Under the pieces are notes generated by a model. It was not told where the DNA came from and did not search any database. It was given only the letters and a program-made list of their open reading frames with translations. From IMG/VR virus record IMGVR_UViG_3300037875_000252, positions 2,670-66,669 of that record: a DNA stretch of 64,000 bases; one strand, given 5' to 3'. Of this stretch, positions 1 through 64,000 are shown in pieces. Within the stretch, counting starts at the first letter, position 1. Every line of letters begins with the position of its first letter. Source of the DNA: a virus. The position numbers were made by a program, and so were the translations under genes.

Positions 1-210
1 TTAATACAAAATAGTAAAGGTATTGTGTCTATAGCATCATGGCCTTATATGGTAGCTCATTATGCTGGTAACATAGATACTGTTGTGATTATGTTATATA
101 ATCACCATTGGAAAGATAGGCATTTGGCTGAAGATAGATCAAAAATTATTACGTTTTTGGAAGTTCCAGAGTATAAAGATATTATTAGTAGTTTAGGAGT
201 ATTAAATTGA
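1..210 (+). CDS. 5'-truncated CDS, possibly glycosyltransferase (GT9-like) C-terminus
   Basis: Frame open from base 1 (LIQNSKGIVSIASWPYMVAHYAG..TVVI), weak resemblance to the GT9 C-terminal motif. Confidence 0.35.
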   Translation, partial: LIQNSKGIVSIASWPYMVAHYAGNIDTVVIMLYNHHWKDRHLAEDRSKIITFLEVPEYKDIISSLGVLN

Positions 211-794
211 GAGAATCAGTAAATGGTTTTAAAACTTTAGGTAATGATTTAGTTGGTGTAGAAATAGGGGTTTGTAAAGGTGAAAGTGCTTTAGGCATGT
301 TACAGAATTTACCTATTAAAATGCTATATTTAGTTGATCCTTATGTTGAATATGAGGAATATAATATAACTGAAATTAGTGGTTGTCCTAATATGGATGA
401 AAATGAAGCTTCTGCTAAAGAACTACTTAAAGATTATGAAGGTAGAATTACATGGATTAGAAAAAAATCTAATGATGCTGTAAATGATATACCTAATGAT
501 TTAGATTTTGTTTATATAGATGGTAATCATGCTGGTGGTTATGTTAAAATGGATATTGAAAATTACTACCCTAAAGTTAAAGATGGCGGCATACTTGCAG
601 GACATGATTTTCAAAAGATAGAAATACGAGATAGTGTATTAGAATTTAACAAAGGTAGAAATCATGATTTATATAGTTTTCCATTTGAAAAAGCTAATCA
701 TATACATGATTGGGATGAAGAATGGAGATTATACAGAGTTCCTAGTGGTAGAATAAGTATTGATCAAGAAGATTGGTGGTTAATTAAAAAATAA
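207..794 (+). CDS. Class I SAM-dependent methyltransferase (Methyltransf_24-like)
   Basis: GVEIGVxxGxS, LVDPY, DFVYIDGNH, GGILAGHDF motifs. Confidence 0.85.
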   Translation: MRESVNGFKTLGNDLVGVEIGVCKGESALGMLQNLPIKMLYLVDPYVEYEEYNITEISGCPNMDENEASAKELLKDYEGRITWIRKKSNDAVNDIPNDLDFVYIDGNHAGGYVKMDIENYYPKVKDGGILAGHDFQKIEIRDSVLEFNKGRNHDLYSFPFEKANHIHDWDEEWRLYRVPSGRISIDQEDWWLIKK

Positions 795-1094
795 ATGGAG
801 AACCAAATGGAAAAGGTTGAAACTAATGATCTAGAGCAAATTGAGAATAAACATAAAGAAATATTAGCTGATTATAATTTTCTTTATGAGATTGTAAGTT
901 TAGAAAATAGTTATGGTAGAAATAATATGTGCTATTGTGATTCAGGTGTGAAATTTAAAAAGTGTTGTTTAAAAGAACATGAAGAAAAAGAAGTAAAATT
1001 AAGTGATTTGATGGACTCACTGAATGATCTTGGGAGGGATTATTCAAAGTTGGTGAAGGAAAGTAAAATTGAAAAAAATAGTATTACCAAATGA
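795..1094 (+). CDS. SEC-C motif protein
   Basis: GRNNMCYCDSGVKFKKCC matches the SEC-C zinc motif. Confidence 0.75.
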   Translation: MENQMEKVETNDLEQIENKHKEILADYNFLYEIVSLENSYGRNNMCYCDSGVKFKKCCLKEHEEKEVKLSDLMDSLNDLGRDYSKLVKESKIEKNSITK

Positions 1095-1941
1095 GTATAA
1101 TTATGTAGGATTGTTCCTAACACTCAGATGCAATTATTCTTGCTCATATTGCGTTAATGAGAAATCTGGTGAAATATCTAGGAGTATGCCAGAATTAGGA
1201 GCTAAACAGTGGATTGATTGTATAAATAGAGTAAAAATACATGATGATGTTGCTGTAACTATTGGTGGTGGTGAACCTACCATGCACAGAGACTTCTATG
1301 AGATAGTTAATGGTATAAAACATCCTATAGATTTATTAACTAATGCTAAATTTGATGTATTTGAATTTATAAAGAATGTAAATCCTAAGAAAATGTTTCA
1401 CTCAGACGTAGAGGGTTATAAATCTGTAAGAATTAGTTTTCATCCAGAGTTTATGGATGTAAAAGAAGTTGTTTCTAAGGCTGCTCTTTTACAAGAAAAT
1501 GGTTTTAATGTTGGTATATTACCATTGAATTTCCCTAATAGTACAGAACAAAACCTTAAATTAGCAGAGGAAGCTAGAAAGAATATGGTATACACATTTA
1601 TTAAGGATTATCTTGGTGAGTATAATGGTAAAATGGTAGGACATTATAAATATCCAGATGGTTTAAATGGTAATACTAAAAGTGTTTTGTGTAGGACTAA
1701 GGAATTATTAATAAATCCTAGTGGTAATGTGTTTAAATGTCATAGAGATTTGTACACTAATGAATATTCTTTAGGTAGTTTATTAGATAATGAGTTTAAA
1801 TTAGAGTATAAATTTAGAAATTGTAAAAATTTTGGTAAGTGTAATAATTGTGATTTGAAAGCTAAAGTTAATAGATTCCTACAGATGGGTAGTTGTTCCG
1901 TAGAAATTCAAAATTTAATTGGTGAAAGTTGGGATACTTAA
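1069..1941 (+). CDS. Radical SAM protein with SPASM/twitch-like C-terminus
   Basis: CNYSCSYC (CxxxCxxC), GGGEPT, INPSGNVFKC and C-terminal Cys cluster. Confidence 0.85.
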   Translation: MKKIVLPNEYNYVGLFLTLRCNYSCSYCVNEKSGEISRSMPELGAKQWIDCINRVKIHDDVAVTIGGGEPTMHRDFYEIVNGIKHPIDLLTNAKFDVFEFIKNVNPKKMFHSDVEGYKSVRISFHPEFMDVKEVVSKAALLQENGFNVGILPLNFPNSTEQNLKLAEEARKNMVYTFIKDYLGEYNGKMVGHYKYPDGLNGNTKSVLCRTKELLINPSGNVFKCHRDLYTNEYSLGSLLDNEFKLEYKFRNCKNFGKCNNCDLKAKVNRFLQMGSCSVEIQNLIGESWDT

Positions 1942-1963
1942 TATAGAATGAAAGGAGTGAGAC

Positions 1964-2128
1964 ATGAATAGATTAGTATTAGTTGTGTTTGTATTACTTA
2001 TGTGTTGCGTATCATGTAATACATTTAGTAATGTAGATAGTAAGAAGGATGTTATAGACTGTGTAGAGAACAAACCTACTGCAATTATTAAAGTTTATGA
2101 CAAGTTTGGAGATTTAGTAGAAAATTAG
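1964..2128 (+). CDS. Small putative lipoprotein (not in ORF track)
   Basis: AAGGAG RBS; MNRLVLVVFVLLMCCVSC signal peptide with lipobox-like Cys. Confidence 0.5.
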   Translation: MNRLVLVVFVLLMCCVSCNTFSNVDSKKDVIDCVENKPTAIIKVYDKFGDLVEN

Positions 2129-2131
2129 TAA

Positions 2132-2174
2132 ATAGAGAGGTGGTATTATACAGTGTGACGTATCACCTCTCTAT
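2132..2174. terminator. Intergenic hairpin
   Basis: atagagaggtggta...tatcacctctctat inverted repeat between genes. Confidence 0.5.
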
Positions 2175-2182
2175 ATAATATT

Positions 2183-2569
2183 ATGAAAACATTAGTTAAA
2201 AAGAAGAAAATAGATAAAACATTACATAACTTTATAGTTTTAGAGTGTTGTAATTTTGTTAGAAATAGCTGTGTTGGTGTCAGTTCTACAGGAATGTTTA
2301 ATAATACTGGTATATGTGTTGTTATTGGTGAAGAACCAAAACATTGTGATTATTTTAAAGATTGTGTAATTCCTACTTCTAAGCATAGAATGTGTTATAA
2401 TGAAATATTAAATAAGTATTCTGATGTGGATAATACAATAAAACGTGTTAAAATTAGAACTTGTCAATGTGGTTCTAAATTAGATAAAGGTGAAAGATTG
2501 TGTAGTTTATGTAAGAAAACTAAAAGAAAATTATCTTTTCGTAAAATAAATGTGAAAAGAAAAAGGTGA
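2183..2569 (+). CDS. Cys-rich hypothetical protein
   Basis: 128 aa ORF with several Cys clusters. Confidence 0.6.
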   Translation: MKTLVKKKKIDKTLHNFIVLECCNFVRNSCVGVSSTGMFNNTGICVVIGEEPKHCDYFKDCVIPTSKHRMCYNEILNKYSDVDNTIKRVKIRTCQCGSKLDKGERLCSLCKKTKRKLSFRKINVKRKR

Positions 2570-2587
2570 TTTATCAACATACAGTGC

Positions 2588-2746
2588 GTGTGTATTATAT
2601 GTAGTAAAACAGTAAGTTATGATAAAATTTCTAAAGTTGATAAATTTTATCATATGTGTTGTAGTTGTGTTGATAAAGTACCAGATCACATACCTGTAGA
2701 ACAGTATAAAAAATATTTAAAAAGTATTAAAATAAAGAATACTTAA
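2588..2746 (+). CDS. PxHIP-family small Zn-finger protein (not in ORF track)
   Basis: CIIC..CCSC..VPDHIPVEQYKKY; GTG start uncertain. Confidence 0.6.
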   Translation: MCIICSKTVSYDKISKVDKFYHMCCSCVDKVPDHIPVEQYKKYLKSIKIKNT

Positions 2747-2796
2747 CTTATATATTATTTTTATAAACATATAATCATAAGTCTTTTCTCATGTGG

Positions 2797-2849
2797 TTAT
2801 AAGTAGTTGAATAATAAAGACTTATATGCAGTTATTCAACTACTTATAA
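2797..2849. repeat. Perfect 18-bp inverted repeat
   Basis: ttataagtagttgaataa-N17-ttattcaactacttataa; arms resemble IHF-type CAA-N4-TTA sites. Confidence 0.7.
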
Positions 2850-2959
2850 AATACATTAATTAATAGTAAAGTTATAAATGCTTTATGTTTAAGTTATGAA
2901 ATTAGGGCAAGGAATATTGCAAAAAATTCATCTCCAAATGGAGAATATAAGTAAAATAA

Positions 2960-3343
2960 ATGGCATTCATTCCTTGCCCAACTAATATGTCAAAAAGAAA
3001 GAATCTTTACATACCTATTAAAGCTATTTGTAAATGTTGCGGTAAAACCGGTGACAAAACATACTTTAATCAAAAATATCTTCATGAAAAATGTAAGAAA
3101 GTAAGACATACACTTGTTATCAGAAGGTCAATAACAAACAATAAAATAAGAAAAGAAGAAGAAACACAAAGATATTTAGATAGTATAAATAGTTGTTTTA
3201 TTAAGAAGATTAGAAACTGTAGAGTGTGCGGTGATAGATTTTTATCCAGTGGTAATCACAATAGAGCCTGTAATAAATGTAATTTAGTAATGGGTAGTTC
3301 TTTAGTTTATATTGTTAAAGTTTATAAGAATCCAAATATATGA
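2960..3343 (+). CDS. Zn-ribbon protein, RxCxxC..F.S....NRxCxxC family (copy 1 of 3)
   Basis: RNCRVCGDRFLSSGNHNRACNKC. Confidence 0.65.
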   Translation: MAFIPCPTNMSKRKNLYIPIKAICKCCGKTGDKTYFNQKYLHEKCKKVRHTLVIRRSITNNKIRKEEETQRYLDSINSCFIKKIRNCRVCGDRFLSSGNHNRACNKCNLVMGSSLVYIVKVYKNPNI

Positions 3344-3522
3344 GTGATAATAAATATTGTGATAAATATGAATATGAAGATGATTGGTTAAATTGTAGAG
3401 GTTGTGGTAAAATGTCTGTTTGGGTTAATTGGGTAAGAAAGTTATGTTCTGATTGCAATTATTTAATTCCACAACATATACCAAAAGAACAATTTAGAAA
3501 ATATTATGAAAAAACTAGATAA
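3340..3522 (+). CDS. PxHIP-family small Zn-finger protein
   Basis: CRGC..CSDC..IPQHIPKEQFRKY. Confidence 0.7.
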   Translation: MSDNKYCDKYEYEDDWLNCRGCGKMSVWVNWVRKLCSDCNYLIPQHIPKEQFRKYYEKTR

Positions 3523-4051
3523 AAAGAATGTATTAATAATAGGTGATACACATTGTAAATTAAGTAGTTGTATTAATACATTTATACCCATAAATAAAAG
3601 TCACATTTTTTGTTCATCAAAATGTGGTAACTCATTCAGAAATCATTTAAATAAGGCAAAATTATGTAAGAAACTGTATCAAAAATCTAAATCTGGTAAA
3701 GATACTAAAAGAAAATATTTACAAACTGATAAAGGAAAAATTGCTTCAAGAAGAAATTCTAAGACATATTTACAAACACCAACTGGTAAGATTAAAAGAG
3801 TTGAGTATTTAAAATCTAAACAAGGAAAATTGAATCATTTATTAGGTTCAGAAAAATATAAGCAAAAATATCCAGAAAGAGTTAAGGCTGTTAGTTTAGC
3901 TAACAGAAAGCTTCCAAAAGGAAACTGTGAAGTAGAAAACTGTAATATAATTGGAGAGAAACACCATGATGATTATAGTAAACCTTTAGAAGTTAGGTAT
4001 TTATGTATGAAACATCATAGAGAATTTCATAAGGCGGTGAAAAGTGTCTAA
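3506..4051 (+). CDS. Putative HNH-like homing endonuclease fused to a phosphoesterase N-terminal fragment
   Basis: Starts KKNVLIIGDTH; ends CEVENC..EKHHDDYSKPLEVRYLCMKHHREFH. Confidence 0.65.
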   Translation: MKKLDKKNVLIIGDTHCKLSSCINTFIPINKSHIFCSSKCGNSFRNHLNKAKLCKKLYQKSKSGKDTKRKYLQTDKGKIASRRNSKTYLQTPTGKIKRVEYLKSKQGKLNHLLGSEKYKQKYPERVKAVSLANRKLPKGNCEVENCNIIGEKHHDDYSKPLEVRYLCMKHHREFHKAVKSV

Positions 4052-4727
4052 TATAAAATTCAAAAAAGAAAATGTTTTAATTATAGGTGATCCTCATGAA
4101 CCTTTTACAGAAGGTGGTTATATAGATTTTTGTTTGGGAGTAAAGAAAGATAGAAAATGTGGTACTGTATTAATAATTGGGGATTTAGTTGATAGTTATC
4201 AAATATCATTAAGAGATTTGGATCCAAATTCTATCTCAGCAAGAGACGAAATAATACTTGCAAGAAAACATTTAAAAGAGTGGTTTAAAGCATTTCCTTA
4301 TGCTAAACTTACATTAGGAAATCACGACTTGAGAATTTACAAAAAAGCATCTAAACATGGTATTCCTGAAATGTGTATGAGAACTTTTAGTGAAATTTGG
4401 GAAATACCTAAAAGATGGGAAGTAAGTTATGAATTTATAATAAATGATGTACTTTATAATCATGGTTTTAGTGCTACAAAAAATGCTGCTATTACATCTG
4501 CTATATATAATCGTATGAGTACTGTTCAAGGTCATGGACATACTACAGCAACAATAGCTTATTCTGCATCACCAAGAGACTGTATATTTGGTATGTCAGT
4601 AGGAACAGGGATAGATCGTAGTGCTATGGCATTTTCTTATGGTATGGGATTTAAAGAAAAACCTATAGTAAGTTGTGGTACAGTAGAAAATGGTAGAAAT
4701 CCTCATATTCATACTATGAGTTTATAA
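4044..4727 (+). CDS. Calcineurin-like metallophosphoesterase
   Basis: IGDPH, IGDLVD, GNHD, HG, GHGH motifs. Confidence 0.85.
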   Translation: MSNIKFKKENVLIIGDPHEPFTEGGYIDFCLGVKKDRKCGTVLIIGDLVDSYQISLRDLDPNSISARDEIILARKHLKEWFKAFPYAKLTLGNHDLRIYKKASKHGIPEMCMRTFSEIWEIPKRWEVSYEFIINDVLYNHGFSATKNAAITSAIYNRMSTVQGHGHTTATIAYSASPRDCIFGMSVGTGIDRSAMAFSYGMGFKEKPIVSCGTVENGRNPHIHTMSL

Positions 4728-4737
4728 AGGATATAAT

Positions 4738-4941
4738 ATGGCACATAATGTATACATAAATATAATAATATCAACTGATAAAGAAGAATTCCCTAATGAG
4801 TATGGTATTATATCTAATCTTAGGAAAGAGGTAAAGAAAATAATAGCTAATGATCCATCTTTTAAGATGAGAAGATATAATTTTGATATTATAGATGAAT
4901 TACTAGACACAGAAGGCGAATTTGAAATCAAAGATGAATAA
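4738..4941 (+). CDS. Hypothetical protein
   Basis: AAGGA RBS, in operon. Confidence 0.55.
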   Translation: MAHNVYINIIISTDKEEFPNEYGIISNLRKEVKKIIANDPSFKMRRYNFDIIDELLDTEGEFEIKDE

Positions 4942-5156
4942 TGCAAAATATAAAATGGTCAGCAATTGAATCATTTATAAATGTATTTATAGGATTTCTA
5001 ATAGCACAATTATTAATCCTATATTTACTCCCTTTATGGGATTCCAAATCACTCACACTTAAAGACAGTATACAAATTTCAGCAATATTTACATCAATTA
5101 GTTTCATTCGTGGTTTTATATTTCGTAGGTTATTTAATAAAGTACATAAAAAATGA
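4941..5156 (+). CDS. Small two-TM phage membrane protein
   Basis: S.IES..NV.IG..and S.IRG.I.RRLFN pattern, two hydrophobic segments. Confidence 0.65.
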   Translation: MQNIKWSAIESFINVFIGFLIAQLLILYLLPLWDSKSLTLKDSIQISAIFTSISFIRGFIFRRLFNKVHKK

Positions 5157-5329
5157 ACTGTAGAATATGTGAAGAAATAGTTGGATCACTAGAAGATTTT
5201 GATTTATGTTGTATATGTTTTAATATTATTGTTTGTTTAGAAATACCTAAACATATACCTATACAACAACATTATGAATATATAAACTTAGCAGCTAAAA
5301 AAATTGTTAGAGAAAGAAGGAACAAATGA
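5153..5329 (+). CDS. PxHIP-family small Zn-finger protein (not in ORF track)
   Basis: MNCRIC..CCIC..IPKHIPIQQHYEY; ATGA overlaps with both neighbours. Confidence 0.7.
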   Translation: MNCRICEEIVGSLEDFDLCCICFNIIVCLEIPKHIPIQQHYEYINLAAKKIVRERRNK

Positions 5330-7269
5330 CAGAAAGCAACTTAGAGTTACCATCACAGTACCAAAAGTTTATACATCTCAGTAGATATAGTAGGTGGTTA
5401 GATGATAAATTATCTAGAGAAACGTGGGAAGAAACAGTAACTAGGTATATGGATTTCTTTGTTGAACATCTTAGAGATAATTGTGGTTATAACATGCCGA
5501 ATAATATCTATAATGAGTTGAAATATGCTATTATTCGGCTCAAAGTGATGCCATCTATGAGGGCGTTAATGACTGCTGGTGAAGCACTAAAGAGAGATAA
5601 CTTAGCAAATTATAATTGTAGTTATATTGTTGCTGATAAGATAAGATGTTTTGATGAGATGCTTTATATATTACTTAATGGTGTTGGTGTAGGATTTAGT
5701 GTAGAAAGACAGTTTGTGCAGAAACTACCTACAATGTCAGAAGAGTTTAATAATACAAAGACCACTATAGTTGTTGGTGATTCTAAGATGGGTTGGGCTA
5801 AAGCATATAAAGAACTTATTTCTCTACTACTTGCAGGTCAAATACCTGAGTGGGATATGTCTGGTATAAGACCAGCAGGAGCAAGATTGAAAGTGTTTGG
5901 TGGTAGAGCTTCTGGGTCAGGTCCTTTAGATGAATTATTTAGATTCACTATTCATACATTTAAAGAGGCTAAAAGCAGGAAGTTAACATCATTTGAGGTA
6001 CATAAGGTATTTTGTAAGATTGCAGATGTTGTTGTTGTTGGTGGTGTACGTAGGGCTGCATTAATATCTTTGGGTAATCTATCAGATATTAGAATGAGAC
6101 ATGCTAAGTCTGGTCAGTGGTGGGTAGAAAATCCTGAACTTGCATTATCTAACAACTCTGTTTGTTATACAGAGAAACCAGATATAGGTATATTTATGGA
6201 AGAATGGTTATCATTATATAACTCTAAGTCTGGTGAGAGGGGAATATTCAATAGAATAGCAGCCATTGAAACTATAAAGAATCTTAATAATAGGGCAGGT
6301 GAAGAAAGAAGATCATTAGATAAAGAATATGGACTCAATCCATGTGGTGAAATTCTCTTGACAAGCAAAGAATGTTGTAATTTGTCAGAGTTAGTTGTAA
6401 GGTCAACAGATACAATAATAGAACTTAAAGAAAAAATTAGGATAGCTACAATAATAGGTACATTTCAGGCATCTCTTACAGATTTCAAATATGTTTCATC
6501 TAAGTGGAAAGAAAATTGTGAAGAGGAAGCATTACTTGGTGTATCTATGACAGGTATTATGGATAACTCATTAACTAATGGATATAAAGGTAAGGAACTG
6601 TTGATTACATTATTGAATGAGTTAAGAGATTATGCTACAGAAGTTAATAAAGAATGGTCTAAGAAGATAGGAATAAATCCTGCTGCTGCTATTACATGTG
6701 TTAAACCATCAGGTAATGTTAGCCAACTGGTTAATTCAGCATCAGGTATTCATGCTAGACATTCAGAGTATTATGTAAGATCTGTAAGGGTTAATAAAAA
6801 TGATCCTATAGCTAAGTTTATGATAAGTAAAGGATTTCCTAATGAACCAGACATAACTAAACCAGACACTACAGTTATATTTAAGTTTCCTATTAAATCA
6901 CCTAAAGGGTGTATAACAAGAACAGACAAAACAGCTATAGAACAGTTAGAATTGTGGTTAATATATAAAGATCATTATTGTGACCACAACCCATCTACAA
7001 CTATTAATGTTAAAGAACATGAATGGCTAGAGGTTGGTAGTTGGGTGTTTAAGAACTTTGATAAAATATCTGGTGTTGCTTTCTTACCATATTCTGAACA
7101 TTCTTACAAGCAAGCACCCTATGAGGAATTTAACAAAGATGAATATAATGAATTAACTAAGATAATGCCTAAAGATGTAGATTGGAGAGAGTTGAGTAAG
7201 TTTGAGGAAGAAGATAATACTACTTCATCACAGACGCTGGCGTGCGTATCAAATAGTTGTGAGATATAG
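5326..7269 (+). CDS. nrdJ: Class II (B12-dependent) ribonucleotide reductase
   Basis: SRYSRW..RETW, MPSMR, YNCS, GGVRRAALI, NPCGEI, CNL, TCVKPSG, C-terminal CxxxxCEI. Confidence 0.92.
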   Translation: MTESNLELPSQYQKFIHLSRYSRWLDDKLSRETWEETVTRYMDFFVEHLRDNCGYNMPNNIYNELKYAIIRLKVMPSMRALMTAGEALKRDNLANYNCSYIVADKIRCFDEMLYILLNGVGVGFSVERQFVQKLPTMSEEFNNTKTTIVVGDSKMGWAKAYKELISLLLAGQIPEWDMSGIRPAGARLKVFGGRASGSGPLDELFRFTIHTFKEAKSRKLTSFEVHKVFCKIADVVVVGGVRRAALISLGNLSDIRMRHAKSGQWWVENPELALSNNSVCYTEKPDIGIFMEEWLSLYNSKSGERGIFNRIAAIETIKNLNNRAGEERRSLDKEYGLNPCGEILLTSKECCNLSELVVRSTDTIIELKEKIRIATIIGTFQASLTDFKYVSSKWKENCEEEALLGVSMTGIMDNSLTNGYKGKELLITLLNELRDYATEVNKEWSKKIGINPAAAITCVKPSGNVSQLVNSASGIHARHSEYYVRSVRVNKNDPIAKFMISKGFPNEPDITKPDTTVIFKFPIKSPKGCITRTDKTAIEQLELWLIYKDHYCDHNPSTTINVKEHEWLEVGSWVFKNFDKISGVAFLPYSEHSYKQAPYEEFNKDEYNELTKIMPKDVDWRELSKFEEEDNTTSSQTLACVSNSCEI

Positions 7270-7306
7270 CTGTACGTCACTTTACATAATGTATATTTAT
7301 TAATAA

Positions 7307-7453
7307 TGAAAAAACTGCACAATTATTACAACTTAATAAAAATGGTATGGACTTAATAGTTTACTTGAGTGTTGTGATTGTGTTCAATTAGTTCCTAGTT
7401 ATATACCTTTAGAACAAAAAGAAAAATACTTAGAAAGAAAATATGAAATGTAA
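7307..7453 (+). pseudogene. Disrupted PxHIP-family copy
   Basis: CCDCVQLVPSYIPLEQKEKYL in a frame blocked by an upstream TAA with no in-frame start. Confidence 0.5.
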
Positions 7454-7658
7454 ATATTGTAATAATAATAAACCTAGAATAAGTGCTACCAAACATTACA
7501 CAACTGGTATTATAACACAATGGTTATCTTGTTCTGTTTGTGAAAATGTAATTCATGAGATACCAGATCACATACCAATAAAACAACATAGAAATTATAT
7601 AATTTCTTATTTTAATAAATATGAAAGTTTAAAATGTAAAAAGAGAAGTTTACATTAG
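7443..7658 (+). CDS. PxHIP-family small Zn-finger protein
   Basis: CKYC..CSVC..IPDHIPIKQHRNY. Confidence 0.7.
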   Translation: MKCKYCNNNKPRISATKHYTTGIITQWLSCSVCENVIHEIPDHIPIKQHRNYIISYFNKYESLKCKKRSLH

Positions 7659-7845
7659 GGATAAATGTAAGTGTTTTAGATGTAATAACATATTTAAAAA
7701 AATTCATATTCATCATTTAATATCTTTTATAAATAAAGATACTAGATATGAGTTAGGTAATTTAATAACTTTATGTAAACCATGTCATCTTTGGGTACAT
7801 AGTAGTAAAAATATTAATAAGGAATATATAATTGACAAATATTAA
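7633..7845 (+). pseudogene. HNH endonuclease remnant (not in ORF track)
   Basis: KREVYIRDKCKCFRC..HIHHL..NLITLCKPCHLWVH; frame preceded by a TAA at 7630. Confidence 0.65.
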
Positions 7846-7858
7846 AAAGGAGTCGGGG

Positions 7859-8669
7859 GTGATTGGTGGTATACTCTACAATGAATGTTGTCTTTCTTCT
7901 ATGAACAGAATGAAAGATGATTTTGTAGATTTAACTATTACGTCACCCCCTTATTAACGATGCTGTAAGGGATTACAAAGGATTTAAGTTTGATTATAAA
8001 CCAATAATCAAAGAATTATTTAGAGTAACTAAAAAAGGTGGTGTGGTTGTTTGGGTAGTCAATGATCAAGTTATAAATGCTTCTGAATCTGGTACAAGTT
8101 TCATACATGCTCTAGAATTCATCAATCAGGGATTTAAGTTACATGATACTATGATATATGAGAAGAATGGTGCCACATTTCCAGCCAGAAGAGATGGTAA
8201 TAGGTACACACAAATATTTGAATTTATGTTTGTGTTCTCTAAAGGTAAACCAAAGACAGCTAATCTTCTGTGTGATAAGGAAAATATCTATAGAGGTGAT
8301 AAACCACATAAAACTAAGTATAGAGATAAAGAAGGAACATTAATATCTAGAATACAAAAGCCAGTTCCATCTCACAGCCCTAGAAATAATATTTGGAGAT
8401 ATATTACAGGTAAGTATTGTAGTACTAAGGATGAAATAGCATTTGAACATCCAGCTATTATGCCTGAGTTACTTGCTAATGACCATATATTGACATGGAG
8501 TAATGAGAATGATATAATTTACGATATATGTGGTGGTTCTGGTAGCACAGGTATTATGGCATATGAGAATAATAGAAAGTTTATTATGTCAGAGATTTCA
8601 TCTGAATATTGTGATATAATTAAGAAAAGGTTTAAAACTAGATTTGGTAAGGAGATTAATGTATTATGA
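7859..8669 (+). CDS. N4-cytosine/N6-adenine DNA methyltransferase (beta class), split by a +1 frameshift
   Basis: 7859-7957 encodes ...DLTITSPPY*; +1 frame from 7956 continues NDAVRDY..ELFRVTKKGG..HPA.MP..DICGGSGSTG. Confidence 0.8.
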
Positions 8670-8884
8670 TATGTGTTAAATGTAAAGAATATTATGTAGA
8701 TACATTCAATACACAAGAATATGTTGATGGAAAGATTGTTGATATAAAATATGAGCCACCAGATATAAAATTTTGTATTTCCTGTAGATTAAATATTGTA
8801 CCAGATCATATACCTACCAGTAACAATAACGATTTACAATATGGTAAATACGTAATGGCTTATCAAAGGAAATACTATGGATGA
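8666..8884 (+). CDS. PxHIP-family small Zn-finger protein
   Basis: CVKC..CISC..VPDHIP. Confidence 0.7.
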   Translation: MICVKCKEYYVDTFNTQEYVDGKIVDIKYEPPDIKFCISCRLNIVPDHIPTSNNNDLQYGKYVMAYQRKYYG

Positions 8885-9065
8885 AGCTGATAAAATAATG
8901 AATTGTAAAATGTGTTTAGATCAGTGTACATCAGTAAAAGATTTCAATAGTTCTACATGTAATGATTGTGATACTTATGTAGTACCAGATCATATACCAG
9001 AAGAACAACATTTTAAATTTGTTACAAATTATATAAGGAAATACCATGAGAATATACTGCCCTGA
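8877..9065 (+). CDS. PxHIP-family small Zn-finger protein
   Basis: CKMC..CNDC..VPDHIPEEQHFKF. Confidence 0.7.
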   Translation: MDEADKIMNCKMCLDQCTSVKDFNSSTCNDCDTYVVPDHIPEEQHFKFVTNYIRKYHENILP

Positions 9066-9252
9066 ATGTAGTGAAAGATTAGTTATTGCTGGATCAGAAG
9101 TTAGTTGTGAGATAGAATGTCCTAATTCTCATTGTGAGTATGAAGGACCTAGATTATCAGTTGATATACCTAATGAATATATATGTGAGGCACTTGTGAA
9201 AGCATTTCTAGTATTGGAAGGTTTAAATGAAGAATCTACAAATAACCTGTAA
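9046..9252 (+). CDS. Small Zn-ribbon protein
   Basis: CPEC..CPNSHC. Confidence 0.6.
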   Translation: MRIYCPECSERLVIAGSEVSCEIECPNSHCEYEGPRLSVDIPNEYICEALVKAFLVLEGLNEESTNNL

Positions 9253-9439
9253 AGATTGTTGTAAAGTATGTAATATAACTAAATTTAGCAATCATTATCT
9301 ATATTGGTGTATGTGTGAACCTAATGGTTTAATGAAACATGTGTATATTCCAGACCACATACCATCAAAACAACATAGGAAATATATGAAGGAGAAATAT
9401 GGCAAGACAGAAATATGGCAAGAAAGAAAAATGATTTAG
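9227..9439 (+). CDS. PxHIP-family small Zn-finger protein
   Basis: CKDC..CMC..IPDHIPSKQHRKY. Confidence 0.7.
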   Translation: MKNLQITCKDCCKVCNITKFSNHYLYWCMCEPNGLMKHVYIPDHIPSKQHRKYMKEKYGKTEIWQERKMI

Positions 9440-9483
9440 AAACTTTGAAAAAACTAAAGGAGAAATATGAGTGAGGATATTAT

Positions 9484-9696
9484 ATGAAATGTTATGTATG
9501 TGGTTCTTCAGATGTAATAATGTATGATCACATAGGATATACATTCTACAGTTTTATGTGTAATAACTGTAATAAATATAATCCTAATATTATAGGATCT
9601 GGTAGGGTATTTGTAGATATACCAAAACATATACCTTATAAACAAATACAAAAATATAAAGATAAAATAAGAGAGAAAAATAATGCCAATATATGA
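9484..9696 (+). CDS. PxHIP-family small Zn-finger protein
   Basis: CYVC..CNNC..IPKHIPYKQIQKY. Confidence 0.7.
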   Translation: MKCYVCGSSDVIMYDHIGYTFYSFMCNNCNKYNPNIIGSGRVFVDIPKHIPYKQIQKYKDKIREKNNANI

Positions 9697-9868
9697 TTAT
9701 CAATGTAATAACTGTAAAGTAGTATTTGAACACTATCAGAAGATTAACAGTAAACCAATTAGAAAATGTAAATCTTGTAAAGAATTTAAGTTACAGAGAT
9801 TAATATGTAAACCTAACATTATCTTTAAAGGGCCAGGTTTTTATGTCAACGACTATAAGAATAAATAG
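9683..9868 (+). CDS. FmdB-family Zn-ribbon protein
   Basis: MPIYDYQCNNC..CKSC..FKGPGFYVNDY signature. Confidence 0.85.
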   Translation: MPIYDYQCNNCKVVFEHYQKINSKPIRKCKSCKEFKLQRLICKPNIIFKGPGFYVNDYKNK

Positions 9869-10049
9869 ATGTAAATTATGTGTTACAAGTGATGATAGTG
9901 ATGAAGAATATTATAGAACTAATAATTATGTGGATTTCAATACTTCATACTGTGTTACTTCTTGTGATGGTGGAATAGTTCCTAAACATATACACAAATC
10001 ACAAGTATTTAAATATATTAAATTATCTATTGAGAAACATAATGAATAA
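9843..10049 (+). CDS. PxHIP-family small Zn-finger protein (variant)
   Basis: CKLC..CVTSC..VPKHIHKSQVFKY. Confidence 0.65.
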   Translation: MSTTIRINRCKLCVTSDDSDEEYYRTNNYVDFNTSYCVTSCDGGIVPKHIHKSQVFKYIKLSIEKHNE

Positions 10050-10233
10050 ACTTAAAGAATGTAAAACTTGTATAAACGTAGGAGGTTATAGAGATTGCTT
10101 TAATAGAAATGATCATGAAGAATTTTTCTCAGTTTATTGTAGAACTGGTTGTAAACTTAAATTAGTACCTAATCATATACCTAATGAACAAGTAATAAAA
10201 TACCTAAAGAAAATTTTTAAGGGGTACCTATGA
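10030..10233 (+). CDS. PxHIP-family small Zn-finger protein
   Basis: CKTC..CRTGC..VPNHIPNEQVIKY. Confidence 0.7.
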   Translation: MRNIMNKLKECKTCINVGGYRDCFNRNDHEEFFSVYCRTGCKLKLVPNHIPNEQVIKYLKKIFKGYL

Positions 10234-10397
10234 AAAATAACTATAAACCAGAAGTTTGTAAAGGGTGCATACTTTATCAATCACCACCTTGGGATGATAA
10301 TACATGTAAAAAATGTAGTAATAGTATTCCCAAACATATACCAGCAGAGCAATCTTATAACTTTGTAATTAAATCTTTTATTAAACTATACCTATGA
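10230..10397 (+). CDS. PxHIP-family small Zn-finger protein (not in ORF track)
   Basis: CKGC..CKKC..IPKHIPAEQSYNF. Confidence 0.7.
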   Translation: MKNNYKPEVCKGCILYQSPPWDDNTCKKCSNSIPKHIPAEQSYNFVIKSFIKLYL

Positions 10398-10461
10398 AAT
10401 GTATTATATGTACTTAAAAGCAAAATATCCAAATAATAAAATAGTATTGTGGAGACATTGT

Positions 10462-10552
10462 AAAATATCTTCCTAAAATATCTTCCTAAAATATCTTCCT
10501 AAAATATCTTCCTAAAATATCTTCCTAAAATATCTTCCTAAAATATCTTCCT
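10462..10552. repeat. Perfect tandem repeat, 7 x 13 bp (AAAATATCTTCCT)
   Basis: Read directly from the sequence. Confidence 0.95.
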
Positions 10553-10681
10553 CATCTTTACACCAGGAAATGTGTGTGATATCTAATTGAGACTCAATTA
10601 GATTTATTGTTTGTAATTGTAAACATTTAATAAAGCTAACAATATAGGCTGATTTTGCGTATATAAGGAACGCACACGCGA

Positions 10682-10698
10682 TGCAAAAACCATACCAA
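10682..10698 (-). promoter_or_regulatory. Sigma-54-like -24/-12 element
   Basis: TTGGTATGGTTTTTGCA on the minus strand (GG-N10-GC). Confidence 0.45.
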
Positions 10699-11014
10699 AA
10701 AACCAGTAAAACACAACTATTTTTACTCTCATAATTCCTTGTCATAAACCCTTATTCTATGGTACTTTACAAAGTTAATAGTTATCCACAATTTTAAATA
10801 CATTGTAAACTCTTTTATATCAGTTACTTATGACTATTTTTTAAGTGTGTATACAATGTAGTCGTAAAGTACCATCAAATGGTTACTTATGACTTGTCTT
10901 TGAGTTTTTTAGAGATATAAAAAACATGAAATAAAAGTAAAGTTTTTTTGCTTTTATAAAGCATTATAATAAAAGGCTTTATGACAAGAAAAAAAATCAA
11001 CCTCTCCCAGACTA

Positions 11015-11042
11015 TTGACAAACAAACTTTTTCTGGTAAAAT
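11015..11042 (+). promoter_or_regulatory. Sigma-70 promoter
   Basis: TTGACA-N16-TAAAAT with TG extended -10. Confidence 0.6.
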
Positions 11043-11174
11043 AATAGCATAACACGAAACGAAACACGAAACTAAAATAGTTACTCTGTTCTTTCTGTTA
11101 TAAAGTAGTAAAGACAAGTGACACTTAAACAAGTGTATTTTATAAATCTTGTCAATTAGTTAGGAGAATAAAAA

Positions 11175-11351
11175 ATGAAATGGGATTATGAATTGTATCA
11201 GAAAAAAGTAAATCAAGTAAAAACTTTACTCGATAGCATTGAAATAATGAAAAGATACAATAATAGTAAAGAACAGTCAAAATACTGGGAAACTACTTTT
11301 AACGCTATAAGTAGTATTAATAAAGAAATAGCGTTAATGACTCAAGATTGA
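11175..11351 (+). CDS. Hypothetical protein (not in ORF track)
   Basis: AGGAG RBS, 58 aa ORF MKWDYELYQKK. Confidence 0.55.
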   Translation: MKWDYELYQKKVNQVKTLLDSIEIMKRYNNSKEQSKYWETTFNAISSINKEIALMTQD

Positions 11352-11565
11352 AAATTGACAAGTGTTCGCACATGCGAAAAGTATTTTATATTTACAATTA
11401 TTTGGAGTAATTTTGATATGCGATAAAACCAGTATTTCAAATACAATAGATATTTTTCAAGGTTTATTTGAAAACCTATTGTCAATTACAATTAAGATTT
11501 TAAAAACTATATTTTATATTTTAGTATTCTATATTACAACATTAATTATTAAGGAGAGTAAATAA

Positions 11566-11841
11566 ATGGCTAAGGAAAATATAGTAAAAGAACCAGTGTT
11601 CACAAAATTGTATTTACCATCACTAGGTATCCGTAGTATGGAGGTAGATTTAAATGTCCTTAAGGAATCAAGAACAAACGATTTAAGAGGTTACGCAACC
11701 AGCACTTTCCAAACTGAAAACGGTAGTCTTGCAGCAATAGCAAATTCTGACAATTCCGGTGCTATTATGATAGACATACTTCTGTCAGATACTACCAAAA
11801 AAAGCAAGGGCAAGAAAAAAGGCACAACAAATTTGCTATAA
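11566..11841 (+). CDS. Hypothetical protein
   Basis: AAGGAG RBS, 91 aa. Confidence 0.6.
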   Translation: MAKENIVKEPVFTKLYLPSLGIRSMEVDLNVLKESRTNDLRGYATSTFQTENGSLAAIANSDNSGAIMIDILLSDTTKKSKGKKKGTTNLL

Positions 11842-11889
11842 TCTTTTTGAATAGGGATTATATATGGTAACTTTATAAATTTCAATCTG

Positions 11890-11940
11890 TACTGGATAGA
11901 CTAGAAACGATTCTATTCTATAAAGCTAGTCTATCCAGTA
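11890..11940. promoter_or_regulatory. Perfect 15-bp inverted repeat upstream of WYL gene
   Basis: tactggatagactag-N21-ctagtctatccagta. Confidence 0.6.
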
Positions 11941-11963
11941 ACAACCATAAAAAGAGGTTTACA

Positions 11964-12284
11964 ATGGAAACCACACAACAACAAATAATTGACAAGATTA
12001 CTCATGCAATCCAGAATAAAAAAACTATAGAGATTGAATATAAAAAACCAAATGAAGAAAGTACATTAAGGGTAATAAATCCGCATAATTTGTTTGAGAA
12101 TTATAAAGGTACTATTCTAGTGGATTCTGTAGAGCTAGACAATGAAAAAGGGCAAGTCTGGAAAATGTTTGATATAACCAAAATCAAAATTGTAATAAAT
12201 ACAGCACGGAAATTTATTCCAGATTCACGCTATAACGCTACCAGTTCACGTTATAACCTGTCAAGAGTAGCTATAGAAATTTAA
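11964..12284 (+). CDS. Stand-alone WYL-domain protein
   Basis: AIQNKKTIEIEY..R.INPH.L..WKMFDITKI pattern. Confidence 0.75.
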   Translation: METTQQQIIDKITHAIQNKKTIEIEYKKPNEESTLRVINPHNLFENYKGTILVDSVELDNEKGQVWKMFDITKIKIVINTARKFIPDSRYNATSSRYNLSRVAIEI

Positions 12285-12450
12285 ACCTTTTAGAATCAAT
12301 TTCAGGAACTATTAACCATGCCAAACTACAGAACTAAAGTGTTAAAACGTAATAAGAAAAAAGAAAGTATAACTTTCTTAATGGAACAAATAAACGAAAC
12401 TAAACAAAATAGACTCGATAACATTTTTCAGGATTTACTAGAGAAACATA

Positions 12451-12654
12451 ATGACAAAGAAAAAAATCAATTTTAAAATAGTCTCCTCAGATAGTTACGG
12501 AATGATAACTGTTACTATTGATAACAAATACTATCAATATCAGATAGAAGGCTATCAAATTGAGCGTGTAAGAGACTTAGCAAAGTATTCGGGGTATAAA
12601 GCATTAACTTATTTAAAACAAGCCACAAAGGAAACTAAGAGGATAAAACCATGA
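12451..12654 (+). CDS. Hypothetical protein
   Basis: 67 aa ORF in gene string. Confidence 0.5.
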   Translation: MTKKKINFKIVSSDSYGMITVTIDNKYYQYQIEGYQIERVRDLAKYSGYKALTYLKQATKETKRIKP

Positions 12655-12863
12655 CAATAAAACCTATAACTATAACTATTGTATGCTGAAACGACACCTT
12701 TTCTATTATCAGTTGTAACATCTCTACAATTCTAATACTTTCCATAGGAGGATAATAAATGGAATTATTCTACAAAATTGTATTTATTAATATAATAGTT
12801 TCTATGTTTTTTCTGTTATATTCAGAATTAATAATAAAATAATTTTATTTGTACCTTTGGTAT

Positions 12864-12880
12864 TGCAATTGTTGTACCAA
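12864..12880 (-). promoter_or_regulatory. Sigma-54-like -24/-12 element inside a palindrome
   Basis: TTGGTACAACAATTGCA (GG-N10-GC) on minus; overlapping GG-N10-GT on plus. Confidence 0.45.
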
Positions 12881-13165
12881 ACATCTTTGTTTGATGTTCT
12901 AAACAGTAACGCAAAAGATGCGCTAATCTAAGCCATGCGAAATAATTGCGGCTTTAAACACAAAATTAGCGTAAAAATTGCGTGATGCACCATGTAGTCA
13001 CTTTTCAGTTTCCACCATTTTTTAGCATCATTTTAATATAATAACTTAATCACCTTTCTTTTTAATTTCACAAAAAAATTTTATCATTTATTCACCTCTC
13101 ATTTTTATTTTTTATAATTTTTCACAAGCACACATATTTGTCATAACCCTTTATGTAGTATAGAG

Positions 13166-13366
13166 TTACACCATATACCTAATAATTCTCACCTCTTTTC
13201 TACAATATACACAGTCGATAGCATCTGTATGTATGTCTTGATATACTCTAGAGTTATGAGTAAAGCTACTGCGATACTCTAGAGTATCCTTTGTGTAGTT
13301 GGGATGGTAACAATCAGGACATATAAACATAATTGCTGCTTCTGGTTCTACTACAGGTATTTCCAT
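13166..13366 (-). CDS. Small Zn-ribbon protein
   Basis: CPDC..CVYC, AAGGAG RBS. Confidence 0.6.
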   Translation of the reverse strand: MEIPVVEPEAAIMFICPDCYHPNYTKDTLEYRSSFTHNSRVYQDIHTDAIDCVYCRKEVRIIRYMV

Positions 13367-13463
13367 TACTTCTCCTTTAAATTGAACTGTCTGGAAAAAC
13401 GGGATAGTTTATTTCTCATCTTTCCAATAATGTTCACAGTTATTATTTGTACACATAGCTATA

Positions 13464-13718
13464 TCAGGCATTACTTACTTTCCCCTTATCTAGTACACGT
13501 TTAATTACAGTTACACTATCACCTTCACAAGAATACGTTACATAGAATACATAACCATCATTTAACATGCTTTTGGTTATTGGCTGTGCATCAAATTCAT
13601 CATCTCCGTAATATCTAGCCAATTCTTCAGCGTATTTTATTGCTTTGTCGTGATCACTAAACACTTTTACATCAACATCATAATGCTTATCCTCTAATAT
13701 TACACAGTATATTTCCAT
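13464..13718 (-). CDS. Hypothetical protein
   Basis: GGAG RBS, 84 aa. Confidence 0.6.
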   Translation of the reverse strand: MEIYCVILEDKHYDVDVKVFSDHDKAIKYAEELARYYGDDEFDAQPITKSMLNDGYVFYVTYSCEGDSVTVIKRVLDKGKVSNA

Positions 13719-13721
13719 TAT

Positions 13722-14492
13722 TTAATCTCCTGTTATGTTTTTATAATTCAACATACACAATAAATCATTAATTCTATCAATATCCTGCTTCTTATTTTTA
13801 AACTTATCATTTAAAATCTGTTCTAATTGTGTAACACCATCATTATACATTGTTTCTACAGGTGTAAAATCAACCTTACCATTCTTCACCAAACTTAAAA
13901 ACTCACAGTTAGTTACAGGGAATTTGATCTTTCCTATAGTTCCTAACTCTATTCCAGTTTGTAATATTCTCAAAGCATGATAAGAGTTTTTATAACTATA
14001 TCCTTTTTCTTCTATGTGTTTCTTTCTTTTCTCACCTAAATCTCTTGTGACTTTACCTAATGTTTTGCGCCATTCATGTTTTGAATATCCTAAAATAGAC
14101 TTAATGATCTTTTCAGATATAAACAAATCTTTATTACCCAACAACACAGAAGCTAACTCTGAACGTCTTATGATCATATTATCAGGACAAAATAACATTT
14201 CAAATGCAATTGTAGATCCATTTACAAGCATTCTCACAAATTTATCAGCAGACCATACAATCGTATCATCTTTACCTGTTAAATTTTGGTGTTGTTCGAA
14301 CTTCTTTATACCTAAAAGGTATTCTTTTGGCATAAAATTAAAACCTCTAATGTCTATATCAGAGTCATCATTATTTGTACCATACAAAATAGATCCAACC
14401 ACACATAAGAAATCAGGTGATTTAAGATACTCTATATCTGTTGTAATTATTGATTCACTTACTTTTTCTTTATTTAACTCAATTTTAAGCAT
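13722..14492 (-). CDS. Pol-beta-fold nucleotidyltransferase (Nuc-transf/RlaP-like)
   Basis: VGSILYGTN..DSDIDIRG; KNSYHALR. Confidence 0.85.
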   Translation of the reverse strand: MLKIELNKEKVSESIITTDIEYLKSPDFLCVVGSILYGTNNDDSDIDIRGFNFMPKEYLLGIKKFEQHQNLTGKDDTIVWSADKFVRMLVNGSTIAFEMLFCPDNMIIRRSELASVLLGNKDLFISEKIIKSILGYSKHEWRKTLGKVTRDLGEKRKKHIEEKGYSYKNSYHALRILQTGIELGTIGKIKFPVTNCEFLSLVKNGKVDFTPVETMYNDGVTQLEQILNDKFKNKKQDIDRINDLLCMLNYKNITGD

Positions 14493-14818
14493 TATTCTCC
14501 TTATTATTTACTATTAGTTCTCTTTCACAACGAATACATCTAAATCTTGTTACATTATCAGCTATGTTAAACTGGCAATGCGTACCACAACTAGGACAAA
14601 TATATTTAGTTACTATATATGTTCTTGTTTCTTCTATTATATCTACTTTTATTGGTCTTTTCATAATTTCTCCTATTTTACAAATTTAAGAACTATTTTC
14701 TCATATTCATTGAAATAGTTATCATCATTCTTATATCCTATAGCTTTTTCTTTAGACATCCATACTGTCAACTGTTCTATACCATCTGCTACATAGTAAA
14801 ATACAGCATAATCATCAT

Positions 14819-15184
14819 TCATATCTTTACCCATTTCTCATCTACCTGTTCTTCAATCTTTAAATTAGATTCTACCATCATTTTATCTACTATTTCATCA
14901 ATAGATACTTTGTTTAACTCTTCCCAAGTTCTTTTATTATGCCATATCTTAAACTTAGGATGTTTAACTAGATTCTGTAGAGCTTCTTTGATGTTAGATT
15001 GTTTTTCCTTATTAGATTGACCGGTCACCATTACACCTGAATCTTTATGATTTAACCTAACACAATTCATATGCCTGTTTCTGTGTTGACCACCTCCACC
15101 TTTACCAGAGAAATATGTTATATTCATATCCTCCTTAGTTACTCTAAATAATATGTCTTTCATTTTTAAACTTCCTCCAATCAT
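14819..15184 (-). CDS. Peptide chain release factor-like (GGQ) protein
   Basis: SGKGGGGQHRN..CVRL.H..SG..V.GQ..K.K.SN..EAL. Confidence 0.85.
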   Translation of the reverse strand: MIGGSLKMKDILFRVTKEDMNITYFSGKGGGGQHRNRHMNCVRLNHKDSGVMVTGQSNKEKQSNIKEALQNLVKHPKFKIWHNKRTWEELNKVSIDEIVDKMMVESNLKIEEQVDEKWVKI

Positions 15185-15298
15185 ATAGACGTTCTCTCTT
15201 CTCTATAAAGAAAGCATCATTCTTTCTAAATCTTACCAGAGCTATTAAATCTTTAGTTTGTTTTATTATTCTTTCTGACCATTCTGTTTCTGTTTCTG

Positions 15299-15472
15299 TC
15301 ATATCTTTGTTCCTTTTACATCAAAGTTGTCCATCCAATACCCCATTACACCTCTTGATTCCTCATCTGTTAATTCAGGGAAAGCATTCTTAAGATATGG
15401 TCTTGCACCAAACATATTAGTAATTCCTGATTCTCTCAATACATCTAAATAAGTTAAATGTTTTTGTTCCAT
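15299..15472 (-). CDS. Small phage protein (not in ORF track)
   Basis: MEQKHLTYLDVLRESGITNMFGARPYL, GGAG RBS. Confidence 0.65.
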   Translation of the reverse strand: MEQKHLTYLDVLRESGITNMFGARPYLKNAFPELTDEESRGVMGYWMDNFDVKGTKI

Positions 15473-15740
15473 AATTATTCTCCCATGTTACATAGTAAAA
15501 TACAGCCTATTACAGCTACAATTATAAATACTACATATATTATTACTATTGACATTCAACCCCCCTTTTCTTTATTTAAAATTATTGTTATTTATACTCT
15601 ATTATTACATTTTGATAACAAATATTATTATATATAAACATACTACCTTGTGGTTTCCATCCAACAGATAGATATTTATTAACTACTTTTTCTAAACTAA
15701 TTAAATCATATGCTACTAATATTTTATATTTCAACATATA

Positions 15741-16271
15741 TTACTTTTTCTTATAATTATAGTAGTTTTCTACTATATCTAAGGCTCTATTATAGAGAGT
15801 TTTATTACCTTGCTTCAATACTTCTAACAACTTCTTCTTTTCAGCCATATAGACCTTTGCGAATCCTTTATCATGTTTGTATATATCACAATAATTATCT
15901 ATAAGATCTGCTAACTTAATAGTCTTAGCTGGAGGAAGGCCTAACTTTGTATGTTGTAAGTCTATGTTCTTCCTTGTAACTCTATTACCATCTTCTGGTT
16001 TAGATACATCTGTCAAACTTTCCACCCATGAATTAATCATGAAATTGAATTCTCTTTTTATATCTTCTTGTGTAACGTCTGTATCCTCTACAACATCATG
16101 TAACAAAGCTGCTGCTACCATATCTTGATTATTCGTCACGCTAGATACAATAGTAGCTACATTTATAGGATGATTGATGTACGGTTCACCTGAATACTTT
16201 CTTACTTGACCTTTGTGTGCTTCTGTAGCGAAACACAAGGCCTTTGCAACTATAGTGCTTTCTATTTTCAT
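15741..16271 (-). CDS. HD-domain hydrolase, RelA/SpoT (Mesh1/SAH)-like
   Basis: AHKGQVRKYSGEPYINHP, AALLHDVVEDT, IKLADLIDN. Confidence 0.88.
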   Translation of the reverse strand: MKIESTIVAKALCFATEAHKGQVRKYSGEPYINHPINVATIVSSVTNNQDMVAAALLHDVVEDTDVTQEDIKREFNFMINSWVESLTDVSKPEDGNRVTRKNIDLQHTKLGLPPAKTIKLADLIDNYCDIYKHDKGFAKVYMAEKKKLLEVLKQGNKTLYNRALDIVENYYNYKKK

Positions 16272-16282
16272 ACTATTCTCCT

Positions 16283-16468
16283 TTAATCGTCATAGTCTAC
16301 ATGTTGTCTAAGTTTAATAATCTCTTTTGCTAATTCATCTTTACCATAAAAACAATTATCACAATAACAATGTTCTTTAGTAGGTTGTGGATCATCTTCA
16401 TCAACCACATTATTAGGATTCCTACTATCATAACTACATAAGTTTTCATACACTTCTTTTATGTCCAT
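16283..16468 (-). CDS. Hypothetical protein
   Basis: LCSYD.RNP..CYCDNCFYG. Confidence 0.6.
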   Translation of the reverse strand: MDIKEVYENLCSYDSRNPNNVVDEDDPQPTKEHCYCDNCFYGKDELAKEIIKLRQHVDYDD

Positions 16469-16576
16469 AATATACCTTTATAACAGTTAAAATAATAAAA
16501 GCATGTCTAGACATGCTTATTTAAAACACACTAAAAACACCCTTACTATATAAGGGCTAGAGAGCGATAAAATCAA

Positions 16577-16759
16577 TTAACTGTGGTTATTTAATATCCT
16601 GTTTAGTGCTAACAGATTTAACACTATTGATACTTCATCTTTTGATAATATTTTTAATACATCAGTTGTTAATTCACCTCTATATGCCTTTATTACATTT
16701 AAACCTAAATTACTATCTAAAAACTCTATCAATTCTTTTAAATTATCGTCTGTATTCAT
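16577..16759 (-). CDS. Hypothetical protein
   Basis: GGAG RBS, first gene after leftward promoter. Confidence 0.55.
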   Translation of the reverse strand: MNTDDNLKELIEFLDSNLGLNVIKAYRGELTTDVLKILSKDEVSIVLNLLALNRILNNHS

Positions 16760-16791
16760 ATTTTCTCCATATATTTTTGATTTAAGTCTAT

Positions 16792-16820
16792 ATTATACAT
16801 GATTTTATGACAATTTGCAA
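16792..16820 (-). promoter_or_regulatory. Sigma-70 promoter for leftward cluster
   Basis: TTGCAA-N17-TATAAT on minus strand. Confidence 0.6.
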
Positions 16821-16975
16821 GCATATTTTAGTGTGATAAAGTTTGGCATGAAATTTGTTATGAAAATAATCTCATTTTTTCCTTGATATGTTGCCATATA
16901 TCAAGTAAAATACATTCTTAATACTGAAAATTATATTGTTATAAGTCTTTATTAGTCATATATTTACGAAAAAAA

Positions 16976-17071
16976 TGCTAAATTGTCAAGAAAAAATCGT
17001 TAAATCAAGTGAATTTTGCCAAATTGTCAAGGAAAAAAGGCTTAAAAACAGGTAATTTTGACATTTTGTCA
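16976..17071. promoter_or_regulatory. Three phased TGNCA-N3-TGTCA palindromes (candidate activator sites)
   Basis: tgctaaattgtca 16976, tgccaaattgtca 17017, tgacattttgtca 17059; 41-42 bp spacing. Confidence 0.6.
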
Positions 17072-17165
17072 AGTGAAAGCCTTTTTGAGACTAATTCTCA
17101 ACTAGAAATTAGTCATAAGTCTATATATGACAACGATTTAAAATAAATATTTTATATTGACAAGT

Positions 17166-17182
17166 TTGGCAAGTGAATTGCT
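17166..17182 (+). promoter_or_regulatory. Sigma-54 (RpoN) promoter
   Basis: TTGGCAAGTGAATTGCT, near-consensus TGGCACG-N4-TTGC. Confidence 0.65.
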
Positions 17183-17237
17183 TTTATATACTATGTTGAA
17201 TTGAAATTTTGAACAGTTTTAAATGAAAGGTGTAAAT

Positions 17238-17507
17238 ATGCAAACATATTTTAGTTTTTATGATAGAATTTGTGAAATTGAAGATCATTCTCATTTATAT
17301 TATTTAAGAGAATATTCAATAGATGATTTATTAAAAATAGAATTTTGTAAATCAATATTGGAAGATCTTATATTTGATAAAAATTTATCATTAACAGGTA
17401 AATATAAAGATCAAGATGCGGCAAATGAAATACAACTTTCAGTTGACTATTTATTAAGATTACATACTATTTTAAATGAAAGGTGTAAAGATGGTAAAAA
17501 AAAATAA
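17238..17507 (+). CDS. Hypothetical protein
   Basis: Start reassigned to ATG after GAAAGGTG RBS. Confidence 0.6.
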   Translation: MQTYFSFYDRICEIEDHSHLYYLREYSIDDLLKIEFCKSILEDLIFDKNLSLTGKYKDQDAANEIQLSVDYLLRLHTILNERCKDGKKK

Positions 17508-17817
17508 GACATTTAAAGAAGCATTAAAGAATTGGTTAAAAGATGAAGCTAAAGTACAAGTATTACCATCTGAAGTTAATGACGTAAAACAACTTACAGA
17601 TAAAGAAATAAATTATCTATCTAATAAATGTGAACTAGAATTTGCGGATAGAAGTTTTAAAATTGGTGATGTAAATGTAAGACTTACAAAATATATTGAT
17701 GATTATATAGTTTCAATTATTAGAGAATGTGATGATAATATTGATTTTGTATTCTATGTAGAATGGAAAGCTGTAAATTTTTATAATTCTTTTAAATCTG
17801 TTAATAAAATTAATTAA
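17491..17817 (+). CDS. Hypothetical protein
   Basis: Start reassigned to ATG after GAAAGGTG RBS. Confidence 0.6.
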   Translation: MVKKNKTFKEALKNWLKDEAKVQVLPSEVNDVKQLTDKEINYLSNKCELEFADRSFKIGDVNVRLTKYIDDYIVSIIRECDDNIDFVFYVEWKAVNFYNSFKSVNKIN

Positions 17818-17830
17818 GAAAGGTGCAAAG

Positions 17831-18541
17831 ATGGTTAAATTAGTTGGTAATTTAATAATTGAAGTAACTAGAAGATGTAACATGATCTGTGGTCATTGTA
17901 TTAGAGGTAAAGCACAGAATAAGAAGATGACCAGAGAATATATGATATCTACAATTACACAATTTGATTATATTTCTAATATTACTTTTTCTGGTGGAGA
18001 GCCATCTTTAAACCCTGCTGCTATTGAAGATTTTATACATATTTGTCAGATGAATGATGTTTCTGTGGGTAATTTTTTTATTGCTACAAATGGTAAAAGA
18101 TGTACTCAAAGATTTATTGATGCTGTTAATCATCTTTATAATTTTTGTGATGACAATGAAGTTAGTAAAATATCCATATCTAATGATGAATTTCACGAAG
18201 ATGCTACTGAAATTGCATTAAATAGATTATTTAACTTAGAGTTTGCATCTAACAGAAATGAAGATGGTAAGTTAGAATTTTGGTACGGTGAAAAAACTAA
18301 TATGATCAATCAAGGATTATTTTCAGAAAATTATGGTTACGGTAGAGAAAATACACCTGAATCATTTGAATATGTAGATAAAGAAGAATTAAAAGATGGA
18401 AATATAAATGAATTAACTTTATATCTTAATTGTGATGGAAAAATAATTCTTGGTTGTGATTGGAGTTATAAAAATCAAAAGAAACATGTTTTATGTAATT
18501 CTGATGAAAGTATTATTAATAAATTATTAGAAAGGTGTTAA
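17831..18541 (+). CDS. Radical SAM protein
   Basis: EVTRRCNMICGHC, FSGGEP, IATNG. Confidence 0.88.
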   Translation: MVKLVGNLIIEVTRRCNMICGHCIRGKAQNKKMTREYMISTITQFDYISNITFSGGEPSLNPAAIEDFIHICQMNDVSVGNFFIATNGKRCTQRFIDAVNHLYNFCDDNEVSKISISNDEFHEDATEIALNRLFNLEFASNRNEDGKLEFWYGEKTNMINQGLFSENYGYGRENTPESFEYVDKEELKDGNINELTLYLNCDGKIILGCDWSYKNQKKHVLCNSDESIINKLLERC

Positions 18542-18542
18542 A

Positions 18543-19109
18543 ATGAGAATACTAAAAAGTGACAGATTTGAGATGGTAAACGGTATTGTAGTAAAACACA
18601 TAATAAATACTCAATACGAAATTGTTAGTAATAGATTAAGTGTTGGAATATGGGACGAAATTGTTAGTAATAGATTAAGTGTTGGAATATGGGAAATTGG
18701 TGATACTATACATCTTTCATTACTTATAAATAAGTATGGATTTCATTCAGGTGGTAGTTTAGGGGAAGGTTATAATATTTGTAAAAAATGTAATGTAAAA
18801 TCTGAAAAATATAAAACAAGAAACGGTATGATAGTAGAAAAAATACCTAATTATGATAATGAATATGTTTTTAAAATTATTGATAAAAATGGTATATTAG
18901 AGTCTGAAGATGGTCAAGATCTTAATCGTAATGTTTATTGGGGAGATATAAATGTAGATGGATTTTGGGCAGGTGGTAGCTTGGGTAGCGAGTTTGATAT
19001 TATTTCAAAATACAGGGAAGGAGATGATTGCGGTACAACAGAAGAAAAATTTTATAATAGAACTTACGATATAAGTTCTAAAACTTTATTATTGAAAGGA
19101 TGTAAATAA
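18543..19109 (+). CDS. Hypothetical protein with internal repeats
   Basis: Exact 39-bp duplication (EIVSNRLSVGIW x2) and two GFxxGGSLG motifs. Confidence 0.6.
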   Translation: MRILKSDRFEMVNGIVVKHIINTQYEIVSNRLSVGIWDEIVSNRLSVGIWEIGDTIHLSLLINKYGFHSGGSLGEGYNICKKCNVKSEKYKTRNGMIVEKIPNYDNEYVFKIIDKNGILESEDGQDLNRNVYWGDINVDGFWAGGSLGSEFDIISKYREGDDCGTTEEKFYNRTYDISSKTLLLKGCK

Positions 19110-19111
19110 TT

Positions 19112-19384
19112 ATGGAAATACCAAAATACTTAACAATACTGACTCAAGGTGAAAAGGCTCTTTCAGATGTACTAGCAAAAAGAAGAAATAATAAAACAAA
19201 GAAAAGTTGTGAGCTTGAGATTGCAAAAATAGAAGAGGATATTGCAACAAAGGAAACATCACTTCTTGAAGCCTATTCATCAAGAGATCTTGATTTTGAA
19301 CACCTGGTTAGCCTGAAAGATGGTATTGATATTATGAACAGAAAAAGAGATCAGTATCTTGAACTAAAAGATCAACTGTTCTAA
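19112..19384 (+). CDS. Coiled-coil hypothetical protein
   Basis: 90 aa heptad-rich ORF ending in QLF. Confidence 0.6.
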   Translation: MEIPKYLTILTQGEKALSDVLAKRRNNKTKKSCELEIAKIEEDIATKETSLLEAYSSRDLDFEHLVSLKDGIDIMNRKRDQYLELKDQLF

Positions 19385-19403
19385 TTGTAATTTATTCTAG
19401 TTT

Positions 19404-19471
19404 ATGTGGTGGTCACCTTTATATTGATAATTTTTGTGAGAGATAATTGTTTTTTGTGGTGAACACCACAT
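19404..19471. other. Long intergenic stem-loop
   Basis: atgtggtggtcacc...ggtgaacaccacat. Confidence 0.55.
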
Positions 19472-19489
19472 TTTTAAGAAAGGTGAAAA

Positions 19490-19756
19490 ATGCTTAAACT
19501 AATTAACTTCTTATTATTTTTAATTTGTATTGTAACTTTTAATGTGATGGTTGTTAGTTTAGTATTTGGTTTTATTTTAATATTCTTCTTTAACTTGTTT
19601 ATATTTTGTTTTTGTTATTATAGTATGGGAATGGATGTAAATGTAAAGAAGAAAGATGCAAAACAGATTCATCTGACTTATTTTAACGGTGATAAAGATG
19701 TTGAAGATGATGATGAATTTGGTTATTTTGGTAGAAATAACTTTAGTATAAATTAG
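19490..19756 (+). CDS. Membrane protein
   Basis: Long hydrophobic N-terminus, GAAAGGTG RBS. Confidence 0.55.
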   Translation: MLKLINFLLFLICIVTFNVMVVSLVFGFILIFFFNLFIFCFCYYSMGMDVNVKKKDAKQIHLTYFNGDKDVEDDDEFGYFGRNNFSIN

Positions 19757-19768
19757 AAAGGTGGTAAA

Positions 19769-19984
19769 GTGAAAATAAACATTGTTAGTATTCCAGTTGA
19801 AAAATTTCATCCAGTAAAGATAGAAATAACTTGTGAAACTAAAGAGGAGTTACAAGTTGTTAATAATTTTAGTTATATTCAGGCACCTAAACCATTTGTT
19901 ACTTACCCTAAAATAGATTATGCAGGTCAAATTTTAAAAGAATTATTTGATGGTTTATATTTACAAACTAAGTATTTACTTTAA
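19769..19984 (+). CDS. Hypothetical protein
   Basis: GAAAGGTG RBS. Confidence 0.55.
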   Translation: MKINIVSIPVEKFHPVKIEITCETKEELQVVNNFSYIQAPKPFVTYPKIDYAGQILKELFDGLYLQTKYLL

Positions 19985-20100
19985 GGATATGAAAATTCCA
20001 GAAATTTGTACTATTAAAGAGTTTATTAAAAATGATTTTACTGTTTATAAGAAATAAATTTTAATTTAATAGATTTGAACACCTATTAAGGAGAAAAGAA

Positions 20101-20421
20101 ATGGGAAGACCTACTACATTAAACATCAGATTTGAAGGTAAAGGTGCAAGTAATAAGAATAAGTGTTATGGTTGTCATTTGAGACCGGTTAGTGAGTGGT
20201 GTAGTTATAGATGGTGGCCTACTGAAGGTCGTAAAGGTTATGCTTTCAGAATGTTTAGAAAGATACATCTCTTACCTACTTGTAAGAAGCCCGATTTTGA
20301 TTACAAAGAAAGAGATGAATATAGAAGTAAGTATTATGAAGCAATGGGTATAATTGTAGAAGAAAAACCTAAAGGAACTGGTAGAGGTAGTAGAAGTAAG
20401 AAAAATGTGGTGATGTTATGA
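20101..20421 (+). CDS. Basic hypothetical protein
   Basis: AAGGAG RBS, 106 aa. Confidence 0.6.
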   Translation: MGRPTTLNIRFEGKGASNKNKCYGCHLRPVSEWCSYRWWPTEGRKGYAFRMFRKIHLLPTCKKPDFDYKERDEYRSKYYEAMGIIVEEKPKGTGRGSRSKKNVVML

Positions 20422-20451
20422 AATATAAAGATTTAAAGAATAATATGAAAG

Positions 20452-20655
20452 GTGAACAAGATGAAAAAAATATCTGATTATATATCTGTATTTGTATTTA
20501 TAGTAATTTTAACATTAATGGGTGTAATTGGTTTTATTGATAGTTGTAAAAATAATATTATATATGAAGATGATATTATATACGATAGTCTTGATGATTT
20601 TACACAATCTTATTCTTACTGTACTTGGAGAACTAATTTTAAAATAATTAAATGA
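20452..20655 (+). CDS. Small membrane protein
   Basis: Single TM segment. Confidence 0.5.
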   Translation: MNKMKKISDYISVFVFIVILTLMGVIGFIDSCKNNIIYEDDIIYDSLDDFTQSYSYCTWRTNFKIIK

Positions 20656-20834
20656 TATGTAAAAACTGTAAAACTAGAGATATAAATAATATGTGGGAAA
20701 ATAATATAAATTATGAAAAAGAATTATTTATATATTGCTCTTCATGTAGAACTAAGTTAATACCATATCACATACCAGATGATCAGTATGTTAAATATTG
20801 GATAGAATTTTCTAGAAAGAATAAATATGAATAA
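20652..20834 (+). CDS. PxHIP-family small Zn-finger protein
   Basis: CKNC..CSSC..IPYHIPDDQYVKY. Confidence 0.7.
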   Translation: MICKNCKTRDINNMWENNINYEKELFIYCSSCRTKLIPYHIPDDQYVKYWIEFSRKNKYE

Positions 20835-21165
20835 AATACAAAAAGAACTATTTAAGTTACTACTAACAAAGAAAAATAAAGAAGAATTAATTGATCTACA
20901 TAATACAGTAGATTATGAAATTTACAGAGAACTAATAAAAGAATATTGGTTAGAACATGTTAGTACTTTAGAGGAATTTAATAATGAAATAATGAAATAA
21001 TTTAAAGAAAGGTGGAAAAATGTCTACAAAAATATTAAAATGTTTCTGTAAAAGTGAATTTCAAGATAAAAAATACGGTAAGCAAAAAAGAGTAGCAAAC
21101 TGTACATCAAAAGATAATGAATATAGATGTACAGTTTGCGGTAAAATAATTGTAAAATAAAAATA

Positions 21166-21251
21166 GTGTGGTAGATCTAATGTTCAACATCCTATTACCT
21201 CAATAGTAGGATGAATATTATCGTAAGGTATTATTAGTAGATCTACCACAC
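21166..21251 (+). ncRNA. Candidate structured RNA (multi-stem)
   Basis: 14-bp outer stem gtgtggtagatcta/tagatctaccacac enclosing a catcctatta/tagtaggatg hairpin. Confidence 0.45.
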
Positions 21252-21279
21252 ATAAAAACTATGAGAATTTATAAAAACT

Positions 21280-21567
21280 ATGAGAATTTATAAAGAATAT
21301 ACAGATTGGTTTACTAGGATTAATTCTAAAGGTGAGTTAATTATGTATCATTTAGGAATTAATAAATGTACATGTTCTAAAAAATTTAATAGAGATAAAA
21401 TAAATGAAAAATTTAAAAATTACGATTACGATAAATATGATGATTGGATACATAATCCTTATAGAGTAAGAAATCCAATACACATACCAGAAGAACAGAT
21501 TGAGATGTATTGGAAAAAAAGAATTACAAAACTTTATAATGAGGAAAAAAATAATGTACAAAAATAA
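21280..21567 (+). CDS. PxHIP-family protein (long form)
   Basis: NPIHIPEEQIEMYW. Confidence 0.65.
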   Translation: MRIYKEYTDWFTRINSKGELIMYHLGINKCTCSKKFNRDKINEKFKNYDYDKYDDWIHNPYRVRNPIHIPEEQIEMYWKKRITKLYNEEKNNVQK

Positions 21568-21621
21568 AAATGAAATGTATAATTTGTAAAAAAGAAAAAT
21601 TGTTATTAAGAAAGGTAGAAA

Positions 21622-21807
21622 ATGAGAAATTGCAATAAAGATTGTAAAATATTAAAATATGTAGATGAACTACCATGTCCTATAGAAAGGTTTACTACAA
21701 CAAAATTAAAATCAGAATGGTGGTTTGAGAAAGATGGTGAGAAACTTTACCCTTTATGCGAAAATAATACATTTAAAAAATCTAATAAACAAGTTGTTAT
21801 GTTATAG
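21622..21807 (+). CDS. Hypothetical protein
   Basis: GAAAGG RBS; ends in VVML like the 20101 ORF. Confidence 0.5.
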   Translation: MRNCNKDCKILKYVDELPCPIERFTTTKLKSEWWFEKDGEKLYPLCENNTFKKSNKQVVML

Positions 21808-21815
21808 GAGATTCT

Positions 21816-22592
21816 ATGGATAAAGTAAGTAATACTGTATTAGAAGTAATTATAAATTATAAAATTAATCCTTCCAGTTATTCACCATACCATTATTCAC
21901 ATAGTAGAGTAAATGAAGTAAGAAAGTATATTTCTTGTGGTAAATATACAAATAAAGGTGAAGAATTAATAAATGAATATGATAAATTTATTAACTTATT
22001 AAATAAATTTGATTGTATTGGTGGTAAAGATTTTAATGACAATACGTATGAAATAAAAATAAATAATAGTTTGTTAAGTTGTGTTATTAGTACACAATTT
22101 AAAAAAGGTGTTTATAATACATTTTTAAAACTACCAGAAATATTTAATAGTAATATCTGTTCATCAGTAAATAAGGAATTAAAGAAAGTTAAAGAAAGTA
22201 AATTAATTGAAATTAAAAGATGTAATATTAATATTAAAGGTATGATTTACGATAAAGAATTTGATTTTAAATTTATAATAAGTGATTTAAGTATAAAATT
22301 TAAATTTATTTTTGATGAAAATCATATTAATGATAAATTTATGACAATTAGTAGCATACCATCTCATATACCATACGTACAACAACATAAATACATTATT
22401 AAACATTACCAACAAAAAGAAGTAATACAAAATTTTATTAGTAAAAAATATAAAACAGAAATTTATAGATGCTGTAATAATAAATTATTATTACATCATA
22501 ATTTCTGTTTTAATTGTGGTAAAGAAATTAAAATTCCAACTATAGATATAAAGGAGGTTGTTGAAGAAAAATTAGAAAGTTTATTAAAGTAA
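21816..22592 (+). CDS. Hypothetical protein with internal PxHIP motif
   Basis: IPSHIPYVQQHKY at about residue 180; C-terminal CFNCG. Confidence 0.6.
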   Translation: MDKVSNTVLEVIINYKINPSSYSPYHYSHSRVNEVRKYISCGKYTNKGEELINEYDKFINLLNKFDCIGGKDFNDNTYEIKINNSLLSCVISTQFKKGVYNTFLKLPEIFNSNICSSVNKELKKVKESKLIEIKRCNINIKGMIYDKEFDFKFIISDLSIKFKFIFDENHINDKFMTISSIPSHIPYVQQHKYIIKHYQQKEVIQNFISKKYKTEIYRCCNNKLLLHHNFCFNCGKEIKIPTIDIKEVVEEKLESLLK

Positions 22593-22621
22593 TTTTGAAC
22601 ATTTATTAGGAGATGGTTTAA

Positions 22622-23659
22622 ATGAAAATTATAACAGTTAAACAATATCATGAAGCATTGAAAATGGTTAAACAACCGTTAGTTATTATGGGATCACCTG
22701 GACTATGTAAAACAAGTTTACCGGATCAAGTAGCAAGAGAGCTTGGTGGAGTAAGTCATGTAATACCAGTTGCTCAATTTAGTGAACCAGGTGATATGTT
22801 AGGTTGTCCTTATGATGTAGAAGTAGAATCTGAAGATGGTTCATTGTCTAGAAAAACAGCTTATGCTACACCAGATTATTTCCCAACAAAAGGTAAAGGG
22901 TTTGTAATTATTGATGATTTTAACAGAGCTAACACATTAATAGTACAATCTTTATTACATTTAGCACAATACAGAGAATTTGGTAGTTATAGATTACCAG
23001 AATTAGTATATGATGATAAAGGTAACTGGATAAGTGGATTTAAATTAGTATTTACAGGTAATATGTCAGAAGAAGGTGAGAAGGATTATATAGTAAATGA
23101 TGTTGATGATGCTTTTTTCTCTAGAGTTATAAGTTACCAACTTAAATTTGATAAGCTTATGTGGGGTAAGTGGGCAAGGTCAGTAAATATAGATGAAAAA
23201 TTCATATCATTTATACTTAAAAATAATGAATTAGTTAATCTAGATGATAATCCTAGAGCATTTTCTAACGGATTCCTAGAGTTAAAAGGTGTTGATGATT
23301 TAGATAGAATAGAATTTATTATGTCTGGTACAGTTAAATGCTACCCACTTCTAAGATCTTGGTTGGAGAAAGAGTGGAGTGAACTTAACTTTGATTCTAA
23401 TGATGTTTATGATGATAATAAACATAAAAATCTTATTAAAATATTCAAAGGTGCAAGTGAAGATGGAATGATGTTATTTGCTGAAAGAATAGCTACTTTG
23501 AATGTTAAGGACATAAATAAGAAACAGCAAGAGTCATTGAGAAAGTTCTTTCATCTTATGAGAGATGTTGATAGAGAAAGATTTATGGTAGCATTTATTC
23601 CAGTAAACAATGAGTGTCATACTCTTACAGATGACTCACTTTTTAACGAGCTTGTATAA
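22622..23659 (+). CDS. MoxR-like AAA+ ATPase
   Basis: GSPGLCKT Walker A variant, IIDDFNRA Walker B, TGN, DAFFSR. Confidence 0.8.
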   Translation: MKIITVKQYHEALKMVKQPLVIMGSPGLCKTSLPDQVARELGGVSHVIPVAQFSEPGDMLGCPYDVEVESEDGSLSRKTAYATPDYFPTKGKGFVIIDDFNRANTLIVQSLLHLAQYREFGSYRLPELVYDDKGNWISGFKLVFTGNMSEEGEKDYIVNDVDDAFFSRVISYQLKFDKLMWGKWARSVNIDEKFISFILKNNELVNLDDNPRAFSNGFLELKGVDDLDRIEFIMSGTVKCYPLLRSWLEKEWSELNFDSNDVYDDNKHKNLIKIFKGASEDGMMLFAERIATLNVKDINKKQQESLRKFFHLMRDVDRERFMVAFIPVNNECHTLTDDSLFNELV

Positions 23660-23669
23660 AGAATTAACT

Positions 23670-23712
23670 TGACTCCTTAGTATATGTTATATTTATTCAT
23701 ACTAAGGAGTCA
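23670..23712. other. Perfect 14-bp inverted repeat between AAA and vWA genes
   Basis: tgactccttagtat...atactaaggagtca. Confidence 0.6.
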
Positions 23713-23743
23713 TTATTAACAAAAAATAAATAGGAGAAAGTTA

Positions 23744-24889
23744 ATGCCTAAAAATAAAGTAAAAAAAGAAATTGTAAAGAAATTACCATTTAAAGGTGCT
23801 TTAGATGTACACGAAAACATTAGAAGTTTAATGAAACTTCTACCACGTCTAGGTTATATAATAGTAAAGATAAAATGGCAAGTAAGTAATATAGTACCAA
23901 CTGCTGGTATTTCACACACTTACAAGTTATACATCAATAAAGGTTACTTTGAGAGTATAACTAAAGATGAAAGAGTAGCTGTTTTAAAACATGAAGCTTT
24001 ACATATTGCCCATAGACATTGGGAAAGATTAATAGACGTTTCACAACCATATATAGCAGAAATTGCAAAAGAAATATCTATTAATCAATATATAGATGGT
24101 TTACCAGAAGGTTGTCTTAATGTTAATATGTTTAATTTAGATAAAGGATTAACTTTAGAAGATTACTACAAAAAACTATTAAAAATTGCAGAAAATAATA
24201 GTAAAGATTTAAAAAATAAATCAGATGGTAATCCTTTGAAAGGTGATTCTAAAGATCTAAAAGGTAATCCAATTTTAGGTGATAAAATATGTAAAGACGC
24301 TGAAGAATATGCTGAGTCTATAGGTAAAGAATCAGGTAACATGTTTGAGAAGGTGGAAATATTACCAACTAATTATAAAGCTAAAATTAACGCACTGGTA
24401 GGTTGTCAACCATCAACAACAAAAATAAAAAGAAGTTATAGTAGAAGAAGTAAGAGATTTGTAAAATCACCCGGATTGAAAAAAGAATTGGAACTTGGTA
24501 ATTGTATATTTGGTCTTGATACAAGCGGTAGTATGTCTCAAGAAGAACTTGGTAAAGCACTTGATGTTGCTAAAAAGATAAGACATAAGTGTAGTAAACT
24601 AACAATGATTCAAGGTGATACTGAAGTTAAAGATATTAGTAGTGTTAAGAAAAATGTTAGAGAGATGACTATTAAAGGTAGGGGTGGAACAACATTAACA
24701 CCTATAGTAGAGAAAGCAAAGGAGTTTGGTTATCCTAAAGTACCTTTAATAATGTTTACAGATGGTGATGTTTGGGATTACCCACCTAAAGAACAATTGA
24801 AAAATTCTGTGTGGGTATTTACTAAAGGTAGTAATGCTATTACATTCTCTAAAAGTCATCCTGGTGTTAAATACGCAGTTATGATGTGA
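23744..24889 (+). CDS. Metallopeptidase-vWA protein (DUF2201-like)
   Basis: HEALH zinc motif; DTSGS MIDAS, GRGGT, FTDG. Confidence 0.85.
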   Translation: MPKNKVKKEIVKKLPFKGALDVHENIRSLMKLLPRLGYIIVKIKWQVSNIVPTAGISHTYKLYINKGYFESITKDERVAVLKHEALHIAHRHWERLIDVSQPYIAEIAKEISINQYIDGLPEGCLNVNMFNLDKGLTLEDYYKKLLKIAENNSKDLKNKSDGNPLKGDSKDLKGNPILGDKICKDAEEYAESIGKESGNMFEKVEILPTNYKAKINALVGCQPSTTKIKRSYSRRSKRFVKSPGLKKELELGNCIFGLDTSGSMSQEELGKALDVAKKIRHKCSKLTMIQGDTEVKDISSVKKNVREMTIKGRGGTTLTPIVEKAKEFGYPKVPLIMFTDGDVWDYPPKEQLKNSVWVFTKGSNAITFSKSHPGVKYAVMM

Positions 24890-24958
24890 TTAGTTACTGG
24901 TGAGATGTTTTAGAAGTTTCTCAACTGTTTATTTTGACAAACACATGAGATAGTAATA

Positions 24959-25228
24959 TTGAGTAAACATTATTACAACATCTCACCAGTAGAAATAATT
25001 TACAATAAAAATAATATGAGAGAAGTAGGAATATTAAAAAATTGTTTTGTGTGTGGTGAAATATTAGTTAATAATAGATGGTATTGTTCTACTCATTATA
25101 AAAGCATTTATATTAGTAATTATAAGGAATTAATTAATTTAATACCAGATCACATACCAATAGAACAGGAATATAAATATTTAAGATATTTAGTAAAGAA
25201 AAATAATATAATTGACAATAAAAAATAA
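24959..25228 (+). CDS. PxHIP-family small Zn-finger protein
   Basis: CFVC..CSTH..IPDHIPIEQEYKY. Confidence 0.7.
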   Translation: MSKHYYNISPVEIIYNKNNMREVGILKNCFVCGEILVNNRWYCSTHYKSIYISNYKELINLIPDHIPIEQEYKYLRYLVKKNNIIDNKK

Positions 25229-25239
25229 TAGGTTATAAT
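25212..25239 (+). promoter_or_regulatory. Sigma-70 promoter-like sequence
   Basis: TTGACA-N16-TATAAT. Confidence 0.45.
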
Positions 25240-25611
25240 ATGATAATTAAACTTTGTGATGTTTGTTCTACTAATGAATGTAGGTATATAGGTCTTACAC
25301 CTATTGAATTACTACCTAAACACATACCAGCCAATCAATGGATCAAATATACTAAAAGTTTAAAAGAAAAAGTTAAAAGATATAAATATGGTCAAAATAA
25401 TTATTATATAGACGGATTATATATGTGGACAAAAGCAACTGGTAAAGATGGTAGAAGATTACAAAAGAAAGAAATTAATTTCTTAAATAATGATAAATAT
25501 AATGATTGGGTAAAGTATGAAAAAGTACCAGATCACATACCAGAAGAACAACATTTTAACTACTACTATTTAATGTGGAAAAAAGAAAATGAGACATTGT
25601 GTAAAATGTAA
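25240..25611 (+). CDS. PxHIP-family protein with two motif copies
   Basis: LPKHIPANQWIKY and VPDHIPEEQHFNY. Confidence 0.7.
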   Translation: MIIKLCDVCSTNECRYIGLTPIELLPKHIPANQWIKYTKSLKEKVKRYKYGQNNYYIDGLYMWTKATGKDGRRLQKKEINFLNNDKYNDWVKYEKVPDHIPEEQHFNYYYLMWKKENETLCKM

Positions 25612-25768
25612 TAAAGAATTAGATTCTAACGTATTTGCTTGTAATACTTGCTGGAATATAATTAATACCAATATTAGTTCTTATTTAATACCATCACATA
25701 TACCAAAAAAACAATATTCAAAATACATAATCAAATTATTTGAGGGTAATAAATATGAGATTAGCTAA
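25589..25768 (+). CDS. PxHIP-family small Zn-finger protein (not in ORF track)
   Basis: CVKC..CNTC..IPSHIPKKQYSKY. Confidence 0.7.
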   Translation: MRHCVKCNKELDSNVFACNTCWNIINTNISSYLIPSHIPKKQYSKYIIKLFEGNKYEIS

Positions 25769-25976
25769 ACAACTTAATCAATGTATTATTTGTAGTGAAC
25801 CTAATTTGGGTAATTCAATGTGGTATCATAATGATTGTTATGGTAATAAAGATATTATACAAGTACATATTCCAAATCACATACCAGTAGAACAAGAATT
25901 TACATATTTAAATAAAATATACTTAAAGGAAATTCATGAGAAAAAAGAAGAAAGTAAATTTCGGTCTAACAAATAG
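25755..25976 (+). CDS. PxHIP-family small Zn-finger protein
   Basis: CIIC..HNDC..IPNHIPVEQEFTY. Confidence 0.7.
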   Translation: MRLAKQLNQCIICSEPNLGNSMWYHNDCYGNKDIIQVHIPNHIPVEQEFTYLNKIYLKEIHEKKEESKFRSNK

Positions 25977-26334
25977 AAGATATATTGGTAAATTGTGTAC
26001 AAAGGATCATAAGTATGAAGATACTGAATTCAGTGTTAGGCAGAAAGGATCTAACTCTTGTGTTGTTTGTGATTGGACTAATAAACAATTTGCTAAAAGC
26101 TTTAAGTTTTTTGGTCAAGAAGTACCAACAAGTCATAGAGGTAGAAACAATTCTTCTCATATAGAAATAGGTACTGGATGTAAAAATAGGATTTGTTTAT
26201 CTTGTGATGAAATATTTTTCTCATCTTTCAGTGGTAATAGGATATGTAATAAATGTAAAACAAGTAAAGAAACAAAAATAGAGATGAAAGGATTAGCTAG
26301 TATAACTACTTATAGGGTGTTAATACCTAAATGA
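25936..26334 (+). CDS. Zn-ribbon protein, RxCxxC..NRxCxxC family (copy 2 of 3)
   Basis: RICLSCDEIFFSSFSGNRICNKC. Confidence 0.65.
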   Translation: MRKKKKVNFGLTNRRYIGKLCTKDHKYEDTEFSVRQKGSNSCVVCDWTNKQFAKSFKFFGQEVPTSHRGRNNSSHIEIGTGCKNRICLSCDEIFFSSFSGNRICNKCKTSKETKIEMKGLASITTYRVLIPK

Positions 26335-26531
26335 ATCAATTTGAAAAATACATAATTAGAAGAGGATGGGTAAAATGTTTAGGTTGTAATGATATGATAA
26401 ATAATGAAGATATAAGTGATCTATATATTTTTGGTTATTGTCCACATTGTATATCTAAAATACCTAAACATATACCAGAAGAACAGTGGGGAAAGTATTT
26501 AAATAAAAGAAAGAAAATATATGAAAAATAA
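26331..26531 (+). CDS. PxHIP-family small Zn-finger protein
   Basis: CLGC..CPHC..IPKHIPEEQWGKY. Confidence 0.7.
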   Translation: MNQFEKYIIRRGWVKCLGCNDMINNEDISDLYIFGYCPHCISKIPKHIPEEQWGKYLNKRKKIYEK

Positions 26532-26940
26532 AATAACAAAGAAAAGAATAAGTATACAATCAGCAAAAGCAAAAGGTCGTAAGTTACAACAATGGACAGC
26601 CAGTAAAATATCTGAAATAACAGGTATTAAATGTGGCTCTGATGAATTAATATCATCTAGAGGTGGTGGTCAATCAGGAACAGATGTTGCTTTGATTGGC
26701 GAAGCAAAAACACTATTTCCTTTCAGTATAGAATGTAAAGCTCAAGAGACGTACTCTATGCCGTCATTTATTAAACAATCTAAAGATAATCAATTACCTA
26801 ATACTGATTGGTTATTAGTAATTAAAAGAAAACAAGAGAAACCTACAGTAACTATGGACGCAGAATCATTTTTCAAAATGTATGAAAAAACAATACCTAA
26901 GAAAGGTTATTTTATGAACAGGGAAGAAATACCACAATGA
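26521..26940 (+). CDS. Holliday junction resolvase (PD-(D/E)xK)
   Basis: SAKAKGRKLQ, GQSGTD, FPFSIECKAQE. Confidence 0.8.
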   Translation: MKNKITKKRISIQSAKAKGRKLQQWTASKISEITGIKCGSDELISSRGGGQSGTDVALIGEAKTLFPFSIECKAQETYSMPSFIKQSKDNQLPNTDWLLVIKRKQEKPTVTMDAESFFKMYEKTIPKKGYFMNREEIPQ

Positions 26941-27152
26941 GAAAAATAACTCTAAGTATAAAATGTTTAATTTGTGGTAAAGATACTATTAATGTTTATG
27001 TGTGTGATACTTGTGCCCCAAAAGTAAGAAAAAGTTTAGGTGTTACTAATGCACGATGGATTCCACATCATATACCATTTAAACAAGAAAAAATATGGAT
27101 GACTACATATTTGAAAAAAAATAAAGAAAAAATAAAGGAAATAAAAATATGA
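26937..27152 (+). CDS. PxHIP-family small Zn-finger protein
   Basis: CLIC..CDTC..IPHHIPFKQ. Confidence 0.7.
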   Translation: MRKITLSIKCLICGKDTINVYVCDTCAPKVRKSLGVTNARWIPHHIPFKQEKIWMTTYLKKNKEKIKEIKI

Positions 27153-30100
27153 AAATTGGTATAATTGGTGATATACACGCAGATCAAAATAACATAAAAG
27201 AAACAGATATTGGTATGAGTAATCTTTTAAATGTATTATATGATCATGATGTACAATGGTTATTAGTAACAGGTGACATATTCCATGATTTCAATATAGG
27301 CGGTAAAGAAAATAGTTTTGGTAATGTGTTTGATTCTATTAACAGACCATTAAATGATTTCTTAAAGGAAAAAGAAAAGAATAGTATATTAATGATCCCT
27401 GGAAATCATGATACACCAACAGATAAAAATTCTAAAGATGCTTTGTATTCTTTTGATTATAGAAAAAATTTACACATATCCAGAAATATTAGAAGTTTCA
27501 ATATAGGTGAGAATGTAACAATAGCCACACTACCTTGGATGTGGTCTACAATGTACAAAGATAAGAATGAAATACTTACCAGATTAAAAGAAATTAGAGA
27601 AGTCACAAAAAGTAACACTAACATATTAATAGGTCATTGTGAAATAGAAGGAAGTGAATTACCTAACGGATATGCAATGTTTGGTGGTAACTTTAGTTTT
27701 ACTAAAAAAGAACTAGATAGTATAGGATATGATAAAATAGCTTTAGGTCATATACATAAACAACAAGGATATTTTACAGGTACACCTTGGCAACATGATT
27801 TTGGTGAAAGCTCACTTACAGGACAAGTTAGAATAATAGATACAAATAAGAAAACAGATAAATTTGTAGAAATACCTAATACTGTTAAGTATTATAATAT
27901 TAATATTGAAAATGTTGATAGTTTCAAGTGTGGTAAGTTGGATAATGTAAAAGTTTTAGGTAACAAGTTAGATAGAAGATTACCTGATGGTTATAAGTTT
28001 CAGAAAATGAAAGAAAACTATTCATCAGTAGCAAGAAGTAATGTATCCGGTGATGAAACTGTAAATACATTGCTTGGTAAATGGTTAAAAGAGAAGAAGA
28101 TTAAAACTAATATCAAAGATTTGACAAATATATTAGATAAGATAGATGTACCTAATAGCCATATATGTAATGGATCGTTAATTAGTTTTGAATCTGTACA
28201 TATTAAAGGTATTGGACCACACAAAGACACGTATATAGAATTTAAAGATCCTATAATAGCTATAACAGGATCGAATGGTTGCGGAAAGACGTTACTTATT
28301 GAAAGTATATTTGCATCTTTATATGGTTATCTTCCATCTTACGGTAAAATTAAAGATGTATCTAATGAACGTTCATCAATAGAAACTATATTTAAAGTTG
28401 ATGAAATAAATAAATATGTAATAATTAGAAAATTAAATAAAAATAAACAAACAGCTTTCTTATATAAGAATGGTGAGAAGTTAGTTGGTCCTAAAATAAG
28501 CGAAGTTAATAAATATATAGAAAAATTAATTGGACCAAAAGAATTAATACTATCATCTATATTTTCTACACAGTTTTATTCAGGTGATATTGTAGAGTTA
28601 GAACCCACAGATAGAAAAGAAATATTTCATAAGTTATTAGGTTTAAATAACTTAACAAGTATAAAAGAAAAAGTTGATGAAAAACTAAAGTTTTCTAAAG
28701 CAGAGAAAGAAAAGTTAAGTAATCAATCTGATGCAGTATCTACAGTTGAAGAAATAGCTAATAATATTAAAATTAATAAAGATGTTATAGAAGAAGTAGA
28801 AGGTAATATAGTTAAACATGAAAAGAAATTAGAAGTAAGTAATTCATCACTTAAAAGCTTAAACAGTGCTAAGAATAACTATGAAAAAGAATTAACTATT
28901 AAGAATGGTAATGAAGATAAGTTAGTGAAAGTAAAAAATAAAATAGTAGAATTAAAAGAATTAGAAAAACAATATAATAATGAAATAAAAGAAAATAGTT
29001 CTAAGAAAGATACTGTAGAATTGGATTTGGAGTTAAGAAATAAGAATAAATTATTAGATAGTTTTAATGTACAGTATAAGGAACAAACAAAACAACTTGC
29101 TGAACTATTAATTCTAAATAATGTTGTTACAGAAAAACAAGAAATATATAATAACTGGACATTAAGAATTGAAACTATTAAAAATAAAAATAATGATAGT
29201 TTAGAATCAATAGAAAAAGATACAGTACTTTTAAAAGAAGTTGGGTGTAGAGATAAACCACTACCTTGTAAATTTATAGACTCTGCTAAAGATAATTGCG
29301 GTACTCTAGTAAAAGTACAAAAAGAATTTATGGACGGTATTAAATTTGCAGAATGTGAACGCAGAGTATGTAAGAAGGATCTTGATAAATCAAAGAAAGA
29401 AAGAGATGATTATAAAGTAGTTGAAATAGATGAAGATATATACAATACTTTAAATGATGAAGTAAAAGAACTTAGAAATAAAGTAGAATCCCACAATAAT
29501 AGTAAGTTGAAATTATCTGAATGTGTAACTAATTTAAATAATGTTAGTTATAATATAGTTGAAAAAGAAAAAGAAAGAGATTCTATTAATCAATATTTAT
29601 TATTATTTTCTGATATAAATCAGGAAGTAGTTGATAAATTAGAAAAAAGTATTAGTGTATGTAATGAAGATATTAAAATCTTTAATGATTTAATAACAAA
29701 ATACCATGTACATAAAGCAAAATGTATTAAAGAACTAGAGTTCTGTAAGAATGAAATTATATCACTAACTGAATATGAGTATAGCATCAAAGAATTAACA
29801 AAAAATATAACTAAGTTAGACATATTATCAGAAGCATTTAGTAAAAACGGTATACCACAATTAATTATTGATTCTTCTTTACCACAATTACAGGATATAT
29901 TTAATATATTAACTAATTATATTAACAAGTTTAGTATAAAAATATCAACACAAAAACAACAAAAAGAAAGTGTTAAAGAGACAATAGATTTTATAGTTGA
30001 TGACGGTATTAAACCTAGAGACATTAAGTATTATTCAGGTGGTGAAAAAAAACTGCTTAAAAGTTTAATTAGATTAAGTTTGTCATTATTTCAAACACAG

Positions 30101-30316
30101 AAAACAGGTAAGAATTATAAAGTACTATTCATAGATGAAGTGTTTGATAATCTTGATAAAGAAAACTCTATATTACTATTGAAAATAATATACAATTTGA
30201 GTAGTAGGTTTAATCAAATCTTTATAGTAAGCCATTCTACAGATATTATTAATAATTTAAGTAGTTGTATAAAATTAGAACGTAATGGAGAAAGGACAAT
30301 AATTAATGTTAAATAA
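27149..30316 (+). CDS. Fused SbcD/Mre11 nuclease and SbcC/Rad50 ATPase
   Basis: GDIH, GDIFH, GNHD, GHIH; then GSNGCGKT, coiled coil, SGGEK signature, FIDE, VSH. Confidence 0.9.
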   Translation: MKIGIIGDIHADQNNIKETDIGMSNLLNVLYDHDVQWLLVTGDIFHDFNIGGKENSFGNVFDSINRPLNDFLKEKEKNSILMIPGNHDTPTDKNSKDALYSFDYRKNLHISRNIRSFNIGENVTIATLPWMWSTMYKDKNEILTRLKEIREVTKSNTNILIGHCEIEGSELPNGYAMFGGNFSFTKKELDSIGYDKIALGHIHKQQGYFTGTPWQHDFGESSLTGQVRIIDTNKKTDKFVEIPNTVKYYNINIENVDSFKCGKLDNVKVLGNKLDRRLPDGYKFQKMKENYSSVARSNVSGDETVNTLLGKWLKEKKIKTNIKDLTNILDKIDVPNSHICNGSLISFESVHIKGIGPHKDTYIEFKDPIIAITGSNGCGKTLLIESIFASLYGYLPSYGKIKDVSNERSSIETIFKVDEINKYVIIRKLNKNKQTAFLYKNGEKLVGPKISEVNKYIEKLIGPKELILSSIFSTQFYSGDIVELEPTDRKEIFHKLLGLNNLTSIKEKVDEKLKFSKAEKEKLSNQSDAVSTVEEIANNIKINKDVIEEVEGNIVKHEKKLEVSNSSLKSLNSAKNNYEKELTIKNGNEDKLVKVKNKIVELKELEKQYNNEIKENSSKKDTVELDLELRNKNKLLDSFNVQYKEQTKQLAELLILNNVVTEKQEIYNNWTLRIETIKNKNNDSLESIEKDTVLLKEVGCRDKPLPCKFIDSAKDNCGTLVKVQKEFMDGIKFAECERRVCKKDLDKSKKERDDYKVVEIDEDIYNTLNDEVKELRNKVESHNNSKLKLSECVTNLNNVSYNIVEKEKERDSINQYLLLFSDINQEVVDKLEKSISVCNEDIKIFNDLITKYHVHKAKCIKELEFCKNEIISLTEYEYSIKELTKNITKLDILSEAFSKNGIPQLIIDSSLPQLQDIFNILTNYINKFSIKISTQKQQKESVKETIDFIVDDGIKPRDIKYYSGGEKKLLKSLIRLSLSLFQTQKTGKNYKVLFIDEVFDNLDKENSILLLKIIYNLSSRFNQIFIVSHSTDIINNLSSCIKLERNGERTIINVK

Positions 30317-30620
30317 ATATAAGATAGTTAAAGAAATAAATCACCATAATAATAAATTTTATTATCATGTTTACCGTAAATCAAATAATTTCTTTAAATC
30401 AATATGTGAAAACTTTTGTTGTTGGGTATATTTAGATTCTTATTCAAGTTTTAAAAGTGCAAATAATAGAATAGGTAATGAAGTTGAAAATGATAAAAAT
30501 ATAGAAATTAAACTAAAACAATTAAAAGAAAACACTACATTCAAATATACACCAATACCAGATCACATACCAGATGAACAACAGGAACAATATGTTATAG
30601 AAAGTATGAAAAAGAAATGA
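30306..30620 (+). CDS. PxHIP-family protein (non-CxxC N-terminus)
   Basis: IPDHIPDEQQEQY. Confidence 0.65.
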   Translation: MLNKYKIVKEINHHNNKFYYHVYRKSNNFFKSICENFCCWVYLDSYSSFKSANNRIGNEVENDKNIEIKLKQLKENTTFKYTPIPDHIPDEQQEQYVIESMKKK

Positions 30621-30880
30621 AAAAAATAGAAAAATTTGAATGTTATGCAAATAAAGTAATATTTAATGAAAATACTTGTGCAAGTGATAACTGTAAATGG
30701 ATAATTCCTTGTAAGATAATGTGTGGTAATAAAGTAGATATGTTTGAATATGCTTTAATAGAAACATTACAAGGTATATTAGAACGTGGAGAGATGACAG
30801 AAGTGTTAATAAAAAATTATAACATATCACCTAACGCTGTTAAACAGGCTGTTAAACGATGGAAAAAACTAAAGAAATAA
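30617..30880 (+). CDS. Hypothetical protein (possible C-terminal HTH)
   Basis: Cys cluster then YNISPNAVKQAVKRW. Confidence 0.55.
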   Translation: MKKIEKFECYANKVIFNENTCASDNCKWIIPCKIMCGNKVDMFEYALIETLQGILERGEMTEVLIKNYNISPNAVKQAVKRWKKLKK

Positions 30881-31062
30881 TTTGTGATAATTGTAATAAC
30901 ACACCAACTTCACAATACAATAAAGGTGTTTGGTGTTGGGGTGTCACATATATACCAAAACATATACCTAAACCACAACACAAAAGGTACAGAAAGTCTA
31001 TAATTAAAAAAGCAATCGATGAAAATTATTGTGATATGTATCAATCAAATGAAGAAAACTAA
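30859..31062 (+). CDS. PxHIP-family small protein
   Basis: CDNC..IPKHIPKPQHKRY. Confidence 0.7.
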   Translation: MEKTKEIICDNCNNTPTSQYNKGVWCWGVTYIPKHIPKPQHKRYRKSIIKKAIDENYCDMYQSNEEN

Positions 31063-31067
31063 ATAAT

Positions 31068-33206
31068 ATGAATATAAATATAAACGGTAACACAGCAAAG
31101 ATTTCAGGTCACTATAGTTTCACACAGGTAGATAATATTCTATCTTTTAAGAGTCCTAACTATTGGTTTTCACCAGCTTTCAAGTCTGGTAAATGGGATG
31201 GTAATATACGTTTCTTAAAGAAAGATGGGTCATTTCCAGTTGGATTTTTAAAGAGGGTATTAAAATCACTCCCTGAAACTAAAGTTACATATAATGAATC
31301 AGATATGGAAATAGATACTGATTCATTATTTTACTATATTAAGAAGAATAACCTCAGAGATTATCAGTATAATTCTATTAGGATATCTTTAAAAGAAAAA
31401 ATAGGTATAGTAAAATTAGCTACTAATGCAGGTAAAGGTAGATGTATTGCAGGTATAACAACTGCATTATCTAAATACAATGTGTTAATATTAGCAGATA
31501 GAATAGATGTATTATCAGAACTAGAAAAGGAATTAAAAGGATTATATAATTATGAATTATGCACATTTCAAAGTGCAAAGAAGTTAGATTTATCATCATT
31601 TGATGCAGTACTTATAGACGAGTGTATACATCCAGGATCTTATATACTTTTACCTGATGGTAGTTCAAAAACTATAGCAAAAGTATATAAAGATAAAGAA
31701 CCTTATGTCCTAACTGTAGATAATGGTAAATTAGTAAAAGGTAAAGTATTAAGACACATAAAAAATAAAATAAGAGGTAGAAAAATATTAAGAATTAAAG
31801 TTAAAAATAAACATGGAAGATATAGTACAATGTCTTGTACAGATAATCATGGTATTTTTACAACTAATGGAAAAATAAGAGCAGATAAACTTAATATAGG
31901 TGATGAAGTATATTATGTTTACGGTAGAAAAGAAAAACAGAAATTTATTAGAGGTAATGTAAATAGAATAAAAAAGCAAAAAAATGTAAGTTTAGGTGCT
32001 AAAAATTCTAAATGGAGAGGTGGTAGAGTATTATGTGGTGAGATAGGATCACAATACTATTACTTAACTAAATCAGGTTTATTACATAATTTAGAATTAC
32101 TAGAAGATTTATCATCAATTAGTGAATTACAAATTAAAAATTATATAGAATTATGGTATGATAAATTACCAAATAGAATAAGAGAACATAGATTAATAAT
32201 GTCTTTACATAGAGGAAGGTTATTATTTAAAAAAGAACATATACATCATATGGATAATAATAAATTAAATAACTATATAAACAATCTTAGTATAGTAGAT
32301 AAATTAAATCATTGTAAATTTCATAATACAAAAAGAAACAAAAAATATGATAGTTTAAATTATGAGACAGCTAAAATAATAAGTATAGAAGAAAATAAAA
32401 TTAAAAGTAATCATGTATATAATTTGGAAATTGAAAAAACAAATAAGTATTTTGCTGGAGATATATTGGTTAGTAATTGTAGTTCTGTTGGTGCTAATAC
32501 ATTCTATAAAATAGTTACTGGATGTATTAATGCTAAAATAAGAATAGGATTTAGCGCAACACCTAAAAGAAGTGATGGAAAAGACTATTATATAGAAGCT
32601 TCTATTGGTAATGTAATAATAAGTGTAGAGCAAGATGAATTAATAAGAAGGGGTATATCTGTTAAACCTAAAATATATTTAATACCATTTAGGGTAGATT
32701 TTACAGATGGTCATGGTTATAGTAAATCAGAAGATTTATTAGTGAATAAAAAAGAAAGAAATAAAATTATAGTTGATTTATGTAAAGATAAACATGAGGT
32801 AGTAGTTCTATATAAAAAACATAAACATGGAGAATTATTACATAAATTAATACCAGATTCAGTATATTTAGATGGTAGAGATAAAAAATCTAAAAGAGAT
32901 AAAATAAAGAAAGATTTTATTAGTGGAAAAATTAAAGTATTACTGGCATCTAATATATTTGATAAAGGTATTAACCTACCTAATATAAAAGTATTAATAT
33001 TAGCTTGGGGTGGTAGATCACCTTCTGGTTTAATACAAAAGATTGGTAGAGCAGTAAGGAATTGTGATGGTAAAAATAGTGTTGATATTTATTGTTTCGC
33101 TGAACTTGGTGATAAGTATTTTAATAAACACACTAAAATACGTATAGATGAATTGATTGATGAAGGTTATGATGTGGAGACATATAAACCAGGAGTAATA
33201 AAATAA
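31068..33206 (+). CDS. SF2 DNA helicase (UvsW-like) with intein
   Basis: LRDYQ, ATNAGK, IDE/C, GFSATP, GINLP, QKIGRAVR. Confidence 0.88.
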   Translation: MNININGNTAKISGHYSFTQVDNILSFKSPNYWFSPAFKSGKWDGNIRFLKKDGSFPVGFLKRVLKSLPETKVTYNESDMEIDTDSLFYYIKKNNLRDYQYNSIRISLKEKIGIVKLATNAGKGRCIAGITTALSKYNVLILADRIDVLSELEKELKGLYNYELCTFQSAKKLDLSSFDAVLIDECIHPGSYILLPDGSSKTIAKVYKDKEPYVLTVDNGKLVKGKVLRHIKNKIRGRKILRIKVKNKHGRYSTMSCTDNHGIFTTNGKIRADKLNIGDEVYYVYGRKEKQKFIRGNVNRIKKQKNVSLGAKNSKWRGGRVLCGEIGSQYYYLTKSGLLHNLELLEDLSSISELQIKNYIELWYDKLPNRIREHRLIMSLHRGRLLFKKEHIHHMDNNKLNNYINNLSIVDKLNHCKFHNTKRNKKYDSLNYETAKIISIEENKIKSNHVYNLEIEKTNKYFAGDILVSNCSSVGANTFYKIVTGCINAKIRIGFSATPKRSDGKDYYIEASIGNVIISVEQDELIRRGISVKPKIYLIPFRVDFTDGHGYSKSEDLLVNKKERNKIIVDLCKDKHEVVVLYKKHKHGELLHKLIPDSVYLDGRDKKSKRDKIKKDFISGKIKVLLASNIFDKGINLPNIKVLILAWGGRSPSGLIQKIGRAVRNCDGKNSVDIYCFAELGDKYFNKHTKIRIDELIDEGYDVETYKPGVIK
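31623..32477 (+). mobile_element. Intein (285 aa) with HNH endonuclease domain
   Basis: CIHPGS..TDNH..HRLIM..HIHHMDNNKLNN..VYNLEI..ILVSN/C. Confidence 0.85.
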
Positions 33207-33419
33207 ATGGAAATAGATCTACAACCTACGGGTACGATATTTAATAAAAACTATTATAATACATATTATGATTGTTTATATTGTTTATCTGATAGTAAAC
33301 CATTAAAAATTGAATATTGTAATTGTAAACATATACCAAAACATATACCAAATGAACAAAAAGATAAATATATTAGAGAAATGGTAAAAAAATTACCTTA
33401 TAAGTATATATGGGAATGA
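33207..33419 (+). CDS. PxHIP-family small Zn-finger protein
   Basis: CLYC..CNC..IPKHIPNEQKDKY. Confidence 0.7.
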   Translation: MEIDLQPTGTIFNKNYYNTYYDCLYCLSDSKPLKIEYCNCKHIPKHIPNEQKDKYIREMVKKLPYKYIWE

Positions 33420-33676
33420 AAATAGAAAATTGTTATATATGTGGTAATAAACCATTTAGGTCTTTTTATTATGGTATTAAAAATGGTTTTTTAGATGAAA
33501 CTGGGTTAAATATTAACTTTTTTTCTTTTGAAAAAAGACCTAATTATGTAAATTTATGTGAAAATCATTTTATGAGTTTAGGAAGTGTTAGTTGCGTACC
33601 AGATCACATACCAAAAAAACAAGTATGGAATTTTTTATTAAATAAATTAGTTAAAGAAAATAAAGATGAAAAATAA
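33410..33676 (+). CDS. PxHIP-family small Zn-finger protein
   Basis: CYIC..CENH..VPDHIPKKQVWNF. Confidence 0.7.
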   Translation: MGMKIENCYICGNKPFRSFYYGIKNGFLDETGLNINFFSFEKRPNYVNLCENHFMSLGSVSCVPDHIPKKQVWNFLLNKLVKENKDEK

Positions 33677-33866
33677 ATGTCCTTATTGTAATAAAACAAA
33701 CTGTATAGCTACGCAAGTTTTTAGTAATGTTGATAATTATGGTGGTACTGGTGGAACTATTCCATGTTTACACTGTGGTAAAATCATTAAAGTTTATGCA
33801 ACTAGAGAAGTTATACTACATTCAGTAACTAAATCAAACAAATTAAGAGATGAATGTGATTGGTAA
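33666..33866 (+). CDS. Small Zn-ribbon protein
   Basis: CPYC..CLHC. Confidence 0.6.
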   Translation: MKNKCPYCNKTNCIATQVFSNVDNYGGTGGTIPCLHCGKIIKVYATREVILHSVTKSNKLRDECDW

Positions 33867-33887
33867 TTTTTAATAAAGGAGAAATAA

Positions 33888-34181
33888 ATGGATGATAAAC
33901 TAACAAAACAAGATATTGATTTACTAGTTGAAGGAATTGAGATGTGGGAGAAATATCCTGAGATGATAATAAACACATATGAATTTATGAAACAAGGATA
34001 TATAGAAAAAGGTTCTACACAACCAATTGATGAAGCTACACAAATAAAAATTAAAGAATTAAAAGAGCAAATTAAAACTAGAAAGCATCAAGCTATACTT
34101 ATTAAATACAAATTAGTAAAATTAAATCATGTGTTAGATGTAGAAGAAATAGAGAAAAAATTTAACAAGGAACAAAATTGA
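33888..34181 (+). CDS. Hypothetical protein
   Basis: AAGGAG RBS, 97 aa. Confidence 0.6.
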   Translation: MDDKLTKQDIDLLVEGIEMWEKYPEMIINTYEFMKQGYIEKGSTQPIDEATQIKIKELKEQIKTRKHQAILIKYKLVKLNHVLDVEEIEKKFNKEQN

Positions 34182-34444
34182 AATCATCATGCGGCAATTG
34201 TGGAGATTTTGTTAGTGGTGTTGTAGTAAATTACTACTATAACAATCAAAGTATGATATATTGTTGTTTTGATAATAATTATGATGGTGTATTTATTGTT
34301 GAAGAAAATATATTTATTATTTGTAAAGAATGTGAAAATGAATTTAATATAAATAAATTCTCTGATTATCATATACCAAAACATATACCAGAAAAACAAA
34401 GACATAAATATTTTAAAACTTTTATAGAAAAGAATAGAAAATGA
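34178..34444 (+). CDS. PxHIP-family small Zn-finger protein
   Basis: CGNC..CKEC..IPKHIPEKQRHKY. Confidence 0.7.
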   Translation: MKSSCGNCGDFVSGVVVNYYYNNQSMIYCCFDNNYDGVFIVEENIFIICKECENEFNINKFSDYHIPKHIPEKQRHKYFKTFIEKNRK

Positions 34445-34908
34445 ATACTTTAGATCTAATAAATCTATATGAGAGGTTAGTAAGAGAAAAACATTCTCGT
34501 TTCTATAAAATAAGTAGAAGAGGTGATGCTTATGTAAAACACAGAAAAACTTTCTCTAAGCTAAATGAAAAACTTAAAAAGAAAGATATATCACCAGATG
34601 ATTTTATAAGGATACAGTTTAGTGCTAAAGGATATAAGCCTTATCCTAACCAACTACTATCTAAAGTAGCTATGCAAAGATATTTAGATCATATTAGTTG
34701 TATAACAAGTGAAGAAATAAATAGAACTCAAGAATCATATTTACGTGAATTATGTGAAGATGGTTACACATTAGAAGAAGCATTGCAATTTGATATATTC
34801 TACTATTATTTCAGATGTAGTAAGTTAAAAGATTATCCTAAAAATTGGTTGTTTTTAGCACAGAAAGAAATTGAGAAAACACCAGAACTTAAAAACATAA
34901 AATTATGA
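34441..34908 (+). CDS. Hypothetical protein upstream of DnaB (possible helicase partner)
   Basis: P.DFI..QF..PYPNQL.S pattern and position. Confidence 0.55.
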   Translation: MNTLDLINLYERLVREKHSRFYKISRRGDAYVKHRKTFSKLNEKLKKKDISPDDFIRIQFSAKGYKPYPNQLLSKVAMQRYLDHISCITSEEINRTQESYLRELCEDGYTLEEALQFDIFYYYFRCSKLKDYPKNWLFLAQKEIEKTPELKNIKL

Positions 34909-35094
34909 AATGTAAAAAATGTAAATTATGATAATTGTACATGTGTTACATGTACAGGAGAAGTTAATATTGGTATATGTGGTGAATGTGTTTCTAATAT
35001 TTACTATGAAATAATAACATTACCAAAACATATACCAGAAAAACAAAGACATAAATATAAAGTAGAATATATAAAGGAGAATTATGACGGATGA
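34905..35094 (+). pseudogene. Frameshifted PxHIP-family copy
   Basis: MKCKKCKL* then +1 frame CTCVTC..CGEC..LPKHIPEKQRHKY. Confidence 0.6.
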
Positions 35095-36319
35095 ATTTGA
35101 GAAACTATTAATATCAGCACTACTAAAAGATAAACAATTTTTAAAAGAAACAATAGGTTATATTGATGATGAAATATTTAAAAATCAATACTATAAATAT
35201 TTTTATTCTATATTAGAAACATATTATAATAAGTATAATAATGTAATACCTTTTGATATATTTAAATATTTACTATCCAAAACTTTAACTAAACAAAATT
35301 TCTCTAACGAAGAATTCCCTATAATATCAGGATTAATAATTGATATATTTGATACAAAATACGATATTAAATTTTTAAAGTCTGAAATAGGTAATCACAT
35401 AAAAGAACGTAAGTTAAGAAAAATATTATCAAGTGCTAGTCAAAATTTTAATTTAAATAAAATTGAAAAACTATTAGAAGATTTAAAAGATGCTAATAAA
35501 TATGATCCTGAAGAAGATAAACCACTTGAATACGTATCATCATTACACAAAAGAAGTCTTGGTCAAAAGCCAGTACCAACATCTATTACTAGTTTAGATA
35601 CTATTATTGGTGGTGGAATAACTCCAGGTGAATTTGGTTTAATTTCTGCTCAAACTGGTGGTTGTAAATCTATGACTTTATTAAATTTTGCTTGGGGTGC
35701 TGTTCATTTAGGTTTTAGGGTATTGTTTATAACCCTAGAAGATTCTATGGATACTGTGATGCAAAGATTTGATGCTTTATTCTCAAATCAAGAATTTATA
35801 ACTTTTAGGAGAGACCCAACAGCTTCACAAAGAATTAAAAATAAAGTACTTGAACATAAAAATAAATTATATGTGAAGGATTTTTCATCTGGTATATGTA
35901 CAGTAGGTAAAATAAGGTCAGTTATAGCTGGTATGGATAAAATGGATTTAATTGTAGTAGATTATTTAGATGAATTAGGTGGAAGAAATAAGAGAAGTGA
36001 CAGATGGCAAGAAGTGGAAGATTCATCTAGGGAATTAAAAGCATTGGCATCTGAGTTAAATGTTCCTGTTTGGACAGCCACACAAACATCTTCAGCTAGT
36101 TATGGTAAGGAATTTGTAGGGTTACAACATATATATGGTGGTAAAGGTAAAGCACATATATCACATATTGTAATTACTGCTGTTCAGACAGAAGAGGAAA
36201 GAGCAGGTAATAGATTAAGATACATAATAAGCAAACAGAAAAATGGACCTAAAGGTGGAGTAGTGGATTGTATTGTTGACTTAGCTAAAGTTAGAATTCA
36301 TGATGCTAAACTAATATGA
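35084..36319 (+). CDS. dnaB: Replicative DnaB-like helicase
   Basis: LD.IIGGG..PGE, AQTGGCKS, FITLED, IVVDYLD, LKALA.ELNVPVWTATQ, KQKNG. Confidence 0.88.
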   Translation: MTDEFEKLLISALLKDKQFLKETIGYIDDEIFKNQYYKYFYSILETYYNKYNNVIPFDIFKYLLSKTLTKQNFSNEEFPIISGLIIDIFDTKYDIKFLKSEIGNHIKERKLRKILSSASQNFNLNKIEKLLEDLKDANKYDPEEDKPLEYVSSLHKRSLGQKPVPTSITSLDTIIGGGITPGEFGLISAQTGGCKSMTLLNFAWGAVHLGFRVLFITLEDSMDTVMQRFDALFSNQEFITFRRDPTASQRIKNKVLEHKNKLYVKDFSSGICTVGKIRSVIAGMDKMDLIVVDYLDELGGRNKRSDRWQEVEDSSRELKALASELNVPVWTATQTSSASYGKEFVGLQHIYGGKGKAHISHIVITAVQTEEERAGNRLRYIISKQKNGPKGGVVDCIVDLAKVRIHDAKLI

Positions 36320-36516
36320 ATAATGAATATTATTTGTGTAAAAAATGTAATACACAATATGAATATAAATACTGTATATTACAGGTAGGTTTTGATAGTA
36401 ACTCTAATGATGAACATAAAGGTTATTGTTATATTTGTTTTGTTGAATCTAAAATACCAGACCATATACCAAAAGAACAATGGTCAAAATACATGGATAA
36501 AAAATATGGAAACTAA
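36316..36516 (+). CDS. PxHIP-family small Zn-finger protein
   Basis: CKKC..CYIC..IPDHIPKEQWSKY. Confidence 0.7.
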   Translation: MNNEYYLCKKCNTQYEYKYCILQVGFDSNSNDEHKGYCYICFVESKIPDHIPKEQWSKYMDKKYGN

Positions 36517-36655
36517 CTGTGCGTTATGTATTCATAAAAGTTTTACACGTTCATTTTTAATTGGTGTTTGTTTAAAATGTAGAGATAAAATAATACCAGA
36601 CCACATACCATCAAGACAACATAAGAAATATTTAGAATTTAAAAAGATAATATGA
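36506..36655 (+). CDS. PxHIP-family small Zn-finger protein
   Basis: METNCALC..CLKC..IPDHIPSRQHKKY; start reassigned from 36392. Confidence 0.7.
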   Translation: METNCALCIHKSFTRSFLIGVCLKCRDKIIPDHIPSRQHKKYLEFKKII

Positions 36656-36822
36656 GAAAATGTTTACTTTGTTATAAAGATGTGTCAATATGTGATTTTC
36701 TACCTAATAGTAAAATATGTAGAACGTGTTTTTTTTGATATACACAAACTCGTACACAATCATATTCCAAAATAACAGTTTCTAAATATATAAAAGCAAA
36801 GATTAAGAAAAATGAAAGGATA
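36652..36822 (+). pseudogene. Decayed PxHIP-family copy
   Basis: MRKCLLC..CRTCFF* with poly-T frameshift, then VHNHIPK*QF. Confidence 0.55.
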
Positions 36823-36826
36823 AGAG

Positions 36827-37078
36827 ATGAAAAGTCTAAATGAACAAATAGATGATTTTATTATGCCATTCGGCAAATTTAAAGATTGTAAATTAGAAGA
36901 TGTAGATTTAGAATATCTTGATTGGTTTGCTATAAACTCCACAAATAGACTACATAGAATGATAGCAAATAAGTATATAGAAAGAGTAACTAAAAAGTTT
37001 AAAAATAATAATGTAGATTTAGATAGAGTAATTAATAAAGATGATGATTTAGAAAAAGAAATGAATGAACACTTTTAA
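36827..37078 (+). CDS. MPFGK-motif small protein (DUF3820-like)
   Basis: MPFGKFKD..LEDVD.EYLDW. Confidence 0.7.
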   Translation: MKSLNEQIDDFIMPFGKFKDCKLEDVDLEYLDWFAINSTNRLHRMIANKYIERVTKKFKNNNVDLDRVINKDDDLEKEMNEHF

Positions 37079-37086
37079 GGGGAATT

Positions 37087-37515
37087 ATGGATAACATAAA
37101 TAAGATAGATCGTGTAGCAGTTAGTGGTGAAAAGAATGGTAGATGGTCAGGTGGTGTTAATTCTTATTATAAAAACCATTACCAATTAAAACTTAATAGA
37201 AAAGAAAAGATGAAACAAGTAGGTAGTTTATGTGAGAAATGTGGTAAGAAAGTTCCACTATTTGCAACACATAAAGATGGTGACAAAGATAATCATATTA
37301 TAATTAATTTAGAAATGTTATGTAGTAGATGTAGACCAAGATCAAAAGACTATAATAGTAAATATGTTAAGAAGTTTGGTATGTCTATGGAAACTATGAA
37401 AAATAAATACAATCTTACAGAACATGACGTATATAAAAAATGTATTAAGACTTCTAGTAATGAGAAAGAAATAAAAATTAAATTAGAAAAACTTTCTGAA
37501 GAAAATAACAAATGA
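37087..37515 (+). CDS. HNH endonuclease-like protein
   Basis: GEKNGRWSGG, CEKCG, HKDGDKDNH..NL.MLC.RC. Confidence 0.75.
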   Translation: MDNINKIDRVAVSGEKNGRWSGGVNSYYKNHYQLKLNRKEKMKQVGSLCEKCGKKVPLFATHKDGDKDNHIIINLEMLCSRCRPRSKDYNSKYVKKFGMSMETMKNKYNLTEHDVYKKCIKTSSNEKEIKIKLEKLSEENNK

Positions 37516-38021
37516 ATATGTATATCTACTATTTTTTATATTACTATATATGTAGTACTCCAATAATATTTTTTATAATATATAACTCTTTGTTTGTATA
37601 TGAACAAAATAATTGGGGTTTTAGTATGAGTAAATCTTTTTTTGAATCAAATAAAATTTACTCAATATATTTTGGAATTTTACTTACATTAGTAAATGTT
37701 ATTGGTATTTTACTTACATATTTTTTCACTAAAAAATTTAAATATGGTATTGGTTTTCATAAAAATATTAAATTAATATGTAAAAAATGTAATAAAAAAC
37801 TTACAATTTCAAAAAATGTAGATTTTGAAATTTTTAATGGTTTTAAATATGGTAATATTATAATTAATGGTTTGAAATATGGTAATATTACAAATAATGA
37901 TGAAATATTTATTAAATGTGTAAAATGTTATGAAACTTTATGGTATAAAATACCATCACATATACCATTAAGCCAAAATAAAAACTATTTAAAATTATTT
38001 AAAAAGAAATATGTATTATAA
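37512..38021 (+). CDS. Membrane protein with C-terminal PxHIP Zn-finger module
   Basis: Two TM segments then CKKC..CVKC..IPSHIPLSQNKNY. Confidence 0.65.
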   Translation: MNMYIYYFLYYYICSTPIIFFIIYNSLFVYEQNNWGFSMSKSFFESNKIYSIYFGILLTLVNVIGILLTYFFTKKFKYGIGFHKNIKLICKKCNKKLTISKNVDFEIFNGFKYGNIIINGLKYGNITNNDEIFIKCVKCYETLWYKIPSHIPLSQNKNYLKLFKKKYVL

Positions 38022-38175
38022 ATGTAAATGTTGTAAAGAAAATATAATTAATGAATGTAGCGAATCTTATATATGTGGTTGTGTTTGTGCTGTGTGTAGA
38101 GATAAGATTATACCTAAATACATTCCACTAAAACAACATAAAAAATATTTAAATTCTAAATATAAAATATTATGA
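38011..38175 (+). CDS. PxHIP-family small Zn-finger protein (not in ORF track)
   Basis: CKCC..CAVC..IPKYIPLKQHKKY. Confidence 0.65.
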   Translation: MYYKCKCCKENIINECSESYICGCVCAVCRDKIIPKYIPLKQHKKYLNSKYKIL

Positions 38176-38336
38176 AACATTGTACTATTATTTGTAAAAT
38201 GTGTTATAAAATTTTATATTGTAAGTTATCAAAAAAAACTGGTATATGTTTTAATTGTAGAGAAGAATTAATTCCAAATCACATACCAAAAGAACAATTT
38301 AAAAAATATTGGAGTAATAAAAAGTGGATGATATAA
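38172..38336 (+). CDS. PxHIP-family small Zn-finger protein (not in ORF track)
   Basis: CKMC..CFNC..IPNHIPKEQFKKY. Confidence 0.7.
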   Translation: MKHCTIICKMCYKILYCKLSKKTGICFNCREELIPNHIPKEQFKKYWSNKKWMI

Positions 38337-39130
38337 AAGTTACATGTATAAATCCTTATTGTGATGATGATAAAGATCATCTTTGGATAAATGTACAGAA
38401 GATGATCTATCATTGCTGGAAATGTGGATACTCTGGTAGAATAGTAGAAAATAAAGGTATACTAAATATACTAAAAAATAGAAAAACTACTAAACCAGTT
38501 TCTAGAAACAAAAAATTTGTACAAGACAGTAAAGAATTGATTGATCCAAATGGATTTATACCTATAGAATCTTTGAAATCTAATCATTATACTATAGAGT
38601 ATATTAAATCAAGATGTGTTTCTATTGAGTTATGTACTAAGTTAGGTGGTATGTACTCACAACAAGGACCTCTAAATGGTAGAATAGTGTTTCCTATTAA
38701 GAGTGGTAATAATATTGTAGGTTGGCAAGGTAGATCTGTATATAATAGGATTCCTAAATACCTTATATTTGGTAAAAAGAGTTTAGGTATATTTGCTATA
38801 AAGGATTTAAAATCATATAAAAACTTTGTTATTATTTTTGAAGGTGTGTTTGATATATTGAAAGTACCTGATTATGGTATATGTATATTAGGTAAGAAGT
38901 TAAGTAAAGAACAAAAGAGACTACTTACAGCATTTCTAAATGTTAAAACAGTATTTGTTATGTTGGATAGCGATGCAAACATACATTCTAAGAGAGATTA
39001 CGAACAAGAGTTATGTGATGAATTATCAGAGTATTTTAATACTATTCCAGTTCAATTAAAATCTGGTGATCCTGGTGACCTTACTGAAAATGAGATATTG
39101 AAATTATGCCTAAACAAAATAAAGAAATAA
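38324..39130 (+). CDS. DNA primase (Zn finger plus TOPRIM)
   Basis: CINPYC..H..YHCWKCG, RIVFP, GWQGR, FEGVFD, LDSD, DPGD. Confidence 0.88.
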   Translation: MDDIKVTCINPYCDDDKDHLWINVQKMIYHCWKCGYSGRIVENKGILNILKNRKTTKPVSRNKKFVQDSKELIDPNGFIPIESLKSNHYTIEYIKSRCVSIELCTKLGGMYSQQGPLNGRIVFPIKSGNNIVGWQGRSVYNRIPKYLIFGKKSLGIFAIKDLKSYKNFVIIFEGVFDILKVPDYGICILGKKLSKEQKRLLTAFLNVKTVFVMLDSDANIHSKRDYEQELCDELSEYFNTIPVQLKSGDPGDLTENEILKLCLNKIKK

Positions 39131-39131
39131 A

Positions 39132-39401
39132 ATGGAACTACAAAAAGCAATAAAAAAATCTACGTGTCAAAATCACGCATATAGAGTTAATGAAGATGGA
39201 AGTTTATTATTCTATAACGGTAATAATAAATATTCTGGTTTTGGTAATACTGGCGTACACCATACAGGTAAAATATTATCTACTAATGAATCAAACTATA
39301 ATGATTGGATACCATACTTTATAAAACCTGAACATATACCAGATGATCAATGGTTCACTTATTTTAAATCTTATTGGGAGAAACATAAAGATGAAACTTA
39401 G
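39132..39401 (+). CDS. PxHIP-family protein (non-CxxC N-terminus)
   Basis: KPEHIPDDQWFTYF. Confidence 0.65.
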   Translation: MELQKAIKKSTCQNHAYRVNEDGSLLFYNGNNKYSGFGNTGVHHTGKILSTNESNYNDWIPYFIKPEHIPDDQWFTYFKSYWEKHKDET

Positions 39402-39579
39402 AAAGTTTATAAATAGTGATGAAAATGTGTGGATAGAACCAGTAGATAATATTAACTTATTTAAACATTGTGCATGTGGAAAAGAAAAGGTTAAAAAAGA
39501 AACATTCAATATGGATGTAGCACCACTTTTATTAATTCACGGAGTTGAGATTGTTAAATTTATAAAATAGAGGAAGATT

Positions 39580-39843
39580 ATGGAAAAGATATTTAATTGT
39601 GATGAAACAGGTGAAACTTTAATAGTAAAAAGTGTAAAAGACAAATCATATTCATATGATAGTATACATAATATGACTATTAGAGAAGTAGAAAATTTTA
39701 TTATGTATGTTAATGAGAATACTTTTAGACAATCTTTTAGAAATATTGTAAGAACTAAAGAAGGGAGAAAAAAATTAATTAGTTTTGCACAAACTATTCA
39801 TGGTAGGTTGTACGACATAGTAAGAGAAAAATCACACTATTAA
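39580..39843 (+). CDS. Hypothetical protein
   Basis: GAGG RBS, 87 aa. Confidence 0.55.
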   Translation: MEKIFNCDETGETLIVKSVKDKSYSYDSIHNMTIREVENFIMYVNENTFRQSFRNIVRTKEGRKKLISFAQTIHGRLYDIVREKSHY

Positions 39844-39861
39844 TCTTATAAGGAGGATGTT

Positions 39862-41892
39862 ATGTTAGCTACACTAGAAAAAAAGAAGTTAAACTTTACT
39901 GATTTAAAAGCACCGATTCATGAGCAATTTAAATTAATGTCTAAGACTCAATTATTTAGAACAAATGTAGATAAAGACCTATTATGGGATACTTATCTTT
40001 CTTCATTTCCAGAAGGAACTAATCCTATATATAAAGAACGTACAGAACATGATTGTCAAAGTTGTAGACAATTTATAAGAGCTTCTGGTAATGTTGTTAC
40101 TATTAAGGATAACAAGTTAGTTTCTATATGGGATGTTGAAGTAGGTGGTAGCTATCAAGTTGTAGTAGATGCCTTGTCTAAACTAGTTAAATCCAACCTC
40201 ATTGCAGATGTATTCTTACATTATGAGCAACAGATAGGAACTGATTTTAATAATCAAATGTTAGAAGATGGTGAAATAATAAAATGGAATCATCTTCATT
40301 TTAAATTACCTACTAAATTTGTAATGAGTGGTGATAGAGTTGGTACAAAACTATCAGAATTAAGAAGTAATAAAGAAGTATTTAAACGTGGATTAGATGA
40401 AATAACATTAGAATCAGTAGAGACAGTTTTAGAACTAATAGAACAAAACTCCATATACAGAGGTGCAGAACATAAAGGTATTGTAGAACTATTCTTAAAA
40501 CATAAAGATATTTATGATAAGATCATTGATAGTAGTGAGAAAGATAACTATTGTTGGGATACATCTATAATACTTAAATCTGCATCTAAGATAAGAAATA
40601 CTGTGATTGGTACTTTACTAGTTGATATTTCAGATGGTAAACCTTTAGATGCATCAGTGAAGTCTTTTGAAACTAAGGTTGCACCAGTAAACTATAAAAG
40701 ACCTACAGCATTAGTTACAAAAAGTATGATAGATAATGCTCAGAAGAAAGTAGAAGAACTTGGTATTGGTGAGTCATTACAAAGACGTTATGCAGTCACT
40801 GATGACATAACCATAAATAATGTATTGTTTGCTAACAGAGAAATAAAGAAGTCAATGAATGTTTTTGATGAATTGAAAAGTGAAGCACAAGATAAACTAC
40901 CTAATCTAAAGAAAGTAGATGAAGTAGATATTAAAACATTCATTGAGGATGTAGTACCAAAGGCTGATAAGATTGAATTACTATTTGATAATAGTCATAC
41001 TGGTAATCTTATGAGTTTGATAGCACCAGTAAATAAGGATTCAAAGAGAATCTTTAAATGGGATAATAACTTCTCTTGGTCATATAATGGTGAAGTTACA
41101 GATTCTATTAAGGAACGAGTAAAGAAAGCTGGTGGTAGTGTGACTGGTGATTTAAGGTGTTCTTTATCTTGGTTTAATTATGATGACTTAGATATTCATT
41201 TAATAGAACCAAAAGGTGGTGTAACCATTTATTATGGTCGTAAGAGTTCACCTAAAGGTGGAAAGCTTGATGTTGATATGAATGCTGGTGGTGGAAGAAG
41301 TAGAAATGCTGTAGAGAACATAACTTATAAGAATAAGGCTAAAATGATTGAAGGAAAATATGTATTGAAAGTACATCAATTTTCTAAACGTGAAACAGTT
41401 GATGTAGGATTTGATGTAGAGATAGAATTTGGTGGTGAAATACATTCATTCCATTATGATAAACCTGTATCTGGGTATGTTACAGTTGCAGAGTTTGAGT
41501 ACACACATGCATATGGTATTAAGATAATTAAATCTTTACCATCTACTAAAGCAACCAAAGAAGTGTGGGGAATTAATACACAAAAATTCCAGAATGTTTC
41601 TATGATAATGAACTCACCTAATAACTGGGATGATTATATTACAGGTAACAAACATTGGTTCTTTATATTAGAAGGATGTAGGAATCAAGAAAAAGGAAGA
41701 GGATTTTATAATGAATTTCTTAGTAACGATCTAACTAAACATAGAAAAGTGTTTGAAGTACTTGGATCTAAAATGAAAACAGAGAAGTCTAATGATCAGT
41801 TGAGTGGTCTTGGATTTAGCTCTACACAAAGAAACAGTGTTTACTGTAGAGTAACTGGTAGTTTCTCAAGAACTATAAAAATTAACTTTTAA
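39862..41892 (+). CDS. Large phage protein with TerD/YfaP-like beta domain
   Basis: HDCQSCRQF; SLSWFNYDDLDIH..LDVDMNAGG..AVENI. Confidence 0.65.
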   Translation: MLATLEKKKLNFTDLKAPIHEQFKLMSKTQLFRTNVDKDLLWDTYLSSFPEGTNPIYKERTEHDCQSCRQFIRASGNVVTIKDNKLVSIWDVEVGGSYQVVVDALSKLVKSNLIADVFLHYEQQIGTDFNNQMLEDGEIIKWNHLHFKLPTKFVMSGDRVGTKLSELRSNKEVFKRGLDEITLESVETVLELIEQNSIYRGAEHKGIVELFLKHKDIYDKIIDSSEKDNYCWDTSIILKSASKIRNTVIGTLLVDISDGKPLDASVKSFETKVAPVNYKRPTALVTKSMIDNAQKKVEELGIGESLQRRYAVTDDITINNVLFANREIKKSMNVFDELKSEAQDKLPNLKKVDEVDIKTFIEDVVPKADKIELLFDNSHTGNLMSLIAPVNKDSKRIFKWDNNFSWSYNGEVTDSIKERVKKAGGSVTGDLRCSLSWFNYDDLDIHLIEPKGGVTIYYGRKSSPKGGKLDVDMNAGGGRSRNAVENITYKNKAKMIEGKYVLKVHQFSKRETVDVGFDVEIEFGGEIHSFHYDKPVSGYVTVAEFEYTHAYGIKIIKSLPSTKATKEVWGINTQKFQNVSMIMNSPNNWDDYITGNKHWFFILEGCRNQEKGRGFYNEFLSNDLTKHRKVFEVLGSKMKTEKSNDQLSGLGFSSTQRNSVYCRVTGSFSRTIKINF

Positions 41893-41901
41893 AGGAGAGT
41901 T

Positions 41902-42219
41902 ATGGATAAAATAAAATTACACTACTCAATAAGAAGTGGTGGTGATGGTAGTGCTCATATACAATTTATGGAGTCAGAAGAATTAGCAATATGGGATCAA
42001 GACAACATGGATGAAGGTTGGGGTGAAACTTGTAACGGTTATGTTGAACTTTCATCAAAATCACGTATAATACTTTTAGAAGATATTATGACTATAGATG
42101 ATATGATTGAAGATATAGAAAATAGTTTATCTTATTGTTGTGATACTATTAAAGAAAGTTATGAAAAACAACTTACAGAACTTAAAAAAATGAAAGGAAA
42201 ACAAAATGGAGAACTTTGA
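41902..42219 (+). CDS. Hypothetical protein
   Basis: YSIRSGGDGSA..DEGWGE.C. Confidence 0.6.
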   Translation: MDKIKLHYSIRSGGDGSAHIQFMESEELAIWDQDNMDEGWGETCNGYVELSSKSRIILLEDIMTIDDMIEDIENSLSYCCDTIKESYEKQLTELKKMKGKQNGEL

Positions 42220-42601
42220 AAAAGCTAGTAAAGATAAGTATCGTTTTAATACACCAGTAGGACAAATAACAGTAGAGGATTTATGGGATATCCCACTTGT
42301 ATCTAGAAAATCTAATATTTCCCTAGATAATATTGCTAAAGGCCTTAACAAACAAATAAATGAAAATGAGGAGGAAAGTTTCGTAGTAAAAAGTACAAGT
42401 AAGAATAATATTCTATTAACTAAATTTAATATTGTTAAAAAAGTTATAGAAGTTAGGTTGGCAGAAGCTAAAGCTGTAGACGACAGGAAAAAGAATAAAG
42501 AGAAGAAACAACGTATTATGTCTATACTTGCAGATAAGCAAGATGAAAGTTTGAAAGGTAAGTCTGAAGAAGAACTAACAAAACTACTAGGAGAACTTTA
42601 A
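42206..42601 (+). CDS. Phage coiled-coil protein
   Basis: FEKA.K.KYRF..G.ITVEDLWDIPL. Confidence 0.65.
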   Translation: MENFEKASKDKYRFNTPVGQITVEDLWDIPLVSRKSNISLDNIAKGLNKQINENEEESFVVKSTSKNNILLTKFNIVKKVIEVRLAEAKAVDDRKKNKEKKQRIMSILADKQDESLKGKSEEELTKLLGEL

Positions 42602-42640
42602 ATAATATTTTAATTTTATTAATATTTAAGGAGATAAAAA

Positions 42641-43432
42641 TTGAATTTAGAATTATTAATTATTGACCCACAAAAAGATTTTTGTGATCCAAAAGGTTCT
42701 TTGTTTGTACCTGGTGCAGATAAAGATATACAAAGACTTTCTAGTATGATTTCTCGTTTAGGTGGTAAGATCAAAGATATTCACGTAACTTTAGATAGTC
42801 ATCATTATGTAGATATAGCTCATCCAATATTTTGGATAGATAGTGATGGTAAACACCCAAACCCATTCACATTGATTAGTAAAGATGATGTGGAAAATGG
42901 AGTTTGGAGATCTACAAATCCTAATTTTCAAAAAAGAGCTTTAGAGTATGTAAAAACACTTGATATTAACAGTAGATATCTACTATGTATATGGCCTCCA
43001 CATTGTTTGATAGGTTCAGAAGGATATCAAGTAGTTCCAGAATTGTTCAATGTACTTACAGAGTGGGAAAAGTCTTTCAAAATGGTAGATTATGTTACAA
43101 AAGGTAGTAATTTTTGGACAGAACATTATTCAGCAGTTCAAGCAGATGTACCTGATCCTGAAGATCCTGGTACTATGTTAAATACAAGACTTATTGAAAC
43201 TCTTGAAAGGGCTGATATTGTAGTTATAGCAGGAGAAGCTTTGTCACATTGTGTAGCTAATACTGTAACAGATGTTGCTAATGCATTTGGAGATGATAGT
43301 ATTAAGAAGTTGGTTTTACTAGAAGATGCTACTTCAAATGTTCCTTCTTTTGAGCAGCTTGGAATAGATTTTGTAAATGATTTAAAGAGTAGAGGTATGC
43401 AGGTTTCTAATTCAATAGACTTTTTAAAATAG
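42641..43432 (+). CDS. Nicotinamidase/isochorismatase-family hydrolase
   Basis: IIDPQKDFC..GSLFVPGA, LDSH, WPPHC, TKG, EHYSA, GEALSHCV. Confidence 0.88.
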   Translation: MNLELLIIDPQKDFCDPKGSLFVPGADKDIQRLSSMISRLGGKIKDIHVTLDSHHYVDIAHPIFWIDSDGKHPNPFTLISKDDVENGVWRSTNPNFQKRALEYVKTLDINSRYLLCIWPPHCLIGSEGYQVVPELFNVLTEWEKSFKMVDYVTKGSNFWTEHYSAVQADVPDPEDPGTMLNTRLIETLERADIVVIAGEALSHCVANTVTDVANAFGDDSIKKLVLLEDATSNVPSFEQLGIDFVNDLKSRGMQVSNSIDFLK

Positions 43433-43445
43433 AAAGGTTGTTAAT

Positions 43446-44189
43446 ATGCCAAATTTAATGGGAGATGACTTAGTAAAATCAACAATTCCTGGAACTGGTG
43501 CTTTTAATTTTTCAGGTATTAGACCTGAAGATTTAGGAGCAACAGAGTACACATTGGTAGTTATAGCTGTGGATAGATCATCAAGTGTTAGAGATTTTGA
43601 TACAGAGTTGGTAAAAACTATTAAGAAAATTGTAGAAGCTTGTAAGAAGTCACCAAGAGCAGAGAATCTTATGATTAGACTTATTTCATTCAACCATGAG
43701 TTGGAAGAGATTCACGGATTTAAAACTTTGAATACTATAGACATAGATGATTATAAAAGTTTGAATCCATCAGGTATGACAGCATTATTTGATGCAGCTT
43801 ACTCAGGAGTTGGATCTATAGTAACTTTTGCAAAAACACTTATAGATCAAGATTTTGATGTTAATGGTGCTTTGTACATTATTACAGATGGTATGGATAA
43901 TAGATCAACTATGACACCTGAAGGAATATCTAACTGGATTAAGAAGGTTGGTCATGATGAAGAAATTGAATCCTTAATATCAGTTCTTGTAGGTGTTAAT
44001 ATTGAAGATAGTACTGTCAAACAATGTTTGGAATCTTTTAAACAGGACGCCAATCTTGATAAGTTTATTAATGTTGGTGATGCTACTGAAAGTAAGCTTG
44101 CTCAATTAGCTGACTTTGTTAGTCAAAGTATTTCAAGCCAAAGCCAGTCTATAGGAACAGGAGGTCCCAGCCAAATAGCTGGATTCTAA
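43446..44189 (+). CDS. vWA-domain protein (TerY-like)
   Basis: DRSSS MIDAS, GMTALFDA, ITDG. Confidence 0.8.
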   Translation: MPNLMGDDLVKSTIPGTGAFNFSGIRPEDLGATEYTLVVIAVDRSSSVRDFDTELVKTIKKIVEACKKSPRAENLMIRLISFNHELEEIHGFKTLNTIDIDDYKSLNPSGMTALFDAAYSGVGSIVTFAKTLIDQDFDVNGALYIITDGMDNRSTMTPEGISNWIKKVGHDEEIESLISVLVGVNIEDSTVKQCLESFKQDANLDKFINVGDATESKLAQLADFVSQSISSQSQSIGTGGPSQIAGF

Positions 44190-44190
44190 T

Positions 44191-44979
44191 ATGCAAGTAG
44201 ATTCTTTTTTAACTAAAGGAACTGCTCATTCGATCTGTGAGGATTACATAAGGCATGGGACAAAACCATTTCCTTATGTAATTCTTTCAGACGGTTGTTC
44301 TAGTTCTCATAATACTGATATAGGCGCCAGAATACTTGTAAGTCAAGCTCATAGAACATTTCTTGATGATATGTTTGTAGAATTTAAAGCTGATAAAGGT
44401 TTGTCTTTGCCTAAATTCACAGTTTTACAACCTTCTTTAGATGTAGTGACTTTAATGGGATTAGATCATGCTTGTTTAGATGCTACTTTGATGTGTGCAA
44501 TGGTTGTTGAAGATCAAATTTTAGTGAGAGTTTTCGGAGATGGTAGTATTATTCAGATTATGAAAGATGGTAGAGTACAAATTATGAATTACTCATATGC
44601 AGAGAATGCGCCTTTCTATTTATCTTATTTGAAGAGTTCAGAAGATGTGGAAAAATATCTTAAAAAGTTTAGTCCTTATGTGTTTGAGAAACGTTATTTT
44701 GCAGGTGTTAATATGTACAATAATAATATACCTGTTAATAAACCTTTTCAAATAAATATACCTAAAAAAGATGTTAAAGCTGTTTTAATTGCTTCTGATG
44801 GTATTGAATCTTTTTCAGGTGATTTTGCAGATAATATAGTAGAAGTAGTTAATGAATTTACATCCTTTAAAAATATTAAAGGAGAATTTGTTAAGCGTAG
44901 ATCTAATAAAGCAATAAAAAAATTAGGAACACATTATGATGATATTTCCATAGGAGGTTTTTATTTTGATAGTGTATGA
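44191..44979 (+). CDS. PP2C-like Ser/Thr phosphatase
   Basis: G..H.ICEDY, SDGCSS, GDG, ASDG, HYDD. Confidence 0.8.
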   Translation: MQVDSFLTKGTAHSICEDYIRHGTKPFPYVILSDGCSSSHNTDIGARILVSQAHRTFLDDMFVEFKADKGLSLPKFTVLQPSLDVVTLMGLDHACLDATLMCAMVVEDQILVRVFGDGSIIQIMKDGRVQIMNYSYAENAPFYLSYLKSSEDVEKYLKKFSPYVFEKRYFAGVNMYNNNIPVNKPFQINIPKKDVKAVLIASDGIESFSGDFADNIVEVVNEFTSFKNIKGEFVKRRSNKAIKKLGTHYDDISIGGFYFDSV

Positions 44980-46663
44980 GAATGGTAAAAAAATAAGCCT
45001 TACTCAAAATGATTTTATAACTAAAGGAGGTGAGGGTGAAGTCTACGGAAAAGGTTCTAGTATTTATAAAATCTATCATGACCGTAGTAAAATGATTGCT
45101 AATGGGAAGATTTTAGAATTAAAAAATATTACTGATTCTAAAGTCATAGTACCTTTAAATATTCTCAGTAATAGTAGACAGGTTGATGTAGGTTTCACAA
45201 TGGATTGGATCAAGAAAACTATTTCTATTTGTAAATTGTTTACTAATGATTTCAGAAATATGAACAATATATCTGATAAGATGGCTATAGATCTTATAAA
45301 TGTTTTGAGAAATGTTATAAATAATATCCATTCTAAAAAGTGTCTTATTGTTGATCTTAATGAATTAAATATATTAGTAGATACAAAGTTTCAATGTCCT
45401 TATTTTATAGATGTTGATTCATACCAAACACCAAGTTATCCAGCAACAGCAATAATGCCTTATGTTAAAGACCACCAAACAAAAGGTTTTAATGAAAATA
45501 CTGATTGGTTTTCATTCGCAATACTTACTTGTCAGTTATTGATTGGTATACATCCTTATAAGGGTAAGCATTCACAATATAATAAAAAAGAATTAATAAA
45601 ACGAATGAAAGAAAATGCATCTATATTTGGTTCTAATATAAGATTACCATCTGCTGTTAGAGATTTTAATGTTATACCTGATACCTATTTAGAATGGTTT
45701 CAAAGGTTGTTTGAAAATGGTGTTCGTGAAGCACCTCCTGAAAATATGGGAAAGCTTATACCTATAGTTGGTGTAGTTAAAGTGATTAGTTCAGTAGAAA
45801 AATTTATTGTTAAAGAGATTATGAATCTTGATTTTTCAGAAAATATCTTATACTATAAAAGATATGAAAATAAAAACATAGTAAAAGGATCAAGTAAGAT
45901 CCAAATTAATAAGAAAGAACATACTCTCTCTTCCACAAAGACTGAATTAGTAATTGAAGAAAATACACAAATGCCAATATTTGTTCACATAGATAAAGGT
46001 ATTTTATCAATAACTAATGAGTTAAATTTACCTCAAGATAGTATTCAATTACGAGCAGATGATATGATGGTTGTAGGCAATAGTGTATTTTTACAATATA
46101 ATAATATGTTGTCTGAGGTGAGATTCAAAATACTTAATAATACTTTAATTAAAACTGTTAGATCCTATTGGAATATAATGCCAAATTCTAGTGAGATGTT
46201 TTCTGGTTTAGTTTATCAAAGTATTTTAGGAAAACCTTATTTGATGATACCTGTACCTACAAAGAAGTCCACACAATGCCATGTAATACCTATATCTGAA
46301 TTAGAGGATTATAAGATTATTGAAGCAAAGCATGATTCACAAGTTGTCCAGATAATATGTTTTAAAGATGGTATGTATGATAGAGTTACAATTGTATTTT
46401 CTGAAAAATATGATAATTACTCATTGAGAACCACTAAAGATGTAGATTATAAATATAATAATTTTATAGTTTTGGAGAACGGAGTTGTGGCATCTATAGT
46501 AGAAGATGGGCAGATGGAAATTTATTTTAATAATTTGAACAATACTAGAATTAGAGTTGTAGATAGTAAAGATATTCGCACATCAATGTTGTTGATGAAA
46601 GATGGTATAACAGTACTTTTTGCAGAAGGTACAAAGTTATATAGTATGAAATTAAAAACTTAG
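44966..46663 (+). CDS. Ser/Thr protein kinase
   Basis: KGGEGEVY, KIY, IH....IVDLNELN, IDVDSYQ, TDWFSFA, GIHPY. Confidence 0.85.
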   Translation: MIVYENGKKISLTQNDFITKGGEGEVYGKGSSIYKIYHDRSKMIANGKILELKNITDSKVIVPLNILSNSRQVDVGFTMDWIKKTISICKLFTNDFRNMNNISDKMAIDLINVLRNVINNIHSKKCLIVDLNELNILVDTKFQCPYFIDVDSYQTPSYPATAIMPYVKDHQTKGFNENTDWFSFAILTCQLLIGIHPYKGKHSQYNKKELIKRMKENASIFGSNIRLPSAVRDFNVIPDTYLEWFQRLFENGVREAPPENMGKLIPIVGVVKVISSVEKFIVKEIMNLDFSENILYYKRYENKNIVKGSSKIQINKKEHTLSSTKTELVIEENTQMPIFVHIDKGILSITNELNLPQDSIQLRADDMMVVGNSVFLQYNNMLSEVRFKILNNTLIKTVRSYWNIMPNSSEMFSGLVYQSILGKPYLMIPVPTKKSTQCHVIPISELEDYKIIEAKHDSQVVQIICFKDGMYDRVTIVFSEKYDNYSLRTTKDVDYKYNNFIVLENGVVASIVEDGQMEIYFNNLNNTRIRVVDSKDIRTSMLLMKDGITVLFAEGTKLYSMKLKT

Positions 46664-46696
46664 TAAGGACTTTAAATAATATTTTAATTTTAGAAA

Positions 46697-46767
46697 TGGG
46701 GTGTAGCCATTGGGAAAGGCATCTGCCTTTGACGCAGATAATGTGAGTTCGAGTCTCACCACCCCTT
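46697..46767 (+). tRNA. tRNA-Gln (UUG)
   Basis: Acceptor ggggtg/cacccc, anticodon arm tctgc-ctTTGac-gcaga, T arm gtgag-ttcgagt-ctcac; no encoded CCA. Confidence 0.85.
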
Positions 46768-46966
46768 TAACTTAATAGGAGAAAAATTATGGAAACATTT
46801 GTACTAGTATGTAGTATATTATTTGCAATCAAGTCTACTGTTATTTTGCAATCAAGTTTTAAACAAATTAAAATTACTAGAAATCAGAGAATATTTCAAT
46901 TTGTTATTGCTACTGGTATAGCAACTTGGGGATTTTTAACATATTTTTAAATTTATTACTAATACT

Positions 46967-47191
46967 ATGATAAAAAAAACTTTTAATGCTAGAATAAGGA
47001 ATAGGAAAAGAAGAAAAACATGTTTTATGAAATTTGGTGGTAGAGAAGTAATATCTAATGTGTGTGCAAAAATTGCACATACTAGAATACAAGCAAAGAA
47101 ACTTGCTAGTAATATAGGTAAAAGACATTACAAGTGTAATATTTGTAGACATTATCATTTAACTAGTCAAAAGGATTTTAAATCAAAATGA
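46967..47191 (+). CDS. Small basic Zn-binding protein
   Basis: YKCNICRHYHLTS. Confidence 0.6.
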   Translation: MIKKTFNARIRNRKRRKTCFMKFGGREVISNVCAKIAHTRIQAKKLASNIGKRHYKCNICRHYHLTSQKDFKSK

Positions 47192-47331
47192 AAAATATTA
47201 AAATATCTCAAGGTTTGGCTAGTATTGCAGTTTGTGGTTTAGGTGCATATTGTATGTATTTAACCAACGGTAATACTGGTGTTGGTTGGTCTATTTTAGG
47301 TTTAATATTTATATGGGAAGGTTATTAGTTT

Positions 47332-48603
47332 ATGAACAATGATTTTGAAAACTTACAAAAATTTGTTGATGATATGAAGTCAACACCATCTTCAAATAAA
47401 AAGAAGGAAATATTAAAGAAGTATATATGTAATGAATTCATAATGAAAGTATTACTTTACACAAATGATGAAGATAAAACTTATGGTATAACAAGTGATA
47501 AAGTAAAAAAGTTTGATAAAAGTCCAGTTGGTGTATCTACAGGTAGTTTGTTTATTCTACTAGACGATCTTTGTAGTAGAAAATTGACAGGTCATGATGC
47601 TCTAAGATCAGTAAAAACTTTCATATTTAATAATCAGACACATAGAGATCTAATATATAATATTATAGATAAAGATATTGAGACTAGAGCTAATACATCT
47701 CTCATCAATAAAGTAGTTCCAGGATTTATACCAGAGTTCAAAGTAGCACTTGCAAATAAATATGAAGAGAAGTTAGTAGACTATAAAGATGAGTGGTATG
47801 GTAGTAGAAAGTTAGATGGTGTAAGATGTATTTGTAAGATAGATGAATATGGTGAGATTAAGTTTCTATCAAGGACAGGGAAATTATTCACTACTTTAAG
47901 TGTATTGAAACTAAATCTTTATCAATTAGGTCTTAAAAATATTGTATTTGATGGTGAGGTATGTATAGTAGATAAGGATAATAAAGAAGATTTCCAAGGT
48001 GTTATGAAGGAAATAAAGAAGAAGAATCATAATATAAGAAATCCTAAGTTCTTTATATTCGATGCTTTAATTACAGAAGAATTTAATAGTAAATCATCTA
48101 GTGTTATATTTTCAGAAAGATTGAAAAGAATACCAATTTGTAATACCACAGAGAAACTTTCACAAACTATAGTTAGTAGTAAAGAAGAGTTAAAAGAATT
48201 AGAGGTAGAAGCAAAAGAAAAAGGTTATGAAGGTGTAATGCTTAGAAAGAATGTAGGTTATAAAGGTAAAAGATCTAATGACTTACTTAAAGTAAAATCA
48301 TTTATTGATGCAGAGTATGAGGTTAAAGGTGTTATTAATGATGAAATTAGATTCTTTGAGAATGGTAAAGATGTAGGAAGAATGACATTATCTGCTGTAG
48401 AGATTAGTCATAAAGGAAATACAGTTAAAGTAGGTAGTGGGTTTACTAAAGAACAAAGAGAATATTATTATAAGAATCCTAATGAAATAATAGGTAAGGT
48501 AATAAAAGTTAGATATTTTGAAGAAACAGTTAATGAGAAAGGTGGAATATCTCTAAGATTCCCAGTATTTGTACATAATTATGGAAATAAAAGAACAGAA
48601 TAA
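47332..48603 (+). CDS. ATP-dependent DNA ligase
   Basis: KLDGVR, SRTGK, DGEV, FD, EGVMLR, KRS.DLLKVK, VGSGF, SLRFP. Confidence 0.92.
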   Translation: MNNDFENLQKFVDDMKSTPSSNKKKEILKKYICNEFIMKVLLYTNDEDKTYGITSDKVKKFDKSPVGVSTGSLFILLDDLCSRKLTGHDALRSVKTFIFNNQTHRDLIYNIIDKDIETRANTSLINKVVPGFIPEFKVALANKYEEKLVDYKDEWYGSRKLDGVRCICKIDEYGEIKFLSRTGKLFTTLSVLKLNLYQLGLKNIVFDGEVCIVDKDNKEDFQGVMKEIKKKNHNIRNPKFFIFDALITEEFNSKSSSVIFSERLKRIPICNTTEKLSQTIVSSKEELKELEVEAKEKGYEGVMLRKNVGYKGKRSNDLLKVKSFIDAEYEVKGVINDEIRFFENGKDVGRMTLSAVEISHKGNTVKVGSGFTKEQREYYYKNPNEIIGKVIKVRYFEETVNEKGGISLRFPVFVHNYGNKRTE

Positions 48604-48778
48604 CTATTACGTTTATGTTTATTGTGATGGTAGATCTTTATTTAATAATTCTAAATATAAAGAGTTAGTATTTTTACCGTTTTATGTTGGTAAAGGTAAA
48701 AATACTAGATATAAAGATACAATTATTAAAGTTTTAAGAAATAAACCAATACATAATAAATATTTAAAAAGAAAATAA
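48569..48778 (+). pseudogene. Truncated GIY-YIG-like homing endonuclease
   Basis: YYVYVYCDGR..PFYVGKGKNTR, only 69 aa. Confidence 0.6.
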
Positions 48779-48820
48779 GTGAATCATTAAAATTAAACTA
48801 TAATAAAAAGAAAGGATAGT

Positions 48821-49012
48821 ATGAATATTAACTGGTATGCTTTTACAAAAATAGTAATTATATCATTAGTAATTAATTCTATATGGGCAATTTGTATTAC
48901 TTATATGCCCATTTCTTATGAAACAAAGTCTATATTTGCATTTGGTGGTATAATTGTTATTTGTTGTATAGTTTTTATATTATGTGTTGGAAAATTTAAC
49001 CTATATAAATAA
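48821..49012 (+). CDS. Small two-TM membrane protein
   Basis: Two hydrophobic segments, AAGGA RBS. Confidence 0.55.
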   Translation: MNINWYAFTKIVIISLVINSIWAICITYMPISYETKSIFAFGGIIVICCIVFILCVGKFNLYK

Positions 49013-49105
49013 TATTTTGAAGAAACAACTAATTCTAAAGATGGTTCTATATCTTTAAGATTTCCTACATTTAAATGTATACACGGTAAAGAAAGGAGTT
49101 TATAA
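49013..49105 (+). pseudogene. Orphan second copy of the DNA ligase C-terminus
   Basis: YFEETTNSKDGSISLRFPTFKCIHGKERSL* versus ligase YFEETVNEKGGISLRFPVFVHNYGNKRTE*. Confidence 0.8.
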
Positions 49106-49359
49106 TGTTTGGTAAAAAGAAAGTAAAGAATATAAATAGAAAAGCAGTTTTAACTATTTACTTTAAAGATGGTACTACACCTATACAACTAATACAAGGT
49201 GATTATAAAGGTAAATCAAAAATAGGAAATTGTAAAAAATTCTATAAATGGTGGTATTCTAAAGAATCTGAATTGTATATGATACCATATGATTCAGGTG
49301 TTTTTAATATTATTAGAAGTAATATATCTCTTATTGAATCAAAAATTATGGAGGATTAA
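49105..49359 (+). CDS. Hypothetical protein
   Basis: AAGGAG RBS, 84 aa. Confidence 0.55.
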   Translation: MFGKKKVKNINRKAVLTIYFKDGTTPIQLIQGDYKGKSKIGNCKKFYKWWYSKESELYMIPYDSGVFNIIRSNISLIESKIMED

Positions 49360-49541
49360 TGGAACAACCATATTTAGAAAAGATAGTAACTACCATAGAA
49401 AAACTCTATAATATTAAATATGGTGACGATAGAGTATGTGAATGTGGTCATGTTTATTATAGACATTTTGATAGTTATGATGATAACTTTCCATGTGGAT
49501 GTAAATATTGTTTTTGTTATATATTTATAGAAAAAGTTTAG
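49359..49541 (+). CDS. Small Cys/His-rich protein
   Basis: CECGH.YYRHFD..GCKYC.C. Confidence 0.6.
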   Translation: MEQPYLEKIVTTIEKLYNIKYGDDRVCECGHVYYRHFDSYDDNFPCGCKYCFCYIFIEKV

Positions 49542-49550
49542 GAGAATATT

Positions 49551-50462
49551 GTGAAAAAGAAACAAATTTTAGAAGATGTTATTTGTAATTTTGATATAAT
49601 TGAATATTTTAAAACCGGTCAAAAACAAAATTTATCAGAATTTTTCATATGTGAAGGTGTATTACAATATGATAGTTATAATAATTTTGATATAGCAATA
49701 AAATCAGGTAAGTTTATAGTTATTAATGGTGATGAATATGATGGTTATGAATCAGGATATAATATTAATGAAACTATTGAAGAATTACAAAATTGTAGTA
49801 AAGATGTAATAACCACAAGCTTTACTTGTTTAAAAAATGCAGGTGTAGTAGTATCTGACATGCAAGTAATTGATATTACCCAAGATAGATATAATTACAC
49901 AACACCAAAAAAGAAGAATTTTAAAAATTTTGAAAAGACAGTTCCTCAAGGTGCTACATATAAAGAGCACAGAAACTTTATTAAAAAAACAGGAAAGCCT
50001 AGTGGTGCAATTTATGAAAAATCATATCATATTGCAGGAAGTATGTTAATTAAGTATAAAAATTCTAGTTATATATGTGGTATGGATGATGACAGTTATT
50101 TTATATCTAAGTTAAAGACCAATCCTAAAAGTGTTGATGCTGCATTCAAATCTCTTAAACCTAGAAGAGTTTTAAAGTATGAAAAGGATAGTGGTAAATT
50201 TGCACAAAGACAAGGTGAATGGTTCTTTATACCTAGTGATATTAAATTAGATCCAGATTCATTTTCTTTTCATAATGTTGATTTACCCAAAGAAAAAGGT
50301 GGTAACAGTCACACAGTAAATAAATATATCTTGTATAAAGGTAAACACTATTGTGAATCTTATGTTTCACATAAGGAACATGGAACATTAACACTAAATA
50401 GTGTATGTGAAGCTATACAGAATACAGCTTTAGCCAGTTGGTCAGTGGTTGGTGTAGATTAA
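49551..50462 (+). CDS. Hypothetical protein with RQG(E/D) motif
   Basis: QRQGEWFFIP..NSH..H.EH. Confidence 0.6.
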   Translation: MKKKQILEDVICNFDIIEYFKTGQKQNLSEFFICEGVLQYDSYNNFDIAIKSGKFIVINGDEYDGYESGYNINETIEELQNCSKDVITTSFTCLKNAGVVVSDMQVIDITQDRYNYTTPKKKNFKNFEKTVPQGATYKEHRNFIKKTGKPSGAIYEKSYHIAGSMLIKYKNSSYICGMDDDSYFISKLKTNPKSVDAAFKSLKPRRVLKYEKDSGKFAQRQGEWFFIPSDIKLDPDSFSFHNVDLPKEKGGNSHTVNKYILYKGKHYCESYVSHKEHGTLTLNSVCEAIQNTALASWSVVGVD

Positions 50463-50711
50463 TTTTTAATGAGATATTATTATGTTACATAAACTTATTC
50501 AATTTATGGAAAGTTTATCAAGTTTTGAACAGTCAGTAGTTTTTTAATAGTTGTTTTTATATTTATAATAATATTATAAAGGAGTTGTATTATGTTGTAT
50601 AGATTTGTTAATCTTTTTTATGGTAGGTCAAGTGGTGAGTGGTTAGTTATTTTTTCAATAGTTGTTGTAGGAACTGTGGTTGCTTTTAATTGTTAATTTT
50701 TTTTTAATTTT

Positions 50712-51152
50712 ATGGAGGATATTATGAACAAAGAACTTAAATCAGTAATAATTACCTTGTCTATAATTTTAGCTTTTATTATTGGTATTGTATCAGTATC
50801 TATGTATGTATTTCCAAAATATAGGATATACAAGCAGGACTTGAGAGGTCAAGCTGAGTTGAGAGAAAAGGAATGGACAAAGAAAGTTCTTGTAGAAGAA
50901 GCAAAAGCTGAACGAGATAGTGCATCTTTATATGCTGAAGCTAGTATTGTGAAAGCTACAGGTTGGGCTAATGCAGAAGTTGAAAGAGCAAAAGGTGTTG
51001 CAGAAGCCAATGAGATTATAGGTGAAAGCTTGAAAGAAAACGAAGAGTATTTAAAGTACCTATGGGTTAAAGGCCTACAAGATGGAAGTAGTGAGGTTAT
51101 TTATATTCCTACAGAAGCTAATATGCCTATTTTAGAAGCTGGAAAGAGGTAA
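50712..51152 (+). CDS. Membrane-anchored protein (SPFH/band-7-like C-terminus)
   Basis: TM, then GQAEL, AKGVAEANEIIG.SL, YIPTEA..PILEA. Confidence 0.7.
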   Translation: MEDIMNKELKSVIITLSIILAFIIGIVSVSMYVFPKYRIYKQDLRGQAELREKEWTKKVLVEEAKAERDSASLYAEASIVKATGWANAEVERAKGVAEANEIIGESLKENEEYLKYLWVKGLQDGSSEVIYIPTEANMPILEAGKR

Positions 51153-51166
51153 CTTATTTTTATAAT

Positions 51167-51199
51167 TGGATGCTGTTGGTATAATGCTAACAGCATCCA
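51167..51199 (+). terminator. Hairpin after gene
   Basis: tggatgctgttggtat/atgctaacagcatcca. Confidence 0.55.
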
Positions 51200-51460
51200 T
51201 TCTTACAGGAGAATATAATATTTTTGTTCTAAAATCTGTATGAAAAGATTTAATGATTCTGAGTATACTGTAATAAAATAAGTGTGTACCTTTCCTAAAT
51301 TAAATGATGACTTTTTAAAAAACTTATTTTAAAATTTAATTTTTTATGTTATAATATTTTTATTTTAAAAACTAAATTTTGATGTGATTTTTTTAGCTTC
51401 CATTCACTACGTTCATTCAAAAAAGCTAAAAAAATAAGAAACAAGTTTCTTAAAAGATTA

Positions 51461-51489
51461 ATTATAACAAGTATCTTAAAATGTGTCAA
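51461..51489 (-). promoter_or_regulatory. Consensus sigma-70 promoter facing a non-coding AT-rich region
   Basis: TTGACA-N17-TATAAT on minus strand. Confidence 0.65.
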
Positions 51490-51598
51490 GCATATTTTAG
51501 ATAACACCTCATTTTACAGGACTTATGACAACTATATTTCACTTGACATACAGATTGAATTATGTCAACAACATTCTTAGTTTTGCAGGAGATGAAAA

Positions 51599-51853
51599 AT
51601 GAATAAATATAAGGTAAATATTAGAAAAATAGGTGATAAAAAATGGGAAGAATTTACAGGTTCTTTCAGTGAGAAAAAAGGTTATACTATAGAAAAGGTT
51701 AAAGATCATATGGTTGAATTTTTCTCATCACCACAGTATAGTTGTTATGAATTTAGTATATTTCAGAAGAGGTTAGGAATAAAAACAATTAAATATGATT
51801 ACTTGTATGTGTTAGATCTACCTACGATTACACCTTTTAGTAACTTAAATTGA
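51599..51853 (+). CDS. Hypothetical protein
   Basis: AGGAG RBS. Confidence 0.55.
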   Translation: MNKYKVNIRKIGDKKWEEFTGSFSEKKGYTIEKVKDHMVEFFSSPQYSCYEFSIFQKRLGIKTIKYDYLYVLDLPTITPFSNLN

Positions 51854-52050
51854 GTGTGTATAAATGTGCGTGTTGTGGATCTATACATGATCCTAATATA
51901 CATGATCCTAATATACATGATCCTAATATACATGATCCAGATCTTCTTCCACAATATTGTAATATTTGTTTTTATTCTATACCTAAACATATACCTTTAG
52001 AACAACATGAAAAATATTTAATATCTTTAAAAAAGGAAAATTATGATTGA
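51850..52050 (+). CDS. PxHIP-family protein with IHDPN repeats
   Basis: CACC..(IHDPN)x3-IHDPD..CNIC..IPKHIPLEQHEKY. Confidence 0.7.
   Translation: MSVYKCACCGSIHDPNIHDPNIHDPNIHDPDLLPQYCNICFYSIPKHIPLEQHEKYLISLKKENYD
51883..51942 (+). repeat. In-frame tandem repeat, 4 x 15 bp
   Basis: atacatgatcctaat x3 plus one variant. Confidence 0.9.
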
Positions 52051-52222
52051 TAAATGTAAAGGTTGTGGTGAAAATCATATTATAAAAACTGGTATGTGGT
52101 TAGCTTTGTATTGTAATAAATGTTTTAATTTAATACCTATAGACCACATTCCACCAGAACAACATGAGAAATACATATTAAGCAAATTAAAAGCTAGGAG
52201 GATAAATGGCTATAAAGGGTAA
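52043..52222 (+). CDS. PxHIP-family small Zn-finger protein (not in ORF track)
   Basis: CKGC..CNKC..IPIDHIPPEQHEKY. Confidence 0.7.
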   Translation: MIDKCKGCGENHIIKTGMWLALYCNKCFNLIPIDHIPPEQHEKYILSKLKARRINGYKG

Positions 52223-52631
52223 ATTTTTAACTAAAAGAATAAGAAAAACATACTGTAAATATGAAAATTGTGGTAGAGAGCTACTTACCAGATCATCCAA
52301 TAAACAATATTGTCGTAAACATAGAGAAATCATATGTAAGGAAACCAGAAAACTAGCAAGTGAAAGCAGAAAAAGTTCATATATTCGTACTGAAAAATCT
52401 ATATCTCCTAGAGATATAGTTAGAGAAAAAAGAAATTGTTTGAAGTGTGGTGAGAAATTTAGTAGCTTATCCACACATAATAGGGTATGCTATGATTGTT
52501 CTGTAGTAAATGAAAGATGTAAAGAAGGACATAGTATACATTTTGGTGATTTTGGTGTAGACTTTAGAGAATGTGAAGAAATAACACAAATATCTTTAAA
52601 CTGTAGTGATTGGATTCCTTATATAAAATGA
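52206..52631 (+). CDS. Zn-ribbon protein, RxCxxC..NRxCxxC family (copy 3 of 3)
   Basis: RNCLKCGEKFSSLSTHNRVCYDC. Confidence 0.65.
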   Translation: MAIKGKFLTKRIRKTYCKYENCGRELLTRSSNKQYCRKHREIICKETRKLASESRKSSYIRTEKSISPRDIVREKRNCLKCGEKFSSLSTHNRVCYDCSVVNERCKEGHSIHFGDFGVDFRECEEITQISLNCSDWIPYIK

Positions 52632-52795
52632 GAATATTAAAATGTAAATGTTGTGGAGAAGAAAAACAAGTCTATGAATATACTGAACAAATAGTAGGTT
52701 ATTGTGTAGATTGTGTTAATAGTGTACCTAGTCATATAAATGTTTATCAATTAAGAAAGTATTTATTATTTTTAAGTGAGAAAAATGAAAACTAA
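52628..52795 (+). CDS. PxHIP-family small Zn-finger protein (variant)
   Basis: CKCC..CVDC..VPSHINVYQLRKY. Confidence 0.65.
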   Translation: MRILKCKCCGEEKQVYEYTEQIVGYCVDCVNSVPSHINVYQLRKYLLFLSEKNEN

Positions 52796-52961
52796 AACTT
52801 GTACAGTATGTGGACTTAATTATGAGTACGATTCTTGGGAGTTTAATATAGAATCAGAGAAATTATGTTGGGGTTGTGTTAGTACAATACCTCTACATAT
52901 ACCAGATGTTCAAGTAAAAAAATACTTATTAATGAAAAAGGAGAGATATGAGAAAGTGTGA
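52776..52961 (+). CDS. PxHIP-family small Zn-finger protein
   Basis: CTVC..CWGC..IPLHIPDVQVKKY. Confidence 0.7.
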   Translation: MRKMKTKTCTVCGLNYEYDSWEFNIESEKLCWGCVSTIPLHIPDVQVKKYLLMKKERYEKV

Positions 52962-55272
52962 TAAATGTCACTTAGGAAAAAATAGTAGAAATAAAAGAAT
53001 GAATCATTGGATTATGGGTGAAGGTAATACTGATAATAAGATAATGTTTGTTGGTGATGTTATTGGTCAACAAGATGCTGTATATGGGTCACCCATATCT
53101 GGTGTAATAGGTATGTTATTGTCAGAGTGTGTAGAGAAGGCAGGTTATAAATTAAATGATGTATATAGGACTACACTTTTAAAGTGTATGCAATTATCTA
53201 AGGGTAATCCTAAACCACCTGAAGTATTGGCATGTAAGGATTATTTAGAAGATGAAATATTTGAAATTAAACCTAAAGTTATTGTCCCTTTAGGTGCAGT
53301 AGCTACAAAATATTTCTTAGGTAATAAGAAAATATCTGATGTGAGAGGGTATGTGTTTGATGATATTAGGGAAGGTATAAGAATAATGCCTACATATCAT
53401 CCTAGTTCTTTGATTAAGAGACCAGCTAATTTGTTTGAGTTTCAATCAGATATATATAAGGCGTTTCGTGTACTAGAAGGTAAATATAAACCTATACCAA
53501 GAAAATACATATATACAGAAGATTTTCAAAAGGTGTATAATTTGGTAAGTAAATGTAATTCATATGCTTTTGATATAGAAACTACTGGTCTGAATACATA
53601 TAATGATAATATAGTAACTTGTAGTTTCTCTTTTGCTGAAGGTTCATCTATATGTATACCTTTTAATCAAGAATGGTATAAGAAGATATTTGCATTAAAT
53701 ATAAGATCTGTATCACATACCAAGTTTGATGTTTTGTTTCTTAAAAATAGGTATGGTATAGAAGTACAGAATTGGTATTTTGATACTTATGCTGCAATAG
53801 GTATATTAAACGACAATGTAAGTCATGGTTTAAAGACGCTTGCATCAGTATATACAGATGTACCTTATTATAATTTAGAAAGTAAATTAGCTTTAGATAA
53901 AGAAGATATAAATAAGGTAGCATTGTATAATAACTTTGATACTGATGTAACATTTAGACTGTATAATATATTCAAGGATTGGATAGTGATAGATGGTTAT
54001 GAAGATTTGTTCTTTAAAACTATTATGCCTGTTAATAGAATGCTTATAGATATAGAATCAACAGGAATAACTATAGATATAAATAGATTAAAGAATTTAA
54101 GTTTAAATAAAAATCTTGAATGTGTTAGAATAAAAAGAAAACTTAATGATATATCACCTATAAATTGGAACTCAACAAAACAAGTTGGTGAAGTATTATA
54201 TAAAGATTTGAAATTAAAATGTCCATCTAAAACACCTACTGGTGCTCCTTGTACAAACGAGGCAGCATTAAAAATACTAGAAAATAAACATGAAGCACCT
54301 AAATTATTATTAGAACTGAGACATTTGGTTAAAGGTTTAGGAACATATCTTACAGGTGTGATTAATAAGAAGGAGTATTCTAAAGTTGAGTTAATTAAAA
54401 CTGAGTTACAACTTTTAGAATACTCTGAAAACTTGAGTTCATATACACCGGATTATAATACAGATCTATTTAAGTTATTACAATATGATGGTAAAATTCA
54501 TAATTCTAATAATATTAATGGAACAGTTAGTGGTAGATTAACATCACCTCTACATACAATACCAAGAGAAGGTGGTTATAGAGAACTGTTTACTACAGAA
54601 CAAGGATTTATGTTTGTTGGTATGGATTATAAACAGTTTGAATTAAGGATCGCTGCGTACTTAGCAAAGGAAAATAAATTAATAGAGATTCTAGATTCAC
54701 CAGATGTAAAGCAACAACTCACAAAGATGATAATTAACTTAGATTATACAGAAGATATATGGACACAGATTAAAGGTGTTATTTATGGTGTATTATATGG
54801 TAGAGGATCTGAAAGTATTGCGATAGAATTTGACATGGAAGCAGAGTTTGCAGAAGAGTTAAAGAAAGGATTCTTTAGGAATTTTAAAAATGTAAAGAAA
54901 ATGTTAAATGGGTTTAGAGATGATGCATTATTTAATGGTGAAATAGTTGATATTGTAGGTAGGAAAAGAAGGTTCATAACTAAACAGTATAATATATTTG
55001 ATATGGACGGTGATATATTTAGACAATCTGTTAATTTTCCTATTCAAGCTGGTAGTTCTGCAATATTTTGGCCAAAGGTATTAGATTGTCATAACTATCT
55101 TAAATATAAAAAGAGTAAAGTAATACATACTAAACATGATGCTGTGTATTTTAAAATACATCAAAGTGAAGAAGATTTAATAGAGAAATGTAAGAGTATA
55201 TTAGAGAAAAATACATTAATAGGTGATGTATTAGTTGATGTAAAGGTTGGGAGAAACTGGGGTGAATGTTAA
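52948..55272 (+). CDS. polA: Family A DNA polymerase with N-terminal UDG-like domain (SPO1-type)
   Basis: CxxC..KC..TYHPS UDG-like; FDIETTG exonuclease; GTVSGRL, DYKQFELR, YGVLYG, NFPIQ, HD. Confidence 0.9.
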   Translation: MRKCDKCHLGKNSRNKRMNHWIMGEGNTDNKIMFVGDVIGQQDAVYGSPISGVIGMLLSECVEKAGYKLNDVYRTTLLKCMQLSKGNPKPPEVLACKDYLEDEIFEIKPKVIVPLGAVATKYFLGNKKISDVRGYVFDDIREGIRIMPTYHPSSLIKRPANLFEFQSDIYKAFRVLEGKYKPIPRKYIYTEDFQKVYNLVSKCNSYAFDIETTGLNTYNDNIVTCSFSFAEGSSICIPFNQEWYKKIFALNIRSVSHTKFDVLFLKNRYGIEVQNWYFDTYAAIGILNDNVSHGLKTLASVYTDVPYYNLESKLALDKEDINKVALYNNFDTDVTFRLYNIFKDWIVIDGYEDLFFKTIMPVNRMLIDIESTGITIDINRLKNLSLNKNLECVRIKRKLNDISPINWNSTKQVGEVLYKDLKLKCPSKTPTGAPCTNEAALKILENKHEAPKLLLELRHLVKGLGTYLTGVINKKEYSKVELIKTELQLLEYSENLSSYTPDYNTDLFKLLQYDGKIHNSNNINGTVSGRLTSPLHTIPREGGYRELFTTEQGFMFVGMDYKQFELRIAAYLAKENKLIEILDSPDVKQQLTKMIINLDYTEDIWTQIKGVIYGVLYGRGSESIAIEFDMEAEFAEELKKGFFRNFKNVKKMLNGFRDDALFNGEIVDIVGRKRRFITKQYNIFDMDGDIFRQSVNFPIQAGSSAIFWPKVLDCHNYLKYKKSKVIHTKHDAVYFKIHQSEEDLIEKCKSILEKNTLIGDVLVDVKVGRNWGEC

Positions 55273-55510
55273 TAAATGTCATTTCTGTGGAGAAGAGTTA
55301 GATCTTAATAATGCTATTACTTATTCATGTTGGGGTTATACTAATTTAAACTACGTAAGATGTAAGTTATTTGTTTGTTCTAAACATTGGAGAATGTTGT
55401 ATGAAATATCATACTCACTAAATGTTGAATCATTTATTCCAGAACGTCAAAGAGAATATTTAGGTGTAAAAAGATTAGAGGAGGAATTAAATATAAAAGA
55501 TAGAGTTTAG
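55247..55510 (+). CDS. Small Zn-finger protein, possibly divergent PxHIP member
   Basis: CHFC..CSKH..VESFIPERQREY. Confidence 0.5.
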   Translation: MGETGVNVNKCHFCGEELDLNNAITYSCWGYTNLNYVRCKLFVCSKHWRMLYEISYSLNVESFIPERQREYLGVKRLEEELNIKDRV

Positions 55511-55520
55511 AATTTATTGT

Positions 55521-55564
55521 AAAAAGACCCTGCAACAGTTTAAATATTGTTGTGGGGTTTTTTT
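55521..55564 (+). terminator. Rho-independent terminator
   Basis: accctgcaacag..ttgttgtggggt followed by T-run. Confidence 0.75.
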
Positions 55565-55612
55565 ATGCCTACTACTAATTGTCAAGTGAATTTCTGTTGT
55601 TCAAATATATGT

Positions 55613-55640
55613 TTGACTTTTTACAGAAAATGTGTATAAT
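55613..55640 (+). promoter_or_regulatory. Sigma-70 promoter
   Basis: TTGACT-N16-TATAAT with TG extension. Confidence 0.6.
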
Positions 55641-55660
55641 ATAGAAAACGATTAATTTTA

Positions 55661-56071
55661 TTGGGGGTGTTAATGCTTAAAAAAGATTTTAATGATAGTG
55701 TTAGAAATTTGTATAACATTAATCCTGATAACCTAGAAGATGAATACATCAATGTAGTTAAAGCTTTTTATCTTTATTCACGCCTAACAACAGAAGCATA
55801 CTCAGATCAATTAATAGCAAAAGACAAAGTTAAAAAAGTCTCTGCAAAGATATTTCTAAAATCAAAGATGTGTGGTGACACTGATAAGAAAGCTGAGAAT
55901 GTAGTAAGTGCTGATGAAGGTGTAGTTCAAGAAGCTAAGAAAGATTATTTTGAGAAAGTTAGAATATGGGAGGGATATAAAAACAATAAAGAAAGTGCTG
56001 TAATGAAGCATGATGTATTGAAGTCTATTGGTTTTAATCGTAAAACCGATTCTAATATTGATAAAGATTAA
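55661..56071 (+). CDS. UvsY-like recombination mediator (putative)
   Basis: Helical protein with IN..NL..E and TDK.AE..V pattern upstream of SSB and RecA. Confidence 0.5.
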   Translation: MGVLMLKKDFNDSVRNLYNINPDNLEDEYINVVKAFYLYSRLTTEAYSDQLIAKDKVKKVSAKIFLKSKMCGDTDKKAENVVSADEGVVQEAKKDYFEKVRIWEGYKNNKESAVMKHDVLKSIGFNRKTDSNIDKD

Positions 56072-56297
56072 GGAGGAAGCAATGGAATTATTTGATGAAA
56101 ATAAAGATTATTACACAAAGAGTGATTCTTTTAAAAGAAAGAATTATAGGGAGTATTTATTGACTTTAGATCAAGATGCACTAACAAAAGAGTTGTCTGA
56201 AAAGATTGTTGGTTCTAAACTAAAGATAGGTAATTGGGAAATGAGACAGTTAGCAGATCATCTAGTTGATATTAAATATGGTAAAGAAGATGATTGA
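56072..56297 (+). CDS. Hypothetical protein
   Basis: AAGGAGG RBS before MELFDENK; start position approximate. Confidence 0.5.
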
Positions 56298-56361
56298 CTA
56301 ATAAGTACTAGAAGATTTAGTGGTTATCGTTATATTAATTTATAATTCATAAGGAGGTATT

Positions 56362-57165
56362 TTGGCTAAAAGAACAATATATAAGGTAAATTCAAGTAGA
56401 GCAAAAGAAACAAAGCAAAGGTTGCAGGAGGAAGCACAAAGGAATCTATTACCCATGTGGAAGATACCAGAAGGTAATAGTAAGATTAGAATACTTCCAC
56501 CTTGGAGTGAAGCTGGTGATATAGCTTTTGAGTGTAGGTCACATTGGAATATACCACCTAATGATAGAATGGTTAATTGTCTTACTGTTATTAATAAAGA
56601 ATGTCCTTTGTGTGAGCTTACTAAAGAGTTGAGAGGTCGTGGTAAAGATGCTTTAGCTAGTAAGTTTAGTGCTAAGAAGAGTATTTATTACAATATTATT
56701 GTAAGAGGTGAAGAAGAAAAAGGTGTGCAGATAATGCGTTCTGGTATTCAACTTTATGAAAACATTCTTAGTTATTTGTACGATGAAGATTACGGTGATA
56801 TTACAGATGTTGATGAAGGTAGAGATGTAACTATTGAAAGAACTGGTCAGAAACTAGATACAAGTTATGTTGTAAAGGTATCACCTAATAATTCTACACT
56901 GTCTGATGATCCTAAACAGTCTGATGCTTGGATAGATGGTATGTTTGAACTAGATGGTATTATGGATTTCAAAGATGCTTTTGAATTGAAAGATGTCGTT
57001 AATAATATTACAGGTGAAAAAACTAATGAAGTTCCTAATGAAGTTCCTACACTAATTGATACATCTGCTAAAGAGGTAGATAATGTTGAAGAAAATAAAG
57101 AAGTTGATGTTAGTGCCGAAGATAGAAAAGCAAAATTGTTAAAAGAATTAGAATCACTTGTTTAA
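56362..57165 (+). CDS. Single-stranded DNA-binding protein (gp32-like)
   Basis: IRILPP, HW, CPLCE, YYNIIVR, DITD.DEGRD, T.Y.V, acidic tail. Confidence 0.8.
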   Translation: MAKRTIYKVNSSRAKETKQRLQEEAQRNLLPMWKIPEGNSKIRILPPWSEAGDIAFECRSHWNIPPNDRMVNCLTVINKECPLCELTKELRGRGKDALASKFSAKKSIYYNIIVRGEEEKGVQIMRSGIQLYENILSYLYDEDYGDITDVDEGRDVTIERTGQKLDTSYVVKVSPNNSTLSDDPKQSDAWIDGMFELDGIMDFKDAFELKDVVNNITGEKTNEVPNEVPTLIDTSAKEVDNVEENKEVDVSAEDRKAKLLKELESLV

Positions 57166-57174
57166 GGGGTTACA

Positions 57175-59247
57175 ATGAACCAAGATAAAATATATGAAGA
57201 TTTATTAGATACATTTGGAAAATCTGGTTCTATGTTAAAAGAGAAACCACTACCAGAACATAAATTAGGATTTCTTAGTACTGGTAGTGGTGCTCTTGAC
57301 TATTCTTTAGGTGGTGGAATTCCTTATGGTAGATTAACAGAGATATTCGGGTGGCAAAGTACCGGAAAAGCACTACCAAATGATACACCAGTTATGACAC
57401 CTGACGGATGGTCAAAAATATCAGATTTAAAGATAGGTGATTATGTATTTTCAAAAGATGGTAGTAAAACTAAGGTGACAGGTGTATTTAATAGAGGTAA
57501 AAGAAAGTGCTATAATTTTATATTTGATGATGGTTCTGAAATTGAATCATGTGAAGATCATTTGTGGTATGTAAAAGGTAGAAGAGAAAGATTAAAAGAG
57601 AAGTTAGGTACAGGTAAAGTTTCTAAAAAATATGGAACTTATAAAGTTATGTCTACTAATGATATAATTGATTATGGTGGTTTAATACCAAAAGAGAAAT
57701 ATCGTGTAGAAATACCACTAGTAGAACCTATTAAATTTAATAAACAAAAAGTTAGTATTGATCCTTATTTATTGGGATTGTTAATAGGTGGTGGTCATTT
57801 AGCTGATTACAAAAAGAAAGATAGTACAGGTAATCAGTGCGTTGTAAAACTAACAACTGCTGACGTAGAAATACCTAAGTTTCTTGGTAGTATATGTAGA
57901 AAGGATGCTTGTGGTAAGTACTCATATACTATTTCAGGTATGTGTGATAAACTTAGAAATGTTGGTTTGCTAGGTAAGAAATCATATGAAAAATTTGTTC
58001 CTAGAGAATACTTATTTAATAATATTAATGTTAGGTTAGAAATTCTTAGAGGATTAATGGATTCTGATGGTCATTGTTCTGTTAGTGGTTTTATGGAATA
58101 TAGTACAACATCAAAGCAATTGTCAGAAAATGTAAAATTTATTGTTTTGTCTCTTGGTGGTAAGTGTAAAGTAACAAGTAGATACACTTTCTATACGCAT
58201 AAAGGAGTTAAGAAACGTGGTAGATTAAGTTATCGTGTTATAATTAATTTCAATAATCTAGTACCATTCAGGTTAAAAAGAAAAGTTGACAGATATAAAT
58301 TTTATAAAAGAGGTTCTAATGGTAGAAGGTTACAAAAAATTGTATCTATTAAGAACAAGAAAGAAGTAACTTGTATATCAGTAGCACATAAAAGTAAACT
58401 TTTTGTTACTAAAGATTTTATAGTAACACATAATAGTATATTTGCTGCAAATTTATTAGCATCTTGTCAGAAGAATGGTGGCGTTGGTATAATGCTAGAT
58501 ACTGAGAATTCTATGTTATCTGGTTGGTCTAAGAAATTAGGTATAGATGATTCTAAATTGTTAATACTTGATTCTGATTATCTTGAAGATGCTTTTGATA
58601 AAATAGAATTAGCTTGTGAATTTGCTAAAAGGAATAAAGTACCTGCTTGTTTAGTTGTAGACTCATTATCAGTATTAGGATGTAAGAAACAATTTGAAGC
58701 TGGAAAAACAGAAGATACAAAAGCATTAGCGTCAGAAGCAAGGATTGTCTCTACTGCATTAAGAAAAATTAATAAGTTAATATGGAATAGTAAAGTAGCA
58801 TTGATATTAGTATCTCAAGTAAGAGAAAAAATAGGTATTGTATTTGGTAATCCTGAAACAACACCACATGGTAATGCTGTAAAGTTTTATTCTTCTGTTA
58901 GATTAAAGACAGCTAATACAGGCTTTATACATCCAGAAAATAAGAAATCTGAAGATCCTATTGGTATGAGTTGTAGAGTATCAATAGTAAAGAATAAGAT
59001 GGATAGACCACGTAGTCCTGTAGAAGTAGAAATATCTTATTCACATGGTATTGATAAAGTTATGGATACTATAACTTTAGGTATTAAACTTGATAGTATA
59101 GTGTTTCATAAGGGTGGTTTTTTCGAGTACAAAGGTCAAAAGTTAAGAATTAAACAGTTTAAAGAATATTTTAACAAAGAGTTAGAAGACGGTTCTATGT
59201 TAAAAGATATAACAAAACCTAAAGTTGTAGAAGAAGAAAAGAAGTAG
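57175..59247 (+). CDS. recA: RecA recombinase with intein
   Basis: STGS..LD..LGGGIPYGRLTEIFG..STGK/S, DTEN, VVDSL, SQVR, GNA.KFYSSVRL, VKNK. Confidence 0.92.
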   Translation: MNQDKIYEDLLDTFGKSGSMLKEKPLPEHKLGFLSTGSGALDYSLGGGIPYGRLTEIFGWQSTGKALPNDTPVMTPDGWSKISDLKIGDYVFSKDGSKTKVTGVFNRGKRKCYNFIFDDGSEIESCEDHLWYVKGRRERLKEKLGTGKVSKKYGTYKVMSTNDIIDYGGLIPKEKYRVEIPLVEPIKFNKQKVSIDPYLLGLLIGGGHLADYKKKDSTGNQCVVKLTTADVEIPKFLGSICRKDACGKYSYTISGMCDKLRNVGLLGKKSYEKFVPREYLFNNINVRLEILRGLMDSDGHCSVSGFMEYSTTSKQLSENVKFIVLSLGGKCKVTSRYTFYTHKGVKKRGRLSYRVIINFNNLVPFRLKRKVDRYKFYKRGSNGRRLQKIVSIKNKKEVTCISVAHKSKLFVTKDFIVTHNSIFAANLLASCQKNGGVGIMLDTENSMLSGWSKKLGIDDSKLLILDSDYLEDAFDKIELACEFAKRNKVPACLVVDSLSVLGCKKQFEAGKTEDTKALASEARIVSTALRKINKLIWNSKVALILVSQVREKIGIVFGNPETTPHGNAVKFYSSVRLKTANTGFIHPENKKSEDPIGMSCRVSIVKNKMDRPRSPVEVEISYSHGIDKVMDTITLGIKLDSIVFHKGGFFEYKGQKLRIKQFKEYFNKELEDGSMLKDITKPKVVEEEKK
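57370..58434 (+). mobile_element. Class 3 (Ala1, WCT) intein with LAGLIDADG domain, 355 aa
   Basis: ALPNDTP..DHLW..LLGLLIGGG..LRGLMDSDG..VTCISV..VTHN/S. Confidence 0.85.
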
Positions 59248-59303
59248 ATTAGTATTCTTCATGGTTGTGCTTGTTAGATAATCGGGTCTAACAATTCCTC
59301 CTT

Positions 59304-59345
59304 ACCCTGCAATGGTAAATAAAATTATCATTGTGGGGTTTTTTT
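59304..59345 (+). terminator. Rho-independent terminator related to the one at 55521
   Basis: accctgcaatggtaa..ttatcattgtggggt followed by T-run. Confidence 0.75.
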
Positions 59346-59445
59346 ATGCACTTTTCTAATTCTAAAAGATGTAATTAGATAATGTATATTGACAACATAT
59401 TGAAAATATAGTATTATTAATAAAATAAATAAAAATGGAGGTTAT

Positions 59446-59955
59446 ATTATCGCTAGGCCTAAAGATACTGAAAGAAGAAAAGAAGCATTTAAATTATATA
59501 GAGGTAGGAATACTTTATCTAGTATAGCTGAAGAACTTGGTGTTACACAACCAACTCTTTCTAAATGGAAAGTTGAAGATGGTTGGGATGATAAAATAGA
59601 AAAGCTACAAGGTATGCTTAAAGCTAGATTAAGTATAAAAGAACAATCAAACAATACAATAATATTAGAAGAAGATGAAAAACAATTAGGTATATTAACT
59701 AGTCTAGAAGATATGATTCTAGAGAAGATATGTTCTGAAGAAATAGAACCTACATCTTGGAGTGATGTTGTTAGTACTATTAGATTAGTTAATGAACAAA
59801 GGAGATTGATACTTGGTAAACCTACAGTTAAAACAGAAACAACAATAAGTGTAGATTTAAAGGGGTTGGATGATGGAGAACTTGACACAAAACTCAAGGA
59901 AACTCAAAGAGCACTTACTCTCATTGAACTTGGAGAAGATAAGACAACGAGCTAG
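59446..59955 (+). CDS. Terminase small subunit (HTH), non-ATG start
   Basis: GGAGG RBS then ATT/ATC; AFKLY..LSSIAEELGVTQPTLSKWK.EDGW HTH in frame with the 59614 ORF. Confidence 0.7.
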   Translation: MIARPKDTERRKEAFKLYRGRNTLSSIAEELGVTQPTLSKWKVEDGWDDKIEKLQGMLKARLSIKEQSNNTIILEEDEKQLGILTSLEDMILEKICSEEIEPTSWSDVVSTIRLVNEQRRLILGKPTVKTETTISVDLKGLDDGELDTKLKETQRALTLIELGEDKTTS

Positions 59956-61357
59956 GAGAGATCCTTTTGCTTTTTCTCAGTATATGGCAACTGATTTTGA
60001 ATGTCCTCTGTCTAATATGCATCAAGAGTGGCATAGTCATATAACTGATAACATATATACTGTTATTACTTCTCCTAAAGATCATCGTAAAACAACTACA
60101 ATAAGTGTAGAGAGATGTTTATGGGAGTTAGGAAACAATCCAGATATACGAATTAAGATTATAAGTCATTCTGATGACTTATCTTGCAAGATATTACAGG
60201 AAATAAAAGGTCATATATCAAAAGAGGGTGGTAAGTTTCATGATATATTTCCAGACATAACAGATGAAGGCGCACCTCTTTGGTCTGCATCTAAAGTTAG
60301 ATTAGCTGGTACTCATGTTAGAAAGGATTCATCTATAGAAGCTTGTGGAGTATTAGCTTCTGCTACTGGAGGTAAAGCTGATTTAGTTTTATTTGATGAT
60401 GTTGTTTCTTTTAAGAATGCTATTCTTAACCCTAGTATGAGACAACAAGTTATAGATGCATTCTTTGGTAACTGGATGGATATTAAATCTGGTCCAAAAG
60501 CTAGAATTATATATGTTGCAACACCTTGGCACAAAGATGATTTAACTGCAAAGTTATTAAAGACACCAAAGTTTCAATCTTATAAGTATTTTATAGATGA
60601 GGACTTTACACCAGTTTGGGAAGAACGGTGGCCTAAGGAAGCACTTATAGAAGAATTTAAATTTAGAGGTGCAATATACTTTAATCCAGCCTTTCGTGGA
60701 TTAATGATGTCTGATTTTGATAAAGTATTTAATAAGGATAATATTAAAGCTTGTTGTGTTTCAAGACAAGATATGCCTTATATAGATAATCTAGAAAAAT
60801 TTATAGGTGTTGATTTAGCAATAGGTCAAGGTAAATCCTCTAAGTATACTGTACTATTTGGTTTAGCTTTTGATGAAGAGAAGAAAATTAGATATCCTAT
60901 TGAAATACGTAGAGGTAAGTTTTCTTCACCTGATACTGCAAGAGAATTAATAGATATGTATAATGAGGTAGCACCTGTAGCTGCTGTAGTTGAGAATAAC
61001 TTTTATCAACAAGCTATAATAGATTGGTTAGATGATCTACAAGGTGTAGAAATGAACATAGAACCTTTTACTACAGGCTCTCAACAGAAGAAAAGTTTAG
61101 ATTTTGGTGTTCCTGCTATGGCAACTGATTTTCAAAATGGTAGGTGGGTTATACCAATGGAAGAAGATGAGTATGATTGGGAATTAGAAAAAGGATGTGG
61201 TTGTAATATTTGTCATTGGATAACAGAACTTCTACAATATCCTTATGGAACATATAGTGATGCTGTAATGGCTTGTTATTTAGCTGTTCAAGGAAGTAAA
61301 AAATATTCTAATGAAGGAGTTGGTAAAGGTGGATTTGCTAGTTGGCAGATGGGATAA
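59870..61357 (+). CDS. Terminase large subunit
   Basis: PKDHRKTT, ATGGKADL..FDD, ATPWH.DD, IGVDLA, ENN.YQ, YSDAVMA. Confidence 0.9.
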   Translation: MMENLTQNSRKLKEHLLSLNLEKIRQRARRDPFAFSQYMATDFECPLSNMHQEWHSHITDNIYTVITSPKDHRKTTTISVERCLWELGNNPDIRIKIISHSDDLSCKILQEIKGHISKEGGKFHDIFPDITDEGAPLWSASKVRLAGTHVRKDSSIEACGVLASATGGKADLVLFDDVVSFKNAILNPSMRQQVIDAFFGNWMDIKSGPKARIIYVATPWHKDDLTAKLLKTPKFQSYKYFIDEDFTPVWEERWPKEALIEEFKFRGAIYFNPAFRGLMMSDFDKVFNKDNIKACCVSRQDMPYIDNLEKFIGVDLAIGQGKSSKYTVLFGLAFDEEKKIRYPIEIRRGKFSSPDTARELIDMYNEVAPVAAVVENNFYQQAIIDWLDDLQGVEMNIEPFTTGSQQKKSLDFGVPAMATDFQNGRWVIPMEEDEYDWELEKGCGCNICHWITELLQYPYGTYSDAVMACYLAVQGSKKYSNEGVGKGGFASWQMG

Positions 61358-61360
61358 TAT

Positions 61361-62824
61361 ATGAGTGAAAAAAATGGTAATGGGTTTCGTGTTTTAGATC
61401 ATGATGGTTCAGAGATATCAATGGACTTTTCAAAAGCATTAAATCTAGTTGGAACTTATTCTGCAAAAGTTGTTGGTGATAAAACTATTCAATTAAGTTC
61501 CGATTTAAAAGATGGTGACGGATTCAGTATTAATCGTGGTTGGAGAGATGACCACAATACAAATTCTCAGGCTTGGTCGTATTCTTCTCAGAATATGGAG
61601 AGAGATTCTCTTTTATCTTTTGATACATTAAGAGAGATTTATAGAAGAAGTTCTCATGTTAGACCAGCAATAGATTCAATAGTTAAAGAAGTAGCACATT
61701 TACCTATAAGGGTAGATGGTAAAAAGAGTAGTGTTAAAGCTGTAGAAGAATTTATAAATAGACCTAATATATCAAAAGAGACATGGCCTAGTATTATACA
61801 GAAATTTCTTACTGATTTGTTAGTATTAGATCAAGCTGTTATTGAAAAAGTAAGAAGTATAAATGGTAATATTGTAGAAATATATGCTCGTGATGCTACA
61901 CAGTTTAGACCAGTTCTTGACTCTTCACGTTCATACATAACATATTTTAAACAGATACTAACTGACAGAGCAGGTAAGGAAAGATTAGTAATACCTCATA
62001 GTGTTGATGATATTATATGGACAATACAATTTCCAAGAACTTATTCATCTTATGGTACACCTATAATAGAAACAATTACAAATGAAGTATCTGCTTTAAT
62101 GTATTCATCTCAGTCTATAGCTAAACATTTTATAGATGATGAAATACCACCTGGAGTTTTATATCTAGAGCAGATTGGTAAAAAGGCTTATGAAAGAGCT
62201 AAAGCACAGTTTGAAGCAAGTAGGGGTGAGGGTGGAAAAAGACAATTAAAAGTATTAGACAATGTTGGTAATGCTGGATGGATAGATTTCACAAGGCCTT
62301 TTAGGGAAATGCAGTTAGCAGAATTAACACTTATTATTCAGGAAACAGTTAATAGAAATTTTGGAGTATCTTCTGTAGATTTAGGTAATGCTGATGGACT
62401 AACAAGATCAACAACTGATGCATTATCAAAGAATACAAAATCAAAATTATTTAGACCTTTAGTTAATCTTATAACATTAAAATTAAACAATGAACTAATA
62501 AGAGAAATTGCACCAGATGCTTCTTTAAGATTTGTGATAGATCCTGTTGTTGATGCTAGTACTGGTAAGGAATTAAGTGATGCTGGAATTATAACAAAGA
62601 ATGAAGCAAGAAAAGTTCTTAACTTTGATCCAGTTCCTGGTGGGGATAGGTTAGCCGTGAGAATTGGTAATCAATATCTTGTATTAGATGACATGGGTAT
62701 GCCTAATGGCATGTCAGATACAAATACATCAGATGCCAGTTCTACAGTTGATAAAGATAAGAACTCAGTAGATGAACAAACTATTGAAGATGCAGAAACT
62801 AAGAAGAAAAAGAAAGTTGTATAG
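61361..62824 (+). CDS. Portal protein
   Basis: Follows TerL; RPN..ETW, YG.PI, PPG.L, IT.NEAR..L..DPVPGGD. Confidence 0.88.
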   Translation: MSEKNGNGFRVLDHDGSEISMDFSKALNLVGTYSAKVVGDKTIQLSSDLKDGDGFSINRGWRDDHNTNSQAWSYSSQNMERDSLLSFDTLREIYRRSSHVRPAIDSIVKEVAHLPIRVDGKKSSVKAVEEFINRPNISKETWPSIIQKFLTDLLVLDQAVIEKVRSINGNIVEIYARDATQFRPVLDSSRSYITYFKQILTDRAGKERLVIPHSVDDIIWTIQFPRTYSSYGTPIIETITNEVSALMYSSQSIAKHFIDDEIPPGVLYLEQIGKKAYERAKAQFEASRGEGGKRQLKVLDNVGNAGWIDFTRPFREMQLAELTLIIQETVNRNFGVSSVDLGNADGLTRSTTDALSKNTKSKLFRPLVNLITLKLNNELIREIAPDASLRFVIDPVVDASTGKELSDAGIITKNEARKVLNFDPVPGGDRLAVRIGNQYLVLDDMGMPNGMSDTNTSDASSTVDKDKNSVDEQTIEDAETKKKKKVV

Positions 62825-62837
62825 AAGTAATAAAAAT

Positions 62838-62888
62838 TAAGGGCTAGAGTAGATCGCTCGAAAGCTACATTCCTAGTAGTCGCCCTTA
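62838..62888 (+). other. GC-rich structured leader upstream of HNH gene
   Basis: taagggc..gctcgaaagc..ctac-attccta-gtag..gccctta. Confidence 0.5.
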
Positions 62889-62923
62889 TACATTTTCATA
62901 GGAAATTATTCAAGGAGAATAAT

Positions 62924-63484
62924 ATGAACAAAGAAGATAGAGTAAAAGAATTAATTGCTTGTTGTCGTATGAAAGATGGTAGAAGATTTTGTAGTTTTTC
63001 AATAATACATGATGGAGTAAAGTATTATGCTTCTGTTATGTTAGCTAAATCTATTTGGAATCTTTATAATCCAGATAATAAAGTAGTTTACGGTGATGGT
63101 TGCGTTATACATCATATAGATGGTAATAAATTAAATGATAATATTAGTAATTTAATAAAATTAACTAGAAAAGAACATGGAATTTGGCATAGTACTGGTA
63201 AAAGAAATGCTATGTATGGTAAAGAAATAACAAATGAGCATAGGAAGAATTTATCTTTATCACGTACAGGAGAAAAGAACCATATGTATGGAAAATTTGG
63301 TAAAGATGCTCCTAACTATGGATTAAAAAGATCTAAAGAAACAAAAAATAAAATATCTAAAGCTGTGAGTGGTGAAAGCAATTATAATTATGGTAGAAAA
63401 TGGTCAAATGAAAGAAAAGATAGACATTCTATTATGCTAAAAGAATCGTGGAAAAAAAGAAAATTACAAATTGTTAAAAATTGA
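62924..63484 (+). CDS. HNH homing endonuclease with NUMOD3 repeats
   Basis: IHHIDGNKLND.ISNL..EH; GK.N.MYGK, KRS.ETK.KIS. Confidence 0.85.
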   Translation: MNKEDRVKELIACCRMKDGRRFCSFSIIHDGVKYYASVMLAKSIWNLYNPDNKVVYGDGCVIHHIDGNKLNDNISNLIKLTRKEHGIWHSTGKRNAMYGKEITNEHRKNLSLSRTGEKNHMYGKFGKDAPNYGLKRSKETKNKISKAVSGESNYNYGRKWSNERKDRHSIMLKESWKKRKLQIVKN

Positions 63485-64000
63485 TTCTTATTATTTAAAA
63501 CAGAAACAATCCTTACCATTACAAGCTAAGATTATGTTTTCTGAAAGACGTATTGAAGAATTTTATAGGCATTATAATGGAAAAGTATATGTATCATTTT
63601 CAGGTGGTAAAGATTCTACTGTTCTTTTAGATATAATTAGAAAGAAATATCCTAATACTAAAGCTATGTTTTTAAATACTGGCTTAGAGTATCCAGAGAT
63701 TATTAAATTTGTAAAAAGTGTAGATAATGTAGTTTGGGTAAAACCTAAAATGAATTTTAAAGAAGTATTAAATCATTATGGTTATCCTATTGTATCTAAA
63801 GAAGTTAGTCAAAAATTATTTGAAGTTATAAATACAAAATCTGATAAGTTAAGAAACAAAAGATTATATGGTGATAAAAATAAGTCAGGTAAAATACCAG
63901 AAAAATGGAAGTATTTAATAAATTCTAATTTTAAAATAAGTTATAAGTGTTGTGATGCATTAAAAAAATGGCCTTCACGTAAGTTTGAAAAAGAGTATGG
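63471..64000 (+). CDS. PAPS reductase-family (PP-loop) protein, 3'-truncated (not in ORF track)
   Basis: QSLPLQAKI..VYVSFSGGKDSTVL..NTGLEYPE..YGYPIVSKE..KCC..LKK. Confidence 0.85.
   Translation, partial: MLKIDSYYLKQKQSLPLQAKIMFSERRIEEFYRHYNGKVYVSFSGGKDSTVLLDIIRKKYPNTKAMFLNTGLEYPEIIKFVKSVDNVVWVKPKMNFKEVLNHYGYPIVSKEVSQKLFEVINTKSDKLRNKRLYGDKNKSGKIPEKWKYLINSNFKISYKCCDALKKWPSRKFEKEY

What the first reader, a model, noticed from the sequence alone, without database searches (positions are those of the whole stretch)
2588..52961. Dispersed family of about 38 micro-genes sharing a [IV]PxHIPxxQxxxY motif
Seen in sequence: about 38 ORFs (mostly 50-90 aa, all on the + strand) end in a [IVL]-P-x-H-I-P-x-x-Q-x-x-x-[YF] motif plus a short basic tail, usually after two CxxC pairs separated by a highly variable spacer. 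Starts: 2588, 3340, 5153, 7307*, 7443, 8666, 8877, 9227, 9484, 9843, 10030, 10230, 20652, 21280, 21816, 24959, 25240 (two motifs), 25589, 25755, 26331, 26937, 30306, 30859, 33207, 33410, 34178, 34905*, 36316, 36506, 36652*, 37512, 38011, 38172, 39132, 51850, 52043, 52628, 52776 (* disrupted). The DNA core is often ATACCA-GATCAC-ATACCA, but synonymous variants (cca/cct/ccc, cac/cat, ata/att) occur, which points to protein-level selection. I do not recognise this as a described family. Inference, three alternatives: (a) a selfish mini-gene spreading via the ATACCA-N6-ATACCA core; (b) an effector library with a variable Zn finger on a constant docking motif; (c) cis-acting leader peptides.
Basis: partly seen in the sequence, partly recalled or inferred. 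Interest (0 to 1): 0.92.

Follow-up and report, generated by a model that had tools for sequence, protein, structure and literature searches.

The report
Expanded zinc-ribbon micro-protein family in marine phage
An uncultured seawater phage devotes about an eighth of this stretch to some 38 tiny related genes, each a variable zinc-ribbon head joined to one nearly invariant tail motif, a protein family absent from the domain libraries searched and whose function is still unknown.

Summary
All 38 listed loci exist, all on the + strand: 37 open frames carrying 38 motif copies, plus one broken remnant. The degenerate DNA form of the motif occurs 32 times against 0.01 expected. It is a real protein family. 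Synonymous codons vary in the motif here and in related phages. A profile finds 504 representative proteins elsewhere, and three related phage contigs carry 5-7 copies each, some at the same positions.

Pfam, PHROGs, NCBIfam, PADLOC, PDB and BFVD give no significant match. AlphaFold2 (pLDDT 81) predicts a zinc ribbon, an extended [IV]Px[HY]IP loop and a basic amphipathic helix (Qxx[KR][YF][LI]). The tail also occurs without any zinc ribbon and in two or three tandem copies, so it looks like an autonomous module.

My best reading (0.42) is a library of accessory proteins encoded among the replication genes. A constant tail would dock variable heads onto one common partner, which is unidentified. 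The family grows by tandem duplication, changes by in-frame indels and loses copies by decay.

The selfish mini-gene, leader-peptide and DNA-signal readings are disfavoured. A link to radical-SAM peptide modification remains a long shot. Translation was not shown.

The parts
2588..2746 (+). family member, 52 aa, GTG start
   Evidence: HMM E 4.4e-15; VPDHIPVEQ
3340..3522 (+). family member, 60 aa
   Evidence: HMM E 5.6e-16
5153..5329 (+). family member, 58 aa, directly upstream of nrdJ
   Evidence: HMM E 3.5e-16
   Evidence: HMM E 3.6e-7, not a seed; three-frame view
7443..7658 (+). family member, 71 aa
   Evidence: HMM E 4.1e-14
8666..8884 (+). family member, 72 aa, with a 5-aa insertion between HIP and Q
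   Evidence: HMM E 3e-11; alignment
8877..9065 (+). family member, 62 aa
   Evidence: HMM E 2.5e-18
9227..9439 (+). family member, 70 aa
   Evidence: HMM E 3.9e-16
9484..9696 (+). family member, 70 aa
   Evidence: HMM E 1.8e-11
9843..10049 (+). family member, 68 aa, HIH variant
   Evidence: HMM E 2e-7, not a seed
10030..10233 (+). family member, 67 aa; best external relative P0018
   Evidence: HMM E 1.4e-14
10230..10397 (+). family member, 55 aa
   Evidence: HMM E 4.2e-14
20652..20834 (+). family member, 60 aa; presumed orthologue P0078, 55% identical over 58 aa
   Evidence: HMM E 3.5e-14
21280..21567 (+). member without zinc ribbon (YDDW...PIHIPEEQ type), 95 aa
   Evidence: HMM E 6.7e-8
21816..22592 (+). 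258-aa protein with an internal tail module
   Evidence: HMM E 1.4e-5; no Pfam or PHROG family
24959..25228 (+). family member, 89 aa; presumed orthologue P0098, 49% identical
   Evidence: HMM E 1.3e-13
25240..25611 (+). member with two tail modules, 123 aa
   Evidence: HMM E 4.4e-23, two domains
25589..25768 (+). family member, 59 aa
   Evidence: HMM E 4e-16
25755..25976 (+). family member, 73 aa; strain L014 lacks 33 nt of its spacer
   Evidence: HMM E 3.4e-14
26331..26531 (+). family member, 66 aa; best external relative P0117
   Evidence: HMM E 2.6e-15
26937..27152 (+). family member, 71 aa
   Evidence: HMM E 4.7e-15
30306..30620 (+). member without zinc ribbon, 104 aa
   Evidence: HMM E 9.1e-7
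30859..31062 (+). family member, 67 aa; this site is empty in relative G001
   Evidence: HMM E 5e-13
33207..33419 (+). family member, 70 aa
   Evidence: HMM E 6e-12
33410..33676 (+). family member, 88 aa
   Evidence: HMM E 5.1e-13
34178..34444 (+). family member, 88 aa; positional counterpart in G001
   Evidence: HMM E 5.1e-13
   Evidence: HMM E 5e-13
36316..36516 (+). family member, 66 aa; carries the 24-nt cassette at 36358-36381
   Evidence: HMM E 2.7e-14
36506..36655 (+). family member, 49 aa; carries the same cassette in the other haplotype
   Evidence: HMM E 1.7e-14
36652..36793 (+). decayed copy: T8 frameshift plus a TAA inside the motif
   Evidence: fragments at E 0.08-0.8; three-frame view
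37512..38021 (+). 169-aa member with a hydrophobic N-terminal region (my reading of the sequence, not tested)
   Evidence: HMM E 5.2e-10; sequence
38011..38175 (+). family member, 54 aa, PKYIP variant
   Evidence: HMM E 5.5e-5, not a seed
38172..38336 (+). family member, 54 aa, directly upstream of the primase gene
   Evidence: HMM E 4.5e-13
39132..39401 (+). member without zinc ribbon (YNDW type), 89 aa
   Evidence: HMM E 5.3e-9
51850..52050 (+). family member, 66 aa; its spacer holds a 15-nt x 3.8 perfect repeat
   Evidence: HMM E 9.8e-14
52043..52222 (+). family member, 59 aa, PIDHIPPEQ variant
   Evidence: HMM E 6.2e-12, not a seed
52628..52795 (+). family member, 55 aa, HIN variant; best external relative P0024
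   Evidence: HMM E 1.8e-8, not a seed
52776..52961 (+). family member, 58-61 aa, directly upstream of the DNA polymerase gene; the protein that was modelled
   Evidence: HMM E 7.2e-14; AlphaFold2 pLDDT 81
55247..55510 (+). possible distant relative (CxxCG ... FIPERQREY), conserved downstream of the DNA polymerase gene in all relatives
   Evidence: BLAST counterparts in L021, L027 and L037, the last with EYIPVYQREY; not found by the HMM

Best explanation
These are real genes of one phage-specific protein family. Each protein joins a variable head to a constant tail of about 25 residues. The head is usually a CxxC...CxxC zinc ribbon with a 12-30 residue spacer of free sequence. The tail is an extended [IV]-P-x-[HY]-I-P segment that leads into a basic amphipathic helix beginning Q-x-x-[KR]-[YF]-[LI].

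I read the tail as an autonomous binding module that brings every member to the same partner. That partner could be a host or phage protein, or possibly a nucleic acid. The heads would supply different specificities or activities. On this reading the family is a library of accessory, host-takeover or counter-defence type proteins that sit among the replication genes.

The family expands by tandem duplication. It diversifies by in-frame insertions, deletions and repeat slippage in the spacer, and it loses copies by frameshift decay.

Shown: the family is real, coding constraint acts on it, it is modular, it occurs in related phages, and copies are gained and lost. Inferred: the tail docks to a common partner, the timing of expression, and any role in host takeover. 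Unknown: the partner, the host, and whether the proteins are made.
For: Reality and coding constraint. There are 32 motif matches against 0.01 expected, all on one strand. Synonymous codons vary inside the motif: CCA/CCT/CCC, CAT/CAC, CAA/CAG, TAT/TAC. In related phages the invariant Ile is ATA 9, ATT 3, ATC 1 and GTA 1.

Spread. Profile A1 finds 504 representatives at E<=0.001 among 1.84 billion proteins. The 150 listed are 49-157 aa and 18 are the window's own. In those 150, Gln at +7 is 99% and Tyr/Phe at +11 is 97%; neither position was constrained by my anchor.

Modularity. Five of 37 modules here have no CxxC pair upstream and one gene has two modules. Outside this phage, P0002 has three tail modules and P0083 two, without zinc ribbons.

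Age and individuality of the paralogues. For 29 of 36 members the best external representative outscores the best paralogue. Full-length matches reach 55% (20652 with P0078) and 49% (24959 with P0098), against 33-48% for full-length paralogue matches.

Related phages. Their DNA polymerase is 56-59% identical and the L037 terminase 81%. They carry 7, 5 and 6 copies in 15, 13.6 and 42 kb. Positional counterparts lie either side of the 34441 homologue, upstream of dnaB. Other sites filled here are empty there.

Turnover. Thirteen of 36 members have their closest paralogue within 1.5 kb (my count). Three copies are broken. Strains differ by in-frame indels of 24, 33 and 3 nt in spacers. Spacers also hold perfect tandem repeats.

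Structure. AlphaFold2 with 132 sequences gives pLDDT 81 and pTM 0.60. It predicts short strands around the Cys pairs, a short helix at the second CxxC, a loop over IPLHIP and a helix at residues 41-57.

Context. The copies lie between nrdJ, the SbcCD-like fusion, uvsW, dnaB, primase, DNA polymerase and other genes, all on the same strand.
Against: No partner was found and nothing here tests binding. The modelled motif has high confidence within a monomer (pLDDT 87-88 for residues 31-50). It may therefore simply be part of the fold rather than a docking surface, and I could not inspect coordinates.

Codon use in the motif departs from the genome. The second Ile is ATA in 33 of 33 copies, against 59% genome-wide and 75% before Pro. 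Pro is CCA in 51 of 66 against about 40-53%. His is CAC in 13 of 33 against 15%. Gene conversion, shared ancestry (a 'GAT CAC' set versus an 'AAA CAT' set) or some nucleotide-level constraint may therefore add to protein-level selection.

Translation signals are weak. Sixteen of 35 family starts have any Shine-Dalgarno-like core, and 3 have AGGAG or better. Among large genes the figures are 22 of 23 and 11 of 23.

No fused form with a known domain was found, which is weak evidence. The comparison of external against paralogue hits is biased, because there are about 126 external sequences against 35 paralogues. Transcription and translation were not shown.
Confidence: 0.42

Rival explanations
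1. The conserved motif is only the fold-defining core of a very small zinc-ribbon-plus-helix domain. The paralogues would be independent small regulators, for example DNA- or RNA-binding proteins that use the basic helix, with no shared partner.
For: The tails are basic: net charge is +1 to +7 in 31 of 37 modules. Gln, Lys/Arg and Tyr on one helix are common nucleic-acid contacts (general knowledge, not tested here). The motif is modelled with high confidence in a monomer. The genes lie among replication genes.
Against: The tail occurs without any zinc ribbon and as two or three tandem copies, so it does not depend on that fold. Near-invariance of polar Gln (99%) and His/Tyr in 150 sequences drawn from 50%-identity clusters is more than small domains usually need for folding. 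No fold or family match supports a known nucleic-acid-binding domain.
Confidence: 0.22
2. The constant tail is a targeting signal that loads the variable proteins into the capsid, so that they are injected with the DNA. This would resemble the capsid-targeting sequence of T4 internal proteins.
For: It is the same logic of a constant address with a variable cargo, and these are small basic proteins. There is no direct evidence.
Against: The genes sit in the replication region, not with the portal and terminase genes. The T4 signal is N-terminal and cleaved (recalled from memory, not tested). The virion genes lie mostly outside this record.
Confidence: 0.08
3. The micro-genes are precursor peptides of a modified-peptide library, like the prochlorosins. 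The constant tail would be the recognition sequence for one of the phage's two radical SAM enzymes, which would act on the Cys-rich variable part.
For: There are two radical SAM genes, at 1069-1941 and 17831-18541. For the first gene the best NCBIfam rows are peptide maturases: PapB at E 1e-11 and PqqE. The second gene's best rows also include non-maturases (viperin, a tungsten-cofactor maturase). The C-terminus of the first gene, residues 210-278, matches the SPASM region of the SCIFF maturase. The first member, at 2588, lies 650 nt downstream of the first enzyme.
Against: All those scores are far below the family cut-offs (about 45 bits against 340), and they mostly cover the generic radical SAM core. 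The enzyme has no room for an N-terminal recognition domain, because its Cys cluster starts near residue 20. The Cys pattern and the model are those of a structural zinc ribbon. Five modules have no Cys pairs. No radical SAM homologue turned up in the 42-kb relative G001, which is only 41% complete.
Confidence: 0.06
4. The unit is a selfish mini-gene, or an in-frame mobile cassette, that copies itself through the repeated ATACCA core with no benefit to the phage.
For: Copy number varies widely between relatives: 38 in 64 kb against 6 in 42 kb. Sites filled here are empty in G001. Three copies are decaying. A 24-nt in-frame cassette sits in either of two neighbouring members in natural haplotypes. 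The genome also holds two inteins. A bacterial prolyl-tRNA synthetase in L017 carries a tail-like stretch.
Against: ATACCN-N6-ATACC is never found outside the motif, out of frame or on the other strand. Outside the motif, ATACCA occurs 28 times against about 31 expected. The exact 18-mer hits only unrelated contigs in IMG/VR, 0 of 11 with a family member. Relatives use other codons. Paralogues have old, full-length relatives in other phages and positional counterparts in a related one. The L017 hit was one of about two chance hits expected for that pattern search.
Confidence: 0.07
5. The conservation serves a cis-acting signal. That would be either a leader or arrest peptide controlling the downstream gene, or a DNA or RNA site such as a promoter or protein-binding repeat that happens to lie in frame.
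For: Codon bias in the core goes beyond genome usage. Many members overlap or abut the next gene.
Against: The motif lies a median of 25 residues from the stop, and the helix between is itself conserved at the amino-acid level. Synonymous variants exist at every degenerate site across phages. The DNA core never occurs in intergenic DNA. Rfam finds only a tRNA.
Confidence: 0.03

Closest known systems
Generic zinc-ribbon / treble-clef micro-proteins of phages (many unannotated 'zinc-ribbon domain protein' entries)
   Same: Two CxxC knuckles on short strands and a size of 50-90 aa. The weak, non-significant structural neighbours are zinc-binding proteins.
   Different: No sequence family matches. 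None of those carries the [IV]Px[HY]IPxxQxx[KR][YF] tail. None is known to me as a 38-copy family in one phage; that statement is from memory, and the literature searches found nothing.
Poxvirus ankyrin-repeat / PRANC (F-box-like) multigene families
   Same: They work alike in principle. Many paralogues in one viral genome combine a variable target-binding part with a short constant C-terminal motif that docks on one host hub. This is recalled knowledge and serves only as an analogy.
   Different: There is no sequence or fold relationship. The hosts are eukaryotic, the hub (Skp1 / SCF) is known there and unknown here, and docking is not shown here.
Prochlorosin-type precursor libraries (many procA genes, one ProcM)
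   Same: Dozens of small genes in one marine genome share a constant recognition part and a hypervariable Cys-containing part (recalled knowledge). Radical SAM enzymes are present in this phage.
   Different: The constant part here is C-terminal and helical. The Cys pattern is that of a structural zinc site. No lanthipeptide synthetase is present, and the radical SAM matches are generic and below cut-off.
Host-takeover modules of small early genes (SPO1 gp37-60, T7 class II small proteins beside the DNA polymerase gene)
   Same: Arrays of tiny genes are interleaved with replication genes on one strand. The comparison itself is recalled.
   Different: Those modules are collections of unrelated proteins, not one paralogous family with a shared motif.
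Gin/CsfB anti-sigma zinc proteins (PF10764)
   Same: A small protein with two CxxC pairs.
   Different: Only 1 of the first 10 members scanned matches, at E 0.57 and 10.7 bits against a cut-off of 27. No member matches at E<=0.001 among all 31 scanned.

Membership tests
Zinc ribbon (structural class) | Two Cys pairs (CxxC) forming knuckles | tested here: met
   Of 37 modules, 24 have two strict CxxC pairs and 8 have one plus variant spacing. The Cys columns are invariant or above 90% in alignments A1 and A2.
Zinc ribbon (structural class) | Beta-hairpin knuckles in the fold | tested here: met
   The AlphaFold2 model has strands at 3-5 and 12-14, bridges at 21-26 and a helix at the second CxxC; pLDDT 81. 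This is a prediction only.
Zinc ribbon (structural class) | Binds zinc | not testable with these tools
   Needs metal analysis of purified protein.
Any Pfam / PHROG / NCBIfam / PADLOC family | Score at or above the family threshold | tested here: not met
   The best Pfam row is zf-DNL at 19.5 bits against a cut-off of 27, in 1 of 31 members. PHROGs gives 0 of 31 at E<=0.001. NCBIfam gives two single-member rows at E 0.003-0.005. PADLOC gives 0 of 31.
Radical SAM/SPASM-dependent modified-peptide precursor | A dedicated maturase of a recognised family next to the precursors | tested here: inconclusive
   Two radical SAM genes are present but score 29-45 bits against cut-offs of 265-525. They are not adjacent to most arrays.
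Radical SAM/SPASM-dependent modified-peptide precursor | The peptide is modified | not testable with these tools
   Needs mass spectrometry.
HNH / homing endonuclease | A nuclease domain with catalytic His-Asn-His | tested here: not met
   No HNH Pfam hit in any of the 31 members. The proteins are 49-104 aa. Foldseek rows naming HNH have E 0.5-3.4.
Clamp-binding (QLxLF) or PIP-box (Qxx[LIM]xx[FY][FY]) peptide | Hydrophobic residues at the defined spacings after Gln | tested here: not met
   Position Q+3 is Lys/Arg in 75% and the aromatic residue is at Q+4. The consensus patterns are recalled from memory.
Mobile element / selfish mini-gene | The DNA core recurs independently of the reading frame, or identical copies appear at new sites | tested here: not met
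   All 17 ATACCN-N6-ATACC occurrences are in-frame motifs on the + strand and none is elsewhere.

The most novel reading that the evidence does not exclude
The tail is a portable docking tag, and the phage carries a library of about 38 interchangeable zinc-ribbon heads that it recruits to one host hub. That would be a bacterial-virus counterpart of the poxvirus ankyrin/PRANC strategy. The heads would be actively diversified by in-frame cassette exchange between neighbouring paralogues, as the 24-nt cassette found in two alternative genes hints. If so, this abundant seawater phage group would hold a fast-evolving adaptor repertoire aimed at many host targets or defences through a single docking site.
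Probability: 0.2. Interest if true: 0.88.

Novelty: new variant of a known kind. Interest (0 to 1): 0.68.

Why it matters
About 29% of the predicted genes in this stretch, and 13% of its bases, belong to one undescribed family. A near-invariant short tail on hypervariable heads points to a single, strongly constrained contact with the host or with the phage's own machinery. Finding that partner could reveal a central vulnerability or control point of an uncultured marine host. It would also give a first function to 500 or more clusters of 'hypothetical' micro-proteins. The family also offers a clean natural system for studying the birth, diversification and death of micro-genes. Such genes are usually dropped by gene callers, and many here have weak ribosome-binding sites.

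Tried and rejected
Searches that found nothing useful
- I ran tblastn of one member against 50,697 GenBank phage records, with no match at E<=1.
- The phage itself has no close cultured relative. Its DNA polymerase is at most 27% identical to any record, its terminase at most 24%, and nrdJ 58%.
- The exact 18-mer found 11 loci in IMG/VR, and 0 of 11 hold a family member.
- A close-relative search with the DNA polymerase alone found none.
- The word-index protein search with A1 gave 11 rows, mostly this phage's own proteins.
- The 'longer' search for fused forms scored none of 3531 candidates, which is weak evidence.
- The ESM Atlas returned only unnamed clusters and generic zinc-protein look-alikes, with TM at most 0.52.
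- Foldseek against PDB gave a best E of 2.3, and against BFVD a best E of 0.31.
- Pfam on the longer or atypical members found nothing above cut-off.
- I ran four literature searches and saw listings only. None concerned this family and I read no paper. My statement that the family is not in print rests on these four searches alone.

Complex prediction
- I submitted two copies of the 52776 protein with zinc. The verdict was 'no answer' (score 0.01, mark 0.42). It counts neither for nor against self-association.

Considered and dropped
- ATACCA as a free DNA signal. Its count outside the motif is as expected. The excess of its complement on the + strand follows from the strong GC skew.
- A ribosome-arrest peptide, because the motif lies too far from the stop.
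- The prolyl-tRNA synthetase hit in L017 as proof of in-frame mobility. That gene is 16 aa longer than the E. faecalis enzyme at this end, but the pattern scan was expected to give about one chance hit, and it gave two non-family loci (L015, L017; L013 was the chance hit of the genome scan). I did not follow this further.

Not obtained
- Read-level evidence of expression.
- Supplementary files were not consulted.

Full report
SOURCE. The window is bases 2670-66669 of a single 66,669-bp virus record whose ends do not overlap. GC content is 24-33% and almost all genes are on the + strand. The recognisable genes are as follows:
- replication and recombination: nrdJ, a fused SbcD-SbcC-like protein, a UvsW helicase and a RecA (each interrupted by an intein), DnaB, primase, a family A DNA polymerase, ATP-dependent ligase and SSB;
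- packaging: portal and terminase;
- others: a protein kinase, a MoxR-type ATPase with a VWA-like partner, and two radical SAM enzymes.

No cultured phage is close. The DNA polymerase is at most 27% identical to any GenBank phage record and the terminase at most 24%. The sequence index finds the DNA in seawater and marine metagenome runs.

One has its N-terminal part in another frame (7306). One has a frameshift in an A6 run (34905). One has a T8 frameshift plus a stop codon inside the motif (36652). A 39th, much more distant relative may be the conserved gene at 55247-55510; its counterpart in a related phage reads EYIPVYQREY. The family occupies 8,505 bases, 13% of the window.

PROTEIN OR DNA? 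Mainly protein. Every degenerate codon position of the motif shows synonymous alternatives in this genome, except the second Ile. In the three related phages that Ile is ATA 9, ATT 3, ATC 1 and GTA 1. The DNA repeat ATACCN-N6-ATACC occurs 17 times, always as the in-frame motif. It never occurs on the other strand, out of frame or between genes. ATACCA outside the motif occurs 28 times against about 31 expected.

A residue of nucleotide-level bias remains unexplained. The second Ile is ATA in 33 of 33 copies, against 59% in long genes and 75% (36 of 48) for Ile before Pro. Pro is CCA in 51 of 66, against 41-53%, or 38% after Ile. His is CAC in 13 of 33, against 15%. Part of this tracks two subtypes, Asp-His as GAT CAC and Lys-His as AAA CAT. 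One neighbouring pair, 34178 and 34909, shares 36 identical bases. Shared ancestry and local gene conversion are therefore the simplest causes.

IS IT KNOWN? Not in the libraries at hand. Pfam gives no row at or above cut-off for 31 members; the best is zf-DNL at 19.5 bits against 27, in one member. PHROGs gives none of 31 at E<=0.001. NCBIfam gives two stray rows and PADLOC none. The AlphaFold2 model has no significant neighbour in PDB (best E 2.3) or BFVD (best E 0.31). The ESM Atlas returns unnamed clusters. Four full-text literature searches gave nothing relevant (listings only).

IS IT FOUND ELSEWHERE? Yes. A profile of 31 members finds 504 representatives (50% clusters) at E<=0.001 among 1.84 billion proteins. 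Only the best 150 are visible. They are 49-157 aa long and 18 are this phage's own. Aligned on the motif, the consensus is C-x-x-C-[RS]-x-x-[IL]-[IV]-P-[DK]-[HY]-I-P-x-E-Q-x-x-[KR]-[YF]-[LI], followed by alternating hydrophobic and Lys positions. Gln is at 99% and Tyr/Phe at 97%. The median distance from the motif to the C-terminus is 25 residues. There is a median of 5 residues between the last CxxC and the motif, and 12-30 between the Cys pairs. The Pro, His/Tyr and Ile columns were fixed by my anchor.

Degenerate DNA patterns and a DNA polymerase alignment pulled three related phage contigs out of IMG/VR: L021/L036, L027 and L037/G001. Their GC is 31-37%, their DNA polymerase 56-59% identical, the L037 terminase 81% and the L037 portal 69%. 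They hold 7, 5 and 6 family members in 15, 13.6 and 42 kb. Phages whose DNA polymerase is only 21-28% identical have none in the stretches fetched, 0 of 11 loci.

ANATOMY AND EVOLUTION. AlphaFold2 with 132 sequences (pLDDT 81, pTM 0.60) predicts short strands around the first Cys pair, a helical turn at the second, a loop over IPLHIP and one long helix over the rest. The tail is not tied to the zinc ribbon. Five modules here have no Cys pair; three of them follow a Y-[ND]-D-W segment instead. One gene has two modules, one 258-aa protein has an internal module, and one 169-aa member has a hydrophobic N-terminal region by my reading. Outside this phage, P0002 is three tails in a row and P0083 two.

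The paralogues are old and individual. For 29 of 36 the best external sequence beats the best paralogue, though this comparison is biased by the larger external set. Clear full-length relatives (presumed orthologues) reach 49-55% identity. In G001 the order 33888-homologue, member, 34441-homologue, member, dnaB is the same as here. The sites before uvsW, after dnaB and before the primase gene are filled here and empty there.

Thirteen of 36 members have their nearest paralogue within 1.5 kb (my count), which points to tandem duplication. Near-identical strains (L012, L014, L016; 96.4-99.8% identity over the aligned blocks) differ in the spacers by in-frame indels of 24, 33 and 3 nt. Two spacers contain perfect tandem repeats.

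FUNCTION. Nothing here measures function. The pattern is an autonomous, nearly invariant, partly polar tail on free-running heads. It is kept for long enough that individual paralogues have full-length relatives in other phages, and it sits among replication genes. That pattern is most simply explained by a common binding partner for the tail and diverse roles for the heads (confidence 0.42).

The main rival is that the motif is only the core of a mini-domain and that the members act independently, perhaps on nucleic acids (0.22). Capsid targeting (0.08), a radical-SAM peptide library (0.06), a selfish mini-gene (0.07) and cis-acting signals (0.03) follow. About 0.12 is left for something not considered.

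Cautions:
- Family genes have weak ribosome-binding sites. Sixteen of 35 have any Shine-Dalgarno-like core, against 22 of 23 large genes.
- Three copies are decaying.
- Expression rests only on an index hit in two RNA libraries of one study, with shares 0.40 and 0.26. I could not lay the reads.

VERDICT. This is a real, undescribed and unusually expanded micro-protein family of a widespread seawater phage group. Its mechanism is inferred, not shown.

Noticed in passing
window 36358-36381 and the site at 36517; L012 1939-2275: A 24-nt in-frame cassette (8 codons) lies in member 36316 in the window but in the neighbouring member 36506 in strain L012. The surrounding 5 kb has only one other difference, a single base at 39321. 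Exact-sequence look-up shows two natural haplotypes: gene A long on 20 contigs with gene B short on 16, and gene A short on 47 contigs with gene B long on 44. The mechanism is unexplained.
   Followed up: partly
L017 898-2664 (metagenome contig, GC 40%): A bacterial prolyl-tRNA synthetase carries EIPEHIPKEQHEKYLLEKNK near its C-terminus. At that end it is 16 aa longer than the E. faecalis enzyme. This is probably one of the chance hits expected for the pattern scan, but an in-frame insertion is not excluded.
   Followed up: partly
window 31068-33206 and 57175-59247: UvsW carries an intein with an HNH domain, and RecA carries an intein with a LAGLIDADG domain. The homologues in relative G001 are 427 and 349 aa and appear intein-free.
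   Followed up: partly
window 7832-8669: A DNA methyltransferase-like gene is split by a frameshift just after its SPPY motif. The methyltransferase reading is mine, from the motif, and was not tested against a library.
   Followed up: no
window 1069-1941 and 17831-18541: There are two radical SAM genes. The C-terminus of the first resembles a SPASM region, and all NCBIfam scores are far below cut-off.
   Followed up: partly
window 10461-10552 and 16976-17078: A perfect 13-nt x 7.1 tandem array and a 42-nt x 2.5 array lie at the two borders of the - strand block, where GC skew changes sign. They are candidate origin or regulatory repeats.
   Followed up: no
window 46696-46768: A single tRNA-Gln (UUG), which reads CAA. 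CAA is the codon of the invariant Gln in 27 of 33 motifs.
   Followed up: no
window 39410-39580 versus L012: Strain L012 has a 172-nt insertion with a small open frame, and a burst of substitutions, just after member 39132. The next genes, 39580-39843 and 41902-42219, are far more diverged than the rest, which suggests mosaic recombination.
   Followed up: no
window 22622-24889 and 43446-46663: A MoxR-type ATPase lies beside a VWA-like/DUF2201 protein. Separately, a gene matching an unannotated PHROG (its counterpart in L021 reads like a VWA domain, my reading) lies next to a 565-aa protein kinase. Gene sets of this kind are often linked to conflict systems (recalled from memory).
   Followed up: no
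window 9046-9252, 9683-9868, 21020-21160, 33666-33866, 2183-2569, 2960-3343: Several further small Cys-rich proteins lack the tail motif and are interleaved with the family.
   Followed up: no

Follow-up and report, generated by a model that had tools for sequence, protein, structure and literature searches.

In the window, as we call the whole 64,000-nucleotide stretch of the virus record that was analysed, larger genes are interspersed with very small ones of a single family. Profile HMMs derived from A1 and A2 recognise 37 family ORFs (38 domains), every one on the + strand, which together span 8,493 nt, about an eighth (13.3%) of the window (Table 1); the 35 of them shorter than 133 aa make up 11.3%. 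The same family profile matches 39 places in the 66.7-kb record. Members share a common plan in which a putative CxxC...CxxC zinc ribbon is followed by the motif [IV]PxHIPxxQxx[KR]Y and a short basic amphipathic helix. A six-frame search of the window for P-x-[H/Y]-I-P (regex P.[HY]IP) gives 35 matches on the + strand and none on the - strand, whereas 60 simulated windows (first-order Markov) average 0.05 (+) and 0.82 (-) and never have more than 1 and 3, respectively. Three ORFs found with the profiles carry variant motifs (VPKHIH at 9843, IPIDHIP at 52043 and VPSHIN at 52610).

The motif lies 12-30 codons before the stop in 33 of the 35 matches and 15-25 codons before it in 26, the latter being the usual distance given in a preliminary description of this DNA. 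The family-free gaps noted there are also found: regex and profile detect no member at 10.4-20.6, 39.4-51.8 or beyond 53 kb of the window, save for a decayed candidate at 55247. The micro-proteins are encoded by real genes, and that observation is confirmed. No match to them was found in Pfam, PHROG, NCBIfam, GenBank phages or the literature; this is a previously undescribed family of tiny, putatively zinc-binding proteins of an uncultured marine phage. The window's sequence is present in 18 DNA runs from seawater or marine metagenomes (17 studies), and for two RNA runs the fraction of its sampled words present is 0.37 and 0.32. The sequence displayed for the family is INTERLEAVING.

Table 1. 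Family members and candidates in the window, all on the + strand.
Feature	Coordinates	Basis
52 aa (PDHIP)	2588..2746	regex; profile E 9e-14
60 aa (PQHIP), ATGA overlap with upstream gene	3340..3522	regex, profile
58 aa, ATGA overlaps both sides, directly 5' of nrdJ	5153..5329	regex, profile
Frame-broken copy 3' of nrdJ; only one Cys knuckle remains	7307..7453	profile
71 aa	7443..7658	regex, profile
72 aa, opens run of eight family ORFs	8666..8884	profile
62 aa	8877..9065	profile E 6e-20
70 aa, 61% identity to foreign P0139	9227..9439	profile
70 aa	9484..9696	profile
Variant motif VPKHIHKSQ	9843..10049	profile E 1e-9
67 aa	10030..10233	profile
55 aa	10230..10397	profile
60 aa, 55% identity to foreign P0145	20652..20834	profile
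Cys-poor, 95 aa (DW...PIHIP subtype)	21280..21567	regex; weak profile match E 5e-4
258-aa protein, motif at residue 182	21816..22592	weak match, motif region only, E 2e-4
89 aa, start of the 24959-39401 interval	24959..25228	profile
123-aa protein, motif twice (PKHIP, PDHIP)	25240..25611	regex, profile
59 aa	25589..25768	profile
78 aa; 33-nt in-frame deletion in strain contig L050	25740..25976	profile
66 aa, chosen for structure model	26331..26531	profile
71 aa, ATGA both sides (resolvase / member / SbcDC)	26937..27152	profile
Cys-poor, 104 aa, 3' of SbcDC	30306..30620	profile
67 aa, 5' of UvsW-like helicase	30859..31062	profile
70 aa, abutting helicase stop	33207..33419	profile
88 aa	33410..33676	profile
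88 aa, ATGA both sides; 38 nt identical with next copy	34178..34444	profile
Frame-broken copy 5' of DnaB	34905..35094	profile
66 aa	36316..36516	profile
49 aa (CRDKIIP subtype)	36506..36655	profile; P0005
169-aa protein: hydrophobic N-terminal half, C-terminal family domain	37512..38021	profile
54 aa (PKYIP), 60% identity to foreign P0126	38011..38175	profile
54 aa, overlapping primase start	38172..38336	profile
Cys-poor, 89 aa (NDW...PEHIP subtype), 3' of primase, end of the interval	39132..39401	profile
66 aa	51850..52050	profile
Variant motif IPIDHIPPEQ	52043..52222	profile E 1e-13
Variant motif VPSHINVYQ	52610..52795	profile E 5e-11
61 aa, 14-nt overlap with polA start	52776..52961	profile
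Candidate decayed member 3' of polA (CxxC..., then SFIPERQREYL)	55247..55510	missed by the HMM

Protein architecture and selection

Two CxxC pairs lie 5' of the motif in 137 of 170 motif occurrences, and in 94 of the 170 the motif comes 4 or 5 residues after the last pair. As 10 occurrences have no upstream CxxC and 21 only one, the ribbon is not obligatory. A conserved amphipathic helix comes right after the motif. An AlphaFold2 model of member 26331 (98 sequences; pLDDT 73, pTM 0.56) predicts a ribbon in the form of a beta-hairpin (E12-15, E22-25), one short helix at the second knuckle and another helix at residues 50-65, with confidence peaking at 84-88 across residues 41-60, the motif region. 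Judging from the cysteine pattern and this model, the family would bind zinc. Its proteins are basic (median pI 8.9), which is unremarkable for a genome of 27% GC.

Selection on the family acts at the protein level. The invariant P, H/Y, I, P, Q and Y are encoded by mixed synonymous codons (CCA/CCT/CCC, CAT/CAC, CAA/CAG, TAT/TAC), and the strain-level indels within family genes, of 24, 24 and 33 nt, are all in frame. A 24-nt block at 36358-36381 lies inside member 36316 in the window and inside the next gene in contig L001. Besides protein selection, a DNA- or translation-level constraint or gene conversion may act at the motif, since codon choice there departs from that of the phage's long genes: CAC encodes the motif His in 13 of 33 cases against a background of 14% (p = 3e-4), and CCA the motif Pro in 52 of 70 against about 41%. 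The motif Ile is ATA in 34 of 35 cases, but this skew is weak (p = 0.009), because ATA before Pro already reaches 82% genome-wide.

Gene junctions and translation

Every bracketing of a larger gene by family members listed in the preliminary description exists, namely those around the resolvase 26521 (26331/26937), SbcDC 27149 (26937/30306), the helicase 31068 (30859/33207), the 34441 gene (34178/34905), DnaB 35084 (34905/36316), the primase 38324 (38172/39132), nrdJ 5326 (5153/7307; the nrdJ-like RNR spans 5326-7269) and polA 52948 (52776). Two of the bracketing copies, however, are frame-broken. In the copy at 7307 the ATG and first knuckle are in one frame and the motif ORF (7340-7453, PSYIP) in another; in that at 34905 one frame reads MKCKKCKL-stop and the remainder, to PKHIP..., follows in the +1 frame, a break that is identical in the independent contig L001. 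Of the 12 non-family genes in 24.9-39.4 kb, 8 are bracketed on both sides, an only modest excess over random gene order (permutation p = 0.037; runs p = 0.022).

The tight spacing described earlier was borne out. With starts placed in both classes at the first ATG, GTG or TTG of each ORF, a rule on which the outcome depends, 40 of 51 junctions that involve a family gene overlap or abut, compared with 19 of 55 others (Fisher p = 6e-6), and ATGA-type overlaps (-4) account for 16 of 51 and 2 of 55, respectively. Shine-Dalgarno-like sites are rarer at family genes (10/34 versus 49/74; p = 4e-4), and 9 of the 16 non-family genes directly 3' of a family gene also lack one, the helicase 31068, the resolvase 26521 and the 34441 gene among them. 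No terminator-like site was found on the + strand in 20.5-40 kb; a perfect sigma-70 consensus (25212-25239) stands immediately 5' of the two-motif gene 25240. Because family genes are tightly coupled, seldom have a Shine-Dalgarno-like site of their own and are often followed by genes without one, translation through the micro-genes by termination-reinitiation is plausible.

These same features could mean that the micro-ORFs exist chiefly to bring ribosomes to the gene that follows, with a pause at the Pro-rich motif, perhaps in response to metal as proposed earlier, tuning re-initiation. The band of motif-to-stop distances (12-30 codons in 33 of 35) and the codon skew at the motif (ATA, CAC and CCA) fit such a role. 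The coupling part of that proposal is upheld by the junctions; the idea that the peptides are chiefly couplers is unlikely. Family genes stand in tandem runs (8666-10397, 24959-25976 and 37512-38336), the first with eight family ORFs and only two non-family ORFs (9046, 9683) interspersed, and couplers of couplers make little sense. Conservation runs past the prolines into the amphipathic helix, and the motif sits in the best-modelled part of a predicted ribbon-plus-helix fold; it also occurs inside proteins of 169 aa (37512) and 258 aa (21816), and twice in one protein. Orthologues specific to each paralog exist in other viruses, and DnaB, which follows a broken copy, retains its own strong AAGGAG site. 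The weakness of the ATA skew points the same way, and we know of no arrest motif that this one resembles (SecM, MifM, TnaC, polyproline).

Relatives and origin of the copies

Of 1.84 billion searched, 433 cluster representatives match the family at E <= 1e-3, and 144 of the best 150 contain the motif. For 27 of 35 window members the better match is in other metagenomic viruses rather than in any window paralog (for example 80.9 versus 42.4 bits and 74.7 versus 37.4), in a comparison of 150 foreign with 34 own sequences that favours foreign matches. Seven family copies are found in contig L142, whose PolA is 59% identical and whose GC content is 37%; as in the window, four copies lie directly 5' of polA, overlapping it, and a degenerate one directly 3'. 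Candidate 55247 holds the same position as this degenerate copy, and BLASTP found no match between the two. On these comparisons the family is old and its position at polA conserved, the latter as judged from one 15-kb relative.

Insertion targeted to start/stop junctions, as the preliminary description suggested, would make the micro-genes mobile, with ATGA on both sides resembling a 4-nt target duplication. Several members are bounded in this way (5153, 26937, 34178), two copies are decaying, and L142 differs in part from the window in how many copies it has and where they lie: one, at 4502, stands before the homologue of window gene 41902, a place with no copy in the window. Small genes do come and go at junctions here, as illustrated by an extra 47-aa ORF in L001 with a duplicated ribosome-site/start junction, which is not a family member. 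Targeted insertion nonetheless found no support and is decidedly unlikely: there are no near-identical copies, paralogs share DNA only at the motif (16-43 nt), no conserved DNA, terminal or inverted repeats were found at gene ends, and copies that lie close together are no more similar than those far apart (p = 0.72 and 0.47). Nor does a transposase or homing nuclease accompany the genes, and their products are too short to be either. Family gene presence is identical in the window and two near-identical strain contigs, and neither contig shows an empty site for a family gene. The copies at polA shared with L142 and the greater closeness of most paralogs to foreign proteins also argue against it.

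In prochlorosins, many precursors are served by one enzyme. The family could similarly be a library of RiPP precursors for phage radical SAM enzymes, with the conserved C-terminal segment as a 'follower' and the hypervariable, Cys-rich N-terminal part as the core. Gene 1069-1941 of the window codes for a radical SAM protein that has a Cx3Cx2C cluster motif and, at its C-terminal end, a Cys pattern of SPASM or twitch type. Its best NCBIfam matches are peptide maturases (PapB, PqqE, mycofactocin, SCIFF; 29-45 bits against cut-offs of 265-425), and it had no relative in the phage or viral collections searched; another radical SAM gene is found at 17831-18541. This reading is very unlikely, since the cysteines form two CxxC pairs at zinc-ribbon spacing that the model folds as a ribbon, some motif occurrences have no upstream CxxC, no leader or cleavage motif was seen, and the enzymes are 20-50 kb away from most members, which sit within replication operons.

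The functional unit might instead be the conserved 20-45-nt motif DNA, acting as dispersed recombination sites that flank essential genes for module exchange, much like the PeSL cassettes of T4-type phages. Shuffling mediated by PeSLs is documented (PMC2839356). Repeat families of 34-61 nt (60-87% identity) map exactly onto the motif, both flanks of gene 34441 carry 38 identical nt, and CAC and CCA exceed genome codon usage. We hold this to be highly improbable, as synonymous positions are free to vary while amino acids are fixed, the motif persists in viruses of other GC content and codon usage (L142 and R-rich homologues), every copy is in frame within ORFs on one strand, and promoter-like sites number 145 against 167 in shuffles, with no + strand terminator.

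That the proteins are remnants or minimal forms of beta-beta-alpha-metal (HNH-type) nucleases, 'DHIP' being the HNH 'DH' as in the HNH motif 'DHIxP', is already unlikely on sequence and has next to no chance overall: the top two rows of the wide structure search are nucleases of this type, T5 SciA (Z 3.7, rmsd 4.6, 57 aligned) and Hpy99I (Z 2.8), but these Z scores fall far under the noise level of 7-8, Foldseek gave no match at E <= 0.001 and Pfam no HNH match, Tyr replaces the His in 21% of members, the preceding Asp is present in only 31%, and both Cys pairs are N-terminal to the motif.

Proposed role of the family

The reading we favour, at a probability of roughly one half, is an old multigene family of folded micro-proteins under protein-level selection, inherited mostly in place, co-translated with early and replication genes and acting as putative binders. 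Its members would be compact proteins of about 50-90 aa, confined to a single phage lineage, in which a four-cysteine zinc ribbon is followed after 4-5 residues by [IV]-P-x-[H/Y]-I-P-x-x-Q, capping a short basic amphipathic helix (Q-h-x-[KR]-[YF]-[LIV]...K). An ancient expansion would have given way to mostly in-place inheritance inside long early and replication operons, with occasional decay, as in the two broken copies, and in-frame changes of loop length.

Members may be made by termination-reinitiation from the preceding gene, and several may hand ribosomes to the following one. The invariant segment, together with the helix, could be the core of the structure and give all members the same handle, for a single shared partner or for nucleic acid, and the hypervariable ribbon loops could confer paralog-specific specificity. 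The members are probably small binders or modulators rather than enzymes, mobile elements or leader peptides, and reinitiation-coupled translation would link the amount made of them to the level of the replication and nucleotide-metabolism enzymes.

The family and its predicted fold

The motif P-x-[H/Y]-I-P, by which the micro-protein family is recognized, matches 35 times in the plus-strand frames of the window and never on the minus strand, whereas first-order Markov simulations predict 0.05 and 0.82 chance matches, respectively. The consensus from 25 aligned ORFs reads M-x(n)-CxxC-x(10-45)-CxxC-x(3-8)-[IV]PxHIPxxQxxKY-x(8-20). Two HMMs, one built from this alignment and the other from an alignment that adds foreign homologues from metagenomes, recover 37 ORFs with 38 domains, all on the plus strand and three with a slightly altered motif. 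These ORFs take up 13.3% of the window length and represent about one third of the 107 plus-strand ORFs in a greedy map (at least 40 aa, minus-strand block excluded). The minus-strand ORF block, at 10500-16800, has a reversed GC skew and contains no family members.

Conservation was scored over 170 motif occurrences aligned on the motif. The two prolines and the glutamine are invariant, the third position is H in 79% and Y in 21%, and the residue preceding the first proline is I or V in 91%; further positions are [KR] at +10, [YF] at +11 and K at +18, and the hydrophobic residues after the motif follow a helical i, i+3/4, i+7/8 spacing. Upstream of the motif there are two CxxC pairs in 137 of the 170 occurrences, one in 21, none in 10 and three in 2, and in 94 of the 170 the second pair ends 4 or 5 residues ahead of the motif. 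The two-CxxC pattern is likewise the consensus of A1 and A2, the family alignments used for the HMMs. Departures from this plan are collected in the table; a search for fused forms returned a single 135-aa protein. Gene 37512 contains a tandem 30-nt duplication (37834-37893, 93% identical) encoding ...NGFKYGNIII NGLKYGNITN...

An AlphaFold2 model of the 26331 protein, computed from a 98-sequence alignment (pLDDT 73), comprises two strands (residues 12-15 and 22-25), a helix at the knuckle (38-42) and another at the C-terminus; its confidence peaks over the motif and where this last helix begins. On this model, the paired CxxC knuckles and predicted beta-hairpin ribbon place the family members in the C4 zinc-ribbon class, with predicted zinc binding. 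A homodimer prediction for the same protein scored 0.00, the partner's own fold being uncertain, which weighs neither way on self-association. The motif histidine is neither catalytic nor an obligatory metal residue, because it is often replaced by tyrosine. Chance look-alikes of the motif form a loop-to-helix element in a flavin monooxygenase (YPNYVPNSQFLEYLKMY) and the C-terminal end of a large Bordetella protein, which agrees with a structural role as a proline-braced linker capping a helix.

Curated families offer no usable match. None of 32 members reaches the Pfam gathering score (best 19.5 bits against 27), and no zinc-ribbon, Zn_ribbon_Com or HNH model attains its cut-off among them. 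PHROGs match 3 of the 32 weakly (E 9e-4 to 5e-3), in families of unknown function, and NCBIfam matches neither of two members. Foldseek returned nothing at E <= 0.001 from PDB or BFVD. Atlas searches gave only unnamed or generic zinc-finger clusters, and the cluster look-up supplied no names; one cluster from the feature search (score 0.89), with Zn_ribbon_Com on 12% of its members, serves as a lead only. A PDB profile search produced weak matches to uS14 and Gin, confined to the ribbon (E 0.04-0.1, profile positions 4-36). Like the family, uS14/S29-type ribbons and Gin/CsfB (PDB 5n7y) carry two CxxC knuckles on a beta-hairpin within 50-70 aa; unlike it, they lack the [IV]PxHIPxxQxxKY segment and the helix, and the profile match is not significant. 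Gin/CsfB is the Bacillus anti-sigma-G factor, a small zinc protein that acts by binding another protein, and this would be the mode of action of the family as well.

The replication module and its gene junctions

The window spans bases 2670-66669 of an IMG/VR virus record that measures 66.7 kb and is 46% complete by CheckV. GC content is about 24-32% across the window (2-kb windows), and almost all genes lie on the plus strand. The best-conserved gene by far encodes a 676-aa protein (39862-41892; phrog_1735, E 2e-281) with no assigned function; large phages of Klebsiella, Salmonella and Proteus encode versions that are 52-54% identical to it and carry varying annotations. A tRNA-Gln lies at 46696-46768. 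Two side loci encode a MoxR-type AAA ATPase with a VWA/DUF2201 partner (22622-24889) and a PP2C-like phosphatase adjoining a protein with a weak protein-kinase match (44191-46663; 26.2 bits against a cut-off of 31.7). There are two radical SAM genes, at 1069-1941 and 17831-18541; the first combines a Cx3Cx2C motif with C-terminal cysteines in a SPASM/twitch-like arrangement, finds its best matches, far below threshold, in peptide maturases, and is followed by small Cys-rich ORFs (1964, 2183, 2960).

Assigned genes and variant members of the family (gene identities from PHROG and Pfam scans of the window; single positions are start coordinates)
Feature	Position or identifier	Basis
B12-type ribonucleotide reductase (nrdJ)	5326	PHROG/Pfam scan
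DNA methyltransferases	window	PHROG/Pfam scan
RusA-like resolvase	26521	PHROG/Pfam scan
Fused SbcD-SbcC	27149	PHROG/Pfam scan
UvsW-like helicase with HNH-type intein (Intein_splicing + HNH_3)	31068-33206	PHROG/Pfam scan
DnaB	35084	PHROG/Pfam scan
Primase	38324	PHROG/Pfam scan
ATP-dependent ligase	47332	PHROG/Pfam scan
PolA	52948	PHROG/Pfam scan
SSB	56362	PHROG/Pfam scan
RecA/UvsX-like recombinase with LAGLIDADG-type intein	57175-59247	PHROG/Pfam scan
Terminase	59870	PHROG/Pfam scan
Portal	61361	PHROG/Pfam scan
Cys-poor subtype (N)DW...P[DE]HIP	21280, second half of 25240, 39132	
Hydrophobic N-terminal half plus family domain	37512	
258-aa protein carrying the motif	21816	
Foreign proteins with 2-3 motif repeats and no cysteines	P0002, P0028, P0146	

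Within the module (24959-39401), replication genes alternate with family genes. The preliminary description had the resolvase, SbcDC, the helicase, gene 34441, DnaB and primase each bracketed by family members, with nrdJ and polA showing the same pattern. Every copy in that list is present, two of them with a broken frame: the one after nrdJ (7307-7453) and the one before DnaB (34905-35094). The latter break is no sequencing slip, because it is identical in an independent contig of a near-identical strain (L001). A programmed +1 frameshift was considered for this copy and rejected, as re-pairing from UUA to UAU is poor and sequence inspection revealed no stimulator. Bracketing is only modestly more regular than a random gene order would give, with 8 of 12 non-family genes of the module bracketed (permutation test, p = 0.037).

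The tight coupling proposed for these junctions is borne out statistically. Overlapping or abutting ends are found at 40 of 51 family junctions against 19 of 55 others (Fisher p = 6e-6), and the 4-nt ATGA overlap at 16 of 51 against 2 of 55, with starts taken as the first ATG, GTG or TTG of each ORF, a choice that inflates overlaps equally in both classes. A Shine-Dalgarno-like 4-mer at -18 to -5 precedes 10 of 34 family genes compared with 49 of 74 others (p = 4e-4). Of the 16 non-family genes that immediately follow a family gene, only 7 have such a site; the helicase, the resolvase and gene 34441 have none. The sole perfect sigma-70 consensus in 20.5-40 kb, TTGACA-16-TATAAT at 25212-25239, falls within the 3' end of the module's first family gene, just upstream of 25240, and no terminator-like site was detected on the plus strand of the same interval; promoter-like sites number 145, against 167 +/- 10 in shuffles. 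Given this promoter and the absence of terminator-like sites, the module looks, from its sequence, like one long operon. An 18-nt inverted repeat (24895-24912 and 24974-24991, 94% complementary, 61 nt apart) spans the gap ahead of family gene 24959 together with the first codons of that gene.

One proposal for such junctions was that the peptides serve as Pro-containing, metal-responsive couplers, or arrest the ribosome, to govern translation of the downstream gene. The best remaining support comes from codon use at the motif. CAC is used for 13 of 33 motif histidines, compared with a 14% background in the phage's long genes (p = 3e-4), and CCA for 52 of 70 prolines, compared with about 41%; ATA occurs in 34 of 35, yet isoleucine before proline in long genes is already 82% ATA (p only 0.009). 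Selection for accuracy at critical positions, short tracts of gene conversion and a translational effect are each conceivable causes of this skew. Every invariant motif residue is encoded by a mixture of synonymous codons, as is predicted by selection at the protein level. SecM, MifM and TnaC are ribosome arrest or leader peptides, and Com of phage Mu is a zinc-finger protein of about 60 aa that activates translation; in both cases, as in the family, a small ORF lies upstream of the regulated gene and is coupled to it. The family differs from them in its predicted folded domain, tandem arrays, orthologous subfamilies and variable distance to the next start, and a coupler or arrest function is on balance improbable.

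Age, spread and probable inheritance in place

No cultured phage is close to this one, judging by sequence comparison. Megablast of the module against GenBank phages gave no match, and among GenBank phage proteins no relative of PolA exceeds 27% identity and none of TerL 24%. For these two, as for the 676-aa protein, all cultured relatives are distant. The interval 29.5-39.4 kb is almost complete in 18 seawater or marine-metagenome DNA runs from 17 studies (7 of the 18 possibly represent the source sample), and two metatranscriptome runs contain 0.37 and 0.32 of its sampled words.

The family itself is not confined to this phage. Among 1.84 billion cluster representatives, a profile search identified 433 proteins at E <= 1e-3; 144 of the best 150 carry the motif, and many differ in composition from the window phage. 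For 29 of 35 members, or 27 once two variants from the same phage are removed, the best match is a non-identical foreign protein rather than any paralog in the window, although the foreign set is the larger of the two and biases the comparison toward foreign matches. Examples with a large margin are 9227 with the metagenomic homologue P0139 (61% identity) and 20652 with P0145 (55%). DNA similarity among paralogs extends over no more than 16-43 nt, all at the motif, repeat families map to the motif only, and no conserved DNA was found at gene ends. Adjacent copies are not more alike than distant ones (p = 0.72 for N-terminal parts, 0.47 for tails); repeat-family analysis does identify one local group, the 'CRDKIIP' genes 36506, 38011 and 38172.

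A motif-pattern scan of 185,579 prokaryotic species, each represented by one genome, gave 7 loci and no family member, and tblastn of two members against 50,697 GenBank phage records gave none. Scanning viral contigs with a DNA pattern of the motif yielded 21 loci, with the family in L001 and one other contig locus (L006) only, and in L001 only under a stricter pattern; a DNA-pattern scan of metagenome contigs yielded at least 120 loci. The profile matched 14 of these 141 loci, and among the matches listed real multi-copy members occur only in L001, in L006 and in a second near-identical strain contig, L050; the remaining profile-matching loci have the motif only. A search of open-access text found no paper on such a family.

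Searches for relatives of the phage with DnaB recovered the same phage only (L001), those with the protein P0095 or the radical SAM protein recovered nothing, and those with the PolA alignment recovered two distant loci and one distant relative, L142. This 15-kb contig (GC 37%, PolA 59% identical) shares the gene order ligase - protease - polA - SSB - recombinase. It has seven family copies, four of them directly upstream of polA with the last overlapping the polA start, and one degenerate copy overlaps the polA end. The window likewise has four copies upstream of polA (51850, 52043, 52610, 52776) and, on the downstream side, a candidate decayed copy (55247, '...SFIPERQREYL'). A further copy in the relative precedes the gene homologous to 41902 of the window, a position at which the window lacks a copy.

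The other proposal in the preliminary description, mobile genes that insert at start/stop junctions so that operon translation is preserved, fares poorly against these comparisons. Both strain contigs, short as they are, retain all overlapping family genes (L001, 98.5% identical over 5.2 kb; L050, 99.1-99.8% over 1.6 kb). Differences from the window are in-frame indels within family genes. L050, a 99%-identical metagenome contig, has a 33-nt in-frame deletion in 25740 (window 25818-25850), between 9-nt direct repeats, which takes out the stretch with the remaining cysteine of the second knuckle. An in-frame block of 24 nt (8 codons, window 36358-36381) follows the first CxxC of gene 36316; in L001 it is absent from that gene and located about 160 nt downstream (2117-2140), where it immediately follows the start of the family gene that comes next. 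Apart from this block, that 5-kb stretch differs only by one substitution and by two N. Possible explanations are a real micro-translocation, 'both' and 'neither' haplotypes mixed by assemblers, or an artefact.

The MPME mobile elements of mycobacteriophages occur as near-identical DNA copies with terminal inverted repeats and vary in presence between close relatives. They resemble the family as very small gene-carrying units between phage genes, but the data compared here contain no near-identical copies, terminal repeats or presence/absence differences for the family. Junction-targeting mobility is a distinctly poor candidate. The expansion is ancient and was probably inherited largely in place, with slow birth and death and with ribbon loops that vary freely; active insertion is not the picture.

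Ordinary gain and loss of small genes at junctions does take place in this phage: at the junction matching window 39570/39580, L001 has an extra 47-aa hydrophobic ORF (5212-5355) outside the family, with the ribosome-site/start sequence duplicated on either side. It is of the same kind as the small accessory ORFs of phages ('morons', ORFs of hyperplastic regions) and the lineage-specific multigene families of large viruses, which are gained and lost at gene boundaries and often have no known function. These too place many small non-core genes amid conserved ones, as seen here. The family is set apart by its 37 ORFs of one kind, its invariant peptide segment, its orthologous subfamilies in other viruses and its location, which is within the replication operons and not in a variable region of its own.

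Remaining alternatives and proposed role

The pairing of one conserved with one variable part fits the pattern of RiPP precursors, here for the phage's own radical SAM enzyme with its SPASM-like tail. The enzyme matches maturase models far below their cut-offs. A precursor role is considered very unlikely. Less credible again are recombination repeats of the kind represented by the PeSL cassettes of T4-type phages, which are non-coding units of promoter and stem-loop dispersed among small genes, according to the published account (PMC2839356). The likeness lies in short repeats dispersed amid small genes and flanking modules, and the difference in that the repeated DNA of the family encodes a conserved peptide, without a promoter/terminator signature. 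Degenerate HNH nucleases are the least probable alternative: the motif has His replaced by Tyr in 21% of members, Q 5 residues after it and both Cys pairs upstream. The top rows of a wide structure search were beta-beta-alpha-metal nucleases (T5 SciA, Z 3.7; Hpy99I, Z 2.8), both below the tool's noise level.

A zinc ribbon and small ORFs at phage gene boundaries are commonplace. What is unusual here is a single undescribed family with an invariant peptide, its scale of 37 ORFs, the way it is interspersed among essential replication genes and its significantly tighter coupling. From its sequences and the structural model, the family looks folded, is protein-selected and old, and appears to be expressed in line with the replication genes via overlapping stops and starts. 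Re-initiation would tie the dose of each micro-protein to that of the neighbouring genes. The invariant linker-helix would form the core of the fold as well as a common interaction surface, the variable ribbons would confer specificity, and the proteins would act as small binders of proteins or nucleic acids. We give this reading as a whole, an old, protein-selected and folded family with coupled expression whose members are small binders with a common handle, a probability of roughly 0.5. That the family is real, old and folded, and neither mobile nor a mere set of leader peptides, stands on much firmer ground than its role as a set of binders sharing a handle.

A more speculative and rather doubtful extension of the binder reading is a combinatorial set, in which some 37 zinc-ribbon 'heads' are displayed on one handle (IPxHIP plus helix), each held by re-initiation in fixed proportion to the neighbouring replication or nucleotide enzyme. 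In one form the handle would dock all of them on a single host or replisome hub, which, if true, would be a multigene adaptor system new to phages. In its boldest form the handle would be a tag recognized by the phage's radical SAM/SPASM enzymes, and the heads would constitute a library of modified peptides.

The reservoir of unknown functions in host takeover and regulation consists mainly of small phage proteins. This family is a rare tractable entry into that reservoir, with 37 natural variants of one scaffold and orthologues in other marine viruses, and its tight coupling makes it a concrete model for the expression of micro-genes within essential operons. Should the common handle have a single partner, identifying that partner would account for a large share of the coding capacity of this phage.
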